NCBI GenBank assembly: GCA_944389475.1
Contig: CALXMM010000003.1
Location: forward strand, 64,847 to 128,846
Reading direction: 5' to 3'
DNA: 64,000 nucleotides
From: an uncultured Clostridia bacterium
Lineage (GTDB): Bacteria > Bacillota > Clostridia > TANB77 > CAG-508
Shown: piece by piece, positions 1-64,000 of the stretch
How the letters are laid out: each line of letters starts with the position of its first letter
Position numbering within the stretch: position 1 is the stretch's first letter
The notes under the pieces: generated by a model
What the model saw: the letters and a program-made list of their open reading frames with translations, nothing else
Told to the model about the DNA's origin: nothing
Databases searched by the model: none
Program-made: the position numbers and the translations under genes

Positions 1-525
1 AACTGCCTTTGTGCTATTTTTTCCAACCATAGAATTTAATTGAACTATTTTATTCAGCTTTTGAATTCCGGAAACCCCTTTTATATCTTTTAGAATACTA
101 ATTCCATCATTCGAATATAATCTAACATTTATTTCCACAGTTGCTTTTAAATTTACTTTTCTGCCATTTAACACATCACATTCCATATTTTTTAATATAA
201 CATTTGCATCTATATCTGCATCAGAAACATCACTGTCAATCTCTATGAACTCGGAAAAATCCAGATTACTATTTACCCCCCTTATTATTTCATCACCACT
301 ATCTACTAAATAGATAATATTACTATCTATTGTCCCATCAATTTTTACCTTTCCATTTATCAATTCTTTTTTATATATGCATACATTTCCGCTTAAATCT
401 ATGGCTTTCACTATGTCAGGTTTAACATCTGGTACAATAATAGAATTTTCTAAAGTAACTTCTTTTTTCTTCCTTTCTATTAATCTATTTACACATAAGT
501 TGTCTTGTATAACTTCTAAACTCAT
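1..525 (-). CDS. DUF3794/SPOCS-like domain protein, N-terminal part (gene continues beyond the window start)
   Basis: Minus-strand ATG at 523-525 preceded by GAAGGAGG. Open frame to position 1 translates MSLEVIQDNLCVNRLIERKKKEVTLENSIIVPDVKPDIVKAIDL..., which resembles clostridial SPOCS/DUF3794 repeat proteins. It is truncated by the window edge, so it is absent from the ORF track. Confidence 0.5.
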   Translation of the reverse strand, partial: MSLEVIQDNLCVNRLIERKKKEVTLENSIIVPDVKPDIVKAIDLSGNVCIYKKELINGKVKIDGTIDSNIIYLVDSGDEIIRGVNSNLDFSEFIEIDSDVSDADIDANVILKNMECDVLNGRKVNLKATVEINVRLYSNDGISILKDIKGVSGIQKLNKIVQLNSMVGKNSTKAV

Positions 526-601
526 TTTTTACCTCCTTCTTCTTTTTTATATTTATATGAATGAGGCAAAAAAAAATTCCTATTTCTAGGAATTTTAGTA
601 T

Positions 602-901
602 TTATACATTTATTCTTTTACGTGTCTTTTTTTCTTCTGCGGGTGGTATTAATGGACTATATTCTTGCCCATCAAACACTTGAACCTCAACAGTTCTAGT
701 TAAAACATCTGTATAACTATATGTTACATTTCTGTTATTATCATCATATTTTACTATAAAAATATTTGGATAGGCTTTTTCTATTGTGGCTTCCTTTTCA
801 AAAGTCCTGCTTCTGCCCAAAGATCCTTTTACAATAATCTTTTGACCAACTTTTCCATCAATATCTGTTTTTAGATTTGCTATATCTTCTTTACAAATCA
901 T
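602..901 (-). CDS. veg: Veg (biofilm formation stimulator, DUF1021 family)
   Basis: 99 aa. The IANLKTDIDGKVGQKIIVKGSLGRSR...YPNIFIVKYD...VTYSYTDVLTRTVEV pattern matches the Veg family. RBS AGGTGA; next to yabG as in Bacillus. Confidence 0.85.
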   Translation of the reverse strand: MICKEDIANLKTDIDGKVGQKIIVKGSLGRSRTFEKEATIEKAYPNIFIVKYDDNNRNVTYSYTDVLTRTVEVQVFDGQEYSPLIPPAEEKKTRKRINV

Positions 902-930
902 TTTATCACCTACTTTTCAAAACTGAGTTC

Positions 931-959
931 ATTATATCAGTTTTGTCGAATAGTGTCAA
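931..959 (-). promoter_or_regulatory. Consensus sigma-A promoter of veg
   Basis: The minus strand reads TTGACA (954-959), a 17-nt spacer, then TATAAT (931-936), about 30 nt upstream of the veg ATG. Both hexamers are perfect consensus, consistent with the strong veg promoter known in Bacillus. Confidence 0.7.
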
Positions 960-1041
960 AATAGCAAATTGCATGTCTATCAACGGTTTTGCCTAATATA
1001 TTAAGGATTTTTCAATATGTTTTTCTTATATTACGTTTGTA

Positions 1042-1854
1042 TTACATTTTGGTTACAAGTGTGTTACTTTTTTCCTTTTTGCCTCTTGCACCAATCCCCC
1101 CCACTCCATCTTTTCCATCTCTTAATTCATCCGCAATATCATTTATTGTTACATAATAATCACTATCTGTAGTTGCTATTTTCTCTGCAACTATTAATGG
1201 GTCTGCAAAATCTATTAATACTCTAGCAGGTGAAGATGCAAAATTTGCTCCTGCAGCCATTAATGCTTCAAAATAACTTTGGCACGCTCCTGCAAATATT
1301 ACCAGATTTTTTCCCAACTCATGTTCTCTAGCCTTTCTCACAGCATTTGCAAAAGATTTTGAATTTATATAATTATATATATCATTATAATTTCTACCTT
1401 TTTTTATCATACCATCATGACCTGTTATTACTAAAATATCTGGTTTATATCTTGTAATTACATCTTTTATTATATATTCCTGCTTTTCTTCTGGAACAAA
1501 TTTTACTATCGCATTCAAACCTAATTTTTTATAATATTTATACGATTTTTCCATATATCTCCTATCACCATCTAAATGTAGGATTTTTCCTGTTTTTATA
1601 TTTGCATAGGAATTTTTTCTACTATACATTCTTTTTTCAAGATTTTTATTTGTTTCCTCTATATACTCATTTACATATTTTCTATCTACAACTCTTAACT
1701 CAGTTAAAGGAATTTTTTCTATAATTCTAATATATAATCCTTTTAAAATAGCTAATTTTTGTTTACGTTCTGAAATTATTTTATCAACTATAAATACAAT
1801 TTTCCTGTTATCCGACTTTTTAATAACAGTACTACCTCTTCTTATTTTGTTCAT
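1042..1854 (-). CDS. yabG: Sporulation-specific protease YabG
   Basis: Motifs ILHLDGD, YKPDILVITGHDG, LVIFAGACQSYFEALMAAGANFASSPARV and GGIGARG match YabG peptidase U57. Start moved to the ATG at 1854, which has a TAGGTGAT RBS. Confidence 0.85.
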   Translation of the reverse strand: MNKIRRGSTVIKKSDNRKIVFIVDKIISERKQKLAILKGLYIRIIEKIPLTELRVVDRKYVNEYIEETNKNLEKRMYSRKNSYANIKTGKILHLDGDRRYMEKSYKYYKKLGLNAIVKFVPEEKQEYIIKDVITRYKPDILVITGHDGMIKKGRNYNDIYNYINSKSFANAVRKAREHELGKNLVIFAGACQSYFEALMAAGANFASSPARVLIDFADPLIVAEKIATTDSDYYVTINDIADELRDGKDGVGGIGARGKKEKSNTLVTKM

Positions 1855-1983
1855 TACTATCACCTAGTATATTTTATGTAAATAAAATAGGGCTTGTGAT
1901 AGCTTATCAATTTTGATATATTTTTCTTATATTATGTTATAATTTTTATAATCAAATTAGTAAAGAAATTATATTGGGTAAAT

Positions 1984-2031
1984 AACAAAAATAGAATCAT
2001 AAAGCATTTTATTTATGATTCTATTTTTGTT
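1984..2031 (-). terminator. Long perfect hairpin just downstream of the spoIIID stop
   Basis: 20-bp perfect inverted repeat AACAAAAATAGAATCATAAA / TTTATGATTCTATTTTTGTT with an 8-nt loop. The U-tail on the minus strand is weak. Confidence 0.45.
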
Positions 2032-2033
2032 AT

Positions 2034-2303
2034 CTAACCAGCTTTGTCTTTTCTCATATGACTATATTTAAGTTTTGTTGCCATACCTCCTCTTATGTGT
2101 CTTTCTGCTTTATTCTTATCCAATATTTTTCTTACCTCTTTTGCTAAAACAGGGTTTATCTTTAGTAATCTTTCACTTATATCTTTATGTACTGTGCTTT
2201 TACTTACACCAAACTTTGATGCTGCACCCCTTACTGTATCTTTTGAATTTATAATATAATGTGCAAGTTCTACTGCACGTTTTTCTATTGATAGATCTTT
2301 CAT
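2034..2303 (-). CDS. spoIIID: Sporulation transcriptional regulator SpoIIID
   Basis: FGVSKSTVHKDISERL...INP.LAKEV..IL..NKAERHIRGGMATKLKY is near-identical in pattern to SpoIIID. Start set at the MKDLSIEK ATG (2303), which has a GGGGG RBS. Confidence 0.9.
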   Translation of the reverse strand: MKDLSIEKRAVELAHYIINSKDTVRGAASKFGVSKSTVHKDISERLLKINPVLAKEVRKILDKNKAERHIRGGMATKLKYSHMRKDKAG

Positions 2304-2375
2304 AAAGAAAACCCCCATGTGAATACTTTTGTTTAAATGTATTCATGTAAGGGTTGTATTAGACCTTATTTTATT

Positions 2376-2408
2376 AAAAAAAGTCTGGGTTATGAAACCC
2401 AGACTTTT
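2376..2408. terminator. Bidirectional-looking rho-independent terminator hairpin
   Basis: GTCTGGGTT-atga-AACCCAGAC, flanked by an A-run on the left and a T-run on the right. It lies between the ORF at 2488-2817 and spoIIID. Confidence 0.55.
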
Positions 2409-2487
2409 GTAGCATCACTTTAATAAGAGTAATGCTACGTGCTTTACAATATAGGGTAATTAAAGATTTTAGGCTTAGATAAAGATG

Positions 2488-2817
2488 CTATTTCTCCTTT
2501 TTAAGTTTAATACCTTCTAGGAGTGTATCATCCATCTGTCCCACAATCTCTCTTACCCAAGGTGCATTATCTTCGTAGGATAGGAGAGCAATTGTTACAT
2601 CAACGAAGTAAAGAACTTCTTTAATTGTAGCCTTGCCTACTTCTCCATTTAGTAAAATAGAATTTACTGATTGTGCATAATCCAAAAGGTTTTCCAATCC
2701 TTCTGGCTTATCATAAATTCCATCACGAAGATGTCCTATGATTTCAGATGCTTTTTGATGAAAGTTATTGACTTTATCATTAATTTCTGAATTCAAAGCA
2801 TTTCCTTTGTTGCACAT
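2488..2817 (-). CDS. Hypothetical small, probably helical protein; last gene of the REC-GGDEF operon
   Basis: Open frame. Start chosen at the MCNKGNAL ATG (2817), with AAGGGA upstream. No recognisable motif. Confidence 0.4.
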   Translation of the reverse strand: MCNKGNALNSEINDKVNNFHQKASEIIGHLRDGIYDKPEGLENLLDYAQSVNSILLNGEVGKATIKEVLYFVDVTIALLSYEDNAPWVREIVGQMDDTLLEGIKLKKEK

Positions 2818-2941
2818 AATTAAAATTTCCCTTTCATTGTTAAGCAACAAAAAAAGAATGATATAACATTCATTAAAAATTATATCATCCTCCAATTATT
2901 ATGTCAATTTGGACACTTTCACCCAAATTTGTAATTACACT

Positions 2942-3868
2942 CTACTCTCTTCTTCTGTCAATTGCATAACTACTTCCAAGAGTTGTTTTTGCTACATGCT
3001 TAACTTGTGCACCAACTTCTCCTATTTCTAGTATATTATTAAACCTATCAGGTTCCACATCTACCACACCAATAGAAATTGATGTAAGTGGAAAATCCTC
3101 TAGAATACCTCTTCTGTTTGCTACTTCTATATAGCCTCTTTTTCTATCTTCTTCAGTAAAATAAGCTAATATTTCTTCATCAAATTCATTTATTATATTT
3201 CTACAAACTTCATCATAATCTGTTTTAGAAACAATTGCAACAAAATCATCTCCACCAATATGTCCAACAAAGCTATCATTATTCTCAATGCTATGTACAT
3301 TTCTTACAATTGTTCTAGCAGTAAATTTTATTATCTCATCCCCTTTTACAAATCCATAAACATCATTATATGCTTTAAAATTGTCTAAATCCACATAAAG
3401 CACTCCGAATTCTTCCTTATTAAATAACCTCTTCTTTAATTCAGCATGAATTTGTACATTTCCTGGCAATCCGGTTAAAGGGCTAACACGTCTATTTGTA
3501 TATAATAATCTCATTATATTTTTTATAGTATAATACAAATAATCCTGATCTACTGGTTTCCTTATATAGTATTCTACCGCTGTTTTTAATACATTTAATC
3601 TATGTTCTTTATTTGCATTGGAAGAAAGAACAATAATTGGCGTTATACTATTATCCTCATTTTTTCTAATAGTAGCACATAATTCTTCTATATCTCTATC
3701 AACATTATCTTCATCTATTATAATTAATGAAGGGATATTCATTAAAGCCTTATTTATCTCCTCTGTAGATACATTTATAAATCTATATTCATAATTATTT
3801 GCAAATAATTCTTTTAAATCTTGTAGTGAATATTTATCATCATCAATTATATATATATCTTGTACCAT
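2942..3868 (-). CDS. Response regulator receiver domain fused to a GGDEF-type domain (GGDDF variant)
   Basis: The N-terminal REC has acidic IIDDD, IIIDED, a conserved S, and the KP pair (YYIRKP). The C-terminal part has PLTGLPGN...YVDLDNFKAYND..G...GD...HIGGDDFVAIV, typical of the GGDEF fold. Confidence 0.8.
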   Translation of the reverse strand: MVQDIYIIDDDKYSLQDLKELFANNYEYRFINVSTEEINKALMNIPSLIIIDEDNVDRDIEELCATIRKNEDNSITPIIVLSSNANKEHRLNVLKTAVEYYIRKPVDQDYLYYTIKNIMRLLYTNRRVSPLTGLPGNVQIHAELKKRLFNKEEFGVLYVDLDNFKAYNDVYGFVKGDEIIKFTARTIVRNVHSIENNDSFVGHIGGDDFVAIVSKTDYDEVCRNIINEFDEEILAYFTEEDRKRGYIEVANRRGILEDFPLTSISIGVVDVEPDRFNNILEIGEVGAQVKHVAKTTLGSSYAIDRRRE

Positions 3869-3871
3869 AAT

Positions 3872-4645
3872 TTACTCCCTTGTTTTATTTTTTAATTCCT
3901 GAACTTTTAATTTCAAATATTCCTTTATATGTTCAGATTGAATAGAAGGAAATGCTCTTCTTAATTTTGCAATCTGTCTATCCACTTTCACTCTCATAAT
4001 CTTTTGTCTTAATTTTAAATCATCAATTTTATTTTGTAAAGCCAATTTTTGCATTTCTGAAGAAGTCTTTTTCAATTCTTCTAATTTTACCTTTAAAGTT
4101 TCTCCTAATTTAATTAATTTCTTTATTCTCTTAGGCAAGTTTGTAGCCTTTATTGAACTAAATACGATATCTATAACAAAATATGCCAATAAAATAATAT
4201 CAAGATATAAAATAATCGAATCCGGCACTTTTGCAACCTGCATTTCTATTATTGGATTCCATATTTCTATAAAAAATATGCTTAGAAATCCCCAATATAT
4301 AGAATTTAACAAACACACTCTTCCATTTATATTAAATCTATTATTCGAATAATCCCAATATTTAGTCTTAAATAGTTTTTCTAATAAAAATCCTACAAAA
4401 TATTCCCAAATTGATAAAACAGCAAATCCAGCCAAAAATATTATTAATGGTTTTCCTTGTAATTTTATTAACAACACATATAAAACAACAGCACCAAAAC
4501 CATATATTGGACAAAAAGGTCCATACAAAAAACCTGTATTTACCCATTTTCTTTGTCCAAAAGAAAGGTATATAGATTCCATTGCCCACCCTAAAAATGA
4601 ATATAAGAAAAAGTAGAATATTATTTTAATTATTTCACTTTCCAT
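3872..4645 (-). CDS. Polytopic membrane protein, PF06541-like (putative ABC-transporter type IV / DUF1113) with a C-terminal coiled-coil tail
   Basis: FFLYSFLGWAMESIYLSF...GFLYGPFCPIYGFGAV signature and several TM helices. Its stop lies 3 nt from the GGDEF gene start, suggesting translational coupling. Confidence 0.6.
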   Translation of the reverse strand: MESEIIKIIFYFFLYSFLGWAMESIYLSFGQRKWVNTGFLYGPFCPIYGFGAVVLYVLLIKLQGKPLIIFLAGFAVLSIWEYFVGFLLEKLFKTKYWDYSNNRFNINGRVCLLNSIYWGFLSIFFIEIWNPIIEMQVAKVPDSIILYLDIILLAYFVIDIVFSSIKATNLPKRIKKLIKLGETLKVKLEELKKTSSEMQKLALQNKIDDLKLRQKIMRVKVDRQIAKLRRAFPSIQSEHIKEYLKLKVQELKNKTRE

Positions 4646-4673
4646 ATGTTCTCCTCATATACATACTTATATT

Positions 4674-4698
4674 AAAAGACAGGTTTTACCTGTCTTTT
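4674..4698. terminator. Rho-independent terminator hairpin
   Basis: AAAAGACAGGT-ttt-ACCTGTCTTTT, directly after the stop of the 4713-5666 gene. Confidence 0.6.
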
Positions 4699-4712
4699 AA
4701 TTAAGTTATATT

Positions 4713-5666
4713 TTAATAATCATATATAAAGTTTTTAGATTCTGTTTGACCATTTACATTTTCTGCAGAAACTGTTATTGAATAATGTCCTTCTTTAACT
4801 TCGAAAGTATATTGTAATTCTGTTTTATTCTCCCCTTCTGCTGGTAATTCATATCTTTGTCCATTAATTGTAAATGATAATGATTTTAATCCAATTTGGT
4901 CTGAAGCAGAGAATATTATTTTTGATTTATCTGCAGAATCTATTGCGGCATTAACGCTTGGTTTTGATTCTTCACTAATTCCATCAACTTCTTGAGTTTT
5001 AGTTGCTGTCTTATTACTATTGTTTACAGCAATAACCGTTAAATTATGTTTTCCTGATGGGGCTTCAATTTCAGTTTCTAATTGAGCTTCTGAACCTTCT
5101 TCTGGATATATTGTTTGAACATCTCCATCATCCCATTGATATGTTACATATGATAATGCAACAGTATCTTTTGCAACTATTTTTACTTTTGTACCATCTT
5201 CACTTAAACTTAATGCTAATTGTGGTAATGTTGAATCTGCTGTAAATTCTTTTGTATATGGAGTTGAACTATTTTTCATATCCACAATAGTTACATTTAA
5301 CTGATTATTTCCAACTGGTAAATCTATTTCTTCGTTTATTTGTGTTTCTCCATTTTTTGTAATAGTTTGTTCATCTTCTCCATTCCAATTATATACTATT
5401 TTTTGTACACCATTTGGAACAGTTCCAGAAATTATTACTTTACCCGTATTGGTATCGCTATCTATTGAAATATTCTGTTCTGCAACAGTCGTTGATGAAT
5501 CCGAATTGAAATTGTTCACAATTGCATATACTCCCTGACCGGCTATTGCAATACCAAATAATATACTTATAACACAAAAAACTGTAATTACTTTCTTAAT
5601 ATCTGCTGCTGCATGTTGTTTTTGTTGTTTCTTTGGTTTGTTTTCTACTGCCAATATTTGGTTCAA
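4713..5666 (-). CDS. Membrane-anchored protein with three Ig-like repeats of about 85 aa
   Basis: TTG start with a GAGGTGA RBS and an N-terminal TM (VITVFCVISILFGIAIAGQGVYAIV). Three internally similar beta-rich repeats follow (V..NW.G..., Y.W..G...). Confidence 0.55.
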   Translation of the reverse strand: MNQILAVENKPKKQQKQHAAADIKKVITVFCVISILFGIAIAGQGVYAIVNNFNSDSSTTVAEQNISIDSDTNTGKVIISGTVPNGVQKIVYNWNGEDEQTITKNGETQINEEIDLPVGNNQLNVTIVDMKNSSTPYTKEFTADSTLPQLALSLSEDGTKVKIVAKDTVALSYVTYQWDDGDVQTIYPEEGSEAQLETEIEAPSGKHNLTVIAVNNSNKTATKTQEVDGISEESKPSVNAAIDSADKSKIIFSASDQIGLKSLSFTINGQRYELPAEGENKTELQYTFEVKEGHYSITVSAENVNGQTESKNFIYDY

Positions 5667-5820
5667 TTACTTCACCTCTTTACCTCAAAAATTATATCAT
5701 ATGCATTTTTTATTGTAAACAATATTTTTAAAATTATTCTTACAAGAATTTAAAATTGACTTGCAATTCTTTTAGTAGTAAAATACAATCAACATTGTAC
5801 GGAGAAAGGAATGATTTATT

Positions 5821-6621
5821 ATGAATTCTACATATGATAAGAATAAAATTAATTTAGCTTCTATTAGAGCTCATGATATGGAACAACAATTGCCATCTTT
5901 TATGCCACAACAATCAAGAAAAAGAAAAGCAACCCCAAGAACAATAAGTGGTTCACCAAAAAAGGCAAAAACGACAAAATATACTGCATCTACAAAAAAT
6001 AATTTGCATTTATCAAAAAAATTCAAAAAAGGTCTTACTACAGTTATTGCAGCAGCTACCCTTGCACTTGGTGGAGGAGCTATAGGATACAATTTTGCTA
6101 CCGAAAACACTGGTAATGTAGAATATAGCTTAGATACCTATAACCCTTCTGATATGTTTACTGCTACAGATAATTTAATAAAAAATGTAGCTAAAAGTAC
6201 ATATTTTTCTATACATCCAGATGAAGCCAAGAGATTTGAGGGCTTTAACTTACAAAGTTATACAGAAAGAGTTGTTTCTAGTAATGGTGATGTAAGTTTA
6301 ATGTTGAATTTCACAAAACCGGATTCTTCATTACAAGGAGGAGTTGATTCTAGAAGTGTACCTGTTTCTTTGCCAAAAGATTTTGGCAAAGATGTATATT
6401 TAAATTACAAAGAACTAAGAGAAAAATCACAATCATTTACTGAAGATGAAAAAGGAACAGTTAGTTATATGATTGCCATGAATAGCTGTGTAAACAAATT
6501 AAGAGATGGACTTAATAATTACATAAATAATACTAAGAATAATAATTATAAAGAAGCTGCACAAGGAGCCTTAAATAGTTCAAAAGTAAATATGGATAGA
6601 ACTGATGATGAAGAAAGATAA
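5821..6621 (+). CDS. Hypothetical membrane-anchored protein
   Basis: GGAGAAAGG RBS, a basic N-terminus followed by a TM (LTTVIAAATLALGGGAIGY). No recognisable family. Confidence 0.5.
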   Translation: MNSTYDKNKINLASIRAHDMEQQLPSFMPQQSRKRKATPRTISGSPKKAKTTKYTASTKNNLHLSKKFKKGLTTVIAAATLALGGGAIGYNFATENTGNVEYSLDTYNPSDMFTATDNLIKNVAKSTYFSIHPDEAKRFEGFNLQSYTERVVSSNGDVSLMLNFTKPDSSLQGGVDSRSVPVSLPKDFGKDVYLNYKELREKSQSFTEDEKGTVSYMIAMNSCVNKLRDGLNNYINNTKNNNYKEAAQGALNSSKVNMDRTDDEER

Positions 6622-6638
6622 ATTTTTGCTTTATACAC

Positions 6639-6680
6639 AAAGAACTGTATACTACAATATAGTATACAGTTCTTTTATTT
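6639..6680. terminator. Bidirectional terminator between convergent genes
   Basis: 16-bp stem AAAGAACTGTATACTA / TAGTATACAGTTCTTT followed by T-rich sequence. Confidence 0.65.
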
Positions 6681-6692
6681 ATTTAATTATTA

Positions 6693-8132
6693 TTAATATT
6701 GTCTACCCCAGACAACCATTTTTGTTGCTGGTTTGCCACAACATACACATGTATCTGCTATATGTTCTTGCTCAAATGGTATACATCTTGATTTTGCTCC
6801 TGTTAATTCATGAATCTTTTCTTCACACTCGCTACTACCACACCACATAGTTTTTACATAGCCTTGGTTTTCATTTATATTTTTCTCGAATTCTTCCATA
6901 TTTTTAGCAATCGTTGTTCTTTTAATCGTATTTTCCTTTGCCATTTCGAACATATTTCTTTGAATCTCTTCTAACAATTCTGAAATTCTTTTTTGAACAT
7001 TATCCAAGCTAACATTTTCTTTTTCTAATGTATCACGTCTAACTAAAACACATTGATTATTTTCTATATCACGTGGTCCAATTTCTAATCTTATTGGAAC
7101 ACCTTTCATTTCCCAATAATTAAATTTATATCCAGGCGTATAATTATCTCTTATATCTATTTCTGTTCTAAATTCTTTCTTTAAACTATTTGTTATTTCT
7201 GTTGCTTTCTCTATAACTCCTTCTTTTTGTTGAGCTACAGGAACGACTATAACTTGTATAGGAGCAACCTGTGGTGGTAATTTTAAACCTCTATTGTCAC
7301 CATGTGCCATTATTATAGCACCAATTAATCTAGTACTTATTCCCCAAGATGTTTGATAAGCATATTCTTCTTTTCCCTCCCTATTTTGGAATTTTACTTC
7401 AAAAGGTTTAGCAAAATTTTGTCCAAAATAATGAGATGTTCCACCTTGCAAAGCTCTACCATCATGCATTAATGTTTCCACAGTATATGTAGCCTCTGCA
7501 CCAGCAAACTTTTCTGTTTCTGTTTTTTGACCTTTTAAAACAGGCAAAGATAAAAATTTCTCTAAAATTTCTTCATATATATCCAAAATTTTTAATGTAA
7601 ATTCCTTTGCTTCTTCTGCTGTTTCATGAATTGTATGACCTTCCTGCCATAAAAATTCTCTCGAACGTAAAAAAGGTCTTGTTTCCTTCTCCCATCTTAA
7701 AACATTACACCATTGATTATATAAAAATGGTAAATCCCTCCATGAACTAAGCCATTTAGAATACATATTACAGAAAATAGTTTCTGATGTAGGTCTTACA
7801 CATAATCTTTCTTCTAACTTATTTTCTCCACCTTCTGTAACCCATGCAACTTCTGGTGCAAATCCTTTAACATGATCTTTTTCTTTATTTAATAAACTCT
7901 CAGGTATTAATACTGGCATAGATAAATTTTTAACACCAATTTCTTTAAATTTTTTATCCGCATATTTTTGTATATTTTCCCAGATTGCATATCCATAAGG
8001 ACGTATAGAAATAAATCCTTTAACATCCGTATAATCTGCAAGTTCTGCTTTTAGAACAATATCAGTATACCACTGAGCAAAATCCTCTTCTATATTTGTT
8101 ATATCTTTTACAAAATTCTTATTATCTCCCAT
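6693..8132 (-). CDS. proS: Proline--tRNA ligase (archaeal/eukaryote-like short form)
   Basis: 479 aa. The [17 protein letters not shown]...RPYGYAIWE and class II motifs, plus a C-terminal Zn-like CxxC...CxxC, match type-3 ProRS. Confidence 0.9.
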
Positions 8133-8147
8133 AATTAACCTCCAATT

Positions 8148-8765
8148 TTAATTTTCATCTTGTTTTAAATCATCACCTGTACCCCCTGCGGGCATTGGAG
8201 CCTCTTCTGGTTCTTCGAACTCATCTAAAACAATTTGTTCATTTTCATCCAATTTATATTTTGGAAGTTCTGGCAATTCTGCTAAACTACTATATCCAAA
8301 TTTCTTTAAAAATTCATTTGTTGTCCTATATGTAACAGGTCTACCTGGAGCATTCAATTTACCTGCATTTTCTATCAATTCATATTCTAATAATTTATAT
8401 ATTGCACCATCAGAATTTACCCCTCTAATCTCTTCTATTTGAGCTCTAGTAATTTTAGGATTGTATGCAATAATGGCTAAAGTTTCCAATGCTGCATTAG
8501 ATAAATTAGGTTTATTTCTCTTATCTATTATTGGATATATATATTTATAGTAATCTGTCTTTGTAGCCATTTGGTAAGAATCATCCATTCTTATTATTTT
8601 TAGTCCGGATTTTTTCTCATTAAAATCAGAAGCCAAACTATTTAAAATAGTAATCGCTTCTTCTTCTCCTATTTCTAAGCTAGACATTATTTCTGTTACT
8701 TTTACTTCTCTTCCTGCTGCAAATAATATTGCTTCTATAGCAGCTTTCTTTTCTTCTATATCCAT
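8148..8765 (-). CDS. scpB: Segregation and condensation protein B
   Basis: IEAILFAAGREV..., SNAALETLAIIAYNPKITRAQIEEIRGVNSDG..., GRPVTYRTT. Start set at the MDIEEKK ATG (8765), with a GGGAG RBS. No scpA is adjacent. Confidence 0.85.
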   Translation of the reverse strand: MDIEEKKAAIEAILFAAGREVKVTEIMSSLEIGEEEAITILNSLASDFNEKKSGLKIIRMDDSYQMATKTDYYKYIYPIIDKRNKPNLSNAALETLAIIAYNPKITRAQIEEIRGVNSDGAIYKLLEYELIENAGKLNAPGRPVTYRTTNEFLKKFGYSSLAELPELPKYKLDENEQIVLDEFEEPEEAPMPAGGTGDDLKQDEN

Positions 8766-8911
8766 AATAACTCCCATTTTTTCATTTTTTTCCAATCGCA
8801 AATACATTATAGCATAATTTCCATAGTCTCTCAAGGTTCAATTATACAAAAGCATAATTTTTTTACTAATTAGTTATACTAATATAATATAAAAAGCATG
8901 GGATGATGTGA

Positions 8912-9664
8912 ATGAAAAAATTTAAATATAAAATAATATTATTTTTTTGTATACTACTCTTTAGTTATTCAATATTTAACATTTTAAATTGGTATAAAGA
9001 TTCTAATAGTATTGCAAAAGAAAGTGAAAACTTATTAAACACAGCCAATGTAATAAATAGTGAAATTGCATCAACTGAAGAAAATACAACTAATACACTT
9101 AATTCTTCTAATTCTATAAATTTTGATGGATTAGAAGAAATTAACAAAGATGTAGTTGGTTGGATACAAGTAGATGGTACAAATATAAATTATCCTATTG
9201 TGCAAACAAAAGATAATTCGTATTATCTTAACCATTCATTTTCTAAAGAAGAGAACAAATCCGGTTGGATTTTTTTAGATTACAGAAACGATATAAATAA
9301 TTTTGATAAAAATACCATAATATATGGACACTCTAGATATGATTCCTCAATGTTTGGCTCATTAAGAAATTGTTTAAAAAAATCTTGGTTTAACAGCTCT
9401 AAAAATCGAGAAGTGCACCTTACAATTAAATCGGGAAACACTACTTGGAAAATCTTTAGTGTATACCATTTGCCTATAACTAGTGATTACTTAGCTACTT
9501 CTTTTAAAAATGATGAAGAATTTAACTCTTTCATAAAACTAATAAAAAATAGAACCGTTTTTGACTTTGGTATAAAAGTTACATCAAAAGACAAAATTCT
9601 AACATTGTCAACTTGTTTTAGAACTAATGAAAGAATGGTAGTACATGCAAAATTAATCAGTTAA
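8912..9664 (+). CDS. srtB: Class B sortase
   Basis: N-terminal TM, VVGWIQVDGTNINYPIVQTKDNSYYLNHSF, YGHSR (catalytic His) and TLSTC (TLxTC Cys motif), plus a C-terminal Arg. Length and motifs are typical of SrtB. Confidence 0.85.
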   Translation: MKKFKYKIILFFCILLFSYSIFNILNWYKDSNSIAKESENLLNTANVINSEIASTEENTTNTLNSSNSINFDGLEEINKDVVGWIQVDGTNINYPIVQTKDNSYYLNHSFSKEENKSGWIFLDYRNDINNFDKNTIIYGHSRYDSSMFGSLRNCLKKSWFNSSKNREVHLTIKSGNTTWKIFSVYHLPITSDYLATSFKNDEEFNSFIKLIKNRTVFDFGIKVTSKDKILTLSTCFRTNERMVVHAKLIS

Positions 9665-9751
9665 AACTTGTTAAAATTTAGAATATAACACAAACTTGTA
9701 TAAATTAGTTAAATTTAAAAGAGGTTGTCATAAGGACTCCCTCTTTTAAAT

Positions 9752-10672
9752 TTATTTATTAATTTTACTAACTAAAATAGCTATTCCTAAAATAGATACC
9801 ATACCCATTACAAGATAAAATATTATTGAATCTCCGGTATGTGGATTTTCTACATTACTATTTCCTAAAGTATTTTCTTCTTTTGGCGTTTCTTCATCTT
9901 TAATTTCAGGATGTTTTTCTTCATAATCCTCAACATCTAATTGAGCTGAAGTTTCATTACTTGTATACAAAATATTATTATTTACATCTGTAACCACAAC
10001 CTTATTTCCACTTGCTAATATTTTATTCTCTGTATTATCAGTATTTTCTATTACAAATTTCTTTGTATTATCATTAGGGTCATTAGCTAAATGAATAACA
10101 TTATTTGCAGAATCAGATGATAATTTACCATTCATTATTAAAGTAGGTTCATTATTAGATGTTATAGATTTTGATTTTGAAATTTCTATACCGGTTTTAT
10201 TTCCTATTAATGATAAATTAATGATTTCCACAGTACCACCATTAACTAATACTCCACCATATGCATTGTTAGTAAGTGTTACTTGATTTAATATTATTTT
10301 TCCTCCATCATATGCTTGAACACCATATTTAGGACTATTTTTCAATGTTATATTTTTCAATTTGATTACACTACCAGTTGATACAGCTGACAAAATAGTT
10401 TTATTTCCAGATGTTCCCGTATAGCCTGCAGTTATACTATGGTTATTACCATTTATAGTTATTGATTTTCCAGATACCTCTATTGGAGCAGTTATAGTAA
10501 TATCTTTTGTTAAATTTATAACATCTCCATCTGTAGCACTACTAATGGCACTAATTAAAGATCTTTCATCACTTGCTGTCCTTTCTGTAGCATTACTTAT
10601 ATTAGGTATTATTAATAAAGAAATAGCTAATAATATTATTAATAAAACTTTAAAATAAAATTTATTTTTCAT
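9752..10672 (-). CDS. Secreted right-handed beta-helix (pectate-lyase-fold-like) protein with an NPHTG sorting signal
   Basis: Signal peptide, then repeated ..I.L.NITL.N....G... turns. The C-terminus has NPHTGD (nt 9831-9848), a hydrophobic stretch and a KINK tail, which is a tripartite wall-sorting signal of the NPxTG (SrtB) type. Confidence 0.7.
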   Translation of the reverse strand: MKNKFYFKVLLIILLAISLLIIPNISNATERTASDERSLISAISSATDGDVINLTKDITITAPIEVSGKSITINGNNHSITAGYTGTSGNKTILSAVSTGSVIKLKNITLKNSPKYGVQAYDGGKIILNQVTLTNNAYGGVLVNGGTVEIINLSLIGNKTGIEISKSKSITSNNEPTLIMNGKLSSDSANNVIHLANDPNDNTKKFVIENTDNTENKILASGNKVVVTDVNNNILYTSNETSAQLDVEDYEEKHPEIKDEETPKEENTLGNSNVENPHTGDSIIFYLVMGMVSILGIAILVSKINK

Positions 10673-10887
10673 TTTTTCCTCCTCATAAATAATTGCATAT
10701 TTTCAAATTTTTAATATGTTTACTATTATTATTTCTTTTTTTACTTATTTTTTATTCATGAAAAGAATTTTATTTTATGTTAATATTAGTAGATTAAGGA
10801 AATATTTATTTTAATTAAACAATTGATTTTTTATAGAAATAATATTATAATAAGATAGTGTCTTTAACACTAGTAGAAAGGAAAATT

Positions 10888-11274
10888 ATGCATCGGCATA
10901 AGTCCAAGTTCAGTGATGAAACAATCGTTTATATCCTTATCGCCATTGCGGCATTGTTCATGGGTATAAGCATTGCTCTTCCCCTTGTTGCAAACTTTCA
11001 CGAACAGGTATATATTGCAACAGTAACTGACAAAGATATAAAGACCTATAGCCACTCATCTAAGTATCTGGTTTATACCCAAACCGAAGAAGGCAAAACC
11101 AAAGTCTTCTCTGTGGAGGACTCTCCGGCGAGACTTAGGTGGAATTCTTCTGATGTTTATTCAGAAATTGGTGTAGGCAAAACATACCGATTTACTACTA
11201 TTGGATTCAGAATTGAGTTCCTTAGTATGTATGAAAACATAATTGATTTTCAAGAACTCAGCAGTGGTTATTAA
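10888..11274 (+). CDS. Small N-terminally anchored protein, compositionally atypical (possibly DUF1523-like)
   Basis: ATG with a GAAAGGAAA RBS and one TM. GC is visibly higher (about 40%) than the flanks. A strong terminator follows. Confidence 0.45.
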   Translation: MHRHKSKFSDETIVYILIAIAALFMGISIALPLVANFHEQVYIATVTDKDIKTYSHSSKYLVYTQTEEGKTKVFSVEDSPARLRWNSSDVYSEIGVGKTYRFTTIGFRIEFLSMYENIIDFQELSSGY

Positions 11275-11289
11275 CTGACTACATGCTGA

Positions 11290-11326
11290 ATCCCACAAGT
11301 TCAAATGAATCTTGTGGGATTTTTTA
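11290..11326 (+). terminator. Rho-independent terminator
   Basis: ATCCCACAAG-loop-CTTGTGGGAT followed by TTTTT. Confidence 0.65.
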
Positions 11327-11370
11327 ATATTACAAGCATTAAATTATTTTTTCATTCTAAAATAAGCAGA

Positions 11371-11407
11371 AAAAAATCTTATACGAACAATTCGTATAAG
11401 ATTTTTT
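11371..11407 (-). terminator. Terminator immediately 3' of tRNA-Arg
   Basis: ATCTTATACGAA-caa-TTCGTATAAGAT flanked by A and T runs. It abuts the CCA end of the tRNA on the minus strand. Confidence 0.55.
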
Positions 11408-11484
11408 TGGTGAGCCAGAAGGGATTCGAACCCCCGACCCTCGGCTTAGAAGGCCGATGCTCTATCCAACTGAGCTACTGACCC
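11408..11484 (-). tRNA. tRNA-Arg (anticodon UCU)
   Basis: Reverse complement GGGTCAGTAGCTCAGTTGGATAGAGCATCGGCCTTCTAAGCCGAGGGTCGGGGGTTCGAATCCCTTCTGGCTCACCA. It folds into a cloverleaf with a CU-UCU-AA anticodon loop, a GGTTCGAATCC T-arm and an encoded CCA. Confidence 0.85.
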
Positions 11485-11601
11485 ATTTCCTCGAACAAGA
11501 TACATAATACCATTTTTTCCTTATCCTGTCAATAGCTTACTTCAAAAAAAATGTTTTTTCCCGCAAAAAAGCACAAAATAAGCAACATTTTAAAATGTTG
11601 C

Positions 11602-11790
11602 TTATTTATCTTCATCATCTTTATTATCTTCCTCTTTTTCCTCTTCTTCTTGCTTTCTTTCTTTAGGAATAATAATTTCTTTCTTTTTTTCCGTATTTGG
11701 TTTTTCAATATCTAAATTCTCATAAACTTGTGATATTTCTAAATCATCACCATTACCATTTACAATTTCTATTTTTTTATCATCTGACAT
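11602..11790 (-). CDS. Small highly acidic protein (62 aa), unknown function
   Basis: GAGGTGA RBS 5 nt upstream of the ATG and its own terminator hairpin (about 11565-11605). Low-complexity E/K/D-rich C-terminus. Confidence 0.45.
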   Translation of the reverse strand: MSDDKKIEIVNGNGDDLEISQVYENLDIEKPNTEKKKEIIIPKERKQEEEEKEEDNKDDEDK

Positions 11791-11899
11791 AAAATCACCT
11801 CATTTTTTTAAATAGTAACATATATTATTTTATTTTTCAAATATTTTTAATTATTTTTTATGATATTCTCACAATTTTTGTTTTACTAGTTCAAAAAAG

Positions 11900-12066
11900 T
11901 TTTCCACAAAAATTTTTATCGTTTTTTGTAGTTTTTTGTAAGTTTTATGTCTATTGTGTGATTATCCACATAGTTATCCACATTATCCACCCTTTCATAG
12001 TAAGTGATTCATGTTATCTGCTATTTTTTTATCCACTTTTATTTTTTATATTCCACAATTTCCACA
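11900..12066 (+). promoter_or_regulatory. Cluster of same-orientation DnaA boxes
   Basis: TTATCCACA at 11962-11970 and 11974-11982 (both perfect). One-mismatch boxes at 11900-11908, 11983-11991 and 12029-12037. Two-mismatch boxes at 12049-12057 and 12058-12066. Phased 10-bp T-tracts lie at 11921-11950. Confidence 0.6.
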
Positions 12067-12269
12067 TATTTTTTTCAACAGTTAAAAGTATTCAAATACA
12101 AGCATTTCTAAAAATCTTTCAAAAAATCATGTGAATATCTTATTTTAACGTTATGTATACTTGTATGATATTAAAATGTTTTCACCATATGTAAATTGTC
12201 CTTTAAAAGTCTTTTTTTCGTTTACACTGGCACTAATTAACTTTAGTACATTTTCTTTTTCCTATACCA

Positions 12270-12304
12270 TAAAAAAAGGATTTTGAGAATCATCCCAAAA
12301 TCCT
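12270..12304 (-). terminator. Rho-independent terminator of gdpP
   Basis: AGGATTTTG...CAAAATCCT stem followed by a T7 run on the minus strand, 30 nt after the gdpP stop. Confidence 0.65.
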
Positions 12305-12334
12305 AATTAGAGAACATGTCTTGTCGCTTAATCC

Positions 12335-14338
12335 TTATTCTATTTCTGCAAAATATTCATTAATTCTATTTATTAATTCTTGTTTTACTTCTTCTATTGT
12401 CATTCCTTCTACTTGTGCCCCGGCTAATGTAATATGACCGCCGCCACCTAGTTTTTCTAATATAATTTGAACATTAACATCTCCAATAGATCTACCACTT
12501 ATACATATCTTGTCCCCTACATTTCCCAATACAAATGAGGCAGTAATATCAGAAATTGTTAATAATTCATCCGCTGCTTTAGCACAAATTAAATTTGCAT
12601 CTTTGTCCTCTTTTTCGTACACAGCAATTGCAATAGAGTTATCCAACATCTCAGCATTTTTTACTATATTTGCTATTTCATTATAGCTCTTCAAGTCACT
12701 TTGGAACCATTTTTTTACTCTAATTATATCCACTCCACATTTACGTAGATATGCTGCTGCTTCAAAAGTTCTTACACCTGTTTTAAAAGTAAAGTTTTTA
12801 GTATCAACCATAATTCCACCATACAAGCCTTCTACTTCAATAGTCTTTAATTTTACTTTAACATCTGTATATTGTAAAATTTCAGTTACTAATTCAGAAG
12901 CAGAAGATGCATATACTTCTTGGAATGTTAGTGTTGCATCCTCTATATAATCCGTACTTCTTCTATGATGGTCTATAATAACTATTTGACCAACTTTATC
13001 TAATAATTCTGGTACTTCTACATAATTTTTCTTATGCGTATCTGTAATTACTAATAATGTTTTATTTGTTGCTTTGCTTAAAGCTTCATTTTTACCAATT
13101 ATTGCAGTTTTATATTCATCATCTTTTTGAAGTTCATCTATGAACTTCTTTAATGTCATACCATTCGTGTTATTAACAATATTTACATCCTTCTCTAAAG
13201 TCTTAGCTAAACGATAAATTCCAAGACTAGAACCCATAGAATCTATATCTCCATTAGTATGTCCCATAACTAAAACATTGTCAGATTCCTTGATTAAGTT
13301 TTCTAAAGCATGTGCTACTGTTCTAGCTTTTACTTTTGTTCTCTTCTCTACTTCCTCTGTTCTTCCACCGAAGAAAACATATTTACCATTTTCCTTTACA
13401 ACAGCTTGGTCTCCACCTCTTCCAAGAACAATATCCATGCTCTCCAATGCTGTTTTATATTTTTCGTAATAAGTTTCACCATCTGTTGATATTGCAATGC
13501 TTAACGTTAATTGAATACCGCCTTCTACATTAATATCTTTAATCTTATCTAAGATGTCAAATTTGTTATTTTTAATTTCTTTAAGATATTTATATTCAAA
13601 AACATATACGAAAGTATTTCTGTCATTTTTTATTACAACCCCACCTGTCTCAGAGGTCCAATCATAAATTACCTTTTCAATCTCTGCAACTATTTGAGGT
13701 CTATTTTCTACATCTATTCTTTGAATAATTTCCTCATAATTATCAACCATTAAAATACCAACACATGTTTTTGCATCTTCATATTTCTTCTTATTCTTAA
13801 CAGCTTGAGTTATATCCAAGAAATATAAAATAGTTATATATTCAGATTTATCATTTTGCTTTGACCTAATATATTCACCTAAAATTTTATAAACTTTATT
13901 TCCAATTTGCACATTTTTACTAATAGTTTTCTGCTTTTTATCCTGCTCAGCTTCTATATCTTCTTTTATTTCCTCTAAGATATCTATTAGATAATTATTT
14001 ATATCTATATTAGCGAATTCATACACAAATTTTGAACTTTTCCAAATAATATTTCCTGTAGTTTCCATAATAATTAAAGGAAATGGTGAGTTAATCAAAG
14101 ATTTCTTAGCAGTTCCATCCATTGTCATAGTTAAATTCTGTATTTGCCTAGATAACTCTGCATTTCTCTTATTATTTGTCCAATAAGAATATATCAAAAT
14201 TAGTACAAACAATACAATACCGGGTATTATAAATACTGGTTTATTTATACATATAATAATTATTAAAAGTGCTATAATTGCTAAATATATTTTTGTCCTT
14301 GATGTTATCTTTTCAAGAAATCTATTATTATTCAGCAT
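12335..14338 (-). CDS. gdpP: Cyclic-di-AMP phosphodiesterase GdpP (DHH/DHHA1)
   Basis: Two N-terminal TMs and a PAS/degenerate-GGDEF region. DHH motifs GHTNGDIDSMGS, DHHRR and GGGGH are present. 667 aa. Confidence 0.9.
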   Translation of the reverse strand: MLNNNRFLEKITSRTKIYLAIIALLIIIICINKPVFIIPGIVLFVLILIYSYWTNNKRNAELSRQIQNLTMTMDGTAKKSLINSPFPLIIMETTGNIIWKSSKFVYEFANIDINNYLIDILEEIKEDIEAEQDKKQKTISKNVQIGNKVYKILGEYIRSKQNDKSEYITILYFLDITQAVKNKKKYEDAKTCVGILMVDNYEEIIQRIDVENRPQIVAEIEKVIYDWTSETGGVVIKNDRNTFVYVFEYKYLKEIKNNKFDILDKIKDINVEGGIQLTLSIAISTDGETYYEKYKTALESMDIVLGRGGDQAVVKENGKYVFFGGRTEEVEKRTKVKARTVAHALENLIKESDNVLVMGHTNGDIDSMGSSLGIYRLAKTLEKDVNIVNNTNGMTLKKFIDELQKDDEYKTAIIGKNEALSKATNKTLLVITDTHKKNYVEVPELLDKVGQIVIIDHHRRSTDYIEDATLTFQEVYASSASELVTEILQYTDVKVKLKTIEVEGLYGGIMVDTKNFTFKTGVRTFEAAAYLRKCGVDIIRVKKWFQSDLKSYNEIANIVKNAEMLDNSIAIAVYEKEDKDANLICAKAADELLTISDITASFVLGNVGDKICISGRSIGDVNVQIILEKLGGGGHITLAGAQVEGMTIEEVKQELINRINEYFAEIE

Positions 14339-14392
14339 ACAATTCTCCTTTTATTTTTTTCACTAATTTCCCTTTAATTGTACGCTATTTTT

Positions 14393-14524
14393 GGATTATT
14401 GTCAACTTTGGACTTTAGGTTCCATACTCCTAGAGTAGATTATATTAACTTTTTAACTTTGGATTTTATTCCTCTATATCAGATTATGTTAACTTTTTGA
14501 ACTTTAAGGTCCGTCCCTAAAGTT
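14393..14524. repeat. Three tandem copies of a 44-bp intergenic repeat
   Basis: GATTAT occurs at 14394, 14438 and 14482 (period 44). The units share GATTATnTTAAC(TTTTTn)AACTTTGGAnTTTAnnTTCC.... The array lies between the ypeB stop and the gdpP start. Confidence 0.6.
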
Positions 14525-15915
14525 CACATTGTTAATGTTCCGTTTGGGGTATTTACAATTGTTAATATGTCCTCTTCTTTTCCTGTTTCAGCATTTATAT
14601 ATACTAAGAAGTCTGTTCCATCAACAGTGCCTTTAAATTCCCAACAAAATATTTCTGTTTTGTACTCGGTTGGAATATATGCTAATCCCTCTGATTTTAT
14701 TTCCAAATTTTTATTTAATTTAGCCTTGGCTTCTTCTTTTGAAATCTTTACTTGTGGAATAGTTCTCTCTGTATGAGAATTTAAATATCCATGTGTTTCT
14801 ATTCCCAATATATCACCATTGTCCAATGCTACTTTCACCTTTATTAAATCTGGATACATTGTTACATCATTTTGAACATATGCATAATTAATTGTCATTA
14901 TTCCTTCTTCTTTTAAATAGTACGTTCGTTTCATATTTGCAAATCCCTTAGAATTTAAAAAGTCAAGTGCTATTTTATTTGCAGTCTCATCATCTATATT
15001 TTCTACTTCAACACTCCTATTAAAATTGCTAAATAAAACATGTCCACCTTTTTTAGTAATAGATATTGAAAGCTCATTATTATCATCTTGATTGTTTAAT
15101 TTCATGTTAAAATCATAAGTTGGAATATCCGCATTCTCTGCTAATCCATTAGAATGCACTTCTTTAATCTGGTCCCTACCTACAAAATCCATAGCAATAT
15201 TCTTAGCGGTCTCTTCATCTATATCATCACCAGTTAATCCAACCTTTTCCGCTTTTGTTACATGTTCAGAAAAAGCTCCATCATATATTAGTCCTGCATA
15301 CTCATGAAATTCCTGCTCTATATTTCCAAAACTATCTTTCGAAATATTACTAACTTGCTGTGCAAAAACACCACTACCTTTTTTAGTAAGTTCTCCCCAC
15401 TTTACTCTACCATCATTTATATCATTTGATAATTGGTTTAATACATTTTCCAAATTCACACTATACTCATGTAATTCCTTTAAATTATCTAAATCCTCCT
15501 GTGATAAAGCTTCATTATTAATATTTTTTCTAGATAAAGAATAGCTATAATCACTAACTTGGTTCAAAAACTTTGATGTGTTTTCTAGCTCATTACTACT
15601 TATTGGCAATTGTGATAAATATGTTTGAGCCAAATTTGCCTCTTTCCATACATTTGTTAATGTCTCTGCACCATGTTCTGGTGATGTAGAAATTAATGAC
15701 TTTCCTAAATAATTTTCAACATTTTGTACATTATCCACAAGCTCATAAAAAGCTTGATTATATGAATTTTCTGATGCTTGCCTATACTCTGTTTGTTTTT
15801 TATAACTCACCATTGCAAGCACTGCAATAACCGCAATTAAAGTAACAATAATTGTTAACATATGCCTATCCTTTAACCTATTTTTCCAATCCATAACTTT
15901 CTCTTTTATCCCCAT
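14524..15915 (-). CDS. ypeB: Germination protein YpeB
   Basis: N-terminal TM, a conserved SENSYNQAFYELVDNV...LSQLP region and C-terminal PepSY-like repeats. It lies directly downstream of sleB. Confidence 0.85.
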   Translation of the reverse strand: MGIKEKVMDWKNRLKDRHMLTIIVTLIAVIAVLAMVSYKKQTEYRQASENSYNQAFYELVDNVQNVENYLGKSLISTSPEHGAETLTNVWKEANLAQTYLSQLPISSNELENTSKFLNQVSDYSYSLSRKNINNEALSQEDLDNLKELHEYSVNLENVLNQLSNDINDGRVKWGELTKKGSGVFAQQVSNISKDSFGNIEQEFHEYAGLIYDGAFSEHVTKAEKVGLTGDDIDEETAKNIAMDFVGRDQIKEVHSNGLAENADIPTYDFNMKLNNQDDNNELSISITKKGGHVLFSNFNRSVEVENIDDETANKIALDFLNSKGFANMKRTYYLKEEGIMTINYAYVQNDVTMYPDLIKVKVALDNGDILGIETHGYLNSHTERTIPQVKISKEEAKAKLNKNLEIKSEGLAYIPTEYKTEIFCWEFKGTVDGTDFLVYINAETGKEEDILTIVNTPNGTLTM

Positions 15916-15973
15916 TGTTTTCCTCCTATCTTTTTTATAATGTTTTAAATTTACATTATCTCTAAATTAATTT

Positions 15974-16447
15974 TTATTTACAAAATCTATGTTTACCAAT
16001 TTGCTTAATAAGTGGTCTAGACCAAATCCACTTATTGGTTGCTGTATCGGGATTAAAATAATATATAGCTCCACCTGTTGGGTCCCATCCATTCATTGCA
16101 TCCTTTGCAGCCTTGTATACTGTAGAATCCTGCGCTATTGGTACATTTATTTGTCCATCAGCCACAGCAGTAAAAGCTCCCGGTTCATAAATAACTCCTG
16201 CAATAGTATTTGGGAAACTAGAACTTTTCACCCTATTTAGAATAACTGCACCAACTGCAACTTGTCCCTCGTATGGTTCACCTCTCGCCTCACCATTTAT
16301 TGCTCTAGCCATTAACTGCAAATCCGATGCAGAACTACTAGATGCAGCATACGATTTATTTCCTTCATTGTTTGATATAAAATTCACCAAAAATATTAAT
16401 AATAAAACTGCAAGCATTAGGAATACTATCTTATAAAATCTTTTCAC
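15974..16447 (-). CDS. sleB: Spore cortex-lytic enzyme SleB/CwlJ family (Hydrolase_2)
   Basis: LMARAINGEARGEPYEGQVAVGAVILNRV...FPNTIAGVIYEPGAFTAV. Start set at the GTG (16447), 8 nt after GGAGG. The gene is paired with ypeB. Confidence 0.8.
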   Translation of the reverse strand: MKRFYKIVFLMLAVLLLIFLVNFISNNEGNKSYAASSSSASDLQLMARAINGEARGEPYEGQVAVGAVILNRVKSSSFPNTIAGVIYEPGAFTAVADGQINVPIAQDSTVYKAAKDAMNGWDPTGGAIYYFNPDTATNKWIWSRPLIKQIGKHRFCK

Positions 16448-16512
16448 CCTTTTTCCTCCCATCTTAAGCATTGTATTTACTTGTGAAATTTACCATAAAT
16501 TATTCTTTTAAG

Positions 16513-16541
16513 TATTTTGTGTAAAAATTTCATATTTATTC
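16513..16541 (-). promoter_or_regulatory. Possible forespore (sigma-G/F type) promoter of sleB-ypeB
   Basis: The minus strand reads GAATA-N17-CAAAATA, compared with the GHATR-N17/18-CATnHTA consensus. This is motif similarity only. Confidence 0.3.
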
Positions 16542-16616
16542 AACTTTAACTATTAATTTTTTTAAGTTTGTGATAAAATTTCAATTGATTAAAAGTCTTG
16601 AAAATGGAGAGGGAAA

Positions 16617-17741
16617 ATGAAAAAAGTCTTAATATTTTATGCATCGTATGGTGGAGGACACTTATCAGCTGCAAATGCGATTAATGATTATATAAAAACA
16701 AATTATTCAGATGTAGAAACAGAAATAATTGACTGTATGAAATATGTAAATAAACATTTAGAGAAAATAACAACTGCTGCATACAAAGAAATGGCAAAAA
16801 AAGCACCTTGGGCATGGGGAACTATATATTATACTTCACAAAGAGGACCGGTTGCAGAAATCTCGAGTGCATCAAATAAATTATTAGCACGTAAATTAAA
16901 TATTTTATTACAAGAGTATCAACCAGATTTAATTATTTCTACACATCCTTTTGCAAGTCAAATGTGTAGTTTTTTAAAGAAACACAAGAAAATTGATTGT
17001 AAAATAGCATCTGTAATGACAGACTTTGCACCACACGACCAATGGTTAGTAGGAAAAAAATGTATTGATTACTTCTTTGTATCACATAATAAGATGAAAG
17101 AAGATTTAATTAAAAGGAAAGTACCAGCAGAAAAAATATATGTTACTGGAATTCCTCTATCAAATAAATTTTTATTACATTTTGACAGGAAAAAAATTTT
17201 AAAAGAATTTGGATTAAAAGAAAATAAAAAAACAATCCTTTTCTTTGGTGGTGGAGAATTTGGACTTGGAAAAAACAAAACTCTAAAAGTTTTAAGTTCT
17301 CTTTTAAATGATTTCGATAACATACAAATTGTTGCAATTTCGGGAAAGAATGAAAAAATGAAAAACAAATTCGAAGAACTCGCAAATAATTCTAACAAAT
17401 CGGAAGACATAAAAATAATGGAATATACGAATAGTGTACCAGAATTAATGAGTGTTTCGGATTTAGTTATAACAAAGCCTGGCGGTCTAACTACATCAGA
17501 AAGCTTAGCCTCTGGACTTCCTATTATAGTTATAAACCCAATTCCTGGTCAAGAATTTCAAAATGCTGAATTTCTTGAAAAAAAAGGTGTTGGAATTTGG
17601 ATTAAATCAAATAATAATATAAGTAGTACATTACGTTCATTACTTAATAATCCAGAAAAATTTAAACAAATGAAAATTAATGCAAAATTGCTTGCAAAAA
17701 AATATTCTACACGAGATATTTGTAAAATACTTTTAGGATAA
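16617..17741 (+). CDS. Diacylglycerol glycosyltransferase (MGDG synthase / UgtP-like, GT28)
   Basis: N-terminal IFYASYGGGHLSAANAI motif and C-terminal KPGGLTTSESLASGLP motif. Confidence 0.75.
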   Translation: MKKVLIFYASYGGGHLSAANAINDYIKTNYSDVETEIIDCMKYVNKHLEKITTAAYKEMAKKAPWAWGTIYYTSQRGPVAEISSASNKLLARKLNILLQEYQPDLIISTHPFASQMCSFLKKHKKIDCKIASVMTDFAPHDQWLVGKKCIDYFFVSHNKMKEDLIKRKVPAEKIYVTGIPLSNKFLLHFDRKKILKEFGLKENKKTILFFGGGEFGLGKNKTLKVLSSLLNDFDNIQIVAISGKNEKMKNKFEELANNSNKSEDIKIMEYTNSVPELMSVSDLVITKPGGLTTSESLASGLPIIVINPIPGQEFQNAEFLEKKGVGIWIKSNNNISSTLRSLLNNPEKFKQMKINAKLLAKKYSTRDICKILLG

Positions 17742-17778
17742 TTTATCTTGGCAAGCTAAAATTTAAGGAGGTTTTAAA

Positions 17779-20397
17779 GTGTCACAAAAGATTGAAGAAT
17801 TTGATGTAAAAAAAGAATATGGTGATTTATCACTCACAAACACAAAAGATTTTATGGCAAAGCATAATGTAAACATCAATGGATTAACAGATGCTCAAGT
17901 AGCCGAAAATCAAAAGAAATATGGAGCTAACGAAGTAAAAGGAGCAAAACCAAAACATTGGTACAATTACTTCTTCGAAAGTTTATTTAGCCCATTTAAC
18001 GCTATTTTATTAGGTATTGCATTGGTATTAATTTATACAGATATTATTTTACCAGCAAACCCAAATCCAGCAAATATAATTGTTATAATTTGTTTAGTCT
18101 TAGTTAGTACATTTCTAGAATTTTTCGAAGAATACCGTTCTAACCAAGCCGCAGAAAAATTAAAAGAACTTGTTCAAACTAAAGGAACTGTAATTAGAAA
18201 TGGTGAAAAAATAAAAATTCCATTCAAAGAATTTACTGTTGGAGATATCGTTAAATTATCCGCTGGTGACATGGTTCCAGCTGATTTAAGAGTATTAGAA
18301 GCAAAAGATTTATTTGTTGGTCAATCATCCATTACAGGTGAATCAGATTCTATAAAGAAAGTACCGGATACAGAAATGCAATCATTGGATGATTTGGAAA
18401 GCATAACAGATTTAGACAATATCTGTTTTATGGGTACAAATGTTGTAAGTGGTTCAGCTAAATGCGTTGTAGTTAAGGTAGCTGATGATACTTACTTTGG
18501 AAAAGTAGCTCATTCAATTACATCAGGAAAACCAAAAACTGAATTCCAAAAAGGAATAGAAAACATTAGTAAATTATTAACAAGATTTATGCTTATAATG
18601 ATTCCTGTTACATTTATAGTTAATGTATGGAAACATGATTTGTTAACAGCATTTACATTCTCTGTTGCAATAGCAATAGGAATTACACCTTTATTACTAC
18701 CTGTAATACTTTCTTCTTGTTTATCTAAAGGTGCTGTACGAATGTCTAAGAAAAAGACAATAGTTAAAAAACTCGATTCTGTAGAAAGTTTCGGTTCTAT
18801 GAATGTATTTTGTACCGATAAAACAGGAACTTTAACAGAAGATAAAATAGTCCTAGAAAAATATTTAGATATAGAAGGAAATGAAGATATAGGAGTTTTA
18901 AAAGATGCATTTTTAAATTCTTATCATCAAACTGGATTAGATGGAAATATAGATAAAGCTGTAATAGCTCGTGCTTTAGAAAATGGTTTGGACTATTTAA
19001 AAAATGATTATGCAGTAGTAGATGAAATTCCATTTGATTTTACAAGAAGAATGTTATCAGTAATAGTTACAGATAAGCAAAGTCATCTAAAAATGATTAC
19101 AAAAGGTGCTGTAGAAGAAATTCTAAATATTTGTACTAAAGTATCATATAAAGGAGAAATTTCTGGTATCACACAAGATATAAAGAAAAATATTTTAAAG
19201 ATTTCTACAGATTTAAACAAAGATGGCTTAAGAGTTATAGCAGTTTGTGAAAAAGATGTTACAGGAAAAGCTAATTTTGCACTAAGTGATGAATCAAATA
19301 TGATTCTAGTAGGATTTATAGGATTTTTAGATCCACCAAAAGAATCTGCTGCAGTTGCAATTAAACGTATGCGTGAAGCAGGAATTAGGGTTATAGTTCT
19401 TACAGGAGACAATGCAGAAGTTACAGGATGCATATGTAAAAAGGTTGGTATAAAAACTAATAAAATTATACTAGGAAGCGACATAGATAAATTAGCAGAT
19501 AATGGTGTAATAAGACTTCTTAAAAAGAAAAATAATGTATTTGCCAAATTATCACCTATTCAAAAAGCAAGAATTATTCGTTTGTTAAAACAAAGTGGAA
19601 ATGTAGTTGGATATATGGGTGATGGTATAAATGATACCCCATCACTTACAAATGCAGATGTTGGTGTATCTGTTGATACAGCTGTTGATATAGCAAAAGA
19701 AACAGCTGACATCATATTACTAGAAAAAGATTTAAATGTTTTATTAGATGGTGTTACAGAAGGTAGAAAAACATTCTCTAACTTATTAAAATACATTAAA
19801 TTAGCAGTAAGTTTCAACTTTGGTGAAGTTATATCAGTTTTAATTGCTAGTATTTTATTACCATTCTTCCCTATAACACCAATACAATTACTAGTACAAA
19901 GTTTATTATATGATATTGGTCAATTAACATTACCATTTGATAATGTAGACCCAGAAGCTTTAAAGAAACCAAGAAAATGGAGTATGCAAGCAATAAAACA
20001 ATTTATGGTACACATGGGACCATTAAGTTCATGTTTCGATTTAATTGTATTTGCAACACTATGGTTTGTATTTAATTTAAGAACTCCAGATGCCGCATTA
20101 TTCCAAACAATATGGTTCTCTTATGGTATAGTATCTAATCTATTTGGTCTACATGTAATAAGAACATCAAAGATGCCATTCGTACAAAGCAATGCTGCAA
20201 AACCAGTATATATGTCATCTATAATAGTTTCACTTGTAGCAGTATTAGTTCCATTCACACCAATTGGAGCAGCAATAGGATTAGTACCTATTCCACTACA
20301 ATATATGGCATTAATATTTGTAACACCAATTGTATACTGCATTATTGCACAATTTGCAAAACACAGATACATTAGAAAATATCATGAATGGTTATAG
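17779..20397 (+). CDS. mgtA: Magnesium-translocating P-type ATPase
   Basis: CTDKTGTLTEDKI, FDFTRRMLSV, MGDGINDTPSL. GTG start after AGGAGG. 872 aa, typical of MgtA/MgtB. Confidence 0.9.
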   Translation: MSQKIEEFDVKKEYGDLSLTNTKDFMAKHNVNINGLTDAQVAENQKKYGANEVKGAKPKHWYNYFFESLFSPFNAILLGIALVLIYTDIILPANPNPANIIVIICLVLVSTFLEFFEEYRSNQAAEKLKELVQTKGTVIRNGEKIKIPFKEFTVGDIVKLSAGDMVPADLRVLEAKDLFVGQSSITGESDSIKKVPDTEMQSLDDLESITDLDNICFMGTNVVSGSAKCVVVKVADDTYFGKVAHSITSGKPKTEFQKGIENISKLLTRFMLIMIPVTFIVNVWKHDLLTAFTFSVAIAIGITPLLLPVILSSCLSKGAVRMSKKKTIVKKLDSVESFGSMNVFCTDKTGTLTEDKIVLEKYLDIEGNEDIGVLKDAFLNSYHQTGLDGNIDKAVIARALENGLDYLKNDYAVVDEIPFDFTRRMLSVIVTDKQSHLKMITKGAVEEILNICTKVSYKGEISGITQDIKKNILKISTDLNKDGLRVIAVCEKDVTGKANFALSDESNMILVGFIGFLDPPKESAAVAIKRMREAGIRVIVLTGDNAEVTGCICKKVGIKTNKIILGSDIDKLADNGVIRLLKKKNNVFAKLSPIQKARIIRLLKQSGNVVGYMGDGINDTPSLTNADVGVSVDTAVDIAKETADIILLEKDLNVLLDGVTEGRKTFSNLLKYIKLAVSFNFGEVISVLIASILLPFFPITPIQLLVQSLLYDIGQLTLPFDNVDPEALKKPRKWSMQAIKQFMVHMGPLSSCFDLIVFATLWFVFNLRTPDAALFQTIWFSYGIVSNLFGLHVIRTSKMPFVQSNAAKPVYMSSIIVSLVAVLVPFTPIGAAIGLVPIPLQYMALIFVTPIVYCIIAQFAKHRYIRKYHEWL

Positions 20398-20450
20398 AGA
20401 TATGAAACTAATTTTAAATTATAAATTGTGTTAAATCATTAATCAAAATA

Positions 20451-20494
20451 AAAAGGAAACTATGTTTAATATATTTCATAGTTTCCTTTTTTTA
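20451..20494. terminator. Bidirectional terminator between mgtA and giant gene 1
   Basis: AAAAGGAAACTATG-12 nt loop-CATAGTTTCCTTTT with flanking A and T runs. Confidence 0.7.
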
Positions 20495-20561
20495 TTTCAA
20501 GTATAAATTATCTTAATGTTCTCAAGCAAAGCTCGTGCCATGAGTTAAGTTTCTTTTCTTA

Positions 20562-23500
20562 TTATTTTTTATCTTTATGTCTCTTTGTTAAAACTACTGC
20601 GTATCTTAATGTTACACTTTCTAGGACTACTAATATTGCTAATACAAATAGTAAACCTGTTGGGAACTCACCTGTTTCTACACTTATTATAGCAGTTGCT
20701 TCATCCGTATTATCCTTATCATTTTCATCTTTAAATCCTGGTACATTATCTGTTTGTATTAATGAAACTTCATTAACCTTATTACCCATATTTTCTCCAG
20801 AGCCTTTCCAGTTTAATAATACTGTGTATTCTTTGGTTTCTCCACCTTTTATTTCTGGTATTACCTTTCTTAAGGTTCCATTATTTTCTTCCCATGTTCC
20901 ATCATTATGCGCTAAACTCATTCCTTCTGGTAATTTATCTTCTATAATTGCCCTTCCTTCTACTTTGCTAGTATTAATTACTTTTATCTTATATTCTATT
21001 TGTACACTTGTATTCTCTGTACTCTTTCTGTAAATTTCAACTCTCTCTAATTTTCCATTAGTAGCAGACCTTCTATTACCATTTATTATTATTCCTGTTA
21101 TTTCTTTCTCTACTCCTAAATTAAATGGCTTTGGTTCATAATAATAGTATAATTCAATTGTATTATTTACTATATCTTTATCATCTTTATCCTTGGTAAT
21201 TTCAACTTTCATTTTACCACTACTATCTTTAGGACTTTCTACTAGAGAATAATATTCAAATTCTTTTGGATTTGTAGTATATTCATCATCTTTTTGTCCC
21301 TCAAGTATTACTTGACTATTTTGCAATTCACCTGTCTTAGAATTTGTTTCTTCTATCTCTTTTCCTGTTGTTTTATCCACAAAATGTACAATTACTTTTG
21401 CAGGTTGATAATAATAATAATTTACTACTATCTTATCTTTAGTCATTTTTCCTTTAGCATTTGCTGGTAGGATGTTGTTTCCATTTTTATCAGTCTCTGC
21501 TACTGCATAGCTTAAGAATTCTTTAGGTTTAATATCATATAAATCTCCAATATGTCCTTCTTGTAATGTAAGTGGTTCCAATTCTTCACCACTTAGAATA
21601 TCTATATGATGTACCTCAACGCCAGTAGACTTCTTCGCATAATAGTATGTTACAACAGTTCTATTATTTGTAATATTACCCTGTTCATCTGTTTCAACAG
21701 CTAATATTCCATTAGCATTTGATGATACATCTACCAAATCGTAATCTTCTATACTCCTTTGTTCTGTTGTATAACTATCACCTTCATGCTTTGTATCATC
21801 AACTATTTGCTCTGCCAAAGGTTCACCTGTTTCTCTATCTATGTAATTAACTTCTAGCACTGCCTTTTTAATGTAATAGTAATTTACCGTTACAGCTTCT
21901 TCTCCTATGGTTCCTTTGTTATTTTCCGGAAGTTTATTTTCTACTAAATCATATCCCTCAAAATTTTTGCTAGATATGTTATAGTTATCTCCAACTGGAA
22001 CATTATGTTCTTCTGTGTACAATATTTTACCCGTAATATCATCGATATGGTTCTCTAATAATTTTGTCTTAATCTTCTCATAGTAATAAATTAGGGTTTG
22101 TTCTTCTTTTGTCATTTTTATTTTTGTCTTTTCAGGACTTTCTACCAATTTATATCCTTGGAAGTTCTTTGAATTCGTAACAAATTCATCTCCAACTAGT
22201 CCTTCCTTTGTATATGGAGTTTCTAGGTCTTTGATAATTTGATGTGTTTCCGAATCTCTTTCCACATATCTTACTGTTGCTCTTGTATTTTGTAGATAAT
22301 AATAAGTTACATTTGTGTCTGCAACAGTCATGTTTCCTTGAACATTTCCACTTTTAGAAACTAATGTATATGTTTTACCATCTTTTTCTATTTTATCTTT
22401 CTTATGCTCTGTATCTGTATTATATTGGTCATCAACATGTCCATCAATTTGCTCATTATTTGCTAATACTTGGTTATTACCATCATTATCATCTAAGTCT
22501 TTTTCTATATAATGTATTATTACTTTTGCTGGTTTTAATCTATAATAATAGGTTACTTCCTGTGGTTTTTCTTCATTATATTTTTCTAAAATTCCTTCTG
22601 AATTTCCTACTGTTGCATCTTGAACCAACTCATATTTTTCATTAATATTTTCCGCTGGTTTAGCTTTATAAGGCTCTCCTTCTTTTCCTTCTATTACTTC
22701 ATCTTGAATTTCTTGACCATCAGTACCTATTACTTTATTTGTAGTTTTTGTACCATCTAAATTCATGATGTAATGATGTACAGTAACCTTTCCATATTTA
22801 TTTGTATTTGTAACTACTCTTCCTGTATTATCCACTGTAGCACTATAGTAAGACAAATCTCCATTTATCTCTGTTACAGTATACTTAATCTCTTGGTTAT
22901 TAACATCATATTTTGGTAAATTTGTAAATATATCATTCCACTTATTTGGATTTGTACTATCCTGTGTTGTTGTAGTACCCTTTGTTCCTGGTTTTGCTAA
23001 TTCCATGGTTCTTTCACTACCATCACTACCTTTTAGTTTAAAGACTACTTTTGTTGGACGTTGTCCAAGTTTATTATCTTCATCTTCCCAAACTTTGCTT
23101 ACTGGTATATTTACTATAAATCCTGTTGTAGTTGTACATTTTGCTGTTACCTCATCACCTATTCTTTCCGGTGTCTCATATTCTATATGTGCATTAACAA
23201 TATTTTCGATACTTACCGTGTTTTGAGTTATTCCTTGGTATACAACTTTAATTTGTTTATTAATTGATACTTCTTTTGTTTCTGTTAACTGCATACCTTG
23301 AACTTCCTGTTCCCAGGTAATTGTTTTGTTTAAAGCATCATATGTTCCACCATCTAATTCAGATTTAGTTTCATCCAATGCATATGGTAATTTGTCAACT
23401 AGTACAACTTTAGCTTTTCCTTCATAATCACTAATTTGTGTAAAATAGCTTATATTGTATGTTATTTCTTGGTCTAAATTTTCTATTGCAGATGTTCCTG

Positions 23501-26500
23501 TCATAGATATTTCTGGATTATCCTTTGGCTCTACATATGTATGTTGCAATTCTTCTGGAATTTTTTCATCCTGTCCATTAGTATTTATATACACTATATT
23601 TTTAAGTATTGTTCCATCCACCAAAGTATTAACTATAACTTTAAACTCTACGATAACTTCAAAATTAATTCCTACTGCAACATTTATTCCATTTTGTAAA
23701 TCCAAAGCAGTCTTACTACTATCTGCAATATCTCCAACTTTTATAGAACCATCTACAAATGTTGTTCCTGTTGGTATTACATCTTTTACAAGTGCTGTAC
23801 CATCTCTTGTTCCATCATTCTTTAACTTAATTCTATATGTAATTGTATCTGATTCTCTAACTTTACTACCATTTGCTGGGTCAGATTCTTGTTTTGCTGA
23901 TATATTAGCTTTTGTAACATTTGTTATAACTTCATTTGTTTGCTTATTATCAACACTAGCCACATTCTTTAATGCTTTAGAATATTCTCCCTCAGCTAAA
24001 TCATCTACAATTCCTGCAAATACTACATCAACTGTAGTAAATTCTGGAACATCCACCTGTATTCCACTCTTTAAGTTTTCTTCTGTATATGAAGTACCAA
24101 TATTTCCAACTTTTATTTGTGTAGAGCTATCAAAACTCATTCCTTCTGGTAAACTATCTGCTAAAGTTACTGTTTTACCTAGGTTACCAGTATTTTTAAT
24201 TCTTACTGTATATGTTACTTTATCTTTCTCAGAAGTTTCTGTTTTATCTACAAATTTTTCTGCACTAATTATTGGTTTGTAAATAGTACTTTCAAAATTA
24301 TTGCTTGCTTCCTTACTTATCCTTTCTGGAGTTAGCAATTTAATATGTCCTTTAACATTGTTTGTTATTTTTTCTTGGTTCATATCTAAACCAACATAGA
24401 ATACTTTAATATTCTTTGTTATATTAACTGTTCCTTTACCATTATAACTATTTAAGTTTGATACATTTTCTGCCCAAGTTATTGTCCTATCTGTTTCGTT
24501 ATATGTTCCACCATCTAAGTCATTTGATTTACTTGTATCTAGTGCATATGGCAATGTATCTATTATTGTTACCTCTGCATTTCCAATATAATCATTTATA
24601 TTGGCATTATATGTAATTGTATAATTCATTTCCTGATTTGCAGATGTAATTTTATCTGTTCCTGATTTTTCTATGGTATTAGTTCCTGAAGGATTCTTTA
24701 AGCGATAATAATATATTACCTCGGTATCCTCCTTCGTTATTTCTCCAGTTTTATTATTAGGTATTCTTTCTTGTACCAATTCATAATTTTGCATAATATT
24801 TCCTGCAGGGTTTGTTGTATATTCTTCACCTTGAGCTCCTTCTATAATATCATCCTGCACTTCTCCACCATCAATACTTGGTACTTTTGTTGTTGTAGTT
24901 ATACCATTATCATCCATAATGTAGTGATGTACTATAACCCTTCCATAAACACTTATATTCGTTACTGTCTTAGAAATTTGGTCAATACTTCCTTTTTTGT
25001 AGAATTTATTTCCTAAGTCCTCTTCATCAACAGTATAGATTATGTCATTACCATAGTTGTCCAATCTTGGTAAATTATTAAATGTATATGTCCAAGTATT
25101 ATTATTTGATGGGTCTGCATTTTGTGAGGTTAATTCTTGTTTATAAGAAGTATTTACACCCTCACCAGTTCCTCTAAGTACCATTATTACTGAGCTTGAA
25201 CGTTTTCCTTTAGAATTTTCATTATCATCCCATACCTTAGCTACAGGTACTGATATTCTTTCATCCGGTACTACAAATTTATTTGATATTGTATAACCAG
25301 AATTCATATCTCCAGAAATAATCTTGTTTTCTGCTGTATAGAATTTATCATTCAAGTTCTCTTCATCTGCTGAGTAATTTATTATATTACCTTTTTCATC
25401 ATATTTTGGAACACTGAATGTATATTGCCATCTGTTTTTATCTCCATTTACCGCATTCTTTTCGGTTACTACTTCTGATGCAACTATTCCACTTTCATTC
25501 TTAACTTGTAGTGTTACACTTGCGGGTCTCTTTCCTGCAATATCTCCATTATCATCCCATACCTTTGTTACAACTATATTTGCTTTATCTCCAGGTACCT
25601 GGAATTTATTTGTTACAGTTCTTGTCTCTTGATTAAGATTAGATTTTATATAGAATATACTTTCTATATCTTTTTCGTTTATTGTATAAGATATTTCATC
25701 ACCATAATCATCATATTTTGGTAAGTTTGTAAATGTATATTCCCAAGTATTCTTATCTTCGTTAATAGCATCATCTTCTGTTACCTTTTCTTCCTTAGAA
25801 ATATTTACTCCTTCTCCAATACCTGTAACAGTTAATATTGCACTATCCGGACGTTTCTCTGCAAAATTTTCATTATCATCCCATACTTTTTTAGCTGTAA
25901 CAGATACTGTTTCATCCGGTACACTAAATGTATTTGTAATTGTTCTAGTTTGTTGGTCTACACTTGTAATATAGAATTTGCTATTTACATTTTCTTCATT
26001 TACTGAATATGTAATTTCATCTCCATTTACAGAATTATATTTTGGTAATTCCATAAATGTATATGTCCATTTATTTGAATCTGTATCATCAACATTATCC
26101 TTAGTTAAGGAATTTCTATATGGACCACTTCCATCACTTGCTGTTACAACTATATCTATGCTTGATGGACGTTTATTAGCAATATTACCATTGTCATTCC
26201 AATCAATTGTTACTGGAATACTTATTTTATCATTTGGTACTTTAAATTTATTTGTAATTGTCTTTGTGTCTTGGTCTATATCACTATTTAAATTTGTATA
26301 ATAAATATTTTCCAATTTTTCACCTAACAAATATTCTATTTCATCACCATTTGCATCATATTTTGGTAAATCACTAAATGTATATGTCCAATGATTATTA
26401 TTAGATGGGTCTGCATTTTGTGAGGTTAATTCTTGCTCATAAGAAGTATTTACACCTTCACCAGTTCCTCTAAGTACCATTGTTAAAGAACTTGGACGTT

Positions 26501-29500
26501 TTTCTGCAGAATTTCCATTATCATCCCATACTTTTGTAACTGGTACAGAAATCCTTTCATCAGGTACTTGGAATGTATTTGTTACAGTCTTAGTTAATTG
26601 ACTAACACTTGATGTGTAGAATTTGCTATTTTCTTCTTTGCTCTCCTCTTCTGCAATTGTATATTCTATTTCATCACCCATGCTATCCAACTTTTGTAAG
26701 TTTGTGAATGTATATTCCCAAATATTTTGATTTTCTACTGCATAACCGCTATTTAATACCACTTCTTCTGTTTTACCATTTCCACTTATAGAAATTGTTA
26801 CAGAATTTAAACGTTTACCTGCACGGTTATTATTATCATTCCATACTTTATTCACTGTTACTTGTGTTCTTTCATCTGGAACCTCAAATTTATTTGTTAC
26901 AGTCTTTTCTTCTTGGTTTATTACTGTATTAGCTCTTGTATAGAATTTGTTTCCTAAGTCTTCCTCACTTAATGTATATATTATTTCATCTCCATTTACA
27001 GAATTATATTTTGGTAAATCTGTAAATGTGTATAGCCACTTATTTCCATCATTTAAATCAGCATTATGTCCACTTAATGTTGCTTTATGTGGATTGCTTC
27101 CATCATTTCCTGTTAATACTAAAACAACATCATCAGGTCTCTTATTAGCTATATTATTGTTATCATCCCATATTTTAACAACAGGAATTGTAATTTTATC
27201 TGTAGGAACTTTAAATGTATTAGTTATAGTTTTTGTATCTTGTTCCACTTTACTATTTTCAGGTTTATAGTAAATATTGTCTAATTTTTCACTTAATACA
27301 TAATTAATTTCATTCCCCTTTTCATCTAAGTTTGGTAAATCTGTAAATGTAAATCTCCAAATATTTTCATTTGATGAATCAACATTTTCAGTTGTTAACT
27401 CTTCTTCATAAGAGCTATCTACACCTTCACCGATTCCTTTAAGCTTCATAGTTACTGAGCTTGGACGTTTTCCTGCAAAATTATTATTGTCATCCCATAT
27501 TTTTGTAACTGGTATAGAAATTCTTTCATTAGGTACTACAAATTTATTTGTAATTGTATAACCGGATTCCATATTTCCATCAATCACAGTATTCTCTCTT
27601 GTATAGAATTTATTTTTCAAATTCTCTTCATCTGCTGTATAAGTTATAACATCACCATTTTCATCATATTTTGGAACATTAAATGTATGACTCCATTTAT
27701 TTTGGTCTCCATTTACCGCATCATCAATGGTTACTGCCTCGGAAGCAACAACCTGATTTCCATTTTTTACTTGTAATGTTGCACTTGCGGGACGTTTTTC
27801 TGCAAAGTTATTATTATCATCCCATACTTTTGTAACAACAACATCCACCTTATCACCCGGAACATGGAATGTATTCGTTATTGTTCTTGTTTCCTGATTA
27901 ACATCAGATTTTATATAGAATATACTTTCTATATTTTTTTCGTTTATTGTATAAACAACTTCATCACCATTGTTATCATATTTAGGTAATTCTGTAAATG
28001 TATATTCCCAAGTATTATCATCACCAGCAACTCTATTTGATAATGTTATTTCTTGCTCTTTAGAAATATCTACTCCTTCCCCTTTTCCTGTAAGAGTTAA
28101 TATTGCTGTTTCAGGACGCTTGCCAGCAGAATTGCCATTATCATCCCAATACTTTTTAGCTGTTACAGTTATTTTTTCATCAGGTACACTAAAAGTATTT
28201 GTTATAGTTTTACTAGTTTGGTCATAACTTTCTACATAAAATTTATTATTATCTTCTAAACTTCTTTCCTCACTTACCTGATAATCTATTTCTTTTCCAC
28301 TTTCATCATATTCTGGTAAGTCTATAAAAGTATATTCCCAATTATTTTCATTTTCAGCAACAGCATTTATACTACTAATAGGTTGCTTATATGTCTGTCC
28401 ATTTCCAGTTAATACTAATGTTACTGAATTTGGTCGTTTACCTGCAGAATTTCCATTATCATTCCATACTTTTGTAACCTTTACATCTTTTAAGAATTCT
28501 GTTGGAATATCCTTTGTATTTTCAACAGTATTTGTTTTTTCAGGTGTTTTTAAATTCAATGTGCCTGTAACTTTATTTGTTACACTTGCTTTTGTTACAT
28601 CTAAATTTTGGTATACTAAACTAATATTCTTAGTTACATTTATTTGTTTTTCTCCATTTGCAAAAGTATCTATTCCTGTAATACTTTCTGTCCAAGTAAT
28701 TGTATTAGTATTTTCATCATAATTTCCATCATTTAGGTTTGATTTTTCTTTATCTATTGCATATGGAAGTGTATCCACAATTATTACTTCTGCCTCACCA
28801 ATATATGTATCCACATTTGCTGAATATGTAATACTATATGGTACTGCTTGGTCTTTTTCTGTCACCTTTTCCAAAGTACTAGTTTTATCTATTTTACTTT
28901 GTTCAATTGTTGGCTCTTTTAATTTATAGTAATAAGTTACAACTATTTGTTCCAAAGTCATTGTTCCATTTGAATTTTTAGGCAAGTTTTCTTCTACAAC
29001 TTCATAGTTATTTGCTACATTTTCAGATTCACTTGTATTATATGTATCTGTTACTCTTCCGTTAATTAGCTCATCTTCTACAACTCCACCATTCTTTGAT
29101 GGTACATTAATATCTGTTCCATCAATGTAATGATGTACTAATACACTTGCAGATTTTAGCCTATAATAATAAGTTACCTCTATTGTATCTTTCTGTATAA
29201 TTCCACTTGTTTCACCTTCTGTTGATACAAGTTCATAGTTTTCGCTTACATTATCTGCCTCTTTTGTAGCATATATTTCTCCTACATTTCCTGTTTGTAC
29301 TACATCTTCTACAACTCCATTAGAATTATTTGGTACATTTGTATTTGTATCTTCTATATAATAATGTGTTATTACTGTTCCTTTTAATCTTGCATTTGAA
29401 ATATTTAATGTTACAATATCATTTTCTCTTGAAACACTAAATTCACTTACATTATTTTCTGGTAATTTATAACCCTCTGGAACCTCAATCTCAGTTGCAA

Positions 29501-32500
29501 TATAATCTCCTGCCTCCAAATTAAATTTTGCTTGTCCATTAGAATCTGTTATATATTCACCAATAATTGTTTGTGGTGCATCCTTTGAGGCAATTGTAAA
29601 TTTAGCTCCTTCTATTGATGAATTTGTCTCTTCATCATATTTATTTATTAAAACTTGTCTAGAAACCTTCTTATAATAATATGTTACAACAACTCCATTT
29701 CCAGAATAAACTCCAGTTGCATTAGAAGGTGTATCTACCAACTCATAATCATCACTTAATTTATTATTTTCTATTGCACTTGTTGAATATTCCTCATCCT
29801 TTTTACCACTATATGTTTCATCTTTTGCAGTATCTCCATTCTTTAAAGGTACCGGTGTTGTTGTTCCATCTATATAATGATGTACTGTTAAAGGTATTTT
29901 CTTTTCTTGATAATAATATGTAACCTCTGTTATTCCTGGTTCAAAGGTTCCTGTTGCATTAGCAGGTATTACATATTCTCCATCCTCATCTTTTTCTAAT
30001 TCATATTCATTCAAATCCAATTTTGGACTTGTAGTATATTTTTCTCCATTCTTTCCTTCTAGTAATTCATCTTCTGCTACTTTTGTAGTTGAATATTGTC
30101 CATCTTCAGTTTTTAGATAATGATGTACTAAAACTTGTGATTTGTGAGTATTCTCAATTGTAAACTCATGACTTCCATCCTCTGTAAAGCTAATTTCCAA
30201 TGGTGTTGTATTTGGCTCATATCCTTCCGGTGCTTTTGTTTCTATTATTTCGTAATTTCCATAATGTACTTGTGCTATAGCTTGTCCAGAGCTATTTGTT
30301 GTTGCTTTAGCATAATAATTACTATCTATTTCTTTAATTATAAATGAAGCTCCCGGTAATTTAGCACCTGTCTTGCTATCTATTTTATTTATTATTAATT
30401 TATTTGTTTTTAATGCAAATGTTACAACAACAAATTTATCTTCTGTAACATTTGTAAATTGTGGCATTGTATATGTTCCATCTTCATTTGCTGTAAATGG
30501 CAATTCTTCGCCATTTACTGTAATATTAATTATTTCATAACCTTCCTCCGGTGTTATTATAATTGGTTTTGTGCTATTTTCTCCATATCTAATTGTTTCA
30601 TATGTATTCATTCCTTCTCCAGAAATAGAACCACCTTTTTTATCATCCATTGTTCTTGTAGCTGTTGTTATCTTCAAATCTTTTATTTCATTTTCAACAA
30701 CTAATTCTTGAGTTTCTGGAACACCAACTTGGTTAATAATATCAAGTATCATTCCATCAGAATCCCCATTATTCTCTAATGTATGATTATCAATTTGTAT
30801 AGTACTACTTGAGAAATATCCTCCAGCAATATCTCTTCCATCATATGTTTCTATTACTGTCTCTACATAATCATTACTACTTCCACCAATATTTTTAACC
30901 CATTCTATAATACCATTGTTAGTATACTTTATTAGAAGTCCATCATTACCTAATGAACCATTGTTGGTTAATATCTCACTTCCAAGTTGGATTGTACTAC
31001 TTGCATAATATCCACCTACGATATAACCACCATCAACAGACTCAGCAACTGAACGAATCTCATCATTATCACTACCACCTATATTATTGGTCCATTCTAC
31101 TTCGCCTGCATTATTATATTTTACAATTAAGCCATCATAACTTCCACTTATACTTGAATTTGATAATGTTTTATTATCTACTTGTACTGTACTACTCTTA
31201 AAGTATCCTCCTATAAGGACTCCGCCATCACTGGTTTCTATTACAGAATTAATATAATCATCTCTAGTTCCACCAATGCTCTTTGCCCATTCTACTTCGC
31301 CTGTATTATCGTATTTTATTACTAAACCATCTGTTTCTCCCTTATTTGATAATAATTCATTATCAATTTGAAGTGTACTACTTGCAAAATATCCTCCTAC
31401 GATTATTCCGCCATCATTTGTTACAAAAACAGATTGGATATAATCATAATCATTTCCACCAATATTTCTTGCCCATTCTACTTTTCCTTCACTAGTATAT
31501 TTTATTAAAAGGCCATCATATGGGTTAATTGAAACTGTACTATTATTTGTTAATTCTAGCTCATCTACTTTAATTGTACTACTTGCGAAATATCCACCGG
31601 CAATGCAGCCTCCATCACTTGTTGCTGAAACAGATTGGATATAATCATAACCACTTCCACCAACATTTTTAGCCCATTCCACTTTACCTTCGCTGTTGTA
31701 TTTAATTACTATTCCATCATTATTTCCACTATTTGCTAACACGATATTTCCTATACTTATCATTCCTTGGAAATATCCACCGGCAATACAGCCACCATCA
31801 CTTGTTGCTGTTACAGATACAATTTCATCATTGCTACTTCCACCAATATTATTTGCCCACTCTACTTCGCCTTTACTATTATATTTTATTACTAAACCAT
31901 CATTATTACCGTTATTTATTAAAGAAACATTTCCTACATCTATATTACCCTTAAAATAACCTCCGGCTAAGTATCCACCATCAATTGTTTTAGCTAGTGA
32001 AGTAATTTGTTCTGCCTTACTTCCTCCAACAACTTTTGATTTTAAAACTATTGGATTAGGTAATTCTTTATTTTCAAATTTTATTACTAAACCATCAATA
32101 CCATAACTTCCATTATTCGTTAATGTTCTGTTACCTACTTGAATTGTAGTGCTATTAAAATATCCTCCGGCAATATAACCTCTTCCATCACTCGTTGCTG
32201 ATACAGATTCTATGTAATCATTATTATTTCCACCTACATTTTCTGCCCATTGTGCTTCTCCATTAGCATTGTATTTTATTATGATTCCATCATAAGAATA
32301 ACTACCATTATTTTGAACAGTTTCATTTTCCAATTGTATTGTACTACTTTGGAAATAACCTCCTACAACAAAACCTTCATCAGCTGTAGCATAAATTGAT
32401 TCTATATAATCATATGCTGTTCCACCAATATTTTTAGCCCATTCTACTTCGCCATTAGCATTAAATTTAATTACTAATCCATCTATGCTACCATTATTTG

Positions 32501-35500
32501 ATACCATTTTTGTGCCTATATTAATTGTATTAGTTGTAAAATATCCTCCTGTTATAAATCCTCCATCACTTGCTTTTGTAACAGAAACAACACTATCTTT
32601 TTGTTCTATATTTTTTGTCCATTCAACTTCTCCGGATGCATTATATTTCATAAGAATACTTTCATCCTTAGAAAATCCTGCTACAATATAACTTCCATCT
32701 TCTACTTCTACTATAGAATTAACTCCATCTTGAGAATCAGCATTTCCAAATGAATCAAGCCAGTCTATTTCACCTTTTGCATTAAATTTAACTATAAAAG
32801 CATCCTCATATCCACTTGCTGCCTCACTATCAGAATTTGTTAATGTCCTATCTCCTATTTTAATTGAACTACTTGCAAAATATCCTCCTACAAGTACTCC
32901 GCCATCAGTAGTTGGGGCAATACTTTTAACTCCATCATTATAATTTCCTTCTACTTTCTTTACCCATTCCAAATCTCCTGATGAATTATATTTTATTATT
33001 ACTCCTTCTTTTAATCCATTACTCGTTAATTTTTCATTTTCTATTTGGATTGTATCACTTTGGAAATCTCCTCCTGCAACGAAGCCACCATCACTTGTTT
33101 CGGCAACTGATGTCATTTCATCTAGACCAGTTCCACCAATTACCTTTGTCCACTCTACTTCACCTTCTGCATCATATTTTATTATTATACCATCATAGTT
33201 ACCCTTATTTGTAAGTGTTTCATTTCCAATTTGAATTGTACTACTTGTAAAATATCCACATGCTAAATGTCCACCATCACTTGTTGCAGCTACTGAGCTA
33301 ATATAATCAGTTGAATCTCCTCCAACATTCTCTGCCCAAGTTGAGATCATTCCTTCTGGAACTTCTACAGATGTACCTATACCAAAATAATATACCTTAT
33401 TTTTTGTATCGTATTTGTCAGGTGCCTCTACTTCTACAGCCTTGTACAAACCTTCTGTTAAATCAACAACCAATTCGCCCTTTTCATCTGTAGAAACAGT
33501 ATAATATTCTCTTCCATTAATTAATTCTCTATCTCCAAGAATTTCACCCTTACTATTTAAAGCTGGCTTATCTGTTCCATCATCTATGCTATATATTGAA
33601 AATTTAACATTTGGTATTAATTCTCCTGTTTCCTTATCCTTCTTTATTAATTTAAAAGAAGGACTATCCTCTATTGTAAGTTTTACTGTATTTCCATCAA
33701 CAGTATAATTTTCTTCTTTACCTGATGTATTAATAAATTGCAATACACCATCTACATTTTGAACTTTAAATGTTATATCTTTTATATTTACATATCCTTG
33801 TGGTGCCAATACTTCCTTTAATGTATAAGTTGCACTTTCACCTTTTCCTTCTATATATTGGTACAAATTATTTATTGTAACTGTACCTGTGCTATCTGTC
33901 TCAAATTTACCTATTTCTTCTGTTCCTTTATACAATTTAAATTTTGCTCCTGAAAGATATGTTACTTCTGGAATTTCCTTTGTTTCTCCATCATTTTCCA
34001 ACTCTTCTTGAGCCTCTTCTTTGTCTTCTGTTAATCTTGATTCTATAGTTTTCTTTACTTTAATAATTTGCAAACTATATGTTGGTATCTTTTCATCTTC
34101 TAAATCCAATGTAACAGTTGGTATATTATTTTCTTCTGTAACTGTTTGATTCTTAACTGTTCCATTAGTAATTTGAACAGCGTAACTTCCATTGCTATTT
34201 ACTATTTTAAAAGTTATCGGATTAGATAAATAATATCCCTCTGCTTTTGTCTCTTGTAAAGTATATTCATAATCAACATATAATCCATTTATAGAAGCTT
34301 CTCCACTTGGGTTTGTAGTTAATATTCTACCGTTTTCAGGTAATTTATATCCTGTTAATCTATATTTAACATTTTGTAATGCCTTTTCTGTTCCTTGTTC
34401 TGTTTTATGTATTTTTAAACTTGCTTTAACTCCATCTTCTACTTTTACAATTACTTTATAATCCTGACCTTCTTGTTTTACAACTTGAATATCTTCTCTT
34501 GTTTTTCCTTGTGTCTTATCTACACTTAAATTTCCTTCGCCATCCATATGACCAGTAAATTTAATAATATCACTACTTAATTCATAATCACTTGGAACTT
34601 TTATTTCTTGTAATGAATATGATTTTTCTGCATATAAATCATTTATCGTTAATACACCTTGAGTATCTGTAACAGCCGTTTTGCTCTCACCTGTTTCATC
34701 ATCTGTAATACTATATGTTACCCCAGGTATAACTTTATCCATTCCAGCTTGATATTTTGTTAATTCTAAATTATATTTCTCTGCTATTCTAAAACCTAAT
34801 TTATCAGGTTCAGTTTGAGTTTTATATTTTCCTTGGTCAGTATCTATACTAAAATATACTCCGTGATGACTATAAGATACTTTATTAAGTTCAATTCCTT
34901 CTGGTATTTTTACTGTATAATTAAACACATACTCTGTCTCTGTTGGCATTACATATTCGCCTAAATCTATTAAATATGTTTTTATATTATCCCAATTTGT
35001 TACTTCTTCTGCAGTTTTCCATCCATTTTGTTCATTAGTTAAATCTCTATCCGGATTTTCATTTTCAGAATAATACAATGTTGCATATTGTTGTAAGTCT
35101 TCTGGAACTGTTATACCAGTATCTTTCATCCTTGTTGTGAATTCAGAATTCAAATTTTCTCCACTTATTGCATATGTGTTTCCTTCAAAAGGTATTTTAC
35201 CTAAAATTTGTATATCACTTATTGTATTTTCAGAATTGTTACGTATTTGAACACCTATTGTTACTTCTTTTTCTTCTTCTGGAGATGTTACCCCATACAC
35301 TGGTTTTACATCCGCAACTTGTGGTGATACTATTTGACTTCCTTTATCATCATAATTACTTCCTATTTGGTTTGTTAGTAAACTATTTGATGAAACAAAA
35401 CTCATATTTATAGTATTATAATTTACTTTTTCTTCTGTGTTTAGGTTATCATTTACATCATAAATATCATTTGCAGAATAATAATAATCACTATCTACTC

Positions 35501-37673
35501 CATTTGCTGAATATAATTCTATTGTACTATCTTTAGCAGATATTCTTGAGTCCGGTGTTAAGCTTACATCAATAGTTATATTATATGATTGTGGTGTCTC
35601 ATCTGCATTTTGTGTGTTAATCTTTATTAATTTAATTCCATCACGCTCTACTAATTCATAACTTGTTATTCCAACATTTCCATTATCTATTTCCACATTA
35701 TTAATTTCTGCAGAAAGTATTTCTTCTGGTAATTTAACAATAAAACTACCATTTACCCATCCACCTTCATTATTTGCACTATCATAACTAGCACTTATTG
35801 TAATTTTTTCATTTTTAGTTGTTGATTGAATAGGAATTATGTTTTCACTTATTCCAACCTTTGCAATAGAAAATGGCTCTTCATATAATGCTGTTCCTTC
35901 TGAAGTTCCTAAATCTGTTCCATTCATGTATGCTACAAAAGATGATTCTATATTTTTAAAATTATCAAAATCTTCTCTTGTGTATGTAGTTGTAATATAC
36001 TCATCATCCAATACTTTTAAATTATATACATATATGGTACTATTTGCATTTGTATCGCTTGTTTCTACTCTTATATGTTTTACTGGGAATTCATATGTAT
36101 ATGGGTTTTCACTAGTATAATTAGACCAATTTTCCTTTGTAAATGTTGCTAATAAATCTCCGGTTTCATCATCATATACTTTAATCCAACCATCTTCTTT
36201 TAATAGATTATCTGCTCCTGAGAATGCTATTCCTATATTTGATGTAGCATTTTCCATACTCTCTTTACTTGAATCCACTTTAATAAAATTATCAGATATT
36301 TGTTCTTGTCCATCAGGTGTTTCTTTTAATACTAATCCAGTTGATTCGCCTTCTGCTCCTAAATTTACATTCCAAACAACTTGATATTTATCATCATTTT
36401 CATCTTCATTTGTTCCATTATATATTTTTAATGGCTTTTCTTTAGAAACTATAAACCTACCTTCTGGATTATATAAATATTTACCAACTATTGTTTCTAA
36501 AGTTGTTTCAACAGATACAGGCTGAATATATGTAGCAGTTAAAATTCCTGTTGCAGTATTAGAAGTATATGGGTTTGTAAACTCACTACTTGTATTGTTA
36601 TATCCTTCATAATACGTACTTACAGGTATTTTTAATACTATTTCCCCCATATTTTGATATGCCTCTAATGGATATACCACTTGTACAGTATATGAATTAT
36701 CTCTAGATATGCCACTTGTTACAGTTCCATCTTCTTCTACTTGAGCTTCTCTATATATCTCTAGGACTTTAGTTTCTGCATCATAGTAAGAATCTGCATT
36801 ACTTCCGGTATATGTAACACTTATTGGGTCAAATCCGTTTAATTGTGGTATTTCGGCTGTTACATGATTATCTTTTAAGATTAATTCTTTGTCTGTTTCC
36901 TGTGTATCTATACTAAAATCCAATGTTACTGTTTTATTATTTTCATCAATCCTATTCTCTAAAGAATAGGTACTTTGAGTTTGATTAATTATTTCTGCAT
37001 TTGCAGTTCCATACCAATCAACATTAAAATTAACAGTTTTTGTTATTGGAGTTTCTTGGTCATCTGCATTTACATATGTTCCTGTTAATGTAATACTGTC
37101 CAACTTGCTATAATTATTTACATTGTCACCTATTGCTGAATTTATACTCGCCGGATTAGAATAATCTCCACTTCTAACTAATCCTGTTATAACTTTTTGT
37201 GTTTCACTGTTCAAATCATTAAATTCAATAGTTCTAATATTATTTCCAATATAGTTATCTTTTAGTTGTTCATCTTGAGGAAGGGATGTTTGAAAATAGA
37301 AATTACCATCATTTATCGTAATTTTTGCATCTTTTAGATAACCTGCTGTATCAACACTAAGATTCATGTACAAGATATCTTCTTGTCCTATTTGTTTGCA
37401 AGTTCCTCTAATCTTTTCTTCATTTCCATCACCATCTAAATCACGCAAAAAGAAAGCATCGAATTTAACACATTCATTTGTATCATCAACTATTTCTTCA
37501 CCATCTTTTACTTGGTCATATTCTATTGATTTTGCTAGTTCTGAGTTTTTCTTTGCAATATTCACTCTTTTTACATTAACAATGGCAATTCCAATTACCA
37601 TTGCTAAAATTATTGCAACTATTCCTCCTATCAAAATTAGTTTTACTTTCATTCCATTGTGATTTTTTAACAT
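20562..37673 (-). CDS. Giant (5703 aa) multidomain cell-surface protein with a C-terminal sorting signal
   Basis: Unbroken 17.1-kb ORF in AT-rich DNA.
- N-terminal TM.
- Cna-B/SpaA-like domains (e.g. YNLELTKYQAG...TINDLY...YSLQEIKVPSDYEL).
- 14 SBBP-type blades (GG..DYI.SV..TSDGG...GGYF.S.TIQ.GN..L.N.G..DGLIIKY...GEVEW).
- 11 Cna_B repeats (VTKVWDDN.N..GKRP.SV).
- MucBP-like units (V.VHHY......YYY).
- DUF11-like modules (TYTVRIKNTGN...LPEG).
- C-terminal SVETGEF, a hydrophobic segment and a KRHKDKK tail. Confidence 0.9.
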   Translation of the reverse strand: MLKNHNGMKVKLILIGGIVAIILAMVIGIAIVNVKRVNIAKKNSELAKSIEYDQVKDGEEIVDDTNECVKFDAFFLRDLDGDGNEEKIRGTCKQIGQEDILYMNLSVDTAGYLKDAKITINDGNFYFQTSLPQDEQLKDNYIGNNIRTIEFNDLNSETQKVITGLVRSGDYSNPASINSAIGDNVNNYSKLDSITLTGTYVNADDQETPITKTVNFNVDWYGTANAEIINQTQSTYSLENRIDENNKTVTLDFSIDTQETDKELILKDNHVTAEIPQLNGFDPISVTYTGSNADSYYDAETKVLEIYREAQVEEDGTVTSGISRDNSYTVQVVYPLEAYQNMGEIVLKIPVSTYYEGYNNTSSEFTNPYTSNTATGILTATYIQPVSVETTLETIVGKYLYNPEGRFIVSKEKPLKIYNGTNEDENDDKYQVVWNVNLGAEGESTGLVLKETPDGQEQISDNFIKVDSSKESMENATSNIGIAFSGADNLLKEDGWIKVYDDETGDLLATFTKENWSNYTSENPYTYEFPVKHIRVETSDTNANSTIYVYNLKVLDDEYITTTYTREDFDNFKNIESSFVAYMNGTDLGTSEGTALYEEPFSIAKVGISENIIPIQSTTKNEKITISASYDSANNEGGWVNGSFIVKLPEEILSAEINNVEIDNGNVGITSYELVERDGIKLIKINTQNADETPQSYNITIDVSLTPDSRISAKDSTIELYSANGVDSDYYYSANDIYDVNDNLNTEEKVNYNTINMSFVSSNSLLTNQIGSNYDDKGSQIVSPQVADVKPVYGVTSPEEEKEVTIGVQIRNNSENTISDIQILGKIPFEGNTYAISGENLNSEFTTRMKDTGITVPEDLQQYATLYYSENENPDRDLTNEQNGWKTAEEVTNWDNIKTYLIDLGEYVMPTETEYVFNYTVKIPEGIELNKVSYSHHGVYFSIDTDQGKYKTQTEPDKLGFRIAEKYNLELTKYQAGMDKVIPGVTYSITDDETGESKTAVTDTQGVLTINDLYAEKSYSLQEIKVPSDYELSSDIIKFTGHMDGEGNLSVDKTQGKTREDIQVVKQEGQDYKVIVKVEDGVKASLKIHKTEQGTEKALQNVKYRLTGYKLPENGRILTTNPSGEASINGLYVDYEYTLQETKAEGYYLSNPITFKIVNSNGSYAVQITNGTVKNQTVTEENNIPTVTLDLEDEKIPTYSLQIIKVKKTIESRLTEDKEEAQEELENDGETKEIPEVTYLSGAKFKLYKGTEEIGKFETDSTGTVTINNLYQYIEGKGESATYTLKEVLAPQGYVNIKDITFKVQNVDGVLQFINTSGKEENYTVDGNTVKLTIEDSPSFKLIKKDKETGELIPNVKFSIYSIDDGTDKPALNSKGEILGDRELINGREYYTVSTDEKGELVVDLTEGLYKAVEVEAPDKYDTKNKVYYFGIGTSVEVPEGMISTWAENVGGDSTDYISSVAATSDGGHLACGYFTSSTIQIGNETLTNKGNYDGIIIKYDAEGEVEWTKVIGGTGLDEMTSVAETSDGGFVAGGDFQSDTIQIENEKLTSNGLKEGVIIKYNSSGDLEWVKKVEGNYNDGVKSIAPTTDGGVLVGGYFASSSIKIGDRTLTNSDSEAASGYEDAFIVKFNAKGEIDWLDSFGNADSQDGVNSIVEVEDGSYIVAGFSKDESILMKYNASGEVEWTKNIEQKDSVVSVTKASDGGFITGGYFTTNTINIGTKMVSNNGSIDGLVIKFNANGEVEWAKNIGGTAYDYIESIYATADEGFVVGGYFQSSTIQLENETVQNNGSYSYDGIIIKYNANGEAQWAENVGGNNNDYIESVSATSDGRGYIAGGYFNSTTIQVGNRTLTNNGSYGIDGLVIKFENKELPNPIVLKSKVVGGSKAEQITSLAKTIDGGYLAGGYFKGNIDVGNVSLINNGNNDGLVIKYNSKGEVEWANNIGGSSNDEIVSVTATSDGGCIAGGYFQGMISIGNIVLANSGNNDGIVIKYNSEGKVEWAKNVGGSGYDYIQSVSATSDGGCIAGGYFASSTIKVDELELTNNSTVSINPYDGLLIKYTSEGKVEWARNIGGNDYDYIQSVFVTNDGGIIVGGYFASSTLQIDNELLSNKGETDGLVIKYDNTGEVEWAKSIGGTRDDYINSVIETSDGGVLIGGYFKSSTVQVDNKTLSNSSISGSYDGLIVKYNNAGEVEWTNNIGGSDNDEIRSVAESVDGGYIVGGYYASSTIQLGSEILTNNGSLGNDGLLIKYTNNGIIEWVKNIGGSSNDYVETVIETYDGRDIAGGYFSSSTIQIDNHTLENNGDSDGMILDIINQVGVPETQELVVENEIKDLKITTATRTMDDKKGGSISGEGMNTYETIRYGENSTKPIIITPEEGYEIINITVNGEELPFTANEDGTYTMPQFTNVTEDKFVVVTFALKTNKLIINKIDSKTGAKLPGASFIIKEIDSNYYAKATTNSSGQAIAQVHYGNYEIIETKAPEGYEPNTTPLEISFTEDGSHEFTIENTHKSQVLVHHYLKTEDGQYSTTKVAEDELLEGKNGEKYTTSPKLDLNEYELEKDEDGEYVIPANATGTFEPGITEVTYYYQEKKIPLTVHHYIDGTTTPVPLKNGDTAKDETYSGKKDEEYSTSAIENNKLSDDYELVDTPSNATGVYSGNGVVVTYYYKKVSRQVLINKYDEETNSSIEGAKFTIASKDAPQTIIGEYITDSNGQAKFNLEAGDYIATEIEVPEGYKLPENNVSEFSVSRENDIVTLNISNARLKGTVITHYYIEDTNTNVPNNSNGVVEDVVQTGNVGEIYATKEADNVSENYELVSTEGETSGIIQKDTIEVTYYYRLKSASVLVHHYIDGTDINVPSKNGGVVEDELINGRVTDTYNTSESENVANNYEVVEENLPKNSNGTMTLEQIVVTYYYKLKEPTIEQSKIDKTSTLEKVTEKDQAVPYSITYSANVDTYIGEAEVIIVDTLPYAIDKEKSNLNDGNYDENTNTITWTESITGIDTFANGEKQINVTKNISLVYQNLDVTKASVTNKVTGTLNLKTPEKTNTVENTKDIPTEFLKDVKVTKVWNDNGNSAGKRPNSVTLVLTGNGQTYKQPISSINAVAENENNWEYTFIDLPEYDESGKEIDYQVSEERSLEDNNKFYVESYDQTSKTITNTFSVPDEKITVTAKKYWDDNGNSAGKRPETAILTLTGKGEGVDISKEQEITLSNRVAGDDNTWEYTFTELPKYDNNGDEVVYTINEKNIESIFYIKSDVNQETRTITNTFHVPGDKVDVVVTKVWDDNNNFAEKRPASATLQVKNGNQVVASEAVTIDDAVNGDQNKWSHTFNVPKYDENGDVITYTADEENLKNKFYTRENTVIDGNMESGYTITNKFVVPNERISIPVTKIWDDNNNFAGKRPSSVTMKLKGIGEGVDSSYEEELTTENVDSSNENIWRFTFTDLPNLDEKGNEINYVLSEKLDNIYYKPENSKVEQDTKTITNTFKVPTDKITIPVVKIWDDNNNIANKRPDDVVLVLTGNDGSNPHKATLSGHNADLNDGNKWLYTFTDLPKYNSVNGDEIIYTLSEEDLGNKFYTRANTVINQEEKTVTNKFEVPDERTQVTVNKVWNDNNNRAGKRLNSVTISISGNGKTEEVVLNSGYAVENQNIWEYTFTNLQKLDSMGDEIEYTIAEEESKEENSKFYTSSVSQLTKTVTNTFQVPDERISVPVTKVWDDNGNSAEKRPSSLTMVLRGTGEGVNTSYEQELTSQNADPSNNNHWTYTFSDLPKYDANGDEIEYLLGEKLENIYYTNLNSDIDQDTKTITNKFKVPNDKISIPVTIDWNDNGNIANKRPSSIDIVVTASDGSGPYRNSLTKDNVDDTDSNKWTYTFMELPKYNSVNGDEITYSVNEENVNSKFYITSVDQQTRTITNTFSVPDETVSVTAKKVWDDNENFAEKRPDSAILTVTGIGEGVNISKEEKVTEDDAINEDKNTWEYTFTNLPKYDDYGDEISYTINEKDIESIFYIKSNLNQETRTVTNKFQVPGDKANIVVTKVWDDNGDIAGKRPASVTLQVKNESGIVASEVVTEKNAVNGDKNRWQYTFSVPKYDEKGNIINYSADEENLNDKFYTAENKIISGDMNSGYTISNKFVVPDERISVPVAKVWDDNENSKGKRSSSVIMVLRGTGEGVNTSYKQELTSQNADPSNNNTWTYTFNNLPRLDNYGNDIIYTVDEEDLGNKFYKKGSIDQISKTVTNISVYGRVIVHHYIMDDNGITTTTKVPSIDGGEVQDDIIEGAQGEEYTTNPAGNIMQNYELVQERIPNNKTGEITKEDTEVIYYYRLKNPSGTNTIEKSGTDKITSANQEMNYTITYNANINDYIGNAEVTIIDTLPYALDTSKSNDLDGGTYNETDRTITWAENVSNLNSYNGKGTVNITKNIKVFYVGLDMNQEKITNNVKGHIKLLTPERISKEASNNFESTIYKPIISAEKFVDKTETSEKDKVTYTVRIKNTGNLGKTVTLADSLPEGMSFDSSTQIKVGNIGTSYTEENLKSGIQVDVPEFTTVDVVFAGIVDDLAEGEYSKALKNVASVDNKQTNEVITNVTKANISAKQESDPANGSKVRESDTITYRIKLKNDGTRDGTALVKDVIPTGTTFVDGSIKVGDIADSSKTALDLQNGINVAVGINFEVIVEFKVIVNTLVDGTILKNIVYINTNGQDEKIPEELQHTYVEPKDNPEISMTGTSAIENLDQEITYNISYFTQISDYEGKAKVVLVDKLPYALDETKSELDGGTYDALNKTITWEQEVQGMQLTETKEVSINKQIKVVYQGITQNTVSIENIVNAHIEYETPERIGDEVTAKCTTTTGFIVNIPVSKVWEDEDNKLGQRPTKVVFKLKGSDGSERTMELAKPGTKGTTTTQDSTNPNKWNDIFTNLPKYDVNNQEIKYTVTEINGDLSYYSATVDNTGRVVTNTNKYGKVTVHHYIMNLDGTKTTNKVIGTDGQEIQDEVIEGKEGEPYKAKPAENINEKYELVQDATVGNSEGILEKYNEEKPQEVTYYYRLKPAKVIIHYIEKDLDDNDGNNQVLANNEQIDGHVDDQYNTDTEHKKDKIEKDGKTYTLVSKSGNVQGNMTVADTNVTYYYLQNTRATVRYVERDSETHQIIKDLETPYTKEGLVGDEFVTNSKNFQGYKLVESPEKTKIKMTKEEQTLIYYYEKIKTKLLENHIDDITGKILYTEEHNVPVGDNYNISSKNFEGYDLVENKLPENNKGTIGEEAVTVNYYYIKKAVLEVNYIDRETGEPLAEQIVDDTKHEGDSYTTEQRSIEDYDLVDVSSNANGILAVETDEQGNITNNRTVVTYYYAKKSTGVEVHHIDILSGEELEPLTLQEGHIGDLYDIKPKEFLSYAVAETDKNGNNILPANAKGKMTKDKIVVNYYYYQPAKVIVHFVDKTTGKEIEETNSKTGELQNSQVILEGQKDDEYTTNPKEFEYYSLVESPKDSSGKMKVEITKDKDDKDIVNNTIELYYYYEPKPFNLGVEKEITGIIINGNRRSATNGKLERVEIYRKSTENTSVQIEYKIKVINTSKVEGRAIIEDKLPEGMSLAHNDGTWEENNGTLRKVIPEIKGGETKEYTVLLNWKGSGENMGNKVNEVSLIQTDNVPGFKDENDKDNTDEATAIISVETGEFPTGLLFVLAILVVLESVTLRYAVVLTKRHKDKK
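24965..28495 (-). repeat. Array of 11 tandem Cna_B-type repeats with higher-order segmental duplication
   Basis: Eleven (V/I)(T/A)K(V/I)W(D/N)DN.N...KR(P) units of about 95 aa. Unit types follow the order A-B-C-D-E / A-D-E / B-C-D. The segments at about 25.2-26.0 kb and 27.45-28.25 kb are about 80% identical at nucleotide level, as are those at 25.98-26.30 kb and 26.95-27.27 kb. Confidence 0.8.
30745..33345 (-). repeat. Two tandem seven-blade SBBP-type beta-propeller repeat sets (gene 1)
   Basis: 7 + 7 blades of about 60 aa, counted from the translation. The two sets are split by KFENKELPNPIVLKSKVVGG (about nt 32060). Confidence 0.75.
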
Positions 37674-37915
37674 CTATATTCCCCCAAGAAATAACTAATA
37701 TTTCCTTTTATATTTCATTTATTGTATCAAGTTTATTTCTTATATTAAATAGCTCTTTTTTCTAGTTTTCTTGGGCTGTTTTAGGTATATTTACGCAAGC
37801 TATTGGTGCACGCTTTAGGTTTTAATATTACATTTTTATGTTTTTTTCGATATAGTTTGTCAAATAAGAATATAAAGCTCTCTTTTATTGTATTTCCGTA
37901 AGGTTTTCGGTTTTT
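37674..37915 (-). promoter_or_regulatory. Conserved leader/promoter region of giant gene 1 with an RBS-sequestering helix
   Basis: Homologous to 55094-55355. The arms at 37767-37775 and 37683-37691 are perfectly complementary (CCCAAGAAA / TTTCTTGGG) and cover the SD. A conserved AAAAATGTAATATTAAA block may be an extended -10 element. Confidence 0.5.
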
Positions 37916-38022
37916 TACAATTTTGTACATTTATATTTTTGTGTAAAAAATAAGAGTACCTACAAAGTATTTCTACTCTATAGGTACTCAATTTTTCTTT
38001 TGTATATTTAGCATAATAAACA
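37888..38022. repeat. Direct repeat copy A (about 135 bp) flanking the ATPase/Rpn cassette
   Basis: Shares the identical 34-nt core AGTACCTACAAAGTATTTCTACTCTATAGGTACT (37955-37988) with 40970-41003, plus about 80%-similar flanks. Confidence 0.6.
37945..37988 (-). terminator. Terminator hairpin (copy A)
   Basis: AGTACCTA-18 nt loop-TAGGTACT, followed on the minus strand by CTTATTTTTT. It lies downstream of the ATPase gene and upstream of leader 1. Confidence 0.5.
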
Positions 38023-38111
38023 AAAAAAGTGGAAAACTATATTTTAACTCTATAATCATCCACTCTTTATATATAACTTATACTAATTATATCTAATTTT
38101 TTAATTTATTC

Positions 38112-39419
38112 CTATAAACTCAATTTATCTAAACAAAAAACACTGTATAAAGGAATACACTTTATATCATTTTCAAATCCAAAATTCTTAGTTGATACTC
38201 TTATTGAATATTTAATATTATATAAACTTTTAAATACATTTAAACTTTTTGACCTTGTATGCGCACTTGATTTTACTTCTATTGGAATAATATTTCCTTC
38301 TTTATCTTGCACAACAAAGTCAACTTCTGCTTTTCCGTTTGATTCCCAATAATATGGTCTTAAACCTGCTTTAACCAAACTACTACATACATAGTTTTCT
38401 GCTAATGCTCCTTTAAAATCATTCAAATTATCATTATCTACAATTATAATATTGGTAGGTATACCAAATTTATTACACAATAACCCAACATCATTCATAT
38501 AAATCTTAAAACTCTCCGGCTCTATAAATGCAGAAAGCGGTAATTTACCTTCTCTTGTTTTAGTGCATTGTATAATAATTCCTGAAGCATTCAACCAATT
38601 AATAGCAGTCTCATATTCATATGCTCTCGCCCCTGATTTTATCAATTTGTATTGAAATTTTCTATTTTCTTTTGCTAATTGTGAAGAAATGCTATTATAT
38701 ACTGCCATTATTTTAGTCGTTTCTGTTGCTGTAGCATATTTTGCCATATCCGCTATATACGAATTATTAATATCCTTTAATATTGATGATACAAAATCCA
38801 TATCCTGTTTTTCTTTATATTCTAATATTGCCCTTGGCATTCCACCAATTGCTAAGTATAAACGATAATAGTTATTTGCTAAACCATGCAAAGAAAATTC
38901 TCTATCACTTTCAAAAGCATCCCTTATTAAATTTGCTAAATCTCTCCTATCCATTGCCCACAAAAACTCTTCAAAATCTAATGGGTATAATGTTAGCATT
39001 TTTACTTTGCCTACCGGGAATGAATATTTATTTCTATTTATTGCTATTCCTAACAAAGAACCCGCTGCTATTACATGATATTTGTAATTACTCTCTGCAA
39101 AATATTTTAAAGATGTTAATGCTCTTTCGCAGGTCTGAATTTCATCAAAGAAAATTAATGTGTCTTCTTCCATTATTGTTATTCCTAATCTTACACTTAA
39201 TTCTTTAATGATTCTGTCCACCTCTAAATCTTGTTCAAAGATTTTAGCAATCTCTCTGTTATCCTCAAAATTTATATATACAACATTTTTATAATTCTCT
39301 TTTCCAAAAGATAGAATTGTATATGTTTTTCCAACTTGTCTTGCTCCATAAATAATTAGTGGCATCTTTTCTTGATTATCTTTCCATTCAAGTAATATTT
39401 TTGACATTTTTCGTTCCAT
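38112..39419 (-). CDS. AAA_14 ATPase with a DUF4143 C-terminal domain
   Basis: Walker A YGARQVGKT and Walker B LIFFDEIQ, with a C-terminal ...GKAEVDFVV.....IPIEVKS (DUF4143-like) region. Start set at the MERKMSK ATG (39419), 8 nt after AGGAGG. Confidence 0.75.
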   Translation of the reverse strand: MERKMSKILLEWKDNQEKMPLIIYGARQVGKTYTILSFGKENYKNVVYINFEDNREIAKIFEQDLEVDRIIKELSVRLGITIMEEDTLIFFDEIQTCERALTSLKYFAESNYKYHVIAAGSLLGIAINRNKYSFPVGKVKMLTLYPLDFEEFLWAMDRRDLANLIRDAFESDREFSLHGLANNYYRLYLAIGGMPRAILEYKEKQDMDFVSSILKDINNSYIADMAKYATATETTKIMAVYNSISSQLAKENRKFQYKLIKSGARAYEYETAINWLNASGIIIQCTKTREGKLPLSAFIEPESFKIYMNDVGLLCNKFGIPTNIIIVDNDNLNDFKGALAENYVCSSLVKAGLRPYYWESNGKAEVDFVVQDKEGNIIPIEVKSSAHTRSKSLNVFKSLYNIKYSIRVSTKNFGFENDIKCIPLYSVFCLDKLSL

Positions 39420-39614
39420 TTTATGTGCCTCCTTTACATTTATTGTAACATGCATTTATTGATATGTCAATTTGAAGATGTTATTACTAAATAATTTAGT
39501 CTTGCTAACATTAATTTAAATGAAAAAGAAACATCTATTATTAAGTGTTTGCTTTAATTTTAAAACTTGCACTTTAATAGATGTTTCTAATTTCATTATG
39601 CTCATATTAATTTA

Positions 39615-40475
39615 TTATATTTCCTTAGTTAATTTTTCAATTTCTTCTTCGTTTAGTTCAGTTATTTTTAATATCACATCTTTAGGCATTTTTTCTTTTA
39701 GCATTTTCTTAGCTATCTCTATTTTTTCTTGTTTTCGTCCTTCTTTTTGACCTTCTTTTTGTCCTTGTTTTCGTCCAATTTTTTCGCCATCTTCTCTTGC
39801 TCCTTCCATATTCGTTACATAATCTTTTAATGCTTTTTCCCTTAAAAAAGCTTTTCTCCTTACTGCTTCATCTCCTGTTAGATATTCTAGTTCATCTGAT
39901 GCTTCTTTTACTTTTTTATTCTCTTCCATTGCCTTTTTTACCCCCTTTTCATCTTGACCATCTATGAATTTTAACCATTGCCATAATTTCTTGTTCTCTT
40001 TTTCACTCCCTTCCTTTTTAAATTTTGGTATTTGTATAAAATGCATTTCTAAATCATTTGTTAGTAATTTATTTTTATATTCTCTTCTTATCGTTGCTAC
40101 TTCATGATATGGTCCTTCTTTAAAGATATCAAAATTTAATATATTTATTGTTACTACTCTATTATTTTTCTTATAATTTCCTCCACTTTTTAGTCCATTA
40201 TAATATAATCCTGACCAATAGAATAATGACCTTTCTGTCATATTATATTGGTCTTGCATTTGCATTTCTATATCTATTGTTATTCCATTATCTATTACTG
40301 CTTCTATATCTAATATTCCTTCTTTATTATCTATTAAATCTCTTTCTAAATCTACTTCTGCTTTTATCTCTATTTGATGAATATTTATATTTAATATTCC
40401 ACTTAATAAATCTATTAGCATTCCTTTATTCTTATTGTTTCCAAAAACTTTTTTAAAAATAAAGTCATTTGTCAT
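39615..40475 (-). CDS. Rpn-family recombination-promoting nuclease / putative transposase (PD-(D/E)XK, TIGR01784-like)
   Basis: N-terminal TNDFIFKKVFG, the GILDIEAV...IDIEMQ core (D...ExQ variant of the PD-(D/E)XK motif) and ...VVTINILNF, followed by a K/E/Q-rich C-terminal helical tail. Confidence 0.75.
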   Translation of the reverse strand: MTNDFIFKKVFGNNKNKGMLIDLLSGILNINIHQIEIKAEVDLERDLIDNKEGILDIEAVIDNGITIDIEMQMQDQYNMTERSLFYWSGLYYNGLKSGGNYKKNNRVVTINILNFDIFKEGPYHEVATIRREYKNKLLTNDLEMHFIQIPKFKKEGSEKENKKLWQWLKFIDGQDEKGVKKAMEENKKVKEASDELEYLTGDEAVRRKAFLREKALKDYVTNMEGAREDGEKIGRKQGQKEGQKEGRKQEKIEIAKKMLKEKMPKDVILKITELNEEEIEKLTKEI

Positions 40476-40892
40476 TTTTAATTTATAATCTTTTTCTTCT
40501 TCTATAATACATCTCTCCTCTCAATTATATAAAAATATTTCGTATAATTCAACTTATTAATTAAAATTTGCATAATTAATAAAGGTATTTATTTACCTCT
40601 TTCTTTTTCTTAATAATTTGGAATTTCCTTAGAAATTTAAGAATTAAAACTTTTTAATTTTTATTAATAATTATTAAAAAAATTTAAATATGAATAAAAA
40701 CATGAATAAAACTAAAACTTTAAAACTTACTAATGTTATTTATTTAAAAAGTATTTATTAAAAATTTGATTCGATAGTTTAAATTTAAATGTTTCGAATG
40801 TTATTTATTTATAACACATTTTTACATTATTTTCAATCATTTTTCATCTACATTATTCGAGCTTTTTCGAGATTTCTTAAGATGTATTGTAT

Positions 40893-41030
40893 TGGCTTTT
40901 TCAAAGATTTCATACTTTTAAGGCTTTTCTTATTACAATTTTCGTAATTTATAAATTTTATATTATAAAAAGTACCTACAAAGTATTTCTACTCTATAGG
41001 TACTTAATCTTTTCTTTCGTATATCTAACA
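40893..41030. repeat. Direct repeat copy B flanking the ATPase/Rpn cassette
   Basis: See copy A. The identical 34-nt core lies at 40970-41003, and the similarity extends about 75 bp to the left and about 28 bp to the right. Confidence 0.6.
40966..41003 (-). terminator. Terminator hairpin of giant gene 2 (copy B)
   Basis: Same hairpin as 37955-37988, about 90 nt after the gene 2 stop, followed on the minus strand by TTTTTA. Confidence 0.6.
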
Positions 41031-41095
41031 TATTTTTCCTATGTCTTTATATACTACTTCTTTTGTTCCTTAAGTCTTTATCTTCTGTCATTTTA

Positions 41096-44000
41096 TTATT
41101 TCTTGTTATTTTTCTTTTGTCTCTTTGTTAGAACTACTGCATATCTTAATGTTACACTTTCTAGTCCTACTAATGCTACTAAAGCTATTAATAATCCTAC
41201 TGGGAATTCACCAGTTTCTACACTTATTGATACTGTTGCATTATCCGTATTATCTTTATCATTGCTATCTTTGAATCCTGGTACGTTATCTGTTTCTGTT
41301 AATGCTACTTCATTAACCTTGTTACCCATATTATTTCCAGATGTCTTCCAGTTTAATAATACTGTGTATTCTTTAGTTTCTCCAGCTCCTATTTCTGGTA
41401 TTACCTTTCTAATAGTTGTTTCGCCGCTTTCTGCAGCATTTACGCTTGATACTTCCCATGTTCCATCATTATTTGCTAAAGTCATTCCTTCTGGTAATTT
41501 ATCTTCTACTATTGCCCTTCCGGAAATTTCTCCAGTGTTCATAACTTTTATCTTGTACTCTACTTGTACACTTGTGTTTTCTGTGCTCTTTCTATAGATA
41601 TCTACTTTTTCTAGTTTTCCATTTGTTGCATTTCTTCTTTCACCATTTACTATTATTGCAGAAATATCTTTTTCTACTCCAATATTAAATGGTTTTGGTT
41701 CGTAGTAATAGTAAACATCTTTTGTGTTGTTAACTATATCTTTTCCATTTTCATCCTTTGTGATTTCTACTTTCATCTTACCATTTGGTTCTTTTGGACT
41801 TTCTACTAATTTATAGTATTCAAAGTCTTTTGGTGTTGTTGTATAGTCATCATCTTTGTATCCTTCGATAATTACTTGTGATGATTGTAGTTCTCCTGTT
41901 TCTGGATTGTTTTCTTCTAGTTCTCTTCCTGTTGTTCTATCTACATAGTGTACTATTACTTTTGCTGGTTGATTATAATAGTAATTTACTACTATTTTAT
42001 CTTTTGTCATTGTTCCTTGAGCATTTGTTGGTAACATATTGTTTCCATCTTTATCTTCTGTTACTAATTCGTAACTTAAGAATTCTTTTGCACTTGTAGT
42101 ATATTCATCTCCAACATGTCCATTGTAAATTGTTGGTTCTGCCAACTCTTCTCCTGTTACTATGTCTATGTGGTGTTCTTCTACTACTGCTTTTCTTACA
42201 TAATAATATGTTACTACTGTCTTATTATTCGTTATATTACCATTTTCATCTGTTTCTACTGTTAGAGTTCCATCTTTGTTTGATGGTACTTCTACTAAGT
42301 CAAAGTCTTCGAATGTCTTTTGCTCTGTTGTGTATGGGTCACCTTCATGTTTTGTATCATCAACTATTTGGTCTGTTAAAGGTTCTCCTGTTTCTTTATC
42401 TATGTAGTTTACTTCTAATACTGCTTTCTTTATGTAATAGTAATTTACTGTTACAAGTTCTTCTCCCATTGTTCCACTTGCGTTGTTTGGAAGTTTTGTT
42501 GTTACTAAATCATATCCTACAAAGTTCTTGCTTGGTATGTTGTAACTATCTCCTACTTGAACTTCATGTTCTTCTGTATATAAGATTTTCCCTGTTTTGT
42601 CATCTATGTGGTTTTCTAGTAATCCAGTATATACTGGCTCATACCAATATATTAAGGTTTGTTCTTCTTTTGTCATGTTTATTGTTGTTGGATTTGGACT
42701 TTGTATTAATTTATATCCTGTGAATTCTTTTGAGTTTGTTACAAATTCATCTCCAACTAATCCTTCTTCTGTTCTTGGTGTCTCTAAATCTTTTACTATT
42801 TCTCCTGTCTCTGGATTTCCTTCCACATATCTAACTGTTGCTTTTGTGTTTTGTAGATAGTAATATGTTACATTTGTGTCTGCTACTGTCATTGTTCCTT
42901 GTGTGTTTCCACTATTAGAAACTAATGTGTATGTTTTACCATCTTTTGTTATTGTATCTTTCTTATGTTCTGTATCTGTGTTGTATTGGTCATCTACGTG
43001 TCCATCAATTTGCTCATTATCTGATAAAACTAGGTTATTGCCATCATTATCATCTGAGTCCTTTTCTAGGTAATGTATTATTACTTTTGCTGGTTTTAAT
43101 CTGTAATAATATATTACTTCTTGTGGTTTTTCTTCATCATATTTTTCTATTGTTCCATCTGGTTTCTCTGGTAATTTTTCTTGGACTAACTCATATTTTT
43201 CATTTACATTGTCTGCTGGCTCTGTCTCATATGGGTCTCCTTCTTTTCCTTCGATTATCTCATCTTGAACCTCGTTTCCTTCTTTGTCTGGGACTCTTGT
43301 TTCTGTTGTACTTCCATCTGGATTCATTACATAATGATGTACTGTTACTTTTCCGTATTTATTTGTGTTTGTAACAGTTTTATCTGTTACTACACTATCG
43401 TAATATTTTAAGTCTCCATCTGTCTTTTGTTCTTCTGTTAATGTATATACAATTTCTTGTTTATTAGCATCATATTTTGGTAAGTCTGTAAATATATCAT
43501 TCCATTTATTTGGATTTTCGCTATCTTGTGTTGTAGTTGTGTTTGCTGTTCCTGGTTTTGCTACATCCAATGTTCTTACACTTCCATCACTACCTGTTAA
43601 CTTAAATACTACTCTTGTTGGTCTTTGTCCTAGTTTGTTATCACTATCATCCCATATTTTGCTTACTGGTATATTTACTATAAATCCTGTTGTTGTTGGC
43701 CAGTTTGCTGTTACTTCTTCACTTGTTCTATCCGGTGTTTCATATTCTATATGAGCTTTTATATTATTTTTAATACTCAATGTGTCTTGGCTAATTCCTG
43801 TATATACAACTTTTATTTGTTTATTTATTGTTACTTCTCTACCTTCTGTCATTTGTATATTTTCTACTGGTTGTTCCCATGTTATTGTCTTGCTTGCTGC
43901 ATCATATGTTCCACCATCTAAGTCTTCTAATATATTTGTTTTTGTTGTATCTATTTCATATGGTAATTGATCTACTAATACAATCTTTGCATTTCCTTCA

Positions 44001-47000
44001 TAGTCTGTTATATGTGCTGTGTAATTTATGTTATATGTTATCTCATCATCTAGACTATCTGTTGTTGCTGTTCCTGTCTTAGATATACTTTGTTCTTCTT
44101 TTGGCTCTACATATGTGTGCTCTGGCTCTTCTGGAACTTTTTCATCTTCTGGATTTTCTCCTGGTTCATCACCTGGATTTCCTGGGTTATCAGTATCTTT
44201 ATTTATATATGCTGTATTCTTTATTGTTGTTCCATCTGCCAATTTATTTACTCTTACTTGGAACTCAACTACTTTTTCTTCATTTATTCCTAATGTTACA
44301 CTTATTCCATTTTCTAAATCTTCAGCTGTCTTTGTTAAATCTTGTAATTCTCCTATTCTTACTGAGTCTTCTACAAATGTTGTTCCTTCTGGCACTTTAT
44401 CTTTTACAAGTACTGTTCCAGCTCTTGTTCCATCATTTCTTACTCTTATTCTGTATGTTATTGTGTCTCCTTCTGTTACTTTTGTTCCACTTACTGGGTC
44501 TGATTCTTTATGTGCTGTAATATTTGGTTTCGTTACTGTTGTTGTTACTTCATTTGTTGGTTCATTATCCAATGTTGCTTTATTCTTTAATTCTTTACTA
44601 TATGTTCCTTCTGGTAATGTATTTACTATTCCCGCAAATACTACATCAACTGTACTATATTCTGGAACTTCTACTTGTATTCCATTCTTTAAATTTTGCT
44701 CTGTATATACTGTTCCTGTACTTCCAACTTTTATTTGTGTACTACTATCAAATGTTAGACCTTCTGGTAATGTATCTGCTAATGTTACTGTTTTAGCTAA
44801 GTTTCCATCATTCTTAATTCTTACTGTATATGTTACTTTCTCTCCTTCTTGTGCTTCTGTCTTATCAACTATTTTCTCTGCACTTATTATTGATTTATAT
44901 ATTGTGCTTTCAAAGTCATCATTTGTTTCTTCACTTGTTGTTTCTGGAGTAAGTAACTTAATACTTCCTCTTACATTGTTTGTTATCTTTTCTTGGTTCA
45001 TATCTAAACCAGTATAGAATACTTTAATGTTCTTAGTTATATTAACTGTTCCTTTGACATTATAACTATCTAAGTCTGATACGTTTTCTGTCCATGTAAT
45101 TGTATGCTTTGCTGGGTCATAGTTTCCGCCATCTAGGTCGTTGGCTTTGCTTGTATCTATTGCATATGGCAATGTATCTACGATTGTTACTTCTGCATTA
45201 CCTATATAGTCTGTTACATTTGCATTATATGTTATAGTGTAATTTACTTCTTGGTCAGGTGCTGTTATTCTCTCTGTACCAGTCTTTTCTATTGTGTTTG
45301 TTACTGTTGGTGTTTTTAGTTTGTAATAGTATGTTACTACTATTTGTTCCAATGTCATATTACCATTTGCATTTGCTGGATTTTCATTTACAACTTCATA
45401 GTTATTTGCTATCTCTGTTGATGGATTTGTTGTATATGGTGAATTTACTTGTCCATCTATTAATTCATCTTCTACTACTCCACCATTTTTATTTGGTACC
45501 TTGGTTTCTGTTGTTGTTCCATCTAGGTTCATAATATAGTGGTGTACTAATACATTTGTAGGTTTTAGTTTGTAATAGTAAATTACTTCTATTGTTCCAT
45601 TTTGTATCGTTCCACTTGTTTCTCCTACTGTTGAGACATACTCATAATTTTCGCTTACATTATCTGCTTGTTTTGTTGCATAGATATCTCCTACATCTCC
45701 TGTTTGTACTACATCTTCGACTACTCCACCATCTTTATTAGGTACTTTTGTTTCTGTTGTTGTTCCATCTGAATTCATAATATAGTGGTGAGTTATTACC
45801 GTTCCTTTAATTTTAGTATTTGTTATATCTAATGTTACTTGGTCTTGTCCTTTTGTTACACTAAACTCTGTCGTATTATTTTCTGGTATTTGGTAACCCT
45901 CTGGTACTTCTGTTTCTGTTGCAATATAGTCTCCTGATTCTAAATTAGTTGCTATTTGTCCGTTAGAATCTGTTGTGTAAGTTCCAATTATTGTTGTTGG
46001 AGTATCCTTATCTGCAATTGTAAATTTAACTCCTGCAAGTGGTGTTTTTCCATCTTCTGCAAATTTGTTTATTACAAGTGGTCTTACAACTTTTTTATAA
46101 TAATAGGTTACAACTACTTCTTCTCCACTATATGTTCCTTCTGCATTTGAAGGTGTTTCTACTAATTCGTAATCATCACTTAATTTGTCTTCCTCAATTG
46201 CATTTGTTATATATGGTTCATTTTCTTTTCCACTATCGATTACATCTTCTGCTACTCCACCATCTTTTAATGGTACTTTCTCTGTTGTTCCTTCTATATA
46301 ATGATGTACTGTTAGTGGTATATCCTTTGTTTCGTAATAGTAGATTACTTCTATTGTCTTACCAGATTCAAAATCTCCTGTTGCATTTTCTGGTAGTACA
46401 TAGTTTCCTTCTCCATCTTTTTCTAGTTCATATTCGCTTAAGTCTAATTTTGGATTTGTTGTATATTTTTCTCCATTCTTTCCTTCTACTAATTCATCTT
46501 CTGCTACTTTTGTTGTTGTATAGTTTCCTTCATTATCTTTTAAATAATGATGTACTATTACTTTTGCAAGTTTATTATTTTCTATTGTAAACTCATGATT
46601 TCCATCTGCTCTAAATTCTACTACAACTGGTTCACTATTTAACTCATATCCTTCTGGTGCTGTAACCTCTGTTATTTGGTATTTTCCAAATGGTATTTGT
46701 GTTATAGCTTGTCCTTCACTATTTGTAGTTACTTCTGTATGATATAGTTCTGAATCATTTAAAGTAACTTTTACACTATTTACAGTAAATTTATCATCTC
46801 CTGTTGATGTACTAGCATTTTTATAATATCCAAGATGTAAATAATACATTTGTCCACCTTGTAATACTGTTGTATAGTCTTGTGCATCTTGCTCTCCAGA
46901 TATATAGACAAATCTTCCTGTACTACTGCTATATGATGGTGCAGTTGTATTACTTGTTACTGTTGCATATCCATAATCAGAACTACTTTGACTTGATACA

Positions 47001-50000
47001 TCTGCATTTACTGTTAAGTTATATTTTCCAGTATAATTTGTTAAATCTATTGGGATATATGAATTTGCTACTGTGCTATCTTGTCCTTGGTTATTTGATT
47101 CATATCCTCCTGAACTATTATCTACAAAGTTATATGTAGAACTATTTGCTTCATAGACTTTTATACTATTGATAACTATTTGGTCTTCTCCTGAATCTAT
47201 ACTAACATCTTTATGATAACCTAAATGTAAGTAATATGTTTTACCTCCTTCTAATACCTTTGATGTATAATCTTTCGCAGTTGTTACACTACCATATGTT
47301 CCTGATATATACATAAATCTTCCTGTACTACTACTATATGTTGGTGCTGTTGTACTTTGATTTATTGTTGCATATCCCGAATCAGATCCTTCACTTGATA
47401 CACTTGCATTTACCACTACTACATACTCTCCAGATTTACCACTTAAGTTTATTGGAATATATGAGTTTGCTGTACTACTTTGAATTCCAGCACTTCCACC
47501 ATTTGCAAGTTGATATGTTTTACTATTTGTTGGAACATATGCTCCATCTTCATTTTGTACGAAATAGTATGTTCCATTATTTGTTAAATCACCTAATACT
47601 CCTGTTACTTCTCCTTTTTCTGTATCTGTTTCTACATACTCTTGTCCATTTGCTACTATATCTCCTATAATTTCATCATTATCTGGGTCTGTCCTTTCCT
47701 CTAATTGGTCTAACTTAAATGTTGCTCCTGCTAATTTCTTACTATTATCTTCACTATCTACTTTATTTATAACTATTTTATTATCTTTTAAAGCATATGT
47801 TACTACTACATGCTTATCTTCTGTCATGTTTGTAAATTGTGGCATTTTATATCTTCCATCTTCATTTTCTTCAAATGGCCATTCTTTTCCATTTACTGTT
47901 ATTCCTATTATTTCATAGCCACTATCTGGTGTCATTACTATTTCTTTAGTACTACTATCTCCATATTTAACTTTATCATATGAAGTCATATCTTCTCCAG
48001 AAATACTTCCACCTTTTACTCCATCTATTTCATTTACATCTGTTGTTATATTAAATTCTTTTCTACTATTTTCTACTGTTAGCTCTTGAACCTCTGGAAC
48101 TCCTACTTGATTTGCAACCTCAAGTATCATTCCATCAGAAGTTGTCTCAAAAATTGATGTAGAACCACTATTATTTGTTAATGTATAATCATCAACATTT
48201 ATAGTAGAACTATTAAAATATCCTCCTGCAATGACACCTCCATCACTTGTTACTACTACTGATTGGATATCATCATTACTACTTCCTCCAAAGCTTTTTG
48301 CCCATTCCACTTCGCCTTGACTACTATATTTTATTATTAAACCATCATCACTACCTTTACTTATTAATATTTCATTTCCTACTTGGATTGAGCTACTAAA
48401 ATATCCTCCTACTAGGATTCCTCCATCACTGGTTGACGCTACTGATTCTATATAATCAGAACCACTTCCTCCAAATGATTTTGCCCATTCTACTTTTCCC
48501 TCGCTATTGTATTTTATTATTAGGCAATCATAAGAATATGTAAAACCATTATTTGTTAATGTTTCATTTCCTACTTTAATTGTACTACTATAGAAATATC
48601 CTCCTACTAGGATTCCTCCATCACTGGTTGACGCTACTGATTCTATATAATCAGAACCACTTCCTCCAAATGATTTTGCCCATTCTACTTCTCCTTCGCT
48701 ACTATATTTTATTATTAGACCATCTGAACTACCATTATTTGTTAATTGATAATCTCCTACTTGGATTATATTCTCAGAATATCCTCCTACTAGGATTCCT
48801 CCATCACGCGTTGATGCTACTGAATTGATATAATCATTATAAATTCCTCCAAATGAATCTGCCCATTCTACTTCGCCTGTGCTATTATATTTTATTATTA
48901 ATCCATCATTATCGCCTTTATTTGTTAATTGATAATTTCCTACTTGAATTGTATCACTAGAGAAATATCCTCCTGCGATGGCACCCCCATCACTTGTTGC
49001 TGCTATTGATTGGATTCTATCATCATTACTTCCTCCAAATGATTTTGCCCATTCTACTTCACCTGAGCTATTGTATTTTATTACTAAGCCATCATAATAT
49101 GATGTCGAACCATTATTCTTTAATGTTATTTGACCATTTATGCCTTCTAGTTGGATTGTACTACTTCTAAAATATCCTCCTACTAGGATTCCTCCATCAC
49201 TGGTTGACGCTACTGATTCTATATAATCAGAACCACTTCCTCCAAAGCTTTTTGCCCATTCTACTTGTTTATCCTTATTATATTTTATAATCATTGCATC
49301 ATAATATGATGTCGAACCATTATTTCTTAATGTTATTTGACCATCTATGCCTTCTAGCTGGATTGTACTACTTCTAAAATATCCTCCTGCTATATAGCCT
49401 CCATCGCTTGTTGCTGCTATTGATTGGATTTCATCATCATTACTTCCACCAAATGAACTTGCATTAGTAACAACGGGATTAACAATTTCTTGTTTTTCAA
49501 ATTTAATAATTAATCCATCACTTCCATTAGGAATTAATGTTTTATCTCCAACTTGAATAGTACTATTGAAATATCCTCCTACTATAACATCACCATTCGT
49601 TAATTCAGATATACAATTATAAATTCCATAACTTGATGTTGTTGCATATTCTAATTCACCCATGCTATTTAATTTTAATAAATGTCTGCCTCTAGTAACT
49701 ATTTTGTTATTTAATTTAAATTCAGAGAAAATTCCATTTACTAATATTCCTCCATCATTTGTTGAGATTACTGTGTCGATTTGATTATTACTACTTCCAC
49801 CAAATGATTTTGCCCAATCCACTTCTCCTTCTGAATTATATTTTACTATTAGCGCAGTATCTATACCATTATTTGTTAATTGATAATCTCCAATTTGGAT
49901 AGAAGAACTATTTGTGAAATATCCTCCTATCAGTATTCCTCCATCATTTGTTAATACACTAGAATTAATAGTAATATTGTTATTATCTAGTATAGTTTTT

Positions 50001-53000
50001 GCCAAAAGTACCATACCTTGTGAATTGTATTTTATTAGATAATTACCTGCAGTTAATGTTTGGTCTCCTACTTGCATATCACTCTTAATATTTCCTGTAA
50101 CAATGATACCTCCATCACTCGTTGGTGCTACTGATAAGATATAATCATCATCACTTCCTCCAAATGAATCTGCCCATTCTACTTCGCCTGAGCTATTGTA
50201 TTTTATTATTAGGCAATCAGAATCTCCATTACTTGTTAATGTTTCATTTTCTACTTGGATTGTACTACTTCCGAAACGTCCTCCTACTAGGATTCCTCTA
50301 TCACTGGTTGGTGCTACTGATAAGATATAATCATCATCACTTCCTCCAAATGAATCTGCCCATTCTACTTTTCCCTCGCTATTGTATTTTATTATTAGGC
50401 AATCATAAGAATATGTAAAACCATTATTATTTGTTAATGTTTCATTTCCTACTTGGATTGTACTACTTTGGAAATATCCTCCTGCTATATACCCTCCATC
50501 ACTGGTTGACGCTACTGATAAGATATAATCATTATCACTTCCTCCAAATGAATCTGCCCATTCTATGTCTCCTTCACTATTGTATTTTATTATTAGGCAA
50601 TCAGCATCATTGCTACTATGATTTGTTAATGTTTCATTTCCTACTTGGATTGTAGTACTTTCGAAATATCCTCCTGCTATATAACCTCCATCACTCGTTT
50701 CTGCTACTGATTCTATATAATCATAATCACTTCCTCCAATTGAATCTGCCCATGTTGCTACCATTCCTTCTTTTGGCTCTCTAGAGGAACCTATACCAAA
50801 ATAGTATACACTATCAGATATATCGTATTTTTCTGGTGTTTCTACTTCTACAGCTTTATATAATCCTTCTGTTAAGTCTGCTGTTAATTCTCCGTTTTGG
50901 TCTGTAGAAACTGTGTAGTATTCTCTTCCATTTATTGTTTCTTTTGTTCCAACGATTTCTCCTTTACTATTTGTTGCAGGTACCTCTCCATTGTCTACAT
51001 TGTATATTGCAAATTTAACTCCTGCTAATGTTGCTCCTGTTTCTGCATCTTTCTTAATTAATTTAAATGATGGGCTATCTTCTATTGTTAATTTTACTGT
51101 ATTTCCTTCTACTGTGTATTTCTCTTCTATTCCGTCCATGTTTAATAAGCTTAAAGTATTATCTTTATTTTCTACTTTAAACCTTATATCTTTTACCTTT
51201 GCATATCCTTCTGGTGCTAATACTTCCTTTAATGTATATGTTGCTTCTTCATCTTTTCCTTCTATGTATTGGTATAAATTATCTATTGTTACTGTTCCAT
51301 TTCCGTCTGTTATATATTCTCCTATTTCTTCATCATTTTTATATAATTTAAATTTTGCTCCTGATAAATATGTTACTTCTGTATCTGCTAATGCTGTTTC
51401 TGCTTTTGCTTTTAGTTCATCATCACTTACTGTTGCTTCTGTTGTTTTCTTTACTTTTATTATTTGTAAGCTATATGTTGGTATCTTCTCATCCTCTATG
51501 TTTAATGTAATTGTTGGTATACTATCTTCTTCTGTTGTACTTTGGTCTTTTATTGTTCCACTTGTTGTTTGTATAATATAATTTCCATCATTGTTTACTA
51601 TTTTAAATGTTATAGGGTCTGCTAAATAATACCCTTCTGCTTTTGTTTCAGTTAGAGTATATTCTTGGTTAATAGAAAGCCCACTTATTGTAGCCTCTCC
51701 ATTTATATTTGTTGTTACTGTTCTTCCATTTTCAGGTAGGTTATATCCTGTTAATTTATATCTTACATTTTGTATAAGCGTATCTGTGCCTTGTTCTTTC
51801 TTAACAATTTTTATACTTGCTTTTACTTCATCTTCTACTTTTACAGTTACTCTGTAATCTTCTCCTTCTTCCTTAACTACAGCCATATCTTCTTTTGTTG
51901 TTCCACTTGTTTTCTCTATTGTAAGATTTCCTTCATCATCTACATGACCAATAAACCTAATAACATCACTATTTAATTCATAGTTATCAGGTGTTTTCAT
52001 TTCTGCCAATATATATGCTTTTTCCGCATATAGTCCATTTATAGTTAACATTCCTTGTGCATTTGTTACAGCTGTTCTAATTTCTCCTGTTTCCAAATCC
52101 ATAACTCCATATGTTGCACTAGGAATTACTTTATCTTTTCCTGTTTGGTATTTTGTTAATTCTAAATTATATTTCTCTGCAATTCTAAATCCTAATCTGT
52201 TAGGCTCTGTTTGTGTTCTATACTTTCCTTGGTCTGTATCTAAGCTAAAGTATACTCCATGATGACTGAAAGATACTTTATTAAACTCTAATCCATTTGG
52301 TATCTTTACTGTGTAATTAAATACATATTCTTTTCCTGTTGGCATTATGTAAGCACCAAGGTCTATTAAATATGTTTTAACATTATCCCAATCTGTTACT
52401 TCTTCTGCTGTTTTCCATCCATTTTGTTCATCTGTTAGGTCTCTATCTGGATTCTCATTTTCAGAATAATACACTGTTGCATATTGTTGCAATTCTTCAG
52501 GTATTTGTATTCCTGCTTCTGTCATCTTGGTTGTAAATGTTGAACCTAAGTCTCCTCCACTTATTACATATGTATTTCCTTCAAATGGTATCTTTCCTAA
52601 TATTTGTATATCACTAATTGTACTTCCATAATTATTTCTTACTTGTACTCCTATTGTTGCTTCTTTCTCTTCTCCTTCTTGGTCTACTACTCCATAAACT
52701 GGCTTTATATCTGCAACTTCTGGTGATACTACTTGACTTCCTTTATCATCATAATTACTTCCTATTTGGTTTGTTAATAATGAGTTTGGTGATACCATGC
52801 TTAAACTTACTGTATCATGGTTTACTTGTTCATCTATATTTAAGTTGTCGTTTACATCATAAACATCGCTTGCTTTGTAATAATAGTCACATGTTTCTTC
52901 ATTAGATGCATATAACTCTATATCTCTACTCATTGTTGCTACTCTTGGGTCTGGAGTTATATCCACATCTATTGTTATGCTATATGTTTGTGGTGTATCA

Positions 53001-55093
53001 TTATTATTCTTTGTGTTTATCTTTATTAGTTTTGCTCCATCTTGCTCTATAATTTCATAGCTAACTAATGAAACTGCACTGTTATTTATTTGTACATCAT
53101 TTATTTGGGCATCTATTATTTCTTCTGGTAGTTTTACTACAAAACTTCCATCCACCCATCCTACTTGGTTGCTTGAACTGTCATTTCTTGCTGTTATTGT
53201 TATCTTTTCATTTTTTTCTGTTATTTGTGTTGATATTGTATTATTGCTTATTCCTATATCTGCTATTGAATATGGTGCTTCATAATTTGCTTGGTGTGTG
53301 TCTGTATTAATATATCTTCCTCCAAGATATCCTACTAATGTAGATTTTATATATTGTAATTTGTCAAACTCCTCCCTGGTATAGTTTGTTGTTATATATT
53401 CATCATCTAATTCTTTAATGTTATATACTGTTAAATAACTATTTGCGTTTGTATCACTTGTCTCTATTCTTATATGTTTTACTGGTAGTTCATATTTATA
53501 TGAATTACTTGCTGTATACTTGCTCCAATCAGATTTTGTAAATGTTACTAATAAATCTCCTGTTTCTTCATCATATACTTTTATCCATCCATCATCTTTT
53601 AAGATGCTATCTGCCCCTGAAAATGCTATTCCAATATTTGTTGTTACATCTTCCATACTTTCTTTATTTGAATCTGTCTTTATGAAATTGTCTGTAACTT
53701 GTGATTTATCATTTTCAGTTTCTTTCATTACTAATCCTGTAGAAGTTCCATCAGTTCCTGTATATGCCTCCCATTTTACTTGGTATATATCGTCTTCTCC
53801 CATATCGCTTAATCCATTGTATATTTTTAATGGTTTTTCTTTTGAAATTATATATCTATAACTTGGATAAAATACATATTTTCCTACTGTTACATCGAAT
53901 CTTGCTACTGAGCCTTGCATTTTTCTATAGTTTGCTACTATTGTTGCACTTGCTACATTTGATTTATATGGGTTTGTAAATTCTGAACTTGTGTTGTTAT
54001 ATCCTTCGTAATATGTGCTTACTGGTATTCTTAATGTTACTGTGTCTTCTCCTAAACTTTGATATGCTTCTATTGGATATACTACTTTTACACTGTATGA
54101 ATTATCTCTAGATACTCCACTTGTTACTGTTCCATCTTCTCCTACTTGTGTTTCTCTATCTATTGTAAGCACTTTTGTCTCTTCATTATAATTTGCTGTA
54201 GCATTACTTCCTGTATATTCCACACTTATTGGGTCATATCCATTTAATTGTGGGATTGTTGCTTCTACATGGTTTTTCTTTAATATTAATTCATCTTCTG
54301 TTTCCTCTGTTATTATAGAGAAGTTCAATGTTATTGTTCCGTTTTCTTCATCTAGTCTGTCATCTAAATCATAATATGTGTTATAGCTATTGTTTGTATA
54401 TATACTTGCTCTTGCTGTTCCGTACCAATCTATATTAAAATTAACTGTTTTTGTTATAGGTGTTTCTACTCCATCTTCTCCAACATATGTTCCTGTTAAT
54501 GTTACTGTATTTAGCTTGCTATAGTTATTTATATTATTTCCTATGGCTGCATTTTCACGTGATGAATAAGAATAGTCTCCACTTCTAACTATTCCTGTTA
54601 ATAACTTTTGCGTTCCATTCTTTAAATCATTAAATTCTATTACCTTTGTGTTATTTCCTACATAACTATCTTTTAACTCATTATCTTTTGGTAATGCTGT
54701 TTGGAAATAGAAATTATTACCATCACTCATTGTTATCTTGGCATCTTTTAGATATCCTGCTGTTTGAACATTTAATTCCATGTACAAGGTATCCTCTTTT
54801 CCTATCTCTCTACTTGTTCCTCTTATGCTCTCTGCATTTCCATCTCCATCTAAGTCACGTAAAAAGAAGGCATCAAATTTAACGTGGCCATCTGTTCCAT
54901 CCACGTTTTCTTCTCCTTCCTGTACTTGGTCATATTCCATTGCTTTTGCTAGTTCTGGATTTGCCTTTGCAAAATTCTCTTTTTGCTTGTTAACTTTAAC
55001 AACAACCATAGTTATTATTAATGCTACTATTATCGCTATTACTCCGACTAGCAATCCTATCTTTCTCTTCATTCCCTTTTGCATATTTTCCAT
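41096..55093 (-). CDS. Giant (4665 aa) multidomain cell-surface protein, paralog of 20562-37673
   Basis: Unbroken 14.0-kb ORF, collinear with gene 1. By eye the head, C-terminal MucBP run and sorting signal are about 70-85% identical at aa level. It lacks the 11x Cna_B block but carries a unique duplicated insert of about 320 aa. The C-terminus has SVETGEF, a hydrophobic segment and a KRQKKNNKK tail. Confidence 0.9.
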   Translation of the reverse strand: MENMQKGMKRKIGLLVGVIAIIVALIITMVVVKVNKQKENFAKANPELAKAMEYDQVQEGEENVDGTDGHVKFDAFFLRDLDGDGNAESIRGTSREIGKEDTLYMELNVQTAGYLKDAKITMSDGNNFYFQTALPKDNELKDSYVGNNTKVIEFNDLKNGTQKLLTGIVRSGDYSYSSRENAAIGNNINNYSKLNTVTLTGTYVGEDGVETPITKTVNFNIDWYGTARASIYTNNSYNTYYDLDDRLDEENGTITLNFSIITEETEDELILKKNHVEATIPQLNGYDPISVEYTGSNATANYNEETKVLTIDRETQVGEDGTVTSGVSRDNSYSVKVVYPIEAYQSLGEDTVTLRIPVSTYYEGYNNTSSEFTNPYKSNVASATIVANYRKMQGSVARFDVTVGKYVFYPSYRYIISKEKPLKIYNGLSDMGEDDIYQVKWEAYTGTDGTSTGLVMKETENDKSQVTDNFIKTDSNKESMEDVTTNIGIAFSGADSILKDDGWIKVYDEETGDLLVTFTKSDWSKYTASNSYKYELPVKHIRIETSDTNANSYLTVYNIKELDDEYITTNYTREEFDKLQYIKSTLVGYLGGRYINTDTHQANYEAPYSIADIGISNNTISTQITEKNEKITITARNDSSSNQVGWVDGSFVVKLPEEIIDAQINDVQINNSAVSLVSYEIIEQDGAKLIKINTKNNNDTPQTYSITIDVDITPDPRVATMSRDIELYASNEETCDYYYKASDVYDVNDNLNIDEQVNHDTVSLSMVSPNSLLTNQIGSNYDDKGSQVVSPEVADIKPVYGVVDQEGEEKEATIGVQVRNNYGSTISDIQILGKIPFEGNTYVISGGDLGSTFTTKMTEAGIQIPEELQQYATVYYSENENPDRDLTDEQNGWKTAEEVTDWDNVKTYLIDLGAYIMPTGKEYVFNYTVKIPNGLEFNKVSFSHHGVYFSLDTDQGKYRTQTEPNRLGFRIAEKYNLELTKYQTGKDKVIPSATYGVMDLETGEIRTAVTNAQGMLTINGLYAEKAYILAEMKTPDNYELNSDVIRFIGHVDDEGNLTIEKTSGTTKEDMAVVKEEGEDYRVTVKVEDEVKASIKIVKKEQGTDTLIQNVRYKLTGYNLPENGRTVTTNINGEATISGLSINQEYTLTETKAEGYYLADPITFKIVNNDGNYIIQTTSGTIKDQSTTEEDSIPTITLNIEDEKIPTYSLQIIKVKKTTEATVSDDELKAKAETALADTEVTYLSGAKFKLYKNDEEIGEYITDGNGTVTIDNLYQYIEGKDEEATYTLKEVLAPEGYAKVKDIRFKVENKDNTLSLLNMDGIEEKYTVEGNTVKLTIEDSPSFKLIKKDAETGATLAGVKFAIYNVDNGEVPATNSKGEIVGTKETINGREYYTVSTDQNGELTADLTEGLYKAVEVETPEKYDISDSVYYFGIGSSREPKEGMVATWADSIGGSDYDYIESVAETSDGGYIAGGYFESTTIQVGNETLTNHSSNDADCLIIKYNSEGDIEWADSFGGSDNDYILSVASTSDGGYIAGGYFQSSTIQVGNETLTNNNGFTYSYDCLIIKYNSEGKVEWADSFGGSDDDYILSVAPTSDRGILVGGRFGSSTIQVENETLTSNGDSDCLIIKYNSSGEVEWADSFGGSDDDYILSVAPTSDGGIIVTGNIKSDMQVGDQTLTAGNYLIKYNSQGMVLLAKTILDNNNITINSSVLTNDGGILIGGYFTNSSSIQIGDYQLTNNGIDTALIVKYNSEGEVDWAKSFGGSSNNQIDTVISTNDGGILVNGIFSEFKLNNKIVTRGRHLLKLNSMGELEYATTSSYGIYNCISELTNGDVIVGGYFNSTIQVGDKTLIPNGSDGLIIKFEKQEIVNPVVTNASSFGGSNDDEIQSIAATSDGGYIAGGYFRSSTIQLEGIDGQITLRNNGSTSYYDAMIIKYNKDKQVEWAKSFGGSGSDYIESVASTSDGGILVGGYFRSSTIQLEGINGQITLKNNGSTSYYDGLVIKYNSSGEVEWAKSFGGSNDDRIQSIAATSDGGAIAGGYFSSDTIQVGNYQLTNKGDNDGLIIKYNSTGEVEWADSFGGIYNDYINSVASTRDGGILVGGYSENIIQVGDYQLTNNGSSDGLIIKYSSEGEVEWAKSFGGSGSDYIESVASTSDGGILVGGYFYSSTIKVGNETLTNNGFTYSYDCLIIKYNSEGKVEWAKSFGGSGSDYIESVASTSDGGILVGGYFSSSIQVGNEILISKGSDDGLIIKYSSQGEVEWAKSFGGSSNDDIQSVVVTSDGGVIAGGYFNSSTINVDDYTLTNNSGSTSIFETTSDGMILEVANQVGVPEVQELTVENSRKEFNITTDVNEIDGVKGGSISGEDMTSYDKVKYGDSSTKEIVMTPDSGYEIIGITVNGKEWPFEENEDGRYKMPQFTNMTEDKHVVVTYALKDNKIVINKVDSEDNSKKLAGATFKLDQLEERTDPDNDEIIGDIVANGQEYVETDTEKGEVTGVLGDLTNNGTYYFVQNEDGAYVPTNSKTYQLANGGSAGIQSSTANSYIPINLSGKSGEYVVVVNASVSSEGSDSGYATINQSTTAPTYSSSTGRFMYISGTYGSVTTAKDYTSKVLEGGKTYYLHLGYHKDVSIDSGEDQIVINSIKVYEANSSTYNFVDNSSGGYESNNQGQDSTVANSYIPIDLTNYTGKYNLTVNADVSSQSSSDYGYATVTSNTTAPSYSSSTGRFVYISGEQDAQDYTTVLQGGQMYYLHLGYYKNASTSTGDDKFTVNSVKVTLNDSELYHTEVTTNSEGQAITQIPFGKYQITEVTAPEGYELNSEPVVVEFRADGNHEFTIENNKLAKVIVHHYLKDNEGNYTTTKVAEDELVEGKNGEKYTTNPKLDLSEYELEKDGEGNYVLPENATGDFESGKTIEVIYYYETKDIPLTVHHYIEGTTEKVPLKDGGVAEDVIDSGKENEPYITNAIEEDKLSDDYELVETPSNAEGTYSGEEVVVTYYYKKVVRPLVINKFAEDGKTPLAGVKFTIADKDTPTTIIGTYTTDSNGQIATNLESGDYIATETEVPEGYQIPENNTTEFSVTKGQDQVTLDITNTKIKGTVITHHYIMNSDGTTTETKVPNKDGGVVEDVVQTGDVGDIYATKQADNVSENYEYVSTVGETSGTIQNGTIEVIYYYKLKPTNVLVHHYIMNLDGTTTETKVPNKNGGVVEDELIDGQVNSPYTTNPSTEIANNYEVVNENPANANGNMTLEQIVVTYYYKLKTPTVTNTIEKTGTERITAPDQEVNYTITYNANVTDYIGNAEVTIVDTLPYAIDTSKANDLDGGNYDPAKHTITWTENVSDLDSYNVKGTVNITKNIKVFYTGLDMNQEKITNNVRGSIKLLTPETTSEETNDDFESTIYKSIISAEKIVDKTEAQEGEKVTYTVRIKNDGNLAKTVTLADTLPEGLTFDSSTQIKVGSTGTVYTEQNLKNGIQVEVPEYSTVDVVFAGIVNTLPEGTYSKELKNKATLDNEPTNEVTTTVTKPNITAHKESDPVSGTKVTEGDTITYRIRVRNDGTRAGTVLVKDKVPEGTTFVEDSVRIGELQDLTKTAEDLENGISVTLGINEEKVVEFQVRVNKLADGTTIKNTAYINKDTDNPGNPGDEPGENPEDEKVPEEPEHTYVEPKEEQSISKTGTATTDSLDDEITYNINYTAHITDYEGNAKIVLVDQLPYEIDTTKTNILEDLDGGTYDAASKTITWEQPVENIQMTEGREVTINKQIKVVYTGISQDTLSIKNNIKAHIEYETPDRTSEEVTANWPTTTGFIVNIPVSKIWDDSDNKLGQRPTRVVFKLTGSDGSVRTLDVAKPGTANTTTTQDSENPNKWNDIFTDLPKYDANKQEIVYTLTEEQKTDGDLKYYDSVVTDKTVTNTNKYGKVTVHHYVMNPDGSTTETRVPDKEGNEVQDEIIEGKEGDPYETEPADNVNEKYELVQEKLPEKPDGTIEKYDEEKPQEVIYYYRLKPAKVIIHYLEKDSDDNDGNNLVLSDNEQIDGHVDDQYNTDTEHKKDTITKDGKTYTLVSNSGNTQGTMTVADTNVTYYYLQNTKATVRYVEGNPETGEIVKDLETPRTEEGLVGDEFVTNSKEFTGYKLIQSPNPTTINMTKEEQTLIYWYEPVYTGLLENHIDDKTGKILYTEEHEVQVGDSYNIPSKNFVGYDLVTTKLPNNASGTMGEELVTVNYYYIKKAVLEVNYIDKETGEPLTDQIVDDTKHEGDPYTTEQKTFEDFDLVEVPSNKDGTLTVETDENGNITNNKTVVTYYYVRKAVVEEHHIDIVTGEELAEPTIYNGHVGDEYTTSAKEFLSYELVTEDKDGNNMLPTNAQGTMTKDKIVVNYYYNQPAKVIVHYVDRTTGRELEENNPETGELQSSQVIIEGYKDDDYTTTPKDFEYYKLVESPKEPNGKMKVEITKDENGKDIVNNTKDVYYYYEPKPFNIGVEKDISAIIVNGERRNATNGKLEKVDIYRKSTENTSVQVEYKIKVMNTGEISGRAIVEDKLPEGMTLANNDGTWEVSSVNAAESGETTIRKVIPEIGAGETKEYTVLLNWKTSGNNMGNKVNEVALTETDNVPGFKDSNDKDNTDNATVSISVETGEFPVGLLIALVALVGLESVTLRYAVVLTKRQKKNNKK
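48125..50757 (-). repeat. Two tandem seven-blade SBBP-type propeller repeat sets (gene 2), with near-identical DNA repeats
   Basis: 7 + 7 blades, split at KFEKQEIVNPVVTNASSFGG (about 49490). Identical stretches of at least 70 bp start at 48403, 48597 and 49172. A repeat of about 90 bp occurs at about 50133 and 50320. Confidence 0.75.
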
Positions 55094-55355
55094 AATGAAA
55101 TCCCTCCAACAAAAAAGTCATTTTTCGCTATATTATCTGTTTTATTTTATCAACTTTATTTCTTATATTAAATAGCACTTTTTGCCATGTGTTGGAGGGT
55201 GTTCCGCGCCTATTTACGCAAGCTCCTAATGTGTGGTTTAAAGTTTAATATTACATTTTTGTGTATTTTTTGATACATTTTGACATAAGGGATTTGGAAA
55301 AATCCTTTTTTCTCTTTTTATATCTTCTATTTCTTCTTTCCGTAGTTTTTCTTAA
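55094..55355 (-). promoter_or_regulatory. Conserved leader/promoter region of giant gene 2 with an RBS-sequestering helix
   Basis: The arms at 55190-55199 and 55102-55111 are perfectly complementary (CCCTCCAACA / TGTTGGAGGG) and cover the SD GGAGG. Sequence blocks are shared with 37674-37915. Confidence 0.5.
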
Positions 55356-55383
55356 TGGTTTAAATTTTTATAGTTCAAAAATA

Positions 55384-55572
55384 GTGGAAAATGAAATAAC
55401 TGATTCTAAGAAAAAACAGGAATACTGGGAAACAGGTATAGGCTTAAATAAGGTTGATAATTTAGAACCTTCTAAATATTTATTAGACTTATCCCAGAAA
55501 AACATTAATGGGGAATTAAAGTATAACGAAGTAGAAAATTTATTACAGGAAAAAAGGACCTTTCCAAATTGA
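55384..55572 (+). pseudogene. Possible remnant of a VbhA-like antitoxin / Fic N-terminal module
   Basis: QEYWETGIGLNKVDNLEPSKYLLDLSQKNINGELKYNEVENLL fits the ..EGL.PS........GEI...E pattern of VbhA-type domains. There is no convincing start or RBS. The first 40 codons of the tracked ORF overlap the gene 2 leader and look non-coding. Confidence 0.3.
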
Positions 55573-55679
55573 TTGAACCAAAATTGTAAAACTTCTTATC
55601 TAACAATTTTGTTTCAGTACAATCCCGGAATAGGTCCTTTTTCTATATAAATCTTTTATCCAGTTACAATTTATTTCGA

Positions 55680-57497
55680 CTAGGCTTGTTTCTCATCATC
55701 TGCGAAAATTCTATCGAATTCATCACCATCGATTTTTTCTTTCTCTAGCAATACTTTTGCTACTGCATGCAATTTATCTACATGTTCACTTAAGATATCC
55801 GTAGCTTTTTTGTATCCTTCATCAACTAATTTCTTAACTTCTTCATCTATTATTGCTGCAGTTTCTTCAGAATATTCCTTAGCATGAGCTAAGTCTCTTC
55901 CTAAGAATACTTCATCTTGGTCACTACCAAATGTAATTGTTCCTAATCTATCGCTCATACCATATTTTGTAACCATTGCTCTTGCAATTGATGTTGCTCT
56001 TTCTATATCATTGCTTGCACCTGTAGAGATATCATTTAAAATCAATTTTTCTGCAACTCTTCCTCCTAATAGAGAAACGATATTTTCTTCCATTTCTGTT
56101 TTTGACCTAAATGATTTATCTTCTGTTGGTCTATACATTGTATAACCTCCAGCCATTCCTCTTGGTACAATTGATATTTGATGAACTTTATCCTGTGTTG
56201 GTAAATATCTACTTACAACTGCATGACCAGCTTCGTGGTAAGCAACTAATTTGTTTTCTTTTTCGCTTCTTACTCTTGTTTTCTTTTCTGGTCCCATTGT
56301 AACTTTTACCATTGCATCTTCAATTTCTTTCATTCCAATACAATCTAGATTTCTTCTAGCGGCAAGTAATGCAGCTTCGTTTAAAACATTCTCTAGGTCT
56401 GCTCCTGCAAAACCTGATGTATTTCTTGCAATTGTTTTTAAGTCTACATCTTCACCTAGTTTTTTCTTTCTAGCATGAACTTCTAGTATTTGCTCTCTAG
56501 CTTTTACATCTGGAGCAGATACAACTATTTGTCTGTCAAATCTACCAGGTCTTAATAATGCTTTATCTAGTACATCCGGTCTGTTTGTTGCAGCTAGCAC
56601 TATAACACCTTCATTTGTTCCAAATCCATCCATTTCAACTAAAAGTTGATTTAATGTTTGCTCTCTTTCATCATGTCCTCCTCCAAGGCCTGCACCTCTT
56701 TGGCGACCTACTGCATCAATTTCATCTATAAATATTATAGATGGAGAATTCTTTTTAGCTTGTTCGAACAAGTCTCTTACTCTTGATGCACCAACACCAA
56801 CAAACATTTCTACGAATTCTGAACCACTTATACTAAAGAAAGGAACTCCTGCTTCTCCAGCAACTGCTTTAGCAAGTAATGTTTTACCTGTACCAGGTTG
56901 ACCTACAAGTAGTACACCCTTTGGTATTCTTGCTCCCATATCTGTAAATTTCTTTGGAGTTTTTAAGAATTCTACAATTTCTTCTAGTTCTTCTTTTTCT
57001 TCATCAACACCAGCAACATCATTAAATGTAACTTTTGTTTTTTCAGCTCCATTTGTCATTCTTGCTCTACTCTTACCAAATGACATTGTTTTATTTCCGC
57101 CTTGGCTTCCTGGATTAATTAATAGTAAACCAAATAGTAAAACAATTACTATTATTCCAAATGGTATTATTAAGTAAAGACCTTTCATGAATACTGACTC
57201 TGGTTTTTCTGTTAATGTATAATTATTTGTTTTTAAAATTTCTTGTGCATATGTCATGAAACTATTAATGTCTGGAATATTAACTTCTTTTGGTACAGAA
57301 TCTCCTTCTAGTTCAACTAAGGCTTTTTCTCCTCCAGATTGAATTTCTATACTTGTTACTGTTCCATTTTCCATATCTGTTAATAATTCTGAATATGCAA
57401 GTTTATTGCTTGAATTATCCATTATTGACGAAATTAATACGATGAATATAATTAAAAATATTAACCATACCGCCAATGATTTTATACCATTTTTCAA
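55680..57497 (-). CDS. ftsH: ATP-dependent zinc metalloprotease FtsH
   Basis: Walker A GQPGTGKT, the SRH region and the HEAGHA zinc motif. TTG start after GGGAGG. Confidence 0.92.
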
Positions 57498-57651
57498 TTT
57501 ATTTTCCTCCCTCGTTAACTGATTTTTCCTTAAATGGCTTTTTTATATGTTACAAAATTAATTTGCTATATGCATATATACCATATATTTCAATAGTTTT
57601 CAAGTTTTTTTATGTGTCTTTTGTGTGTCAAGGTACCTCCTCTTACGGATA

Positions 57652-58638
57652 TTAATATGTATGTGATATTATAATTTTTCCTTTATTAACATAAACTTTT
57701 ATATTTTTATTTGGTGTTAGGTATTTATTACCAATATTTCTCTCACATAACTTAATAATATCTTCTATATGAATTTTTTCAATATTCTTGCTTGACCCAA
57801 ATACTTTGTTTATTGAAAGAAATAATATTCTTTTCTTAATTACGATATCTTGCTTGTTAAATTCTTTTAAGTCTAGTATAACTTTATCTTTAGCCTCTTC
57901 TATTTTAATTTGACTATATATATTATTTACAATTTTTTCTAAATAATTCTGTTCTTCCGATACTATTTCCGATAAATTATTTATTCCTCTTATTATATTT
58001 GGGTTGAATTCCTTTTTTATAAATGGAATTAATATATTTCTTACTTTATTTCTCGTGTACGTGTTATCATTATTGCTTTCATCAAATTTAGGTTCTAGCT
58101 TTTGTTCTTCACAATATTTTTCTATGTCTTTTCTTTCTGTCTCTATTAATGGTCTTATGTATTTATTGTCTCTTTTTGGCTCTATTCCTTTTAGCCCTAG
58201 TGTTCCAGACCCTCTTATAATATTCATTAAAATAGTTTCTACTTTGTCATTCATATTATGTGCTATTGCGATTTTATTAAAACCTGTTTTTTGCAAAATT
58301 TCATCAAAGAAATTGTATCTTACTTTTCTTCCCTCTTCTTCTAGTCCTATTTTATCTTTCTTTGCTAGGTCAATAACTTTTTCTCTTTTAATATATATCT
58401 TTATATTATATTTCTCACAATATCTTTTTATGTATTCAGTTTCTTCATCCGCTACCTTCCCACGTATCCCATGGTTTACATGTACAACTGCTATTTCTAT
58501 TTTTAGTTTATCTTTTAGCTTATTTAGAATGTCTAATAAGCACATAGAATCTGGTCCCCCAGATACTGCAATAAGTATCTTATCACCAGATTCTATTAAT
58601 TTATATTTTTCTATAGTTTTTAAAACTTCTTTTTCCAT
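57652..58638 (-). CDS. tilS: tRNA(Ile)-lysidine synthetase (short form)
   Basis: PP-loop SGGPDS. Sits in the tilS position upstream of ftsH. No hpt gene lies between them. Confidence 0.85.
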   Translation of the reverse strand: MEKEVLKTIEKYKLIESGDKILIAVSGGPDSMCLLDILNKLKDKLKIEIAVVHVNHGIRGKVADEETEYIKRYCEKYNIKIYIKREKVIDLAKKDKIGLEEEGRKVRYNFFDEILQKTGFNKIAIAHNMNDKVETILMNIIRGSGTLGLKGIEPKRDNKYIRPLIETERKDIEKYCEEQKLEPKFDESNNDNTYTRNKVRNILIPFIKKEFNPNIIRGINNLSEIVSEEQNYLEKIVNNIYSQIKIEEAKDKVILDLKEFNKQDIVIKKRILFLSINKVFGSSKNIEKIHIEDIIKLCERNIGNKYLTPNKNIKVYVNKGKIIISHTY

Positions 58639-58728
58639 TTTACCGTCCTTTTTTATTTTGTTATATCTATAATTTCGTTGGCTATCTTTTTGTTTATTAC
58701 TTCGATTGTATTTCTTTCTATTGTAAAA

Positions 58729-60063
58729 TTACTCCCTATATCTGTCCAAATTACCAAACTTTGTATAATTTCCTAACCATGCTAATTTAACTGTTCCTGT
58801 AGAACCAGATCTATGTTTTGCAATTATTACTTCTGCTTGTCCTTTATCTTCACTATCTTCGTGATAATATTCATCCCTATATAGGAACATTACTATATCT
58901 GCATCTTGCTCTATAGCTCCAGATTCACGCAAATCGGAAAGCATTGGTCTATGGTCCGGTCTTTGCTCCGGTGCTCTAGATAATTGTGATAGTGCTATTA
59001 CTGGAACATTTATTTCTTTTGCTAATATTTTTAAAGACCTACTTATTTCTGAAATTTCTTGCTCCCTACTTGCTGATGCTCTTTTTGATGAACCTTGAAC
59101 AAGTTGCAAGTAGTCTATTACTACCAATCCTATATTTTTTTCTAATTTAAGTTTTCTACATTTTGCTCTTATTTCATTTATAGAAATACCTGGAGTGTCA
59201 TCTATATATATTGGTGCTTCGGATAAATCTCCCATGGTATCCGCAAGTTTTATCCAATCATCATCATCAATTTTTCCTGTTCTTACTTTATTGCTATCTA
59301 CTAAAGCTTCACTACACAAAATTCTATTAACCATTTGCTCTTTTGACATTTCCAAGCTGAATAATATTACTGGAACATTTGCCCTAAGAGCTGCATTTGT
59401 TGCAATATTTAATGCAAATGCAGATTTACCCATAGCTGGTCTTGCAGCTATTAGAATAAGGTCTGAATTGTGTAGTCCAGCTGTTCTATAATCTAAATCT
59501 ATGAATCCCGTAGGCACACCTGTTACATGTTGCTTTTGATTATATAGTTGTTCTAGCTCTGTAAATGTATCTATCAAAACATCTTTTATTGGACTATAAC
59601 TTTTCTGGTCTTTGTCCTGCATAATATTAAAGATTTTCTTTTCTGCACTATTCATGATGTCATCTATGTTTTCCGTTGGGTCATAGCCTTCTTCTATTAT
59701 TTCATTTGCTGCTTTTATTAATCTTCTTAACTCTGATTTTTCTTTTACTATACTTATATATTTTTCTACATTTGCAGTTGTTGGAACCTTATCTGGTAAT
59801 CCTACTATATATTCCAAACCTCCAATTTTATCGAACATTCCCATTGATGTTAATTCTGATTTTAATGTTATTATATCTATTGGTTCTGACCTATTATATA
59901 AGTTTAGTATGGCTTCGTATATAGTTTTATTGTCTTCTCTATAGAAATCCTCTTCTTTAAGTACTTCTATTGCAGATATTACTGCATCCTTATCTGTTAG
60001 CATACTTCCAATAACCGCTTGTTCTGCCTCTATATCATTTGGTGGAATCTTACCTAGCTCCAT
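58729..60063 (-). CDS. dnaB: Replicative DNA helicase
   Basis: PPNDIEAEQAVIGSML N-terminus, Walker A ARPAMGKSAF and the LSQLSR motif. Confidence 0.92.
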   Translation of the reverse strand: MELGKIPPNDIEAEQAVIGSMLTDKDAVISAIEVLKEEDFYREDNKTIYEAILNLYNRSEPIDIITLKSELTSMGMFDKIGGLEYIVGLPDKVPTTANVEKYISIVKEKSELRRLIKAANEIIEEGYDPTENIDDIMNSAEKKIFNIMQDKDQKSYSPIKDVLIDTFTELEQLYNQKQHVTGVPTGFIDLDYRTAGLHNSDLILIAARPAMGKSAFALNIATNAALRANVPVILFSLEMSKEQMVNRILCSEALVDSNKVRTGKIDDDDWIKLADTMGDLSEAPIYIDDTPGISINEIRAKCRKLKLEKNIGLVVIDYLQLVQGSSKRASASREQEISEISRSLKILAKEINVPVIALSQLSRAPEQRPDHRPMLSDLRESGAIEQDADIVMFLYRDEYYHEDSEDKGQAEVIIAKHRSGSTGTVKLAWLGNYTKFGNLDRYRE

Positions 60064-60151
60064 TTTGTGCCTCCTAAAGTTTAATAATTTAATGTTATAT
60101 TATTTTTCTTTTGCCTATCTGCTTTATATCTGCAATAATTAGTTGCTAAGT

Positions 60152-60598
60152 TTATTCCGGAATTACATCTATTTTTATTTCTCCCATAACTCCTTCATAT
60201 AGTTTTACATTAACTTTTGCAATTCCAAGAGTTTTGATACTTTCTTTTAAATCAATTTTCTTTTTGTCTATATTAATTTTATATTCTTTGTTTAAAACAT
60301 CAGAAATATCTTTAGCTGTTACGCCTCCAAATACTTTGCCATTTTCACCTGTTTTTATTTTTAATTTTGGACAAATTCCTTTTAATTTTTCAGCGATTTG
60401 TTTAGCCTCTTCTTTTTCTACTGCTTTTTTATGACTCATAGAATCTTGCTTTCCTTTAAGTTTTGCCATGTTTTCTGCATTTGCTTCTACAGCTAATTTC
60501 TTAGGAAATAGAAAATTTCTTGCATATCCATCACTGGCATTAATAACTTCATCCTTTTTTCCTACACCTTTTATATTGTCTAATAAAATCACTTTCAT
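60152..60598 (-). CDS. rplI: 50S ribosomal protein L9
   Basis: MKVILLDNIKGVGKKDEVINASDGYARNFLFPKKLA is the canonical L9 N-terminus. Confidence 0.9.
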   Translation of the reverse strand: MKVILLDNIKGVGKKDEVINASDGYARNFLFPKKLAVEANAENMAKLKGKQDSMSHKKAVEKEEAKQIAEKLKGICPKLKIKTGENGKVFGGVTAKDISDVLNKEYKINIDKKKIDLKESIKTLGIAKVNVKLYEGVMGEIKIDVIPE

Positions 60599-60640
60599 TT
60601 TCTATTCCTCCTTACAAATTAAATATTTTTTTATTGTTTT

Positions 60641-61804
60641 CTATAAACTATTCTGTTCCTCTAATTTAAATATAACTTCATTTTCATCAGAAAAGATTTG
60701 TGGTTCTTTTTCTATTTCGACTACTGGTTGTACATCACTTTCTTTAGAACTAGTCCAATATGTAACCTTAGTAGTATTATATCTTCCTTCTATTTTAAAT
60801 TTTATTCCATCTATACTATTTTCCGTTATTGCTTGTACTGGTATCTTTAAATAAAATGTTTGTCCTACTAAATCTTCTATAGTTTTATCTGTTATATCTG
60901 TTTTATTTTCATCTAATAATGTGTATTTATTTGTTAAGTCATTTCCATTTCTATCTGTTATCTTTACATTTAATGCATATGGTAAATCAGTATCTTTATT
61001 TATCTTATATGGTCCAATAATATAATTATCCTCTACTATTTCTTCTGTTGGTTGTGTTTTATCTAGAGATAAAGGTACCTCAATATTATTTATTTCTTCT
61101 GTTGCTAATTTTGCATTATTTATAAAGTATTTAAATAATGTTTCCATTTGATTAAATCTGTTTTGACTTTTATCTTTTATATTTTTGTAATCTTCTATTA
61201 TTCCACTACTCTCTTTTTTTGCCTCTAACACTTCTGGCAAAGATGACTCTCCGTTAATGTCCAAATGATATGTTGCATTATCTTTATTTGTAAAATACCA
61301 TATTGCCAATTGTTGAACTACATCTATATCATCATCAGTTAACACAACATTATCTGTTATTTGAGCATTTTTTAGTAATGTTTCTTTTTCATTCTCTGTT
61401 ATTTCATTAGATTGTATGTAAGTATGATTTAATATCCAAATGATTGAATTATAATCTTCTTCTGCTATTGGTAATGTTGGTATGGATGTTTTATCTTTAA
61501 GATTATATGATACATCATATTCTTGTCTATAAGCTCCTTGGCTAGATTTATTAAAAGTTTGTTCAGCTTTTAAAGAATATATAGCTTTATCATAATCCAA
61601 TGTTTGACCATTATATGTAATAAGTTTCCATATATTTTTGTTTGATATTTTATAGGCGTATTGATTTCCATCTTCTCCTGTTTTTCTGTATTCTTGCAAT
61701 CCAAATTCCATTGTAGTTGCTTTAACATTTGTTGCAAAAATACTAATAGCCATAGCACATATAAAACATAAAACAGCTAATATAGTTAATTTACTTTTTT
61801 TCAT
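60641..61804 (-). CDS. Secreted TQXA/thioester-domain-like protein with no cysteine in the mature region
   Basis: Start set at the MKKSKLTIL ATG (61804), with an AAAGGA RBS and a signal peptide. It has a DVVQQLAIWYFTN motif, compared with the TQxA(I/V)W..T signature of Cys-Gln thioester adhesin domains. There is no sorting signal. Confidence 0.5.
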   Translation of the reverse strand: MKKSKLTILAVLCFICAMAISIFATNVKATTMEFGLQEYRKTGEDGNQYAYKISNKNIWKLITYNGQTLDYDKAIYSLKAEQTFNKSSQGAYRQEYDVSYNLKDKTSIPTLPIAEEDYNSIIWILNHTYIQSNEITENEKETLLKNAQITDNVVLTDDDIDVVQQLAIWYFTNKDNATYHLDINGESSLPEVLEAKKESSGIIEDYKNIKDKSQNRFNQMETLFKYFINNAKLATEEINNIEVPLSLDKTQPTEEIVEDNYIIGPYKINKDTDLPYALNVKITDRNGNDLTNKYTLLDENKTDITDKTIEDLVGQTFYLKIPVQAITENSIDGIKFKIEGRYNTTKVTYWTSSKESDVQPVVEIEKEPQIFSDENEVIFKLEEQNSL

Positions 61805-61876
61805 ACTTAAAATCCTTTCAATCATTAGTTTCCCTAACTTTTATTATACTAACTATTTGTTTTTAAGTCAACATAA

Positions 61877-62335
61877 TTATTTTGTCTTTTTAGTTTTTGA
61901 TGCTGTTTTTGTACTCTTTGTTTTTGTTGCTCCCGTTGTCGTTTTTGTAGTCTTTGCTTTTCTTGCTCCCGCTGTTGTTTTTGTAGTCTTTGCTTTTCTT
62001 GCTCCCGCTGTTGTTTTTGTAGTCTTTGCTTTTCTTGCTCCCGCTGTTGTTTTTGTTTTAGGCATTTCCTCTTCTTTTGGTTTAGAAGATTCCTGTGTTT
62101 TTTCTCTCTTCTTTCTTAATTCTTCCATCCTATCTTTTAGCTCTTGTTGTTTAGCTAATGCTTCTCTTAATTCACGCCTTTCTTTAGCAGCTTTAAGTAA
62201 AACTTGTTTTCTAAAATTTTCATATTCTATACCTTTATCAATCTCTTTTTTATATATATTTAATTGGACAAGTATAGCCACAAACTCAGCGGCTATAATA
62301 CCTCCAAGTATTCCCATTATTAATCTTATGTTCAT
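61877..62335 (-). CDS. N-terminally anchored coiled-coil protein with a Lys/Thr-rich repeat tail
   Basis: TM (GILGGIIAAEFVAILV), a charged helix, then KTTAGARKAKTT repeated 3-4 times and a TKTKSTKTASKTKKTK tail. Confidence 0.5.
   Translation of the reverse strand: MNIRLIMGILGGIIAAEFVAILVQLNIYKKEIDKGIEYENFRKQVLLKAAKERRELREALAKQQELKDRMEELRKKREKTQESSKPKEEEMPKTKTTAGARKAKTTKTTAGARKAKTTKTTAGARKAKTTKTTTGATKTKSTKTASKTKKTK
61929..62058. repeat. 36-bp tandem repeat (about 3.6 copies) inside the CDS
   Basis: GCTCCCG(C/T)TGT... recurs at 61929, 61965, 62001 and 62037 (period 36 nt, 12 aa). Confidence 0.8.
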
Positions 62336-62516
62336 GCAATACCTCTCTTAAAAATATTTATTTTTTTACACATTTTTCCGTATTATAGATAATACCATTA
62401 TAATTATTTTTTGTAAATGTATCAATATATTTATTTACATTTCTATAACATTTTTTTATTATCAGTTGTATTATTTTACTTTTTATAATAAAATACCTTT
62501 ACGGAGGGATTTTTTT

Positions 62517-63062
62517 ATGAAACTAAAAAAAGTATTTATAATTATAGCTATATTAATAGTCATAGGGCTTTTAGGATTTGGAATTTATTCATTATATAAA
62601 TATCTAACTCCTGTAACAGTTACATCAAATAACAATGAATTTTCTTTACAGATTCCTGGTAAAATAAAGTTTAAAGAAGCTGCATCTGGTTCTTCAGATT
62701 ATGTTTTAGACATATATTCTTTAAAAGACCAAATGATGTTATATAGTACAATTATTGATGTTGATTTAAACATGAATTTAAAAGATGCAATTACTGCAGA
62801 AAAAGATAATGTTGCAAATGCTAGAGATAATGCAAGAGATATTTCTGATATTACACAAATGAATATTCCTAATTGCGAAGCATATAAATACACATTTACA
62901 TACCATGATTCAAGTTTAGATTCTGACCTTTATTCTAACGTAGTATGGATAAAAACAGATAAACATATTTATATTTTAGATTTTGAAGTTATATCAAGTA
63001 ACAAGGATAAATATGTTACCGTTTTTGATGATATAGCAAATTCATTTAAAGAAAATAATTAA
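62517..63062 (+). CDS. Hypothetical N-terminally anchored protein
   Basis: ATG at 62517, 8 nt after GGAGGG. MKLKKVFIIIAILIVIGLLGFGIY signal anchor. No recognisable family. Confidence 0.5.
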   Translation: MKLKKVFIIIAILIVIGLLGFGIYSLYKYLTPVTVTSNNNEFSLQIPGKIKFKEAASGSSDYVLDIYSLKDQMMLYSTIIDVDLNMNLKDAITAEKDNVANARDNARDISDITQMNIPNCEAYKYTFTYHDSSLDSDLYSNVVWIKTDKHIYILDFEVISSNKDKYVTVFDDIANSFKENN

Positions 63063-63080
63063 TTTTTAAAGCACAAATTA

Positions 63081-63108
63081 AGACACCTTTAAGGTGTCTT
63101 TTGTTTTT
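63081..63108 (+). terminator. Rho-independent terminator
   Basis: AGACACC-tttaa-GGTGTCT followed by TTTGTTTTT. Confidence 0.7.
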
Positions 63109-63117
63109 ATCTAAAGA

Positions 63118-63200
63118 CCTTGGAATTTTTCTTTCATCACTCACGATTTTTTTGGACTGTTGGAAATTTTATTCCATCACTTATAATTTTCATAAATTAT
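63118..63200. repeat. Two tandem copies of a 40-bp repeat related to the 14.4-kb repeats
   Basis: TTGGAA(A)TTTT.(C/T)T(T/C)CATCACT.A..ATTTT occurs at 63120 and 63160. It shares TTTGGACT and TTGGA..TTTTATTCC with the units at 14393-14524. Confidence 0.45.
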
Positions 63201-63239
63201 TTTTATAAATGAAACACTAGCTATATTTTCTTATGTATG

Positions 63240-63971
63240 CTATAAATTTATTGCTATAATTCCTAATATAAAACCCAAAATATTTCCAAGGGCATTCATT
63301 CTTCCTTTATACATATTATTTGCCTCCGGAGTTAATTCTCCTGCGACAATGTATAACATTGCTCCAGCAGCAAAACTTAAAGAAACTGCAATTATAGATT
63401 TAGATATTCCTCCAACTAAATGACCAACTAAAGCACCTATTCCTGTACTTAATCCTGACATGATAACTAGAAATATTACTTTCCCTTTACTCATCCCACC
63501 ATTTTTCATTGGTACTGCCATACTTATTCCCTCTGGGATATCATGAATTGCTATAACTATTGCCAAGGATAATCCTAAATTTATAGAAGCTTGAAATCCA
63601 GTTCCTATTGCTAAGCCCTCCGGAATATTATGAAGTGCTAACCCAATACTAATAATTATACCCGTTTTTAGAAGATTATTTATATTCTTTCTTCCACTAA
63701 ATTTTTCTTTAACAATCGTATCACAAATAATCATTGTAAATATCCCTAAAATAACGCCAATTATAATAACTGATAATTTTGATATTTCCATTGCTTCCGG
63801 TAGCAAATCAAAACAAATTATTGACATCATTAATCCTGCAGCAAATGATAAAATAAATCCTAAAAATTTATTTGATGTACTTTTTAGATTGACCCCTATT
63901 ATTCCACCAATCGTTGTTCCAAAAGTTCCAAAGAAGATTCCAACTAAAAAGGTTTTTAAAATATCAACCAA
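63240..63971 (-). CDS. ZIP-family zinc/metal transporter (ZupT-like)
   Basis: HNIPEGLAIG and HDIPEGISMAVP motifs, with about 8 TM segments. TTG start 7 nt after GGAGG. Confidence 0.85.
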   Translation of the reverse strand: MVDILKTFLVGIFFGTFGTTIGGIIGVNLKSTSNKFLGFILSFAAGLMMSIICFDLLPEAMEISKLSVIIIGVILGIFTMIICDTIVKEKFSGRKNINNLLKTGIIISIGLALHNIPEGLAIGTGFQASINLGLSLAIVIAIHDIPEGISMAVPMKNGGMSKGKVIFLVIMSGLSTGIGALVGHLVGGISKSIIAVSLSFAAGAMLYIVAGELTPEANNMYKGRMNALGNILGFILGIIAINL

Positions 63972-64000
63972 ATTTAATACCTCCGTTCATTAATAAATTA

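Follow-up and report, generated by a model that had tools for sequence, protein, structure and literature searches.

Monzon, Bateman and co-workers (PMC9210967) defined the fibrillar adhesins and FA-like proteins of Firmicutes as a class. Two giant proteins, A and B, encoded in the 64-kb stretch of DNA analysed here (the window), share with this class a great length (5703 and 4665 aa, respectively), a rod of repeated stalk domains of the Cna_B/SpaA/DUF11 type, a putative C-terminal surface anchor signal and, at the end away from the anchor, an N-terminal annotation gap; as in cluster 11 of that study, the N-terminal region structurally matches integrin alpha leg domains. Unlike the class, they carry no known adhesive domain at the tip, have two predicted propellers placed within the stalk and show a sorting motif without the LP of LPXTG; in addition, the head family is unnamed. 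Periscope proteins such as SasG, Aap and Sgo_0707 (PMC8201768), which are wall-anchored rods projecting an N-terminal region, are comparable in this layout and in the variation of stalk repeat number among relatives, with 11 additional Cna_B domains in A and 0 to 15 in the family. The periscope repeats, however, are near-identical in DNA and strain-variable, whereas the repeats of A are only 37-69% identical in protein. The MSCRAMMs SdrG, FnBPA and Bbp resemble the tip of the head (residues 44-365 of A), which was modelled as an Ig-like beta-sandwich pair and matched the N2N3 pair in Foldseek with an E value of about 1e-6, but the TM score was only about 0.23 and the A/B head has no sequence similarity to MSCRAMMs; as modelled, the likeness is one of fold class only. 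Mub-type MucBP-repeat proteins of lactobacilli are presumably similar as LPXTG-type surface proteins of gut Gram-positives with runs of MucBP domains; in A and B, MucBP is just one of at least eight module types and is located mostly at the wall end, and the Mub-type proteins are not known to have a counterpart to the head and the propellers. A and B are most likely giant fibrillar surface adhesins of an unnamed family of gut Clostridia. As a kind of protein they are ordinary, within a family that is undescribed.

Gene A (20562..37673) and its collinear paralogue B (41096..55093) are both on the minus strand and each ends in a single terminal stop. The coordinates and lengths are exactly those of an initial annotation of the sequence, which had reported two giant ORFs without breaks. 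The window has a GC content of 29.5%, and 0.094 stops per codon are expected on its minus strand, which corresponds to an average of about 11 codons for a random ORF. Since A and B stay open over 14-17 kb, a chance origin is excluded, and we confirmed both as real, intact genes, which together occupy 31 kb of the window. Their description as a tandem pair was correct for the common orientation but not for direct adjacency, as a 3-kb insert with two genes (38112-39455 and 39615-40475) lies between them; an Rpn-like gene is located inside this insert. The order ftsH-tilS upstream of B was also found in a relative (L003).

BLASTP bore out the proposed homology and collinearity of the two proteins with three collinear blocks of 59-70% identity, in which A1-2450 corresponds to B1-2465 (59%), A2453-3048 to B2784-3387 (63%) and A4246-5700 to B3181-4660 (70%). 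The large module indels that had been noted between A and B were recovered as well: A3065-4240 consists of 11 tandem Cna_B domains missing from B, and B2521-2741 of two additional modules of about 90 aa each missing from A. The head of B shares 70-80% identity with heads encoded in other genomes, compared to only about 59% with the head of A; judging from these sequences, A and B are thus anciently diverged paralogues that have been maintained separately.

At the N-terminus (residues 1-43 of A, 37545..37673, minus strand; B, 54959-55093), a basic stretch precedes a hydrophobic helix of about 23 aa, which AlphaFold places at residues 7-42 of A and which is predicted to be an export signal or signal anchor, in agreement with the earlier call of an N-terminal TM/signal anchor. 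The following head (residues 44-965 of A, 34779..37544, minus strand; B, 52175-54958), described initially as an unassigned region of about 900 aa with a DLDGDGN loop, comprises about 920 aa, carries DLDGDG at residues 78-83 of A and has no Pfam match. Sequence searches against Pfam, NCBIfam and PDB yielded no relative of the head, and the family profile (alignment A1) matched PDB only through its SpaA part. AlphaFold confidently modelled the head as an all-beta string of beta-sandwich domains, about five in number; the pLDDT was 86.5 for the entire head and 93.4 for residues 44-365. Foldseek searches with the whole head and with residues 44-365 returned generic Ig-like chains only, among them integrin alpha legs, the SdrG/FnBPA N2N3 pair and antigen I/II C123; the TM scores were low for both queries, at 0.14 with the entire head and 0.19-0.44 with the tip. 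Similar structural matches, PDB 4NEN:A included, were obtained by Monzon et al. for the N-terminal annotation gaps of fibrillar adhesins (PMC9210967). Given these matches, assignment of a specific fold to the head was rejected, and no known adhesive domain was detected in it by sequence, profile or Foldseek search. Across 59 sequences, 42 columns of the head are invariant, K212 and N359/N360 included, and this strong conservation points to a specific role of the distal tip.

The twin propellers (A, 30720..33323, minus strand; B, 48107-50737) are made up of 14 repeat units per protein, as delimited by a local HMM and by sequence. In both A and B, a short linker divides these SBBP/delta-60-type blades into two sets of seven (residues 1451-1871 and 1883-2318 of A), in accordance with the two seven-blade SBBP-type propellers proposed initially, the fold itself being predicted. 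The NCBIfam SBBP LipL53 model matched seven stretches with an E value of 1e-32 and a score of 113.5 bits, which falls short of the model's cut-off of 400, and the blades also gave NCBIfam delta-60 repeat matches; the Pfam SBBP model was not reported among the Pfam matches. At the DNA level, the blade region contains tandem repeats with a period of 183-198 nt and 75-85% identity. The beta-propeller of CylK in PDB (7fh6, 7ron) is similar in blade sequence (E 4e-13), as are SBBP/delta-60 repeat proteins. CylK, however, is a soluble enzyme, whereas the propellers of A and B sit within a surface fibre, and the likeness does not imply a catalytic role. SBBP-type propellers are also present in secreted proteins of other phyla.

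In A, the N-terminal helix and the head are followed by five SpaA domains, the 14 blades, an InlB-B-like module, the series SpaA-MucBP2-SpaA-MucBP2 and a DUF11-like region, and then by 11 Cna_B domains, a mixed MucBP/DUF11/Cna_B block, seven MucBP domains, DUF11 and the sorting signal. Pfam scores for SpaA (138 bits), Cna_B (411), MucBP (187) and DUF11 (61) were all well over the cut-offs, which upheld the presence of these four module types, and about 35 copies of such stalk domains were mapped. The run of SpaA (prealbumin-like) domains spans residues 971-1434 of A (33372..34763, minus strand; B, 50783-52159; PF17802, E down to 1e-40) and the wall-proximal run of seven MucBP domains residues 4984-5512 (21138..22724, minus strand; B, 41702-43285; PF06458, E 2e-53 and 7e-56), the coordinates of both being taken from local HMMs; in total, each protein has 11-12 MucBP domains. 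The 11 tandem Cna_B domains specific to A (residues 3065-4240, 24954..28481, minus strand; PF05738, E 7e-126) are 37-69% identical in pairwise comparison. The Lys, Glu and Asn columns are kept in 10 of the 11 units (in unit 10, the aligned segment ends before the Asn motif), and these columns together with the PF05738 match characterize the domains as Cna_B of the isopeptide type. TRF detected no DNA-level tandem array of Cna_B in A. With repeats this diverged and without such an array, the length differences between A and B appear to be old rather than dynamic, and repeats of the periscope type were rejected on the same grounds.

The two modules specific to B (residues 2521-2741, 46871..47533, minus strand) were apparently inserted into a SpaA domain. 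Modules of this type are common in the family of A and B; searches of Pfam and PDB gave no match and thus no known domain family for them. The InlB-B-repeat-like module (residues 2345-2420 of A, 30414..30641, minus strand; B, 47792-48019) occurs repeatedly across the family, but the match to Pfam Flg_new_2 behind its initial naming was sub-threshold (E 9.7e-4, 19.5 bits compared to a cut-off of 23.6 bits). The modules with the TLPYA motif had been called pilin-D2-like, an identity left without support as they gave no pilin match and one of them gave a sub-threshold match to DUF11; by sequence, they look DUF11-like. Sortase-assembled pilins were rejected for the same lack of a pilin match and because the window contains no class C sortase.

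The C-terminal sorting-type signal (A, 20565..20684, minus strand; B, 41099-41218) consists in A of SVETGE, a hydrophobic segment and KRHKDKK. The initial statement that A and B end in the same type of signal proved right, but its motif is SVETG and not LPXTG, and the models TIGR01167 and PF00746 did not match either C-terminus at the thresholds used. A Firmicu-CTERM or other named sorting domain was also discarded, as NCBIfam gave no match; the literature search was uninformative in this regard. The hydrophobic segment is unusually long and includes a conserved Glu and Arg. In homologues, the corresponding C-terminal site reads [SA][IV]xTG, IPxAG or LPxTG and again precedes a hydrophobic segment and basic tail; the canonical forms LPETG, LPATG and LPTTG are found among family members. 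About 11 kb from A, the window encodes a class B sortase (8912..9664, plus strand) with the catalytic motif TLSTC, a Pfam Sortase match and a TIGR03064 score of 200.5 bits (cut-off 153.75), which is a candidate anchoring enzyme for A and B; beside it is encoded a small secreted protein ending in NPHTGD, a hydrophobic segment and a K tail. Linkage of sortase genes to homologous loci was rejected, as none was present within 10 kb in the flanks searched. The substrates of C. difficile SrtB (PMC4155245) have in common with A and B the clostridial host, the class B sortase gene and the adhesin-type cargo, and CbpA, with NVQTG, also an xVxTG-type motif ahead of a hydrophobic segment and basic tail. 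They differ from the A/B family in the putative site, which is [SA][IV]xTG in the latter, and A and B are more than ten times larger. In addition, position 2 of the A/B motif is V, unlike the P of the class B substrates NPxTx or (S/P)PxTG.

The domain combination of A and B had been considered undescribed. This was true insofar as no name, model or paper was found for it, but the combination is not unique: it is typical of a large family. The head family comprises 772 representative clusters and 253 genomic relatives, in which the head is invariably N-terminal and the proteins reach 5786 aa, as measured on genomic loci and in the representative library. Assemblies of gut Clostridia encode hundreds of proteins, 3000-5800 aa in length, that have this head, the twin propellers and this order of modules, and in the records examined the family is limited to gut-derived Clostridia. 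These records include UMGS1994, a genus placed in Firmicutes_A by papers, and some of the uncultured low-GC carriers encode sporulation or germination genes. The comparison with related genomes called for initially revealed several copies per genome with variable module content: assemblies contain at least 3-6 family genes of about 10-17 kb each, a large investment for genomes of about 1.5-1.7 Mb, which is the size of two complete chromosomes with family members. Complete family ORFs on closed chromosomes encode, for example, 4156 aa (L040) and 4223 aa (L043). At source, the relatives are named no more specifically than 'hypothetical protein' or 'MucBP domain-containing protein', and the literature search returned no paper on the architecture. 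By sequence, A and B thus represent a large, uncharacterised and unnamed family rather than a one-off combination.

As giant adhesins, A and B would be exported by means of the N-terminal hydrophobic signal and held on the surface by SVETG, the hydrophobic segment and the basic tail, probably through transpeptidation onto peptidoglycan, with the class B sortase of the window as candidate enzyme. About 45 beta-sandwich and propeller modules would form a rod, which at 3-4 nm per domain would be about 150-190 nm long, and the Cna_B run of A bears the Lys, Glu and Asn that are used in intramolecular isopeptide bonds and may form them here. The MucBP domains would be located next to the wall, and the two seven-bladed SBBP-type propellers and the 920-aa head distally. 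Head, propellers and MucBP domains may mediate binding to host mucus, to glycans or to other cells, and module differences between paralogues would result in differing reach and specificity. Neither A nor B yielded a ligand-binding domain whose specificity is known. Toxin delivery was rejected: both proteins end in a sorting-type signal, and the sole toxin-like match was insignificant (E 0.06).

Several other readings of A and B were weighed against this one. Assembly chimeras or decaying pseudogenes could be envisaged, since the blade repeats are similar enough in DNA to mislead short-read assemblers, several homologues are broken within the propeller region and one homologue, located on a HiFi chromosome, is fragmented into three ORFs; with both frames open throughout despite the low GC content, and with the same module order recovered in independent assemblies that include closed chromosomes, we regard this as extremely improbable. 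The initial annotation had further proposed that two diverging copies with homologous leaders would be consistent with an alternative or variable display on the surface. The homology of the leader/promoter regions (A, 37674..37870, minus strand; B, 55094-55290), which contain promoter-like sites, holds for the proximal ~190 nt (74% identity in blastn), while the whole intergenic alignment averages 71% column identity. This common leader would fit variable display, as would several paralogues per genome and a module content that varies widely in the family (0-15 Cna_B domains, 0-14 blades detected). The searches for the switches themselves, however, detected no homopolymers of at least 9 A/T or at least 7 G/C and, around the promoters of A and B, no convincing inverted repeats of the type found in invertible promoters; there is no adjacent recombinase, the Rpn-like gene lying in the separate insert, and the Cna_B repeats are diverged. 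As B is also nearer to orthologues elsewhere than to A, variable display is a very unlikely explanation.

Regarding anchoring, A and B are probably linked to the wall, judging from their sequence signals. It is conceivable, with a low but appreciable probability, that they are instead membrane-tethered by the C-terminal segment and/or the N-terminal helix and that SVETG is no sortase site: the LPXTG-anchor HMMs do not match, C. difficile SrtB cleaved (S/P)PXTG peptides in vitro and left NVQTG uncleaved (PMC4155245), the N-terminal helix is long enough to stay as a membrane anchor, and the C-terminal segment with its Glu and Arg is unusual in length. Against this stand the canonical LPxTG forms at the same site in family members, the conserved tripartite layout of the signal, and a class B sortase in the window whose neighbouring product bears an NPxTG-type signal. 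Regarding function, surface fibrils could act chiefly outside host binding, as a spacing or protective coat, as a matrix for aggregation or biofilm, or in the capture of particulate substrates. Such roles would agree with the lack of a known host-ligand domain in the head and with the frequency of SBBP-type propellers in secreted proteins that are not host-associated (T9SS, dockerin and peptidase partners); moreover, N-terminal regions that are only stalk-like may be without an adhesive domain (Monzon et al., PMC9210967). The 11-12 MucBP domains of each protein, the restriction to gut-derived Clostridia in the records examined and the conservation of the head speak against such roles, and a mainly non-host role is, in our estimate, rather unlikely.

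The family of probable giant adhesins is a testable candidate for gut attachment by uncultured Clostridia. The unannotated head domains, the modules specific to B and the TLPYA modules are candidates for Pfam, and the [SA][IV]xTG motif may broaden the known substrate range of sortases, while the general view of Gram-positive surface proteins is left unchanged. A more far-reaching proposal, which we consider speculative and on balance doubtful, is that the head and the twin propellers form a new ligand-binding apparatus, that the family is the main set of colonisation factors of a clade of uncultured gut Clostridia with small genomes, that each paralogue is adapted to its own ligand from the host or the diet, and that translation in one sub-lineage is gated by an undescribed SD-sequestering leader RNA.

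With respect to the leaders, no Rfam family matched at the gathering level and nothing relevant was found at E<=1, and a riboswitch was rejected on this result. Further leader copies were sought by nhmmer in the loci examined, with no significant match; of the 51 matches from a pattern scan of metagenomes, only the one in L104 is located upstream of a family member. The A/B leader contains an anti-SD/SD complementarity, and judging from this pairing an SD-sequestering leader RNA is possible.

The two giant minus-strand genes were found where the initial annotation had read them, with A at 20562..37673 (5703 aa) and its paralogue B at 41096..55093 (4665 aa), each carrying a single terminal stop. 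The window has a GC content of 29.5% and a computed minus-strand stop-codon frequency of 0.094, so that a chance ORF would have a mean length of about 11 codons; the open frames of A and B are kept by selection. By BLASTP, the proteins align collinearly over three blocks (59%, 63% and 70% identity) and differ, as first described, by large module indels: A has about 1200 extra residues, corresponding to 11 tandem Cna_B domains (A3065-4240), and B about 300 (B2465-2784). This earlier observation is real and mostly accurate. The placement is not strictly head-to-tail, as two genes sit in between. These encode an AAA_14/DUF4143 ATPase (38112-39455), for which PADLOC gives a match to its phage-defence candidate PDC-S01 (E 3e-170), and an Rpn-family PD-(D/E)XK protein, nuclease or transposase-like (39615-40475). 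A 50-nt terminator-like hairpin bounds this 3-kb stretch on either side (37952-38001 and 40968-41017, 90% identity), which suggests that the two genes were inserted between formerly adjacent A and B.

In order to map the module order, local HMMs were iterated from Pfam matches; those to SpaA, Cna_B, MucBP and DUF11/DUF7927 were strong in both proteins and bear out the corresponding first calls. Protein A comprises an N-terminal helix, a head (residues 44-965), five SpaA (971-1434), 14 propeller-type repeats or blades (1451-2318), one InlB-B-like module (2345-2420), SpaA-MucBP2-SpaA-MucBP2, a 'TLPYAID' module, the 11 Cna_B, then MucBP, TLPYA module, two DUF11, TLPYA module and Cna_B, followed by seven MucBP, DUF11 and the sorting signal. 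Protein B has the same order minus the Cna_B run, plus two additional modules after the InlB-B-like one. For the InlB-B assignment, only a sub-threshold Flg_new_2 match was obtained (19.5 bits, cut-off 23.6). The Cna_B repeats of A are 37-69% identical to one another, with conserved Lys, Glu and Asn columns except in unit 10, whose aligned segment ends before the Asn motif; at the DNA level, TRF detected tandem arrays in the blade regions only.

The blades (motif ...SDGGyivgGyf...DGlivKYn..GeveW) are split 7+7 by a short linker, as seen by inspection and with the local HMM. They match the NCBIfam SBBP lipoprotein model in seven stretches (E 1e-32, under its equivalog cut-off), the delta-60 repeat and, in the PDB, the CylK propeller (E 4e-13). 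The SBBP model of Pfam itself was not among the matches reported, and the twin seven-bladed propellers are predicted from repeat count and linker. The modules first taken for pilin-D2-like, three in A (28530-28865, 24315-24650 and 23157-23486; residues 2937-3048, 4342-4453 and 4730-4839) and two in B, gave no pilin match at all, and one weakly matches DUF11; they look like divergent DUF11/CARDB-type sandwiches, mostly missed by current Pfam models. A pair of modules of about 90 aa, absent from A, lies at 46871-47533 (B residues 2521-2741; consensus …SYIPI.L…G.Y.L.VNA.VSS…GRF.YISG…YYLHLGY.K). We found no Pfam or PDB relative of this module, which is present in one to four copies in many family members and is an unannotated domain family.

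The head of about 900 aa had been left unassigned, and for residues 1-1000 of A no relative was found by sequence in Pfam, NCBIfam or PDB; a 59-sequence profile reaches the PDB solely via its SpaA part. The AlphaFold model from the same alignment is confident and all-beta (pLDDT 86.5 overall), with the hydrophobic N-terminus, noted earlier as a TM/signal anchor, modelled as a helix (residues 7-42), followed by about five beta-sandwich domains. The tip (residues 44-365) reaches pLDDT 93.4 and pTM 0.85. Foldseek returned only chains with Ig-like domains, including integrin alpha legs, the SdrG/FnBPA/Bbp N2N3 pair, antigen I/II C123 and alpha-2-macroglobulin/TEP MG domains, with TM scores of 0.14 when the whole head is the query and 0.19-0.44 with the tip. 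The modelled structure fits an adhesin-like tip and points to no ligand. The DLDGDG loop noticed earlier (residues 78-83) is almost invariant in the family alignment, and we take it to resemble DxDxDG calcium-binding loops.

A head search of a word-indexed protein database gave 160 proteins, 159 of them without a name and one, from a Clostridia bacterium MAG, called 'hypothetical protein'; since its hits stop at about 2060 aa, although the representative library has members of up to 5786 aa, its lengths are uninformative for giant proteins. Among species-representative genomes, a relative is encoded in 253 stretches. Eighty loci were retained; they derive from assemblies of gut Clostridia (hosts: human, mouse, chicken, rabbit, goat and sheep), closed chromosomes (1.55 and 1.70 Mb) among them, and copy numbers are 3-6 or higher per assembly. 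Complete frames, closed chromosomes included, span 3129-4353 aa, and many others exceed 4300 aa and extend beyond the fetched locus. An exhaustive search of 1.84 billion representatives yielded 772 clusters (388 at E<=1e-30), with the head always near residues ~45-960 and protein lengths of up to 5786 aa. Annotation of 77 long members (>=2947 aa) plus A and B with the local HMMs revealed one order: head, four or five SpaA, blades (between 0 and 14 were detected, with 14 in the nearest relatives), InlB-B-like module and optional extra modules, then SpaA/MucBP, Cna_B (0-15), MucBP run, DUF11 and C-terminal signal. The domain combination, initially judged unlike any described adhesin family, thus proves to be the usual layout in a large and uncharacterised family, for which we found no describing paper. 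The B head is 70-80% identical to heads of other assemblies versus about 59% to that of A, and a related locus (L003) retains the ftsH-tilS synteny found upstream of B; A and B are therefore old paralogues. Many homologues (L001/L026 (OZ006978.1), L003, L008, L019, L044, L063; P0003, P0014, P0016) stop abruptly within the propeller region, and on one HiFi chromosome three ORFs (1600, 309 and 1681 aa) take the place of a single giant gene; such breaks could be blade-repeat misassembly or true gene decay.

Both C-termini read ...SVETGE-F-P, a hydrophobic segment of about 26 aa and a K/R-rich tail, in agreement with the identical type of sorting signal first proposed. The main argument for a sortase-type signal is that family members carry [SA][IV]xTG (commonest), IPxAG, xKTGD or canonical LPETG/LPATG/LPTTG at the equivalent position, and that a hydrophobic stretch and then basic residues come next in every case. 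Some 11 kb away from gene A, a class B sortase (8912-9664, plus strand; TIGR03064 200.5 bits, cut-off 153.75; TLSTC motif) is convergent with the gene for a 306-aa secreted protein (9752-10672, minus strand) that has a signal peptide and ends in NPHTGD, a hydrophobic segment and a K tail; the two are likely a sortase/substrate pair. Since A and B gave no anchor HMM match, C. difficile SrtB cleaved (S/P)PXTG and left NVQTG uncleaved in vitro (PMC4155245), and the homologues have no sortase gene within 10 kb, we only infer wall linkage, and a membrane tether in its place is a live alternative. 'Surface adhesins' is well supported at the protein-class level. A and B fit the fibrillar adhesins of Monzon et al. 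(PMC9210967), a class that is defined by large size, a repeated-domain stalk, a surface anchor and an N-terminal annotation gap. In one cluster of that class, the N-terminal region resembles integrin alpha-X (PDB 4NEN), an entry also among the Foldseek matches of the A head. The divergence of their repeats excludes A and B from the Periscope proteins as that class is defined, and a pilin identity was discarded, the TLPYA modules being without pilin match. The resemblance to MSCRAMM adhesins is limited to the low-scoring Foldseek matches with N2N3 pairs. The kind of protein is well known, the family to which A and B belong new and unnamed. Of note are how large this family is and how widely it occurs among uncultured gut Clostridia, the lack of annotation for the head and other modules, the departure from the canonical sorting motif and a possible leader RNA.

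As first noted, the leaders are homologous, with 74% identity across the proximal ~190 nt upstream of A and B. The shared leader (minus strand, 37674-37870 for A, winA; 55094-55290 for B, winB) recurs in two relatives, L002 (9804-10000) and L104 (10154-10350), the latter found by a metagenome pattern scan. Promoter scans identified a common promoter-like site, TTAATA-16-TA(C/A)AAT preceded by TG, with a conserved block AAAAA(T/A)GTAATAT further upstream. Each of the four leaders has, 63-78 nt upstream of the Shine-Dalgarno (SD) sequence, a C-rich segment complementary to the SD and to the bases flanking it on the 5' side. The pairing partners vary from leader to leader: CCCAAGAAA with TTTCTTGGG in winA, CCCTCCAACA with TGTTGGAGGG in winB, CCTTCAAAAA with TTTTTGGAGG in L002 and CCCAAAAC with GTTTTGGG in L104. 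Three of the four leaders show the helix in their MFE fold, and it is also part of a weak RNAalifold consensus (-8.4 kcal/mol); no Rfam family matches the leaders. With four leaders to compare and flanks rich in AT, this candidate SD-sequestering RNA is no more than a lead, and it presupposes that transcription begins upstream of the C-rich segment. The suggested alternative or variable surface display is not supported: we found no long homopolymers, no good-quality inverted repeats flanking the promoters and no recombinase adjoining A or B.

At 2942-3868 (minus strand), the window encodes a response regulator with a fused GGDEF (diguanylate cyclase) domain. Cyclic-di-GMP is a frequent controller of adhesin expression in Clostridia, but the leaders of A and B yielded no c-di-GMP riboswitch. 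Rfam and ARAGORN detected a tRNA-Arg (TCT) at 11408-11484 (minus strand) as the sole RNA gene in the window. The remaining genes, among them those for YpeB, SleB, YabG, DnaB, FtsH, TilS and ProRS, are consistent with an endospore-forming clostridial chromosome.

Follow-up and report, generated by a model that had tools for sequence, protein, structure and literature searches.

A proline-less T-G tail on giant adhesins of a gut Clostridia family as a candidate sortase signal

Two giant surface proteins encoded in the window, i.e. the whole 64,000-nucleotide stretch of an uncultured Clostridia genome analysed here, end in the same tail. This SVETG tail is one local version of a far more widespread module, in which a CARDB-like Ig domain leads directly into [S/A/T]-[I/V]-x-T-G and, 3-7 residues on, a transmembrane (TM) helix and a K/R tail follow. 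Distribution and conservation support a C-terminal signal maintained by selection rather than a generic anchor. We read it as a Pro-less sortase signal, at a probability of about 0.55. The precursor, after Sec export, would be held in the membrane by its helix and basic tail until a membrane sortase cuts between Thr and Gly and passes the giant adhesin to a peptidoglycan precursor. The likeliest enzyme belongs to one of two core sortase clades encoded outside the window and is not the window's own class B sortase (SrtB). In the SVETG/VSTG subfamily, a conserved helix face might additionally pack against another membrane helix, which could belong to the sortase, to a copy of the same helix, or to a sensor of the cleaved C-terminal peptide.

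Results

Architecture of the giant proteins and their C-termini

Gene 1 encodes an N-terminal hydrophobic signal or anchor segment, Cna-B/MucBP repeats (with a MucBP match directly upstream of the last domain) and the terminal module. Gene 2 is 59% identical over the N-terminal ~2,500 residues compared and ends with the same module. The features are as follows.

20562..37673, minus strand: giant surface protein 1 (gene 1), 5703 aa, from the ORF list
41096..55093, minus strand: giant surface protein 2 (gene 2), 4665 aa, paralog of gene 1, from the ORF list
20676..21134, minus strand: terminal CARDB/DUF11-like Ig beta-sandwich of gene 1, residues 1-153 of the last 190 aa
20670..20684, minus strand: S-V-E-T-G pentapeptide in gene 1, which fits the family motif [S/A/T/N/G]-[I/V]-x-T-G, with T|G as putative scissile bond
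20661..20669, minus strand: short linker E-F-P of gene 1, within the coil at 154-158 of the AlphaFold2 model; P158 is invariant in the SVETG subfamily
20586..20660, minus strand: TM helix of gene 1, TGLLFVLAILVVLESVTLRYAVVLT, helix 159-189 in the AlphaFold2 model
20565..20585, minus strand: basic cytoplasmic tail of gene 1, KRHKDKK, from the translation
41099..41224, minus strand: whole sorting-signal-like tail of gene 2, from the translation
41210-41224 and 41201-41209, minus strand: SVETG and EFP of gene 2
41126-41200, minus strand: TM helix of the gene 2 tail, VGLLIALVALVGLESVTLRYAVVLT
41099-41125, minus strand: basic tail of gene 2, KRQKKNNKK

Translated from the minus strand, the C-termini read ...ATAIISVETGEFPTGLLFVLAILVVLESVTLRYAVVLTKRHKDKK (gene 1) and ...VSISVETGEFPVGLLIALVALVGLESVTLRYAVVLTKRQKKNNKK (gene 2), and in both ISVETGEFP is followed by a 25-residue helix containing a Glu (codon 20619-20621 for E172 of gene 1) and by a basic tail at the C-terminus. 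The tripartite layout of motif, hydrophobic helix and basic tail, which an earlier note had pointed out on both proteins, is thus confirmed and lies far beyond chance; this is the C-terminal arrangement of LPXTG-type signals. The 45-aa tail of gene 1 occupies exactly 20565-20699. The nucleotide ranges that the note had given were one base off, SVETGEF lying at 20664-20684 in gene 1 and at 41204-41224 in gene 2. Three more ORFs of the source genome, on contigs C9, C13 and C20, carry the same tail.

At the other end of these proteins, members of ~1.6 kaa have textbook cleavable signal peptides with clear AxA cleavage sites (e.g. ...SVYA|AYEE). The former weigh in favour of a sortase signal. The giant members begin with a hydrophobic segment of 22-23 residues, with no AxA nearby and a conserved A-[K/R]-A|M-E-Y after it; these long segments look like uncleaved anchors, which weighs against a sortase signal.

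The terminal domain of gene 1 was modelled by AlphaFold2 at a pLDDT of 90.8, with strands as far as residue 153; in the model, positions -6 to -1 are part of the last strand (...ATAIISVE) of the folded domain. Foldseek retrieved CARDB, CLIPPER and integrin calf-2 structures, and the CARDB fold is matched by 3idu/2kl6 at E ~1e-5 and TMt 0.65. The sequence model TIGR01451 stayed below its threshold on gene 2 (19.2 bits against a cut-off of 24) and gave no match on the terminal domain of gene 1.

A module confined to one family

The terminal module is matched by 1,090 representative protein clusters, in nearly all cases at the extreme C-terminus. It occurs in 121/121 genomes of the family to which the window belongs (Clostridium sp. 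CAG:354-type gut MAGs), at 1-26 module-bearing adhesins per genome, and in 0/391 other genomes of the class. The motif therefore recurs in other proteins and genomes, as the note's proposal of a sorting signal had demanded.

Among the 150 best representatives, 145 combine TG, TM helix and basic tail. In these 145 tails a median of 33 residues follows TG, the helix begins 0-7 residues after the Gly, and the last 10 residues contain a median of four K/R. Glu or Asp directly follows the Gly in 44% of tails, and an acidic residue is also preferred at this place in the LPXTG-anchor consensus. The tails thus possess the Thr-Gly scissile pair, and what they lack is the Pro of the L-P-x-T-G pentapeptide, since the second motif position is Pro in only 3/145 (logo [S/A/T/N/G]-[I/V]-x-T-G). 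Pro is not mechanistically obligatory in sortase signals, as the LAXTG/class E signals and those of the NCBIfam model 'Microco_LAVTG' do without it.

We found no curated model or paper describing this tail. NCBIfam and Pfam gave no meaningful match to it, and the LPXTG anchor model TIGR01167 (cut-off 15.9 bits) did not match SVETG, GVKTG, MPRTG or SVKTGD tails, whereas four canonical tails of the source genome used as positive control (three LPxTG and one NPHTG) scored 16.1-22.2 bits. A match to PEF-CTERM was dismissed as noise (12-12.7 bits against a cut-off of 23, E = 0.11-0.19). A literature search for SVETG, SVKTG, SIKTG, SISTG, AVKTG and SVSTG tails returned nothing relevant, and the only database name found for these proteins is 'hypothetical protein'.

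Conservation and selection on the tail

TG is invariant across 28 distinct tails of the SVETG subfamily. An alignment of 38 sequences, with identities as low as ~30%, has just ten invariant columns, T154 and G155 among them. The Thr is ~95% conserved, with all four synonymous codons in use for Thr and for Gly alike. The Gly is even more invariant: the exceptions at Thr are SG (three representatives), KG (one representative) and AG (one ortholog), and two paralogs of the source genome have KLG and TLG in place of xTG.

The helix itself is conserved in a sequence-specific manner. The conserved Glu and the RYAVVLTKR segment singled out by the note are real: E172, T175, L176, Y178 and A179 do not vary among sequences with at least 50% domain identity. 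A more distant branch has Ser in place of the Arg of RYA and instead an Arg three residues later (LSYARVL). Together with L165 and L171, these residues form one conserved helix face in the SVETG/VSTG subfamily, and the helical moment of conservation (0.253 at 100 degrees) was reached in 3/5000 shuffles. The Glu is limited to this one subfamily, whereas TG is found family-wide. Close copies of the E172-type tail occur in the source genome, and profile E-values suggest that G411, G439, G443, G467, G472, G478, G498, G507, G508 and G512 probably have it too.

With pN/pS at 0.36 for the tail and 0.48 for the domain, purifying selection acts on the tail no less strongly than on the folded domain. 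Gene conversion was ruled out as the cause of this conservation because synonymous divergence is equal in tail and domain. Given this selection, the single conserved helix face and a TG that travels with the TM helix, the tail is indeed more conserved than a generic anchor needs, as had been suggested. Such a strongly conserved helix also counts against a sortase signal, as it would be unusual for a peptide that is discarded after cleavage.

The motif accompanies the helix and not the fold

The same observations could be explained by a permanent C-terminal membrane anchor that is never cleaved and by which the giant protein stays tethered, an alternative that we consider possible, if on balance doubtful. 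T-G would then be no more than the close of the final strand and a glycine hinge before the helix, and the helix face would oligomerise or bind a membrane partner. The AlphaFold2 model fits such a view, as the strand reaches E153 and only five residues separate fold and helix. Moreover, A146, V148, I150, V152 and T154 show an alternating conservation as expected of inward-facing strand residues, and some of the 'motif' may thus serve the fold. The higher conservation of Gly over Thr, with LG in two paralogs of the same genome and SG, KG or AG elsewhere, likewise suits a hinge. Purifying selection, one conserved face and an invariant Glu would be natural for a functional TM segment that is retained, and no sortase is linked to the module genes in 47 flanks. 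Finally, in the nearest case studied, CbpA (CD3145) of C. difficile, the single sortase of the organism does not cleave the NVQTG tail in vitro (PMC4155245, PMC5569036).

However, TG belongs to the tail and is independent of the fold. In one protein, TG is missing from an internal domain copy, which ends ...EVTVITVSSVPTN, and the terminal copy ends ...GIATGKE followed by the TM helix, an absence from internal copies that a hinge leaves unexplained. Seven variants with an inserted linker of ~25 residues, in which the fold ends ~25 residues earlier (AlphaFold2 model), retain [S/N/E][I/V]KTGD directly before the helix; a hinge gives no reason for keeping the whole [S/N][I/V]KTGD unit beside the helix and outside the fold. 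In some members and orthologs the same position holds MPKTGQ or VIMPRTG, i.e. an xPxTG motif. The anchor does not account for this orthologous switch to MPxTG, since Pro is a strand breaker and the motif becomes more LPXTG-like, nor does it account for a Thr that is ~95% conserved with all four synonymous codons in use.

Candidate processing enzymes

Sortases are the only known C-terminal sorting enzymes that are tied to the module by distribution. A sortase (PF04203) is present in 121/121 family genomes and accordingly wherever the signal occurs, although this co-occurrence is uninformative because both are universal in the family. The source genome encodes eight sortases, six of which are generic ones scoring under every class-specific NCBIfam cut-off. 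The following are relevant here.

8912..9664, plus strand: class B sortase (SrtB) of the window, TIGR03064 at 200.5 bits, not part of the feature
C3:13051-13812, outside the window: clade I sortase of the source genome
C2:132621-133304 and C12:21-770, outside the window: clade II sortases of the source genome

Clades I and II are present in all seven genomes examined in detail, and the two are the only sortases of G468, which has four module copies. Taxonomic co-restriction does not separate them and has no power to do so, because both are restricted to the family exactly like the module. The earlier note had thought of either the SrtB at 8912-9664 with relaxed specificity or another sortase- or exosortase-like enzyme outside the window. 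In the latter suggestion, the sortase part is the likelier one, with the two clades, both of housekeeping type, as best candidates; the exosortase part is not supported, as no exosortase-family gene (PF09721) was found in the source genome.

Processing of SVETG by the window's SrtB is highly improbable. The enzyme is a bona fide SrtB (TIGR03064, 200.5 bits) located ~11 kb from gene 1, and class B-type sortases read some Val-containing motifs, e.g. QVPTG or EVPTG of S. pyogenes pilins. Yet SrtB (TIGR03064) is present in 87/121 module-carrying family genomes and missing in the other 34/121, which makes it an unlikely partner. Among the genomes that carry the module without it are 100%-complete G411, G227, G433 and G455, and the module copies of G411 are among the best profile matches of the family (E = 4e-63). 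Both srtB genes of the source genome adjoin substrates of their own, NPHTG and TPKTG, and the gene beside the window's copy (9752-10672) ends in NPHTGD and scores as an LPXTG/NPXTG-type anchor. The module shows neither the consistent co-occurrence with SrtB nor the adjacency to it that would be expected of a class B substrate.

Nor does the neighbourhood speak for the 'dedicated' sorting enzyme that had been postulated: in the flanks of 47 related loci, gathered with the SVETG-subfamily alignment, no sortase was found, SrtB included. Genes recurring downstream (nrdG-like, GatB/YqeY, a PMT_2-like membrane protein, an M16 peptidase pair and T4SS-pilin-like genes) are ordinary synteny with no sorting role.

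Among non-sortase enzymes, rhomboid PF01694 was not found in the 98%-complete source genome (the control was positive in 14/14 reference genomes), so the rhomboid protease of a GlyGly-CTERM/rhombosortase system is missing there. A single CPBP/Rce1-like intramembrane protease is encoded (C20:31031-31669, Pfam PF02517, E = 5e-16). This protease, or an unknown membrane protein, might recognise the Glu-bearing helix face. The invariant acidic residue and the helical-face conservation of the subfamily are consistent with this idea, and JDVT-CTERM, in which a near-invariant Asp-Pro lies inside the helix and which pairs with CPBP proteases, sets a precedent for an acidic residue in the helix (bioRxiv 10.1101/2023.06.07.544157). 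We still regard such processing as improbable: in the CPBP-type (myxosortase-type) signals known to date the motif contains an invariant Cys (bioRxiv 10.1101/2023.06.07.544157), which SVETG tails lack, the conserved Glu is found in one subfamily only while TG is family-wide, and the CPBP gene adjoins no module gene.

Discussion

Taken as a Pro-less sortase signal, the tail would be cleaved at Thr|Gly, probably by one of the two core clades. Anatomy, distribution, selection, the motif's independence of the fold and the set of enzymes are observed here; cleavage, the enzyme's identity and the role of the conserved face are inferred. A rather unlikely variant is that the SVETG-type tail is not a sortase signal at all and is recognised instead by a sorting or assembly system, hitherto undescribed, of this gut Clostridia family. 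A membrane partner would then read the helix face with the invariant Glu as key contact, and would either process the protein at T-G or build a membrane-anchored array of the giant adhesins, and the family-wide [I/V]-x-T-G would be its signature.

If the tail is read by a sortase, the grammar of sortase signals extends to proline-less [S/A/T]-[I/V]-x-T-G, and the surface proteome could be predicted by a simple rule in a family of gut Clostridia that is widespread and uncultured and has small genomes. Its module proteins are now annotated as 'hypothetical' and escape every curated anchor model. Two uncharacterised sortase clades would also be nominated, with a specificity orthogonal to LPXTG that could be useful for sortase-mediated ligation. 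The conserved helix face with its buried Glu further offers a testable case for sequence-specific information in the 'disposable' part of a signal.

Relation to described sorting and anchoring systems

We know of no sortase that cleaves [S/A/T]-[I/V]-x-T-G. Ebh of S. aureus is likewise giant and repetitive, with a TM helix and a charged cytoplasmic tail at its C-terminus, and is reported to stay tethered by this helix; unlike the proteins studied here, Ebh is not known to have a conserved T-G motif travelling with the helix. JDVT-CTERM/CPBP signals are tripartite too and have a conserved acidic residue within the helix, but they carry an invariant Cys and belong to Gram-negative bacteria or archaea, whereas the present tails lack Cys and show the Glu in one subfamily only. 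In Streptococcus gordonii, the cleaved sorting-signal peptide, 'C-pep', is read by an intramembrane histidine kinase (as cited in PMC11326707). By analogy only, this offers a reason why a helix left in the membrane after cleavage would be conserved in its specific sequence.

The C. difficile SrtB/[S/P]PxTG system is a clostridial one with non-Leu first positions, and NVQTG of its CbpA is the only described x-V-x-T-G tail; for the present module, however, SrtB is dispensable. The LAXTG/class E signals of Actinobacteria and the 'Microco_LAVTG' model likewise do without Pro as second residue. A small Ala stands there and Leu is kept at the first position, compared with a beta-branched Ile/Val at the second position here, and the phylum differs.

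The LPXTG signal with its class A-type housekeeping sortase (TIGR01167/PF00746) is also related in layout. It differs in that Leu-Pro is replaced here by [S/A/T]-[I/V], in that the motif ends the last strand of an Ig domain with no flexible wall-spanning spacer, and in that cleavage is only predicted. The two agree in a T-G ~30-35 residues from the C-terminus, often followed by an acidic residue, in the hydrophobic helix and K/R tail, in the large repetitive adhesins (MucBP, Cna-B) that carry the signal, and in the presence of sortases in every genome with it.

Tails of the giant proteins and their copies in the source genome

We interpret the tail that ends both giant proteins as a putative proline-less sortase-type signal, fused directly to the terminal Ig domain; its enzyme would be one or other of two core sortases, both encoded outside the window, a reading to which we assign a probability of about 0.55. 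The earlier note had read the SVETG tail correctly on both proteins, while its ranges were one base off, since the motif maps as follows:

20562-37673, minus strand: giant gene 1, 5703 aa, C-terminus ...ATAIISVETGEFPTGLLFVLAILVVLESVTLRYAVVLTKRHKDKK
20670-20684: SVETG of gene 1
41096-55093: giant gene 2, paralog of gene 1, 4665 aa, C-terminus ...VSISVETGEFPVGLLIALVALVGLESVTLRYAVVLTKRQKKNNKK
41210-41224: SVETG of gene 2

The paralogs share 59% identity across the N-terminal ~2,500 residues shown. Their N-termini (37500-37673 and 54950-55093) carry a hydrophobic segment of 22-23 residues with no AxA site nearby and, 10-15 residues after it, the motif NPELA[KR]A-MEY[DE][EQ], conserved across genera; it may mark a signal anchor that is retained, or a signal-peptidase site placed unusually far downstream.

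The window corresponds to C3:64847-128846 of the source genome (1.61 Mb, 27.5% G+C, 98% complete). Five ORFs of this genome end in SVETGEFP...LESVTLRYAVVLTKR, two on contig C3, one each on C13 and C20, and a fragment on C9. In five further ORFs the terminal domain is the same but the tail is looser (VIIGVKTGG, VIIGIKTGG, MVIGLVTGEY and, on contig C29, LTVKLGD and LTVTLGD). Ordinary LPxTG tails are encoded as well, together with a single TPKTG and a single NPHTG tail. The C29 genes (C29:19296-23426 and C29:15080-18886) are tandem paralogs whose orthologs in other genomes have ...TG at this point; their tails are natural Thr-to-Leu variants and, on the sortase reading, should be uncleavable. The 228-aa ORF at C9:31945-32631, with only the last MucBP piece, the terminal module and an intact SVETG tail, is a fragment of a gene or else a minimal protein made of the module alone, and similar short ORFs are present in three other genomes (G411, G508, G512).

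Terminal domain and placement of TG

The AlphaFold2 model of the last 190 aa of gene 1 (pLDDT 90.8) is a beta-sandwich with its last strand at residues 143-153 (...ATAIISVE), followed by TGEFP as coil and one helix across 159-189. Modelled in this way, and with Foldseek matches to CARDB, the CLIPPER adhesin domain and integrin calf-2 plus TM, the domain is predicted to be a generic Ig-like fold; TIGR01451 (DUF11) remained sub-threshold at the sequence level.

Three lines of evidence place TG with the tail rather than the fold. A full-length internal domain copy in one representative protein (P0024, residues 623-779, E = 6.5e-41) ends ...DNSSEVTVITVSSVPTN without TG, the terminal copy of the same protein ends ...DISVIVGIATGKE followed by the TM helix, and DUF11-type internal repeats likewise lack TG. 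Seven members have an insertion of ~25 residues after the last strand, yet retain [S/N/E][I/V]KTGD directly before the helix; in the one variant modelled, residue 153 closes the sandwich and two short helices separate it from T181-G182, which lies at the junction with the TM helix in a stretch where pLDDT is only 56-66. Finally, some members carry the xPxTG motif at this position (MPKTGQ or VIMPRTG[A/V/K]), whose Pro would break a strand. Pointing the other way, conservation at 146/148/150/152/154 follows the alternation of strand residues that face inward, and Thr is less invariant than Gly (exceptions are SG three times, KG once, AG once and, in the source genome, LG twice). The main rival, an uncleaved membrane anchor with T-G as a structural hinge, is in our view less likely than the sortase reading.

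Distribution of the module

A phmmer search of 1.84 billion representatives with the last 190 aa (E <= 1e-3) matched 1,090 clusters, the match nearly always finishing at most a few residues short of where a large protein ends. TG, a hydrophobic stretch and a basic end occur in 145 of the 150 best matches of these clusters; among the best matches the tail logo is A-x-[VIL]-[IVL]-[IVL]-[SATNG]-[IV]-[KSEGA]-T-G-[EDK], with a median of 33 residues after TG. An alignment of 38 sequences, with identities as low as about 30%, has only ten invariant columns, and T154 and G155 (numbered within the last 190 aa) are among them. Across a sample of the whole class, the module was found in 9/9 genomes of the window's family and 0/391 others, with single-sequence and profile queries alike. 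Within the family, it is present in 121/121 genomes and 50/50 genera (1-26 copies per genome), and sortases in 121/121 genomes (2-15 per genome); carriers with a name are listed as 'Clostridium sp. CAG:354' or as uncultured gut Clostridia MAGs. The motif does recur in other proteins and genomes.

Other module subfamilies (representative proteins P0030, P0052, P0064, P0076, P0098, P0112, P0117; P0046-48, P0053, P0068, P0089, P0130) conserve cytoplasmic ends of a different kind, either ...IK[DN]IKFL[NK]K as the very last residues or ...YEYELY.KER at the edge of the membrane, so that in several branches more than the basic character of the tail seems to count.

Nine genomes (loci L036, L038, L040, L046, L048, L049, L050, L052, L053) share a conserved synteny block that lies downstream of a single orthologous gene of the SVETG type and contains an nrdG-like activase, GatB/YqeY, a 495-aa PMT_2-like membrane glycosyltransferase, two M16 peptidases, paired T4SS-pilin-like small proteins and VirB4-like genes; the giant adhesin might be glycosylated by the PMT-like enzyme encoded next to it.

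Conservation of the SVETG/VSTG helix

Among sequences with domain identities of 50% or more, the tail keeps T154, G155, P158, L165, L171, E172, T175, L176, Y178, A179 and K187 without exception. Tail pS and pN (0.40 and 0.14; 29 genes, about 14 genomes) resemble those of the domain (0.34 and 0.16), and conservation therefore reflects purifying selection on the protein; the pS values also rule out recent gene conversion as its source. Helix conservation is periodic at 100 degrees (moment 0.253, reached by 3/5000 shuffles), and one helical face is thus constrained, as a specific helix-helix contact would lead one to expect; in the most likely reading the SVETG subfamily has gained a face for helix-helix recognition. 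The earlier note's view that the tail is conserved beyond the needs of a generic anchor holds for the SVETG/VSTG subfamily. In more distant relatives the helix is generic, or the tail is one peculiar to another subfamily.

Candidate enzymes

Eight sortase-domain genes are encoded in the source genome, two of class B (TIGR03064, 200 and 182 bits) and six generic, scoring below every class-specific cut-off. The window's SrtB, initially proposed to act on SVETG with relaxed specificity, adjoins its own substrate, and the NPHTG tail of that protein is scored as an LPXTG/NPXTG-type anchor. SrtB is missing from 34/121 module-bearing family genomes, including the 100%-complete G411, G227, G433 and G455, and no sortase flanks any of 47 related loci; SrtB is therefore not an obligate partner of the module, and its action on the tail is very improbable. 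G411 has module copies among the family's best profile matches (E = 4e-63), although the two of its tails read are of the IGTGG type.

The exosortase-like alternative of the earlier note falls away in the source genome, which encodes none. No rhomboid was found there either (control positive in 14/14 reference genomes), and its one CPBP/Rce1-like protease, on contig C20, is unlinked to any module gene; a non-sortase partner seems improbable.

The sortase reading leads to the two core enzymes. A tree of the source genome's eight sortases and 22 from six small genomes contains two clades found in every genome of the tree, with the source genome's copies at these positions:

C3:13051-13812: clade I, support 98/99
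C2:132621-133304 and C12:21-770: clade II, support 97/100

One genome with four module copies (G468) has just two sortases, those of these clades. Both clades lie amid housekeeping genes and, being confined to the family like the module, cannot be told apart by family restriction. The cytoplasmic N-terminus of clade I is conserved (MNQILV.EK.YITPELKRK). This extension of ~25 residues ahead of the TM helix, MNQIL[VI][ST]EK[IVL]Y[IV]TPE[LM][KR]RK, is full-length only in the window's family (orthologs L058, L064, L060, L061, L067, L078); unusual for a sortase, it could contact the substrates' basic tails. The clade II copy at C12:21-770 lies at the contig start, with one in-frame TAA within the matched stretch, and may be a pseudogene or assembly artefact. 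At C5:27202-29082, a short sortase with no obvious N-terminal TM helix past the first Met precedes a 421-aa secreted protein whose ORF stops directly after ...KKLPKTGM, an LPKTG motif without hydrophobic tail; a frameshift or a pilus-type organisation may account for it.

Comparison with known signals

Curated LPXTG models score the source genome's canonical tails at 16.1-22.2 bits (cut-off 15.9) and recognise none of its variant tails. Among described motifs the nearest is NVQTG of C. difficile CbpA, which C. difficile SrtB does not cleave in vitro (PMC4155245, PMC5569036). A literature search on the motif strings found nothing, and database names for these proteins were only 'hypothetical protein'. 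Sortase signals without Pro do exist, namely LAXTG, and NCBIfam lists a model for one such signal, 'Microco_LAVTG'; the Pro-less second position is common to these and to the SVETG tails.

Follow-up and report, generated by a model that had tools for sequence, protein, structure and literature searches.

Results

The leaders of two giant adhesin-like genes

The window, by which we mean the whole 64-kb stretch of DNA that was analysed, contains two giant genes on the minus strand. Both encode SpaA, Cna_B and MucBP repeats and are adhesin-like for that reason; gene 1 also has an N-terminal TM segment, and gene 2 is its paralog, 63% of the first 500 amino acids being identical. Terminator-like structures are present upstream of both genes. 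The genes, the elements of their leaders and the neighbouring features are as follows.

20562-37673, minus strand: giant gene 1, 5703 aa, ATG at 37673-37671
37683-37691, minus strand: 3' arm of gene 1, TTTCTTGGG, overlapping the Shine-Dalgarno (SD) core GGGGG (37681-37685)
37721-37748, minus strand: predicted promoter P1 of gene 1, with -35 TTAATA at 37748-37743, a 16-nt spacer, TG at 37729-37728 and -10 TACAAT at 37726-37721
37725-37753, minus strand: conserved block GCTATTTAATATAAGAAATAAA(C/G)TTGATA, gene 1
37767-37775, minus strand: 5' (anti-SD) arm of gene 1, CCCAAGAAA, 19 nt upstream of the predicted P1 -35
37788-37801, minus strand: motif A of gene 1, AGCTTGCGTAAATA, 12 nt 5' of the arm
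37821-37837, minus strand: motif C of gene 1, AAAAATGTAATATTAAA
37954-37989, minus strand: intrinsic-terminator-like hairpin with a 16-bp stem and a T run, ending the DUF4143/AAA gene
38112-39455: DUF4143/AAA gene, upstream of gene 1 and co-directional with it
41096-55093, minus strand: giant gene 2, 4665 aa, ATG at 55091-55093
55102-55111, minus strand: 3' arm of gene 2, TGTTGGAGGG, covering the SD GGAGG
55144-55171, minus strand: predicted promoter P1 of gene 2, TTAATA-16-TAAAAT, with TG before the -10
55148-55176, minus strand: conserved block GCTATTTAATATAAGAAATAAA(C/G)TTGATA, gene 2
55190-55199, minus strand: 5' (anti-SD) arm of gene 2, CCCTCCAACA
55211-55224, minus strand: motif A of gene 2, AGCTTGCGTAAATA, 11 nt 5' of the arm
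55244-55260, minus strand: motif C of gene 2, AAAAATGTAATATTAAA

The first-pass annotation had described the SD context of gene 1 as perfectly complementary to an arm 75 nt upstream, and had reported that gene 2, with a different SD context, has a different arm that is again complementary, 78 nt upstream. Inspection of the sequence bore out both observations, and the three conserved blocks noted beside the arms were found, exactly and at the places given, in both leaders. For both leaders RNAfold likewise recovered the SD helix, in the MFE as well as the centroid structure, while the overall folding of the two was ordinary (z = 0.06 for gene 1 and -1.12 for gene 2). The helices had also been said to occupy the same aligned position; in the alignment, however, their registers are offset by 2 columns, and they are therefore better described as lying in the same region than as covarying column by column.

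Every arm word is unique in the window when both strands are searched, with 0.63 copies expected for the gene 1 9-mer and 0.03 for the gene 2 10-mer in 128 kb (both strands). Compared with shuffles or foreign leaders, the 9-bp helix of gene 1, in which six pairs are A-U, barely beats chance by itself (p ~0.065-0.08), and the gene 2 helix clearly does so (p ~0.013-0.015). The SD of gene 1 forms a duplex of -13.8 kcal/mol with the arm of gene 2, compared with -13.9 kcal/mol with its own; the C-rich arms are generic anti-SD sequences that are largely interchangeable between the paralogs. Gene 1 has a second possible arm, AAGAAATAA (37733-37741), located in the P1 spacer, which could compete for TTATTTCTT (37686-37694).

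The conserved block between the arms scores as a promoter

A protein search and a profile-guided genome scan gave 80 homologous loci, from which 76 leaders with start codons were extracted. These derive from MAGs of uncultured gut Clostridia with genomes of ~1.5-1.7 Mb, each carrying many paralogs. An exact 22-mer of the conserved block had no match in GTDB genomes.

The block between the arms had been interpreted as a conserved element of an RNA loop. It scores instead as a sigma-70-type promoter in both leaders of the window, and is best read, on this prediction, as the putative own promoter of each gene, P1, with an extended -10. The promoter scan places the transcription start of gene 1 at ~37714 and that of gene 2 at ~55137, giving predicted 5' UTRs of ~41 and ~44 nt, respectively. 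A start downstream of 37767 had been named beforehand as an outcome that would speak against the helix, and the predicted start of gene 1 is of this kind.

Promoter-like sequences at this place are a property of the family. A promoter score of >=17 within -130..-12 was reached by 59% of leaders compared with 7% of dinucleotide shuffles, the enrichment of P1-like promoters across the 76 leaders was highly significant (Mann-Whitney p = 1e-18), and the end of the -10 element lay at a median of -48. Near-consensus proximal promoters recur at ~-60 to -90 (TTGACA-16-TAAAAT, TTTACT-17-TATAAT and TTTACA-17-TATAAT), and hexamers and spacing are conserved across leaders although the sequences diverge. 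In L083, an ortholog of gene 2, the TG of the extended -10 is gone and the -35 is better (TTTAAT to TTTACT), a change that amounts to promoter-like compensation and would not be expected of an RNA loop.

Complementarity to the SD is enriched across the family

Using RNAduplex, the SD window of each leader (-20..+3) was paired with its own upstream region and with the upstream regions of unrelated family members. Own regions gave a mean z of about -0.75 to -0.78 relative to foreign ones, with a rank-p <=0.05 in 17-18% of leaders (KS p = 3e-5). Four control windows of 23 nt within the coding region (+30 to +105) gave a mean z near 0, with 3-4% at p <=0.05; z fell below -2 for the SD window in 15 of the 76 leaders, as against 2-3 of 76 for the coding-region controls. 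Unrelated genes at these loci, tried as a control set, gave only 12 usable cases, and the foreign-leader and coding-window controls were used in its place. Since the enrichment is seen with the SD window and not with coding windows, the complementarity is real and SD-specific in roughly a quarter of the family. The effect is confined to ~20-30%; most of the family (~70%) has no significant SD pairing.

Helices well outside the foreign-leader null include those of L044 (z = -5.5), gene 2 (-4.3), L047 (-3.9) and L035 (-3.3). Arm pairs found in the family include CCTTCAAAAA/TTTTTGGAGG in L001, CCCAAAAC/GTTTTGGG in L091, TCCCCCT/AGGGGGA in L035, TTGACTCTTTATA/TATAAGGAGTCAA in L047, ACAGTTTCT/GGAGACTGT in L039 and L005, and TTATCTCTATAAA/TTTATGGAGGTAA in L079, and in L055 and L061 an altered SD flank is matched by a different upstream arm. 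The sense duplex was stronger than the antisense duplex in 61 of the 76 leaders, an asymmetry that we do not count as evidence because a G-rich SD facing a T-rich upstream region favours G.U pairs by composition.

In 60 of 70 loci the upstream gene runs in the same direction as the adhesin gene, and this neighbour is often itself a giant adhesin gene. Helix strength did not correlate with the orientation of the upstream gene (p = 0.7), a comparison in which only 10 of the 70 loci are divergent. A canonical terminator was found within 330 nt in 9 of 76 leaders, mostly belonging to the upstream gene, and with so few a general two-layer insulation by terminator plus anti-SD arm was dropped.

Pairing is retained in some close relatives and lost in others

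L081 comes from the window's own species (99% protein identity) and is the ortholog of gene 1. In this leader CC-AAAAAA replaces CCCAAGAAA with the 3' arm unchanged, and the duplex, at -13.9 kcal/mol in gene 1, is weakened to -8.4 kcal/mol. Of the nine positions upstream at which L081 differs from gene 1, five cluster at -112..-96. In L083 the arm is CCCTCTAACA, and the pair is kept as G.U in a duplex of -18.3 kcal/mol. L105 has gained a second G.U relative to L001, and C>T changes that preserve G.U pairing are found in L083, L105 and L066. In L091 the homologous position is occupied by an arm of 8 bp. A clade comprising L021, L052, L085, L089, L092 and L104 has kept motif A and P1, with an arm that is absent or no longer than 5-7 bp. 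Members of this L021 clade have instead a 12-bp hairpin, AAAAACTTGATA/TATCAAGTTTTT, whose 5' half lies over the extended -10 of P1 and whose 3' half abuts the SD, and which L089 preserves through a U.G pair; for long transcripts of L021, L052 and their clade, the prediction is of an open SD (0.85-0.89). The expectation that homologous leaders would maintain the pairing thus holds for a subset of the 76, in which it recurs with other sequences, and fails in L081, where it is mostly lost, and in the L021/L052 clade, which is without the arm.

Compensatory covariation, on which the helix had originally been argued, proved weak in the strict sense: there were two double-change pairs, and 320 of 500 shuffles did as well. 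Covariation in a fixed register is weak because the helix moves by 1-4 columns from one lineage to another. The gene 2 register, applied to 7 sequences, gave 77% paired cells compared with 71% in shuffles, and when it was slid by 1-2 columns 72-73% of cells still paired. RNAalifold returned a consensus structure of 0 pairs across 7 W-type leaders, and in a MAFFT alignment the arm segment, from motif A to the P1 block, showed the lowest conservation within the leader. The feature that persists is an anti-SD stretch of some kind close to the promoter.

No known riboswitch class had been recognised by eye, and Rfam agreed. With Rfam 15 at the gathering threshold the whole window contained one tRNA only, and at E<=10 the leader gave only a chance snoRNA match (E = 9.2), with no c-di-GMP, c-di-AMP or thermometer models. 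A conserved aptamer segment beside an expression platform was looked for and not found, the segment between motif A and P1 being the most variable in the leader. The suggestion of a riboswitch therefore fares poorly, with no Rfam match, no consensus structure, an arm degraded in L081 and none in L021/L052; given also the promoter-like character of the loop and the variability of the arm, a ligand-sensing riboswitch is unlikely. A thermosensor, or a switch that a protein or an sRNA opens, is conceivable on a transcript initiated upstream.

It is possible, too, that the helices have no dedicated function, and that promoter-adjacent C-rich tracts happen to complement G-rich SDs in a genome of 70% A+T, the helices of the window being part inherited and part chance. 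The gene 1 helix alone is indeed marginal (p 0.065-0.08), but those of gene 2, L044, L047 and L035 lie far beyond the foreign-leader null, and the gene 2 10-mer is expected just 0.03 times in 128 kb. Similarly, arms are interchangeable between paralogs and slid registers pair at 72-73% against 77%, whereas in L055 and L061 a changed SD flank is met by a different arm. The arm segment is the least conserved, with 5/9 of the within-species changes falling at -112..-96, and ~70% of the family shows no significant pairing; against this stands an enrichment seen with the SD window and with none of the four coding control windows. We regard an origin of the helices without function as rather unlikely.

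The anti-SD arms lie outside the predicted P1 transcript

An SD duplex of <=-12.5 kcal/mol was found in 26 leaders. In 10 of these the arm preceded the -35 of the highest-scoring promoter, and in 15 it overlapped the promoter, the overlapping 5' arms being located in the -35 hexamer or spacer of P1; the single 'downstream' arm, in L035, is still upstream of that leader's proximal promoter. Because the 5' arm either precedes P1 or falls within it, it is missing from the predicted P1 transcript, an outcome that is partly built in, as the search for arms was confined to the region upstream of -35/-40 and the UTR from P1 is mostly short. Arms outside the predicted P1 transcript were also found in the long-UTR leaders L005, L073 and L010/L108, where an arm within the UTR had room. 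The proposal that the helix gates translation consequently stands in part: an SD-occluding pairing is present in both paralogs and is SD-specific in a subset of the family, but its 5' arm falls outside the transcript that P1 is predicted to produce.

Predicted accessibility of the SD differed accordingly between short and long RNAs. The mean unpaired probability of the SD was 0.69 in the predicted P1 transcript and 0.40 in a transcript beginning at -200 (p = 1e-10); for gene 1 the predicted value fell from 0.86 in the P1 transcript to ~0.3 in the long RNA, and for gene 2 from 0.84 to 0.00. When compared with chimeras carrying foreign upstream regions, long transcripts were less accessible overall (0.40 versus 0.49, p = 0.04), and the comparison was asymmetric, with 21 leaders much lower in SD accessibility and 4 higher.

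Conserved motifs upstream of the arms

Motif A is the local variant of a family-wide, strand-specific motif, T(C/G)CGTAA. Motifs of this type were found in 53 of 76 leaders, and TCCGTAA is enriched ~50-fold. Motif C belongs to a family-wide AAATGTAA element that is repeated with a ~22-nt period and is found in 49 of 76 leaders. Together they make up an upstream module of AATGTAA repeats ~22 nt apart and one or two T(C/G)CGTAA motifs. Motif A may be the site of a regulator, or it may belong to an upstream promoter.

SigI-type promoters have AAA at an extended -35, followed after 13-14 nt by CGWA at the -10 (PMC4711584). A SigI- or ECF-type promoter at the CGTAA motif was considered and rejected: among 65 aligned occurrences CGTA is present, with no fixed element at 13-14 nt. 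In the same alignment A-runs lie ~17-18 nt from the motif, with low information content. A promoter scan of both window leaders found no conserved sigma-70-type promoter upstream of the arms. Motif A was also considered as an RNA hairpin; hairpins were predicted in gene 2 and L001 and were not kept in L083 or L105, and this candidate was discarded.

Discussion

Masking of upstream-initiated transcripts as a possible mechanism

We tentatively favour, at slightly less than an even chance, a promoter-selective control of translation in which only RNAs initiated upstream have a masked SD, so that each adhesin paralog is insulated from upstream transcription. Each giant adhesin gene would be transcribed mainly from its own sigma-A-type P1, situated between the arms. 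The P1 transcript, with a 5' UTR of ~40-45 nt, would leave the SD free and be translated. The C-rich 5' arm would lie just upstream of the P1 start, or, in other lineages, inside the -35 or spacer of P1, and because of this position it would be present only in RNAs initiated further upstream. Such longer RNAs could arise by read-through from the upstream gene, usually co-directional and often another giant adhesin, or alternatively from a putative promoter in the conserved upstream module. In a long RNA the arm would fold back onto the SD and block ribosome binding, and the untranslated message of 14-17 kb would also become vulnerable to decay and to termination by Rho. The net effect would be to insulate the expression of each paralog from upstream transcription.

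This insulation reading is supported by the prediction of P1, the position of the arms outside it, the SD specificity of the complementarity, the drop in predicted accessibility, the G.U-preserving changes, the co-directional neighbours and the precedent of insertion sequences. It is weakened by a scope of 20-30% of the family, the modest chimera result (p = 0.04), the decay of the arm in L081, the L021/L052 leaders, the generic nature of the arms and the terminator-like structures that already lie upstream of both window genes.

Comparison with known systems

In IS10 and IS50 the ribosome-binding site is reportedly masked specifically in read-through transcripts. The adhesin leaders would share this arrangement: the 5' arm of their RBS-occluding helix precedes the predicted transcription start of the gene itself, the gene's predicted promoter is situated between the arms, and only transcripts initiated externally could fold the helix. 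The 3' arm covers the SD in both genes of the window, as RBS fold-back of the IS10/IS50 type requires. In contrast to IS10/IS50, which are transposable elements, the host is a chromosomal family of giant adhesins; its arms differ in sequence and register from lineage to lineage, and we infer both the read-through RNA and the effect on translation.

At the left end of IS200, a terminator gives protection from impinging transcription and a stem-loop in cis sequesters an SD close to the consensus (AAGGGGGU); disruption of this stem-loop raises translation ~50-fold (PMC4513863). Sequestration of the SD by cis pairing, together with protection against impinging transcription, is common to IS200 and the arrangement proposed here. 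The IS200 stem-loop, however, lies in its own 5' UTR and represses its own mRNA, whereas the 5' arm of the adhesin leaders is predicted to be outside the main transcript, and a terminator directly upstream is present in just a few of them.

As in translational riboswitches and RNA thermometers (ROSE, fourU and prfA-type), an upstream segment pairs with the SD and would block the 30S subunit. The adhesin leaders differ from both in having no conserved aptamer or structured sensor, no Rfam match, a promoter-like loop of 75-78 nt and a helix register that is not conserved, and they differ from thermometers in having 3-6 G-C pairs where weak, mismatch-rich pairing is typical.

A regulated long leader and other alternatives

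An alternative is that transcription starts upstream of the 5' arm, for example in the AATGTAA and T(C/G)CGTAA module, and that the SD helix of this long leader is opened by temperature, a protein, an sRNA or RNA processing, P1 being absent or secondary. The upstream module is highly conserved and strand-specific, but there is no fixed -35-like element at promoter distance from T(C/G)CGTAA and no conserved sigma-70-type promoter upstream, and P1 is very strongly supported as a predicted promoter. The arm adjoins or overlaps the T(C/G)CGTAA motif in L002, L008, L073 and L076; on the other hand, it has been lost in L081 and in the L021 clade. The competing arm of gene 1, AAGAAATAA, is what a switch by alternative pairing needs, yet the segment from motif A to the arm, which would have to be the aptamer, is the most variable, and no Rfam family was matched, including c-di-GMP, c-di-AMP and thermometer models. 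Substitutions in the arms preserve G.U pairs, but there is neither a consensus structure nor an excess of double compensatory changes. We consider a regulated long leader of this sort unlikely. A more specific form, in which the conserved module drives a second, long-leader transcript whose SD is masked by the lineage-specific arm and whose translation needs a trans-acting factor, a temperature change or processing, we hold to be decidedly improbable.

Finally, the arms formally are inverted repeats that flank the promoter of a multi-paralog surface-protein family, as in the invertible promoters of fimS, the Bacteroides PS loci and the C. difficile cwpV and flagellar switches, and a recombinase could in principle flip the P1 segment to turn the adhesin on or off; this we think scarcely credible, as the repeats are much shorter and closer than in those systems (9-10 bp, 75-78 bp apart, very short for synapsis), are not common to paralogs and differ even within one genome, which leaves no shared recombinase site, contain T:G mismatches of the wobble type, and were never accompanied by a flipped P1 block in ~25 copies of W-type leaders drawn from the window, GTDB genomes, ENA contigs and 12 metagenome contigs, among which one leader is represented by six independent assemblies, or by a serine or tyrosine recombinase gene in Pfam scans of the window ORFs.

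Implications for the adhesin family

The genes concerned encode sortase-type surface proteins of 4,600-5,700 residues in uncultured gut Clostridia, with many paralogs per genome, often in tandem. The conserved 'loop' should be treated as a putative promoter and not as an RNA element, and the strongly conserved upstream motifs are a more promising target in the search for a real adhesin regulator. If the fold-back is functional, it shows how costly genes stay independent of their upstream neighbours, and it extends the control logic of insertion sequences to ordinary chromosomal genes. If, instead, a second long-leader transcript proves true, the leaders would represent an undescribed control by two promoters and two translatabilities in a large adhesin family of uncultured, small-genome gut Clostridia, one that might allow the paralogs to be expressed selectively, a single one at a time.

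Conserved motifs upstream of the giant genes

Upstream sequences of the giant adhesin-like gene family were compared across 76 leaders. The most enriched word was T(C/G)CGTAA, mostly as TTCCGTAA(G), with 65 occurrences distributed over 53 of the leaders; TCCGTAA was about 50-fold above expectation. The motif shows strong strand specificity and is frequently present as paired copies with 88-104 nt between them. In leaders L001-L080, homologues from other assemblies, its positions fall between about -110 and -150 and between about -200 and -330. Only five occurrences were found in the entire 64-kb window, including the following:

37791-37797, minus strand: copy in the gene 1 leader
55214-55220, minus strand: copy in the gene 2 leader
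37895-37901, plus strand: reverse-oriented copy

No fixed -35-like partner was found among the 65 occurrences. T(C/G)CGTAA is able to pair, via G.U, with GGAGG-type Shine-Dalgarno (SD) sequences.

A further upstream element of the giant genes is repeated about every 22 nt, as in the homologous leader L051 (AATGTAACAAAAAAGAC / AAATGTAAAAAAAGAC). The word AAATGTAA was detected in 49 of 76 leaders (reverse orientation, 3), and the distance from this element to the CGTAA motif is about 26 or about 36-37 nt. Most of the homologous loci carry the ~22-nt-period element at about -150 to -210, and in the window it is located at:

37821-37862, minus strand: gene 1 leader
55244-55285, minus strand: gene 2 leader

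Speculatively, its architecture is similar to that of response-regulator direct-repeat sites.

Spo0A-box-like words, TGTCGAA and TGACGAA, were also recurrent in the upstream module (L003, L021, L047, L066 and L039), and the corresponding word of gene 1 is TATCGAA (region 37846-37852, minus strand). Sporulation/germination proteins encoded in the window are:

1042..1863: YabG
14524..15915: YpeB
15974..16471: SleB-like hydrolase

Possible alternative pairing and promoter-proximal hairpins

Within a conserved block of the gene 1 leader, the spacer of the predicted promoter P1 contains AAGAAATAA (37733-37741, minus strand), a perfect complement of TTATTTCTT (37686-37694, minus strand). The latter sits immediately 5' of the G-run and overlaps the 3' arm, the stretch covering the SD, which therefore has two alternative 5' partners. 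An equivalent of AAGAAATAA is absent in gene 2.

Leaders L021, L052, L085, L087, L089-L093, L096, L100, L101 and L104, a human-gut clade of the family, share a perfect hairpin of 12 bp, AAAAACTTGATA-12 nt-TATCAAGTTTTT, located between about -50 and -15 relative to the ATG with the SD immediately after it; in L089 it is retained by way of a U.G pair. The 5' arm of this hairpin spans the predicted promoter's extended -10; the hairpin could therefore form only in RNA initiated further upstream. With its A/U flanks, it looks like a weak terminator. Four other loci, L069, L079, L064 and L071, carry a strong hairpin directly 5' of the -35 (about -100 to -70; for example, CGCTGAAGTGCT-AGAAATTACC-AGCACTTCAGCG), in which the loop AGAAATTACC is kept while the stems vary across loci, with a U-rich -35 region next to it. 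Attenuation or termination may be the role of this hairpin, or it may serve as a protein site.

Gene context and split orthologue calls

Other genes in the window include:

2942..3868, minus strand: response-regulator-GGDEF protein
8912..9664, plus strand: sortase
12335..14338, minus strand: GdpP-type c-di-AMP phosphodiesterase
38112..39455, minus strand: DUF4143/AAA_14 ATPase, between the two giant genes
39615..40475, minus strand: PD-(D/E)XK 'transposase' family, between the two giant genes

Across the whole 64-kb window, no riboswitch for a cyclic dinucleotide was found. The same DUF4143 gene is also located upstream of the orthologous giant genes of L083 and of L110/L111.

In other assemblies, orthologous giant genes are called as multiple consecutive ORFs (L081, L082, L083 and L105-L111). 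The same-species orthologue of gene 1, L081, is called as ORFs of 303 aa and 5362 aa; the break is a single-base deletion at gene 1 position +874, outside any homopolymer. Such split ORFs could be assembly errors, or else real pseudogenes or phase-off variants of the giant genes.

What the first reader, a model, noticed from the sequence alone, without database searches (positions are those of the whole stretch)
37888..41030. ATPase + Rpn-nuclease cassette inserted between the giant paralogs, bracketed by ~135-bp direct repeats
The 34-nt terminator hairpin AGTACCTACAAAGTATTTCTACTCTATAGGTACT occurs identically at 37955-37988 and 40970-41003. Sequence similarity continues on both sides, for example TTACAATTTTGTACATTTATA versus TTACAATTTTCGTAATTTATA to the left and TTTTCTTTTGTATATTTAGCATA versus CTTTTCTTTCGTATATCTAACATA to the right.

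Copy B is the natural 3' flank of gene 2, and copy A abuts leader 1. The simplest reading is an ancestral junction of gene2-terminator-leader1-gene1 into which a 2.9-kb segment was inserted with duplication of the junction. That segment holds the AAA_14/DUF4143 ATPase, the Rpn-family PD-(D/E)XK nuclease and 0.4 kb of extremely AT-rich DNA.

Rpn proteins are described as recombination-promoting nucleases. One sitting exactly between two 14-17-kb homologous genes could drive gene conversion or module exchange, but that link is speculative.
Basis: partly seen in the sequence, partly recalled or inferred. Interest (0 to 1): 0.62.

Follow-up and report, generated by a model that had tools for sequence, protein, structure and literature searches.

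The report
Defence genes between giant adhesin genes
Two phage-defence-type genes (an Rpn toxin-antitoxin nuclease and a PDC-S01 ATPase) sit between two giant adhesin genes of an uncultured chicken-gut spore-former. The repeat that brackets them is the terminator-plus-upstream junction that recurs between genes of this array, not the footprint of a recent insertion.

Summary
Similarity extends to about 115-120 nt at 82.5% identity, and 76% outside the hairpin. The gene calls are also right: an Rpn/PDDEXK_2 nuclease with RpnL/RpnS hallmarks, and an AAA_14/DUF4143 ATPase that matches PADLOC PDC-S01.

The proposed history, a 2.9-kb insertion that duplicated the junction, is only partly supported.
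- All 11 conspecific contigs carry the cassette and both hairpins. No empty site was seen.
- The hairpin occurs about 3-4 times per genome, always at the 3' ends of giant adhesin genes. A relative has a variant with a compensating insertion in both arms.
- Rpn, with a conserved upstream block and short upstream ORF, lies next to a giant adhesin gene at 7 loci. One is the syntenic position beside mgtA in a relative that lacks the ATPase and gene 1. The ATPase is not a fixed partner of Rpn.
- Half of the strains carry an extra truncated Rpn and a third giant gene (5135 aa), starting a few bases after hairpin A.

Best reading: the repeats are paralogous copies of the array's junction (3' UTR tail, terminator, start of the next gene's upstream region), and the identical hairpins bound unit gain and loss. 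This is a mostly ordinary finding of modest interest.

The parts
41096..55093 (-). Gene 2: giant surface adhesin, 4665 aa. It has SpaA, Cna_B and MucBP repeats and a C-terminal VETGE motif, membrane segment and basic tail.
   Evidence: ORF list; Pfam families on conspecific contigs and on its last 1000 aa; C-terminal translation. Its size ranges from 2396 to 6277 aa among strains.
40919..41032 (-). Repeat copy B: the last 28 nt of the gene 2 3' UTR, the hairpin, and about 52 nt resembling the start of the region upstream of gene 1.
   Evidence: Sensitive blastn and global alignment: 82.5% identity over 120 columns.
40971..41004 (-). Hairpin B: the intrinsic-terminator-like stem-loop of gene 2, 91 nt after its stop codon.
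   Evidence: Exact match; terminator scan; fold of -20.9 kcal/mol, z -6.6; a variant hairpin follows a gene-2-like C-terminus in L027.
40870..40970 (-). A stub of about 100 nt between hairpin B and the Rpn module. It is absent at other terminator-to-Rpn junctions and weakly resembles the first part of a giant-gene upstream region.
   Evidence: Multi-locus alignment; pairwise comparison with other upstream regions, 70% identity to that of gene 1.
40815..40869 (-). Conserved block at the left end of the Rpn module: CGAAAAAGCTCGAATAATGTAGATGAAAAATGATTGAAAATAATGTAAAAATGTG.
   Evidence: Conserved after five different terminators, in the window, L003, L011, L016 and L020, and recognisable in L030.
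40476..40814 (-). AT-rich spacer that holds the Rpn promoter-like site (40524-40552) and a conserved 9-codon upstream ORF, MYYRRRKRL* (40483-40512).
   Evidence: GC of 16.4% over 40476-40970; promoter scan with 10 of 12 matches; upstream ORF conserved in L011, L016 and L020.
39615..40475 (-). Rpn-family PD-(D/E)XK nuclease, 286 aa, of the RpnL type.
   Evidence: PF12784 at E 1.7e-49 and TIGR01784 at E 5.5e-46; PF27070 HTH_Rpn_C in precomputed hits; D56, D68, E70 and Q72 conserved among homologues.
39615..39809 (-). Candidate intragenic RpnS antitoxin frame. It starts at Met223 and contains the 12-nt (4-aa) repeats at 39718-39789.
   Evidence: Tandem 12-nt repeats; translation; homologues differ here by indels of 4 aa or multiples of it, in most rows. 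The pattern matches the one described in PMC10400941.
39522..39588 (-). Rpn's own terminator hairpin, followed by a T run.
   Evidence: Inverted repeat I3; fold of -31.9 kcal/mol, z -6.8.
39442..39470 (-). Promoter-like site of the ATPase gene: TTGACA, 17 nt, TACAAT, with a TG extension.
   Evidence: Best match in the region, 11 of 12.
38112..39419 (-). AAA_14/DUF4143 ATPase, 435 aa. It matches PDC-S01, a candidate single-gene defence system in PADLOC.
   Evidence: Pfam; PADLOC PDLC04786 at E 2.6e-170 over its full length; the 435-aa product is the one on record.
38022..38068 (-). The ATPase's own terminator: a GTGGA...TTTTCCAC hairpin plus a run of 7 T ('termX' type).
   Evidence: Fold of -16.9 kcal/mol, z -4.5. 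The same hairpin type follows giant genes in L011, Rpn in L003 and L016, and the PFL activase gene in L030.
37899..38015 (-). Repeat copy A: 27 nt of 3' UTR-like sequence, the hairpin, and the first ~56 nt of the region upstream of gene 1.
37955..37988 (-). Hairpin A: a second terminator in tandem after the ATPase. It is also the left boundary of the strain-specific indel, since homology with L003-type strains ends at 37948.
   Evidence: homology breakpoint.
37674..37954 (-). Upstream region of gene 1 ('leader 1'). It is homologous to the regions upstream of gene 2 (55094-55385) and of giant genes in relatives.
   Evidence: blastn at 70% to the region upstream of gene 2; seven-locus alignment with a conserved GCTTGCGTAAA...CTATTTA core.
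20562..37673 (-). Gene 1: giant adhesin paralog of 5703 aa, ending next to mgtA. It has its own terminator of a different type at 20445-20493.

Best explanation
**Setting.** The locus is a tandem array of giant, probably sortase-anchored adhesin genes near the replication origin of an uncultured chicken-gut spore-forming Clostridia-like bacterium.

**What the repeat is.** Between consecutive giant genes lies a periodic junction: the tail of the 3' UTR, a 16-bp intrinsic-terminator hairpin, and the start of the next gene's upstream region. The two ~115-nt 'direct repeats' are two paralogous copies of that junction. Copy B belongs to gene 2. Copy A now sits in front of gene 1.

**What lies between them.** Two independent transcription units of phage-defence type:
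- an RpnL/RpnS-type toxin-antitoxin nuclease with its conserved upstream module;
- a PDC-S01 ATPase.

The Rpn module is an old companion of these adhesin genes. The ATPase is a later, lineage-specific addition.

**How the hairpin behaves.** It is kept identical in all copies within a genome although its flanks have diverged, which fits concerted evolution by recombination among copies. The copies act as short direct repeats at which whole units are gained or lost. Strains of the L003 type carry an extra segment right after hairpin A (spacer, truncated Rpn', upstream region, 5135-aa gene 1'). The window's strain lacks it.

**Shown:** the sequence features, the gene families, the comparative contexts, the breakpoint at hairpin A, and the copy number of the hairpin.

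**Inferred:** that the hairpin terminates transcription, that recombination between hairpins caused the indel, that gene 1' is itself followed by a hairpin and then gene 1, and that both cassette genes act in defence.
For: **Hairpin as the giant-gene terminator**
- Exact duplicate with a strong fold.
- L027 has a gene-2-like C-terminus followed by a variant hairpin with one base inserted in each arm, which keeps the pairing.
- In runs X1 and X3, which match the window with zero differences, the hairpin core unitig has 2.4-2.6 times the single-copy depth.
- Four different upstream contexts each occur at about single-copy depth. Two run into giant-gene coding ends, one of them reading ...KRQKKNNKK*. 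A third downstream context is hairpin, 17 nt, then an Rpn spacer.

**Junction periodicity**
- L029 shows a direct junction of giant gene, terminator, upstream region and giant gene, with no Rpn gene between them.
- Its upstream region carries the same AAACCTACGGAAAAT motif that lies about 60 nt after hairpin A.

**Divergence at paralog level**
- The flanks are 76% identical, whereas the cassette is 99.2-99.8% identical among strains.
- The stub after hairpin B is only slightly closer to the region upstream of gene 1 (70%) than to other upstream regions (62-64%).

**Rpn is old here; the ATPase is not its partner**
- Rpn homologues at 60-81% identity lie next to giant SpaA/Cna_B/MucBP genes in L003 (second copy), L011-13, L016-17, L015, L018-22 and L030-37.
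- L015 and L018-22 share the window's mgtA / MGDG synthase / sleB / ypeB / gdpP flank but lack the ATPase and gene 1.
- In L011 the ATPase homologue is separated from Rpn by a giant gene.
- A conserved left block and upstream ORF define an Rpn module that follows five different terminators.

**Indel at hairpin A**
- Homology between the window and L003, L005, L006, L008 and L010 stops at 37948. After that those contigs carry Rpn' and gene 1'.
- In X5 and X7 the L003-specific joint (depth 83.8 and 24.7), the ATPase contig (76.8 and 23.1) and the contig upstream of gene 1 (74.2 and 23.3) have equal depth. All three therefore sit in one genome.
- One sample holds an L003-type contig ending inside gene 1' (coverage 11.2) and a contig with mgtA plus the 5703-aa gene 1 (coverage 10.8).

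**Defence character**
- PADLOC PDC-S01 at E 2.6e-170.
- Rpn has 4-aa repeats that begin 8 residues after an internal Met, and homologues vary there by indels of 4 aa or multiples of it, as described for RpnL/RpnS in PMC10400941.
- PDC-S01 is described as an ATPase fused to a PD-(D/E)XK domain, with experimental validation pending for most such candidates (PMC12988326).
Against: - The junction between gene 1' and gene 1 in L003-type strains was never read. Both proteins exceed the 5000-residue look-up limit, and short-read contigs break at the hairpin. The claim that this indel is bounded by two hairpins is therefore inferred.
- The direction of the event (deletion in the window's lineage or insertion in the other) is unknown.
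- The extra hairpin contexts come from metagenome runs. They are assigned to the same genome only because their depth stays proportional to the main strain across samples X1, X3 and X4. One context (38002->41097) is missing in X4.
- Similarity of the flanks outside the hairpin is weak, so the 'leader stub' reading of 40870-40970 is tentative.
- An ancient insertion with duplication followed by divergence would leave the same picture.
- No expression or termination data are available. The only metatranscriptome run gave one 248-nt contig on Rpn.
Confidence: 0.6

Rival explanations
1. An ancestral junction (gene 2, hairpin, upstream region of gene 1, gene 1) received one inserted segment, 38016-40869, holding the spacer, Rpn and the ATPase. 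About 120-150 bp of the junction was duplicated in the process. The copies then diverged, except for the hairpin, which stayed under selection.
For: - The repeat ends coincide with the ends of the cassette: copy B stops where the conserved Rpn-module block starts, and copy A starts right after the ATPase terminator.
- Uninterrupted junctions exist in a relative (L029).
- The stub after hairpin B is somewhat closer to the region upstream of gene 1 than to other upstream regions.
Against: - No empty site in 11 conspecific contigs.
- The flanks differ by 24% while the cassette differs by less than 1% between strains.
- Rpn already occupies this position in relatives that lack the ATPase and gene 1.
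- Rpn and the ATPase are separate units and are not linked elsewhere.
- Copy A's downstream half varies between strains, since L003-type strains have a different sequence there. The present A/B pair is therefore not a fixed product of a single event.
Confidence: 0.17
2. Campbell-type integration. A circular molecule carrying Rpn, the ATPase and one hairpin-junction copy integrated by homologous or nuclease-promoted recombination at the resident hairpin. That would leave the cargo flanked by direct repeats, and it could excise again.
For: - An identical 34-nt core flanked by diverged arms resembles attL/attR geometry.
- One contig in run X9 joins 40641 back to 38025 through 32 unmatched bases, which could be a circle or a tandem junction (table 5c).
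Against: - That joint appeared in one mixed metagenome only, has an unexplained 32-nt filler, and could come from another Rpn locus.
- No integrase or recombinase gene lies in the segment.
- The cassette is present in every conspecific contig.
- Rpn genes are described as not autonomously mobile (PMC10400941).
Confidence: 0.06
3. The ~115-nt hairpin unit is itself a small dispersed repeat (REP- or MITE-like) that spreads to intergenic sites. Its two copies around the cassette would then be independent insertions.
For: - There are several copies per genome with an identical core.
- A second hairpin family ('termX') also recurs after unrelated genes in this lineage.
Against: - Every hairpin context recovered is a giant-gene 3' end or the spacer or upstream region that follows one. 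None lies at an unrelated gene.
- Only two copies occur in the 64-kb window.
- The sequence was absent from 185,579 species-representative genomes and from the JGI metagenome contigs.
Confidence: 0.05

Closest known systems
RpnL/RpnS recombination-promoting nuclease toxin-antitoxin systems (E. coli RpnA-E and RpnP2; PMC5350276, PMC10400941)
   Same: - An N-terminal PD-(D/E)XK nuclease domain and a C-terminal helical HTH_Rpn_C domain.
- A hypervariable run of 4-aa repeats that begins 8 residues after an internal Met.
- Homologues differ in that region mostly by indels of 4 aa or multiples of it.
- A neighbouring gene of candidate defence type.
- No transposon ends.
   Different: - The Pfam family is PF12784 (PDDEXK_2), not the E. 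coli YhgA-like PF04754.
- A conserved 55-nt upstream block and a conserved 9-codon Arg-rich upstream ORF precede the gene.
- The gene sits beside giant adhesin genes at 7 loci.
- Toxicity, the RpnS product and any anti-phage effect were not tested.
PADLOC PDC-S01 (AAA_14 ATPase plus a DUF4143 PD-(D/E)XK-like domain; candidate single-gene defence system)
   Same: Full-length HMM match at E 2.6e-170, with the same two-domain architecture.
   Different: Per PMC12988326, validation is still pending for most candidates of this class, and nothing was tested here. In this window it sits in an adhesin array rather than a recognised defence island.
Tandem arrays of large repetitive surface adhesin genes in Firmicutes that vary by recombination between repeats (general knowledge; not tied to a specific paper here)
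   Same: - Paralogous giant genes in tandem.
- Large size differences between strains (2396-6277 aa).
- Whole-gene presence or absence between strains.
- Conserved upstream regions and C-terminal anchors.
   Different: The breakpoint of the whole-unit indel lies at a 34-nt terminator hairpin that is identical among copies, and each unit tends to be accompanied by an Rpn gene.

Membership tests
Rpn family (TIGR01784 / PF12784 PDDEXK_2) | Profile match above the curated cut-off across the whole protein | tested here: met
   PF12784: 169 bits against a cut-off of 27.4. TIGR01784: 157.6 bits against 52.1, covering residues 2-282.
Rpn family (TIGR01784 / PF12784 PDDEXK_2) | Conserved acidic and polar nuclease-core residues | tested here: met
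   D56, D68, E70 and Q72 (ILDIEA ... IDIEMQ) are invariant or nearly invariant in 13 homologues. Which of them are catalytic rests on general knowledge of the PD-(D/E)XK fold, not on a test here. The second copy in L003 (209 aa) lacks the first ~80 residues.
RpnL/RpnS toxin-antitoxin (PMC10400941) | C-terminal domain with a variable number of 4-aa repeats beginning 8-20 residues after an internal start Met | tested here: met
   Met223 is followed after 8 residues by EKIG RKQG QKEG QKEG RKQE. There are 12-nt tandem repeats at 39718-39789. Homologues differ here by indels of 4, 8, 12 or 16 aa in most rows.
RpnL/RpnS toxin-antitoxin (PMC10400941) | Separate translation of RpnS, toxicity of RpnL, and protection against phage | not testable with these tools
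   The only transcript evidence is one 248-nt metatranscriptome contig at 39688-39935.
PADLOC PDC-S01 | Full-length match to a PDC-S01 model, with AAA_14 and DUF4143 domains | tested here: met
   PDLC04786 at E 2.6e-170, residues 12-444 on profile positions 2-434 of 439. Pfam AAA_14 at 4.2e-27 and DUF4143 at 4.7e-35.
PADLOC PDC-S01 | Demonstrated anti-phage activity | not testable with these tools
   The literature read here says validation is pending for most such candidates.
Rho-independent (intrinsic) terminator | Stable stem-loop followed by a U-rich tract, downstream of a stop codon on the coding strand | tested here: met
   16-bp stem with 4-nt loop. Tails are CUUAUUUUUU for copy A and UUUUAUAAUAU for copy B, the latter weaker. 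Free energies -26.7 and -20.9 kcal/mol, with no shuffle folding as well. Copy B lies 91 nt after the gene 2 stop.
Rho-independent (intrinsic) terminator | Transcript 3' ends at the U-tract | not testable with these tools
   No usable RNA coverage.
Insertion with target-site or junction duplication (mobile cassette) | Empty-site alleles in close relatives | tested here: not met
   All 11 conspecific contigs carry the cassette and both hairpins. Short-read unitigs cannot link across the 34-nt repeat, so rare empty sites cannot be excluded.
Insertion with target-site or junction duplication (mobile cassette) | Cargo genes travel together at other sites | tested here: not met
   Rpn occurs without the ATPase in L015-L022 and L030-L037. 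In L011 the ATPase is separated from Rpn by a giant gene.
Insertion with target-site or junction duplication (mobile cassette) | Repeat copies near-identical, or specific to this site | tested here: not met
   The flanks are 76% identical, and the hairpin occurs about 3-4 times per genome in other adhesin contexts.

The most novel reading that the evidence does not exclude
The Rpn nuclease is functionally tied to the giant adhesin arrays. It would cut at or near the conserved terminator hairpins or its own conserved upstream block, and so promote RecA-independent gain, loss and exchange of whole adhesin units. The strain-to-strain variation of these surface proteins would then be driven by Rpn rather than being a by-product of repeats. 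The 7-of-7 adjacency of this Rpn clade to giant adhesin genes, and the indel breakpoint a few bases past an identical hairpin, are compatible with this idea but do not demonstrate it.
Probability: 0.08. Interest if true: 0.7.

Novelty: new member of a known kind. Interest (0 to 1): 0.33.

Why it matters
- **Interpretation of the repeat.** A repeat that looks like an insertion footprint turns out to be the periodic junction of a gene array. This keeps the locus from being misfiled as a mobile element.
- **Biology of the locus.** It is a hypervariable set of giant adhesins in a common chicken-gut bacterium. Strains differ by whole 15-kb genes, and the one breakpoint that was read lies a few bases past a terminator hairpin that is identical among copies.
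- **A testable lead.** Rpn toxin-antitoxin/defence modules shadow these adhesin genes at seven loci. That gives a concrete place to test whether Rpn nucleases promote recombination in their natural setting, a question left open since they were named.
- **Tempering point.** Both cassette genes are members of families already catalogued as defence or defence-candidate systems, which limits the surprise.

Tried and rejected
1. **Species-representative genomes.** A scan for the hairpin found no match. A scan with an alignment of the N-termini of genes 1 and 2 found no confirmed relative; the patterns the tool chose lay in the signal peptide, so this says little.
2. **JGI metagenome contigs.** A scan for the hairpin found no match.
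3. **Reads on ENA-derived loci.** The gene 1'/gene 1 junction therefore could not be examined directly.
4. **Protein search with the gene 2 C-terminus**, aimed at other hairpin contexts. L026 is an unrelated locus with a different terminator. L027 gave the variant hairpin.
5. **Protein search with the gene 1 N-terminus**. The only close hit, L028, is of the window type.
6. **A line of evidence I dropped.** I first read the contig joint 38002->41097 as the 3' end of gene 1'. The same joint is present in the window-type runs X1 and X3, so it belongs to another hairpin locus. The three-gene model now rests on depth equality and on the two contigs from one sample.
7. **Known RNA families.** Rfam found nothing in 37400-41300 at E up to 1. 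RNAalifold on seven giant-gene upstream regions predicted no consensus pairs.
8. **Transcription.** The one metatranscriptome run was too sparse to test termination.
9. **Literature.** A search linking Rpn with MucBP-type adhesins found nothing relevant, and a search on DUF4143/AAA_14 returned noise.
10. **Organism.** It was not identified beyond 'chicken gut metagenome, spore-former, 29% GC, near oriC'.

Full report
**1. What is in the window.**

All genes between 20.5 and 55.1 kb lie on the minus strand. In the direction of transcription the order is as follows.

| Feature | Coordinates |
|---|---|
| Gene 2 (4665 aa) | 55093->41096 |
| Gene 2 3' UTR (91 nt) | 41095->41005 |
| Hairpin B | 41004->40971 |
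| Stub of about 100 nt | 40970->40870 |
| AT-rich spacer (16% GC) | to 40476 |
| Rpn | 40475->39615 |
| Rpn's own terminator | 39588->39522 |
| Promoter-like site, 11 of 12 matches | 39470->39442 |
| ATPase | 39419->38112 |
| ATPase terminator (GTGGA...TTCCAC plus a run of 7 T) | 38068->38022 |
| Linker (33 nt) | 38021->37989 |
| Hairpin A | 37988->37955 |
| Region upstream of gene 1 (281 nt) | 37954->37674 |
| Gene 1 (5703 aa) | 37673->20562 |

- The giant proteins carry SpaA, Cna_B and MucBP repeats. They end in a VETGE motif, a membrane segment and a basic tail.
- A sortase gene lies at 8912-9664.
- Flanking genes (dnaB, ftsH, tilS, ypeB, gdpP, mgtA, proS), 29% GC and the sources of matching runs (chicken gut) point to an uncultured spore-forming Firmicute, close to its replication origin.

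**2.

- The 34-mer occurs exactly twice in the window, and never in shuffles even with three mismatches allowed.
- Both copies fold into a 16-bp stem with a 4-nt loop (-26.7 and -20.9 kcal/mol, z about -7). They are the only two terminator-like sites found in 37-42 kb.
- Similarity runs from 28 nt before the hairpin to about 55 nt after it. That is 99 of 120 columns, or 76% once the hairpin is removed.
- On their own the flanks are only modestly above chance for such AT-rich DNA.

**3. The genes.**

*Rpn.* It matches PDDEXK_2 and TIGR01784 over its full length.
- It has the hallmark described for RpnL/RpnS toxin-antitoxin defence systems (PMC10400941). An internal Met (residue 223) is followed after 8 residues by tandem 4-aa repeats, encoded by the 12-nt repeats at 39718-39789.
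- Homologues differ in exactly this region, mostly by indels of 4 aa or multiples of it.

*ATPase.* It is AAA_14 plus DUF4143 and matches PADLOC's candidate system PDC-S01 at E 2.6e-170.
- The literature read here describes PDC-S01 as an ATPase fused to a PD-(D/E)XK domain.

Each gene has its own promoter-like site and terminator, so they form two units rather than one operon.

**4. Same-species comparison.**

- Ten contigs encoding the identical Rpn, plus one found through the gene 1 N-terminus, all carry Rpn, the ATPase and both hairpins. No empty site was seen.
- The cassette is 99.2-99.8% identical among them.
- Gene 2 ranges from 2396 to 6277 aa.
- Five of the ten contigs (the 'L003 type') match the window up to 37948, seven bases past hairpin A. 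They then continue with a second AT-rich spacer, a truncated Rpn' (209 aa), a terminator, a diverged upstream region and a different giant gene of 5135 aa.
- The first 5 kb of that gene is 75% identical to gene 1 and 81% identical to gene 2.

**5. L003-type strains most likely have three giant genes.**

- In runs X5 and X7 three things have the same depth: the L003-specific joint (83.8 and 24.7), the ATPase contig (76.8 and 23.1), and the contig holding the region upstream of gene 1 with its N-terminus (74.2 and 23.3). A mixture of two strain types would make the shared ATPase depth the sum of the other two.
- One sample yields an L003-type contig that ends inside gene 1' (coverage 11.2). It also yields a contig with mgtA plus the 5703-aa gene 1 (coverage 10.8).
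- In these runs the contig upstream of gene 1 reaches 30 nt into a hairpin.
- The window's strain therefore lacks a segment of roughly 17 kb (spacer', Rpn', gene 1') that starts a few bases after hairpin A. Its other end presumably lies at another hairpin copy. That far junction was not read.

**6. The hairpin is the family's terminator, not a site-specific footprint.**

Runs X1 and X3 match the window with zero differences, so they represent the window's own strain.
- The hairpin core unitig has about 2.4-2.6 times the single-copy depth.
- Four upstream contexts appear at about single-copy depth: A, B, a coding end reading ...KRQKKNNKK* 15 nt from the hairpin, and a fourth that shares A's flank up to 38017.
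- Three downstream contexts appear: the region upstream of gene 1, B's stub, and 17 nt followed by an Rpn spacer.
- The depths of the extra contexts track the main strain across X1, X3 and X4.

A relative (L027) has a gene-2-like C-terminus followed by AGTACCTATAGAAGTAGAAATACTTTAATAGGTACT. This is the same hairpin with one base inserted in each arm, which preserves the pairing. The copies are identical within a genome but differ from the relative's copy, while their flanks have diverged. That pattern fits concerted evolution.

**7. Related loci.**

Rpn homologues of 60-81% identity were looked up in their contigs.

| Locus | Arrangement |
|---|---|
| L011-13 | giant gene, terminator, spacer, Rpn, giant gene, terminator, ATPase homologue |
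| L016-17 | giant-gene end, terminator, spacer, Rpn, giant gene |
| L015, L018-22 | giant-gene end, related hairpin, spacer, Rpn, then the window's own right-hand flank (mgtA, MGDG synthase, sleB, ypeB, gdpP); no ATPase, no gene 1 |
| L030-37 | housekeeping genes, Rpn, giant gene |
| L029 | direct junction of giant gene, terminator, upstream region, giant gene; no Rpn gene between them |

- Counting the window and the second copy in L003, that makes seven loci in which this Rpn clade lies next to a giant adhesin gene.
- The Rpn module has a conserved 55-nt left block, a conserved promoter region and a conserved 9-codon Arg-rich upstream ORF. It follows five different terminators.
- Only in the window is there an extra stub of about 100 nt between the terminator and that block. 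The stub weakly resembles the first part of a giant-gene upstream region.

**8. Interpretation.**

- The two repeats are best read as two paralogous copies of the array's junction (3' UTR tail, terminator, start of the next upstream region). The Rpn and ATPase genes are lodged between them.
- Rpn is an old resident. The ATPase, and possibly gene 1, are additions specific to this lineage.
- The hairpins act as short identical direct repeats at which units are gained or lost.
It is not needed, and several of its predictions failed: empty sites, a travelling gene pair, and a site-specific repeat.
- Whether Rpn promotes these rearrangements is open. The adjacency at seven loci is compatible with shared ancestry of [Rpn plus adhesin] units. 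It is equally compatible with defence genes collecting in a variable region.

**9. Verdict.**

- The genes are new members of known families.
- The repeat is an ordinary by-product of a tandem array.
- The recurring Rpn-adhesin neighbourhood and the hairpin-bounded indel give it modest interest.

Noticed in passing
window 40483-40512 (-); also L011, L016, L020 just upstream of their Rpn genes: A conserved 9-codon Arg-rich upstream ORF (MYYRRRKRL*, MKYRRRKKL*, MDYRRRKRL*, MYYRRRL*) with a strong GGAGAG ribosome-binding site ends 7 nt before the Rpn start codon, which has no obvious site of its own. This suggests translational coupling or control of the toxin gene.
   Followed up: partly
window 38022-38068, 20445-20493; L011 9607-9650 and 19874-19912; L003 13548-13592; L016 ~1483-1523; L030 7599-7640: A second hairpin family (GGTGGAAAACTAT...ATAGTTTTCCACC plus a T run) recurs as the terminator of unrelated genes in this lineage: giant adhesins, Rpn, the ATPase and the PFL activase. 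It looks like a lineage-wide stereotyped terminator or a dispersed repeat.
   Followed up: partly
window 37674-37954 and 55094-55385; L003 13593-13853; L011, L016, L029, L030 upstream of giant genes: All giant-gene upstream regions share a conserved core, AAAATGTAATATTAAA ... GC(T/A)T(G/C)CGTAAA ... stem-loop ... CTATTTA. L011, L016 and L029 have a near-perfect stem of about 16 bp there. There was no Rfam hit and RNAalifold found no consensus. It could be a regulatory leader or an operator region for these 14-17-kb genes.
   Followed up: partly
L001-L010 (gene 2 orthologues): Gene 2 is 2396, 2723, 4495, 4657 or 6277 aa in different strains of one species, although the DNA is otherwise more than 93% identical. 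This implies rapid gain and loss of internal repeat modules.
   Followed up: no
L029 10786-10813: A (CA)13 tract lies inside the 5' coding end of a giant adhesin gene in a relative, where the ORF calls are fragmented. It may be a slipped-strand phase-variation switch or a long-read assembly error.
   Followed up: no
L018-L022 (for example L020 around 620-665): In the relative whose Rpn sits next to mgtA, the Rpn reading frame has a premature stop after about 40 codons and is called as a 236-aa product. This looks like decay of the nuclease N-terminus, as in the 209-aa Rpn' of L003-type strains.
   Followed up: partly
window 55378-55573 (+): A 64-codon ORF lies just upstream of gene 2's upstream region, on the opposite strand, with no Pfam hit. 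It begins inside what looks like the half-remnant of a termX-type hairpin. From memory its sequence resembles the N-terminal part of Fic-family proteins; this was not tested.
   Followed up: no
window 8912-9664 (+) and the C-termini of genes 1 and 2 (20562-20700, 41096-41230): A sortase gene lies 11 kb from the array. Both giant proteins end in ...SVETGEFP, a hydrophobic segment and KRQKK-type tails, which is a non-canonical sorting-signal candidate.
   Followed up: no
run X9, joint 40641 -> 38025 with a 32-nt filler (table 5c): One metagenome contig joins the Rpn spacer back to the sequence just downstream of the ATPase. This could be a circle, a tandem copy, or a different Rpn locus. It was seen in one mixed sample only.
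   Followed up: no
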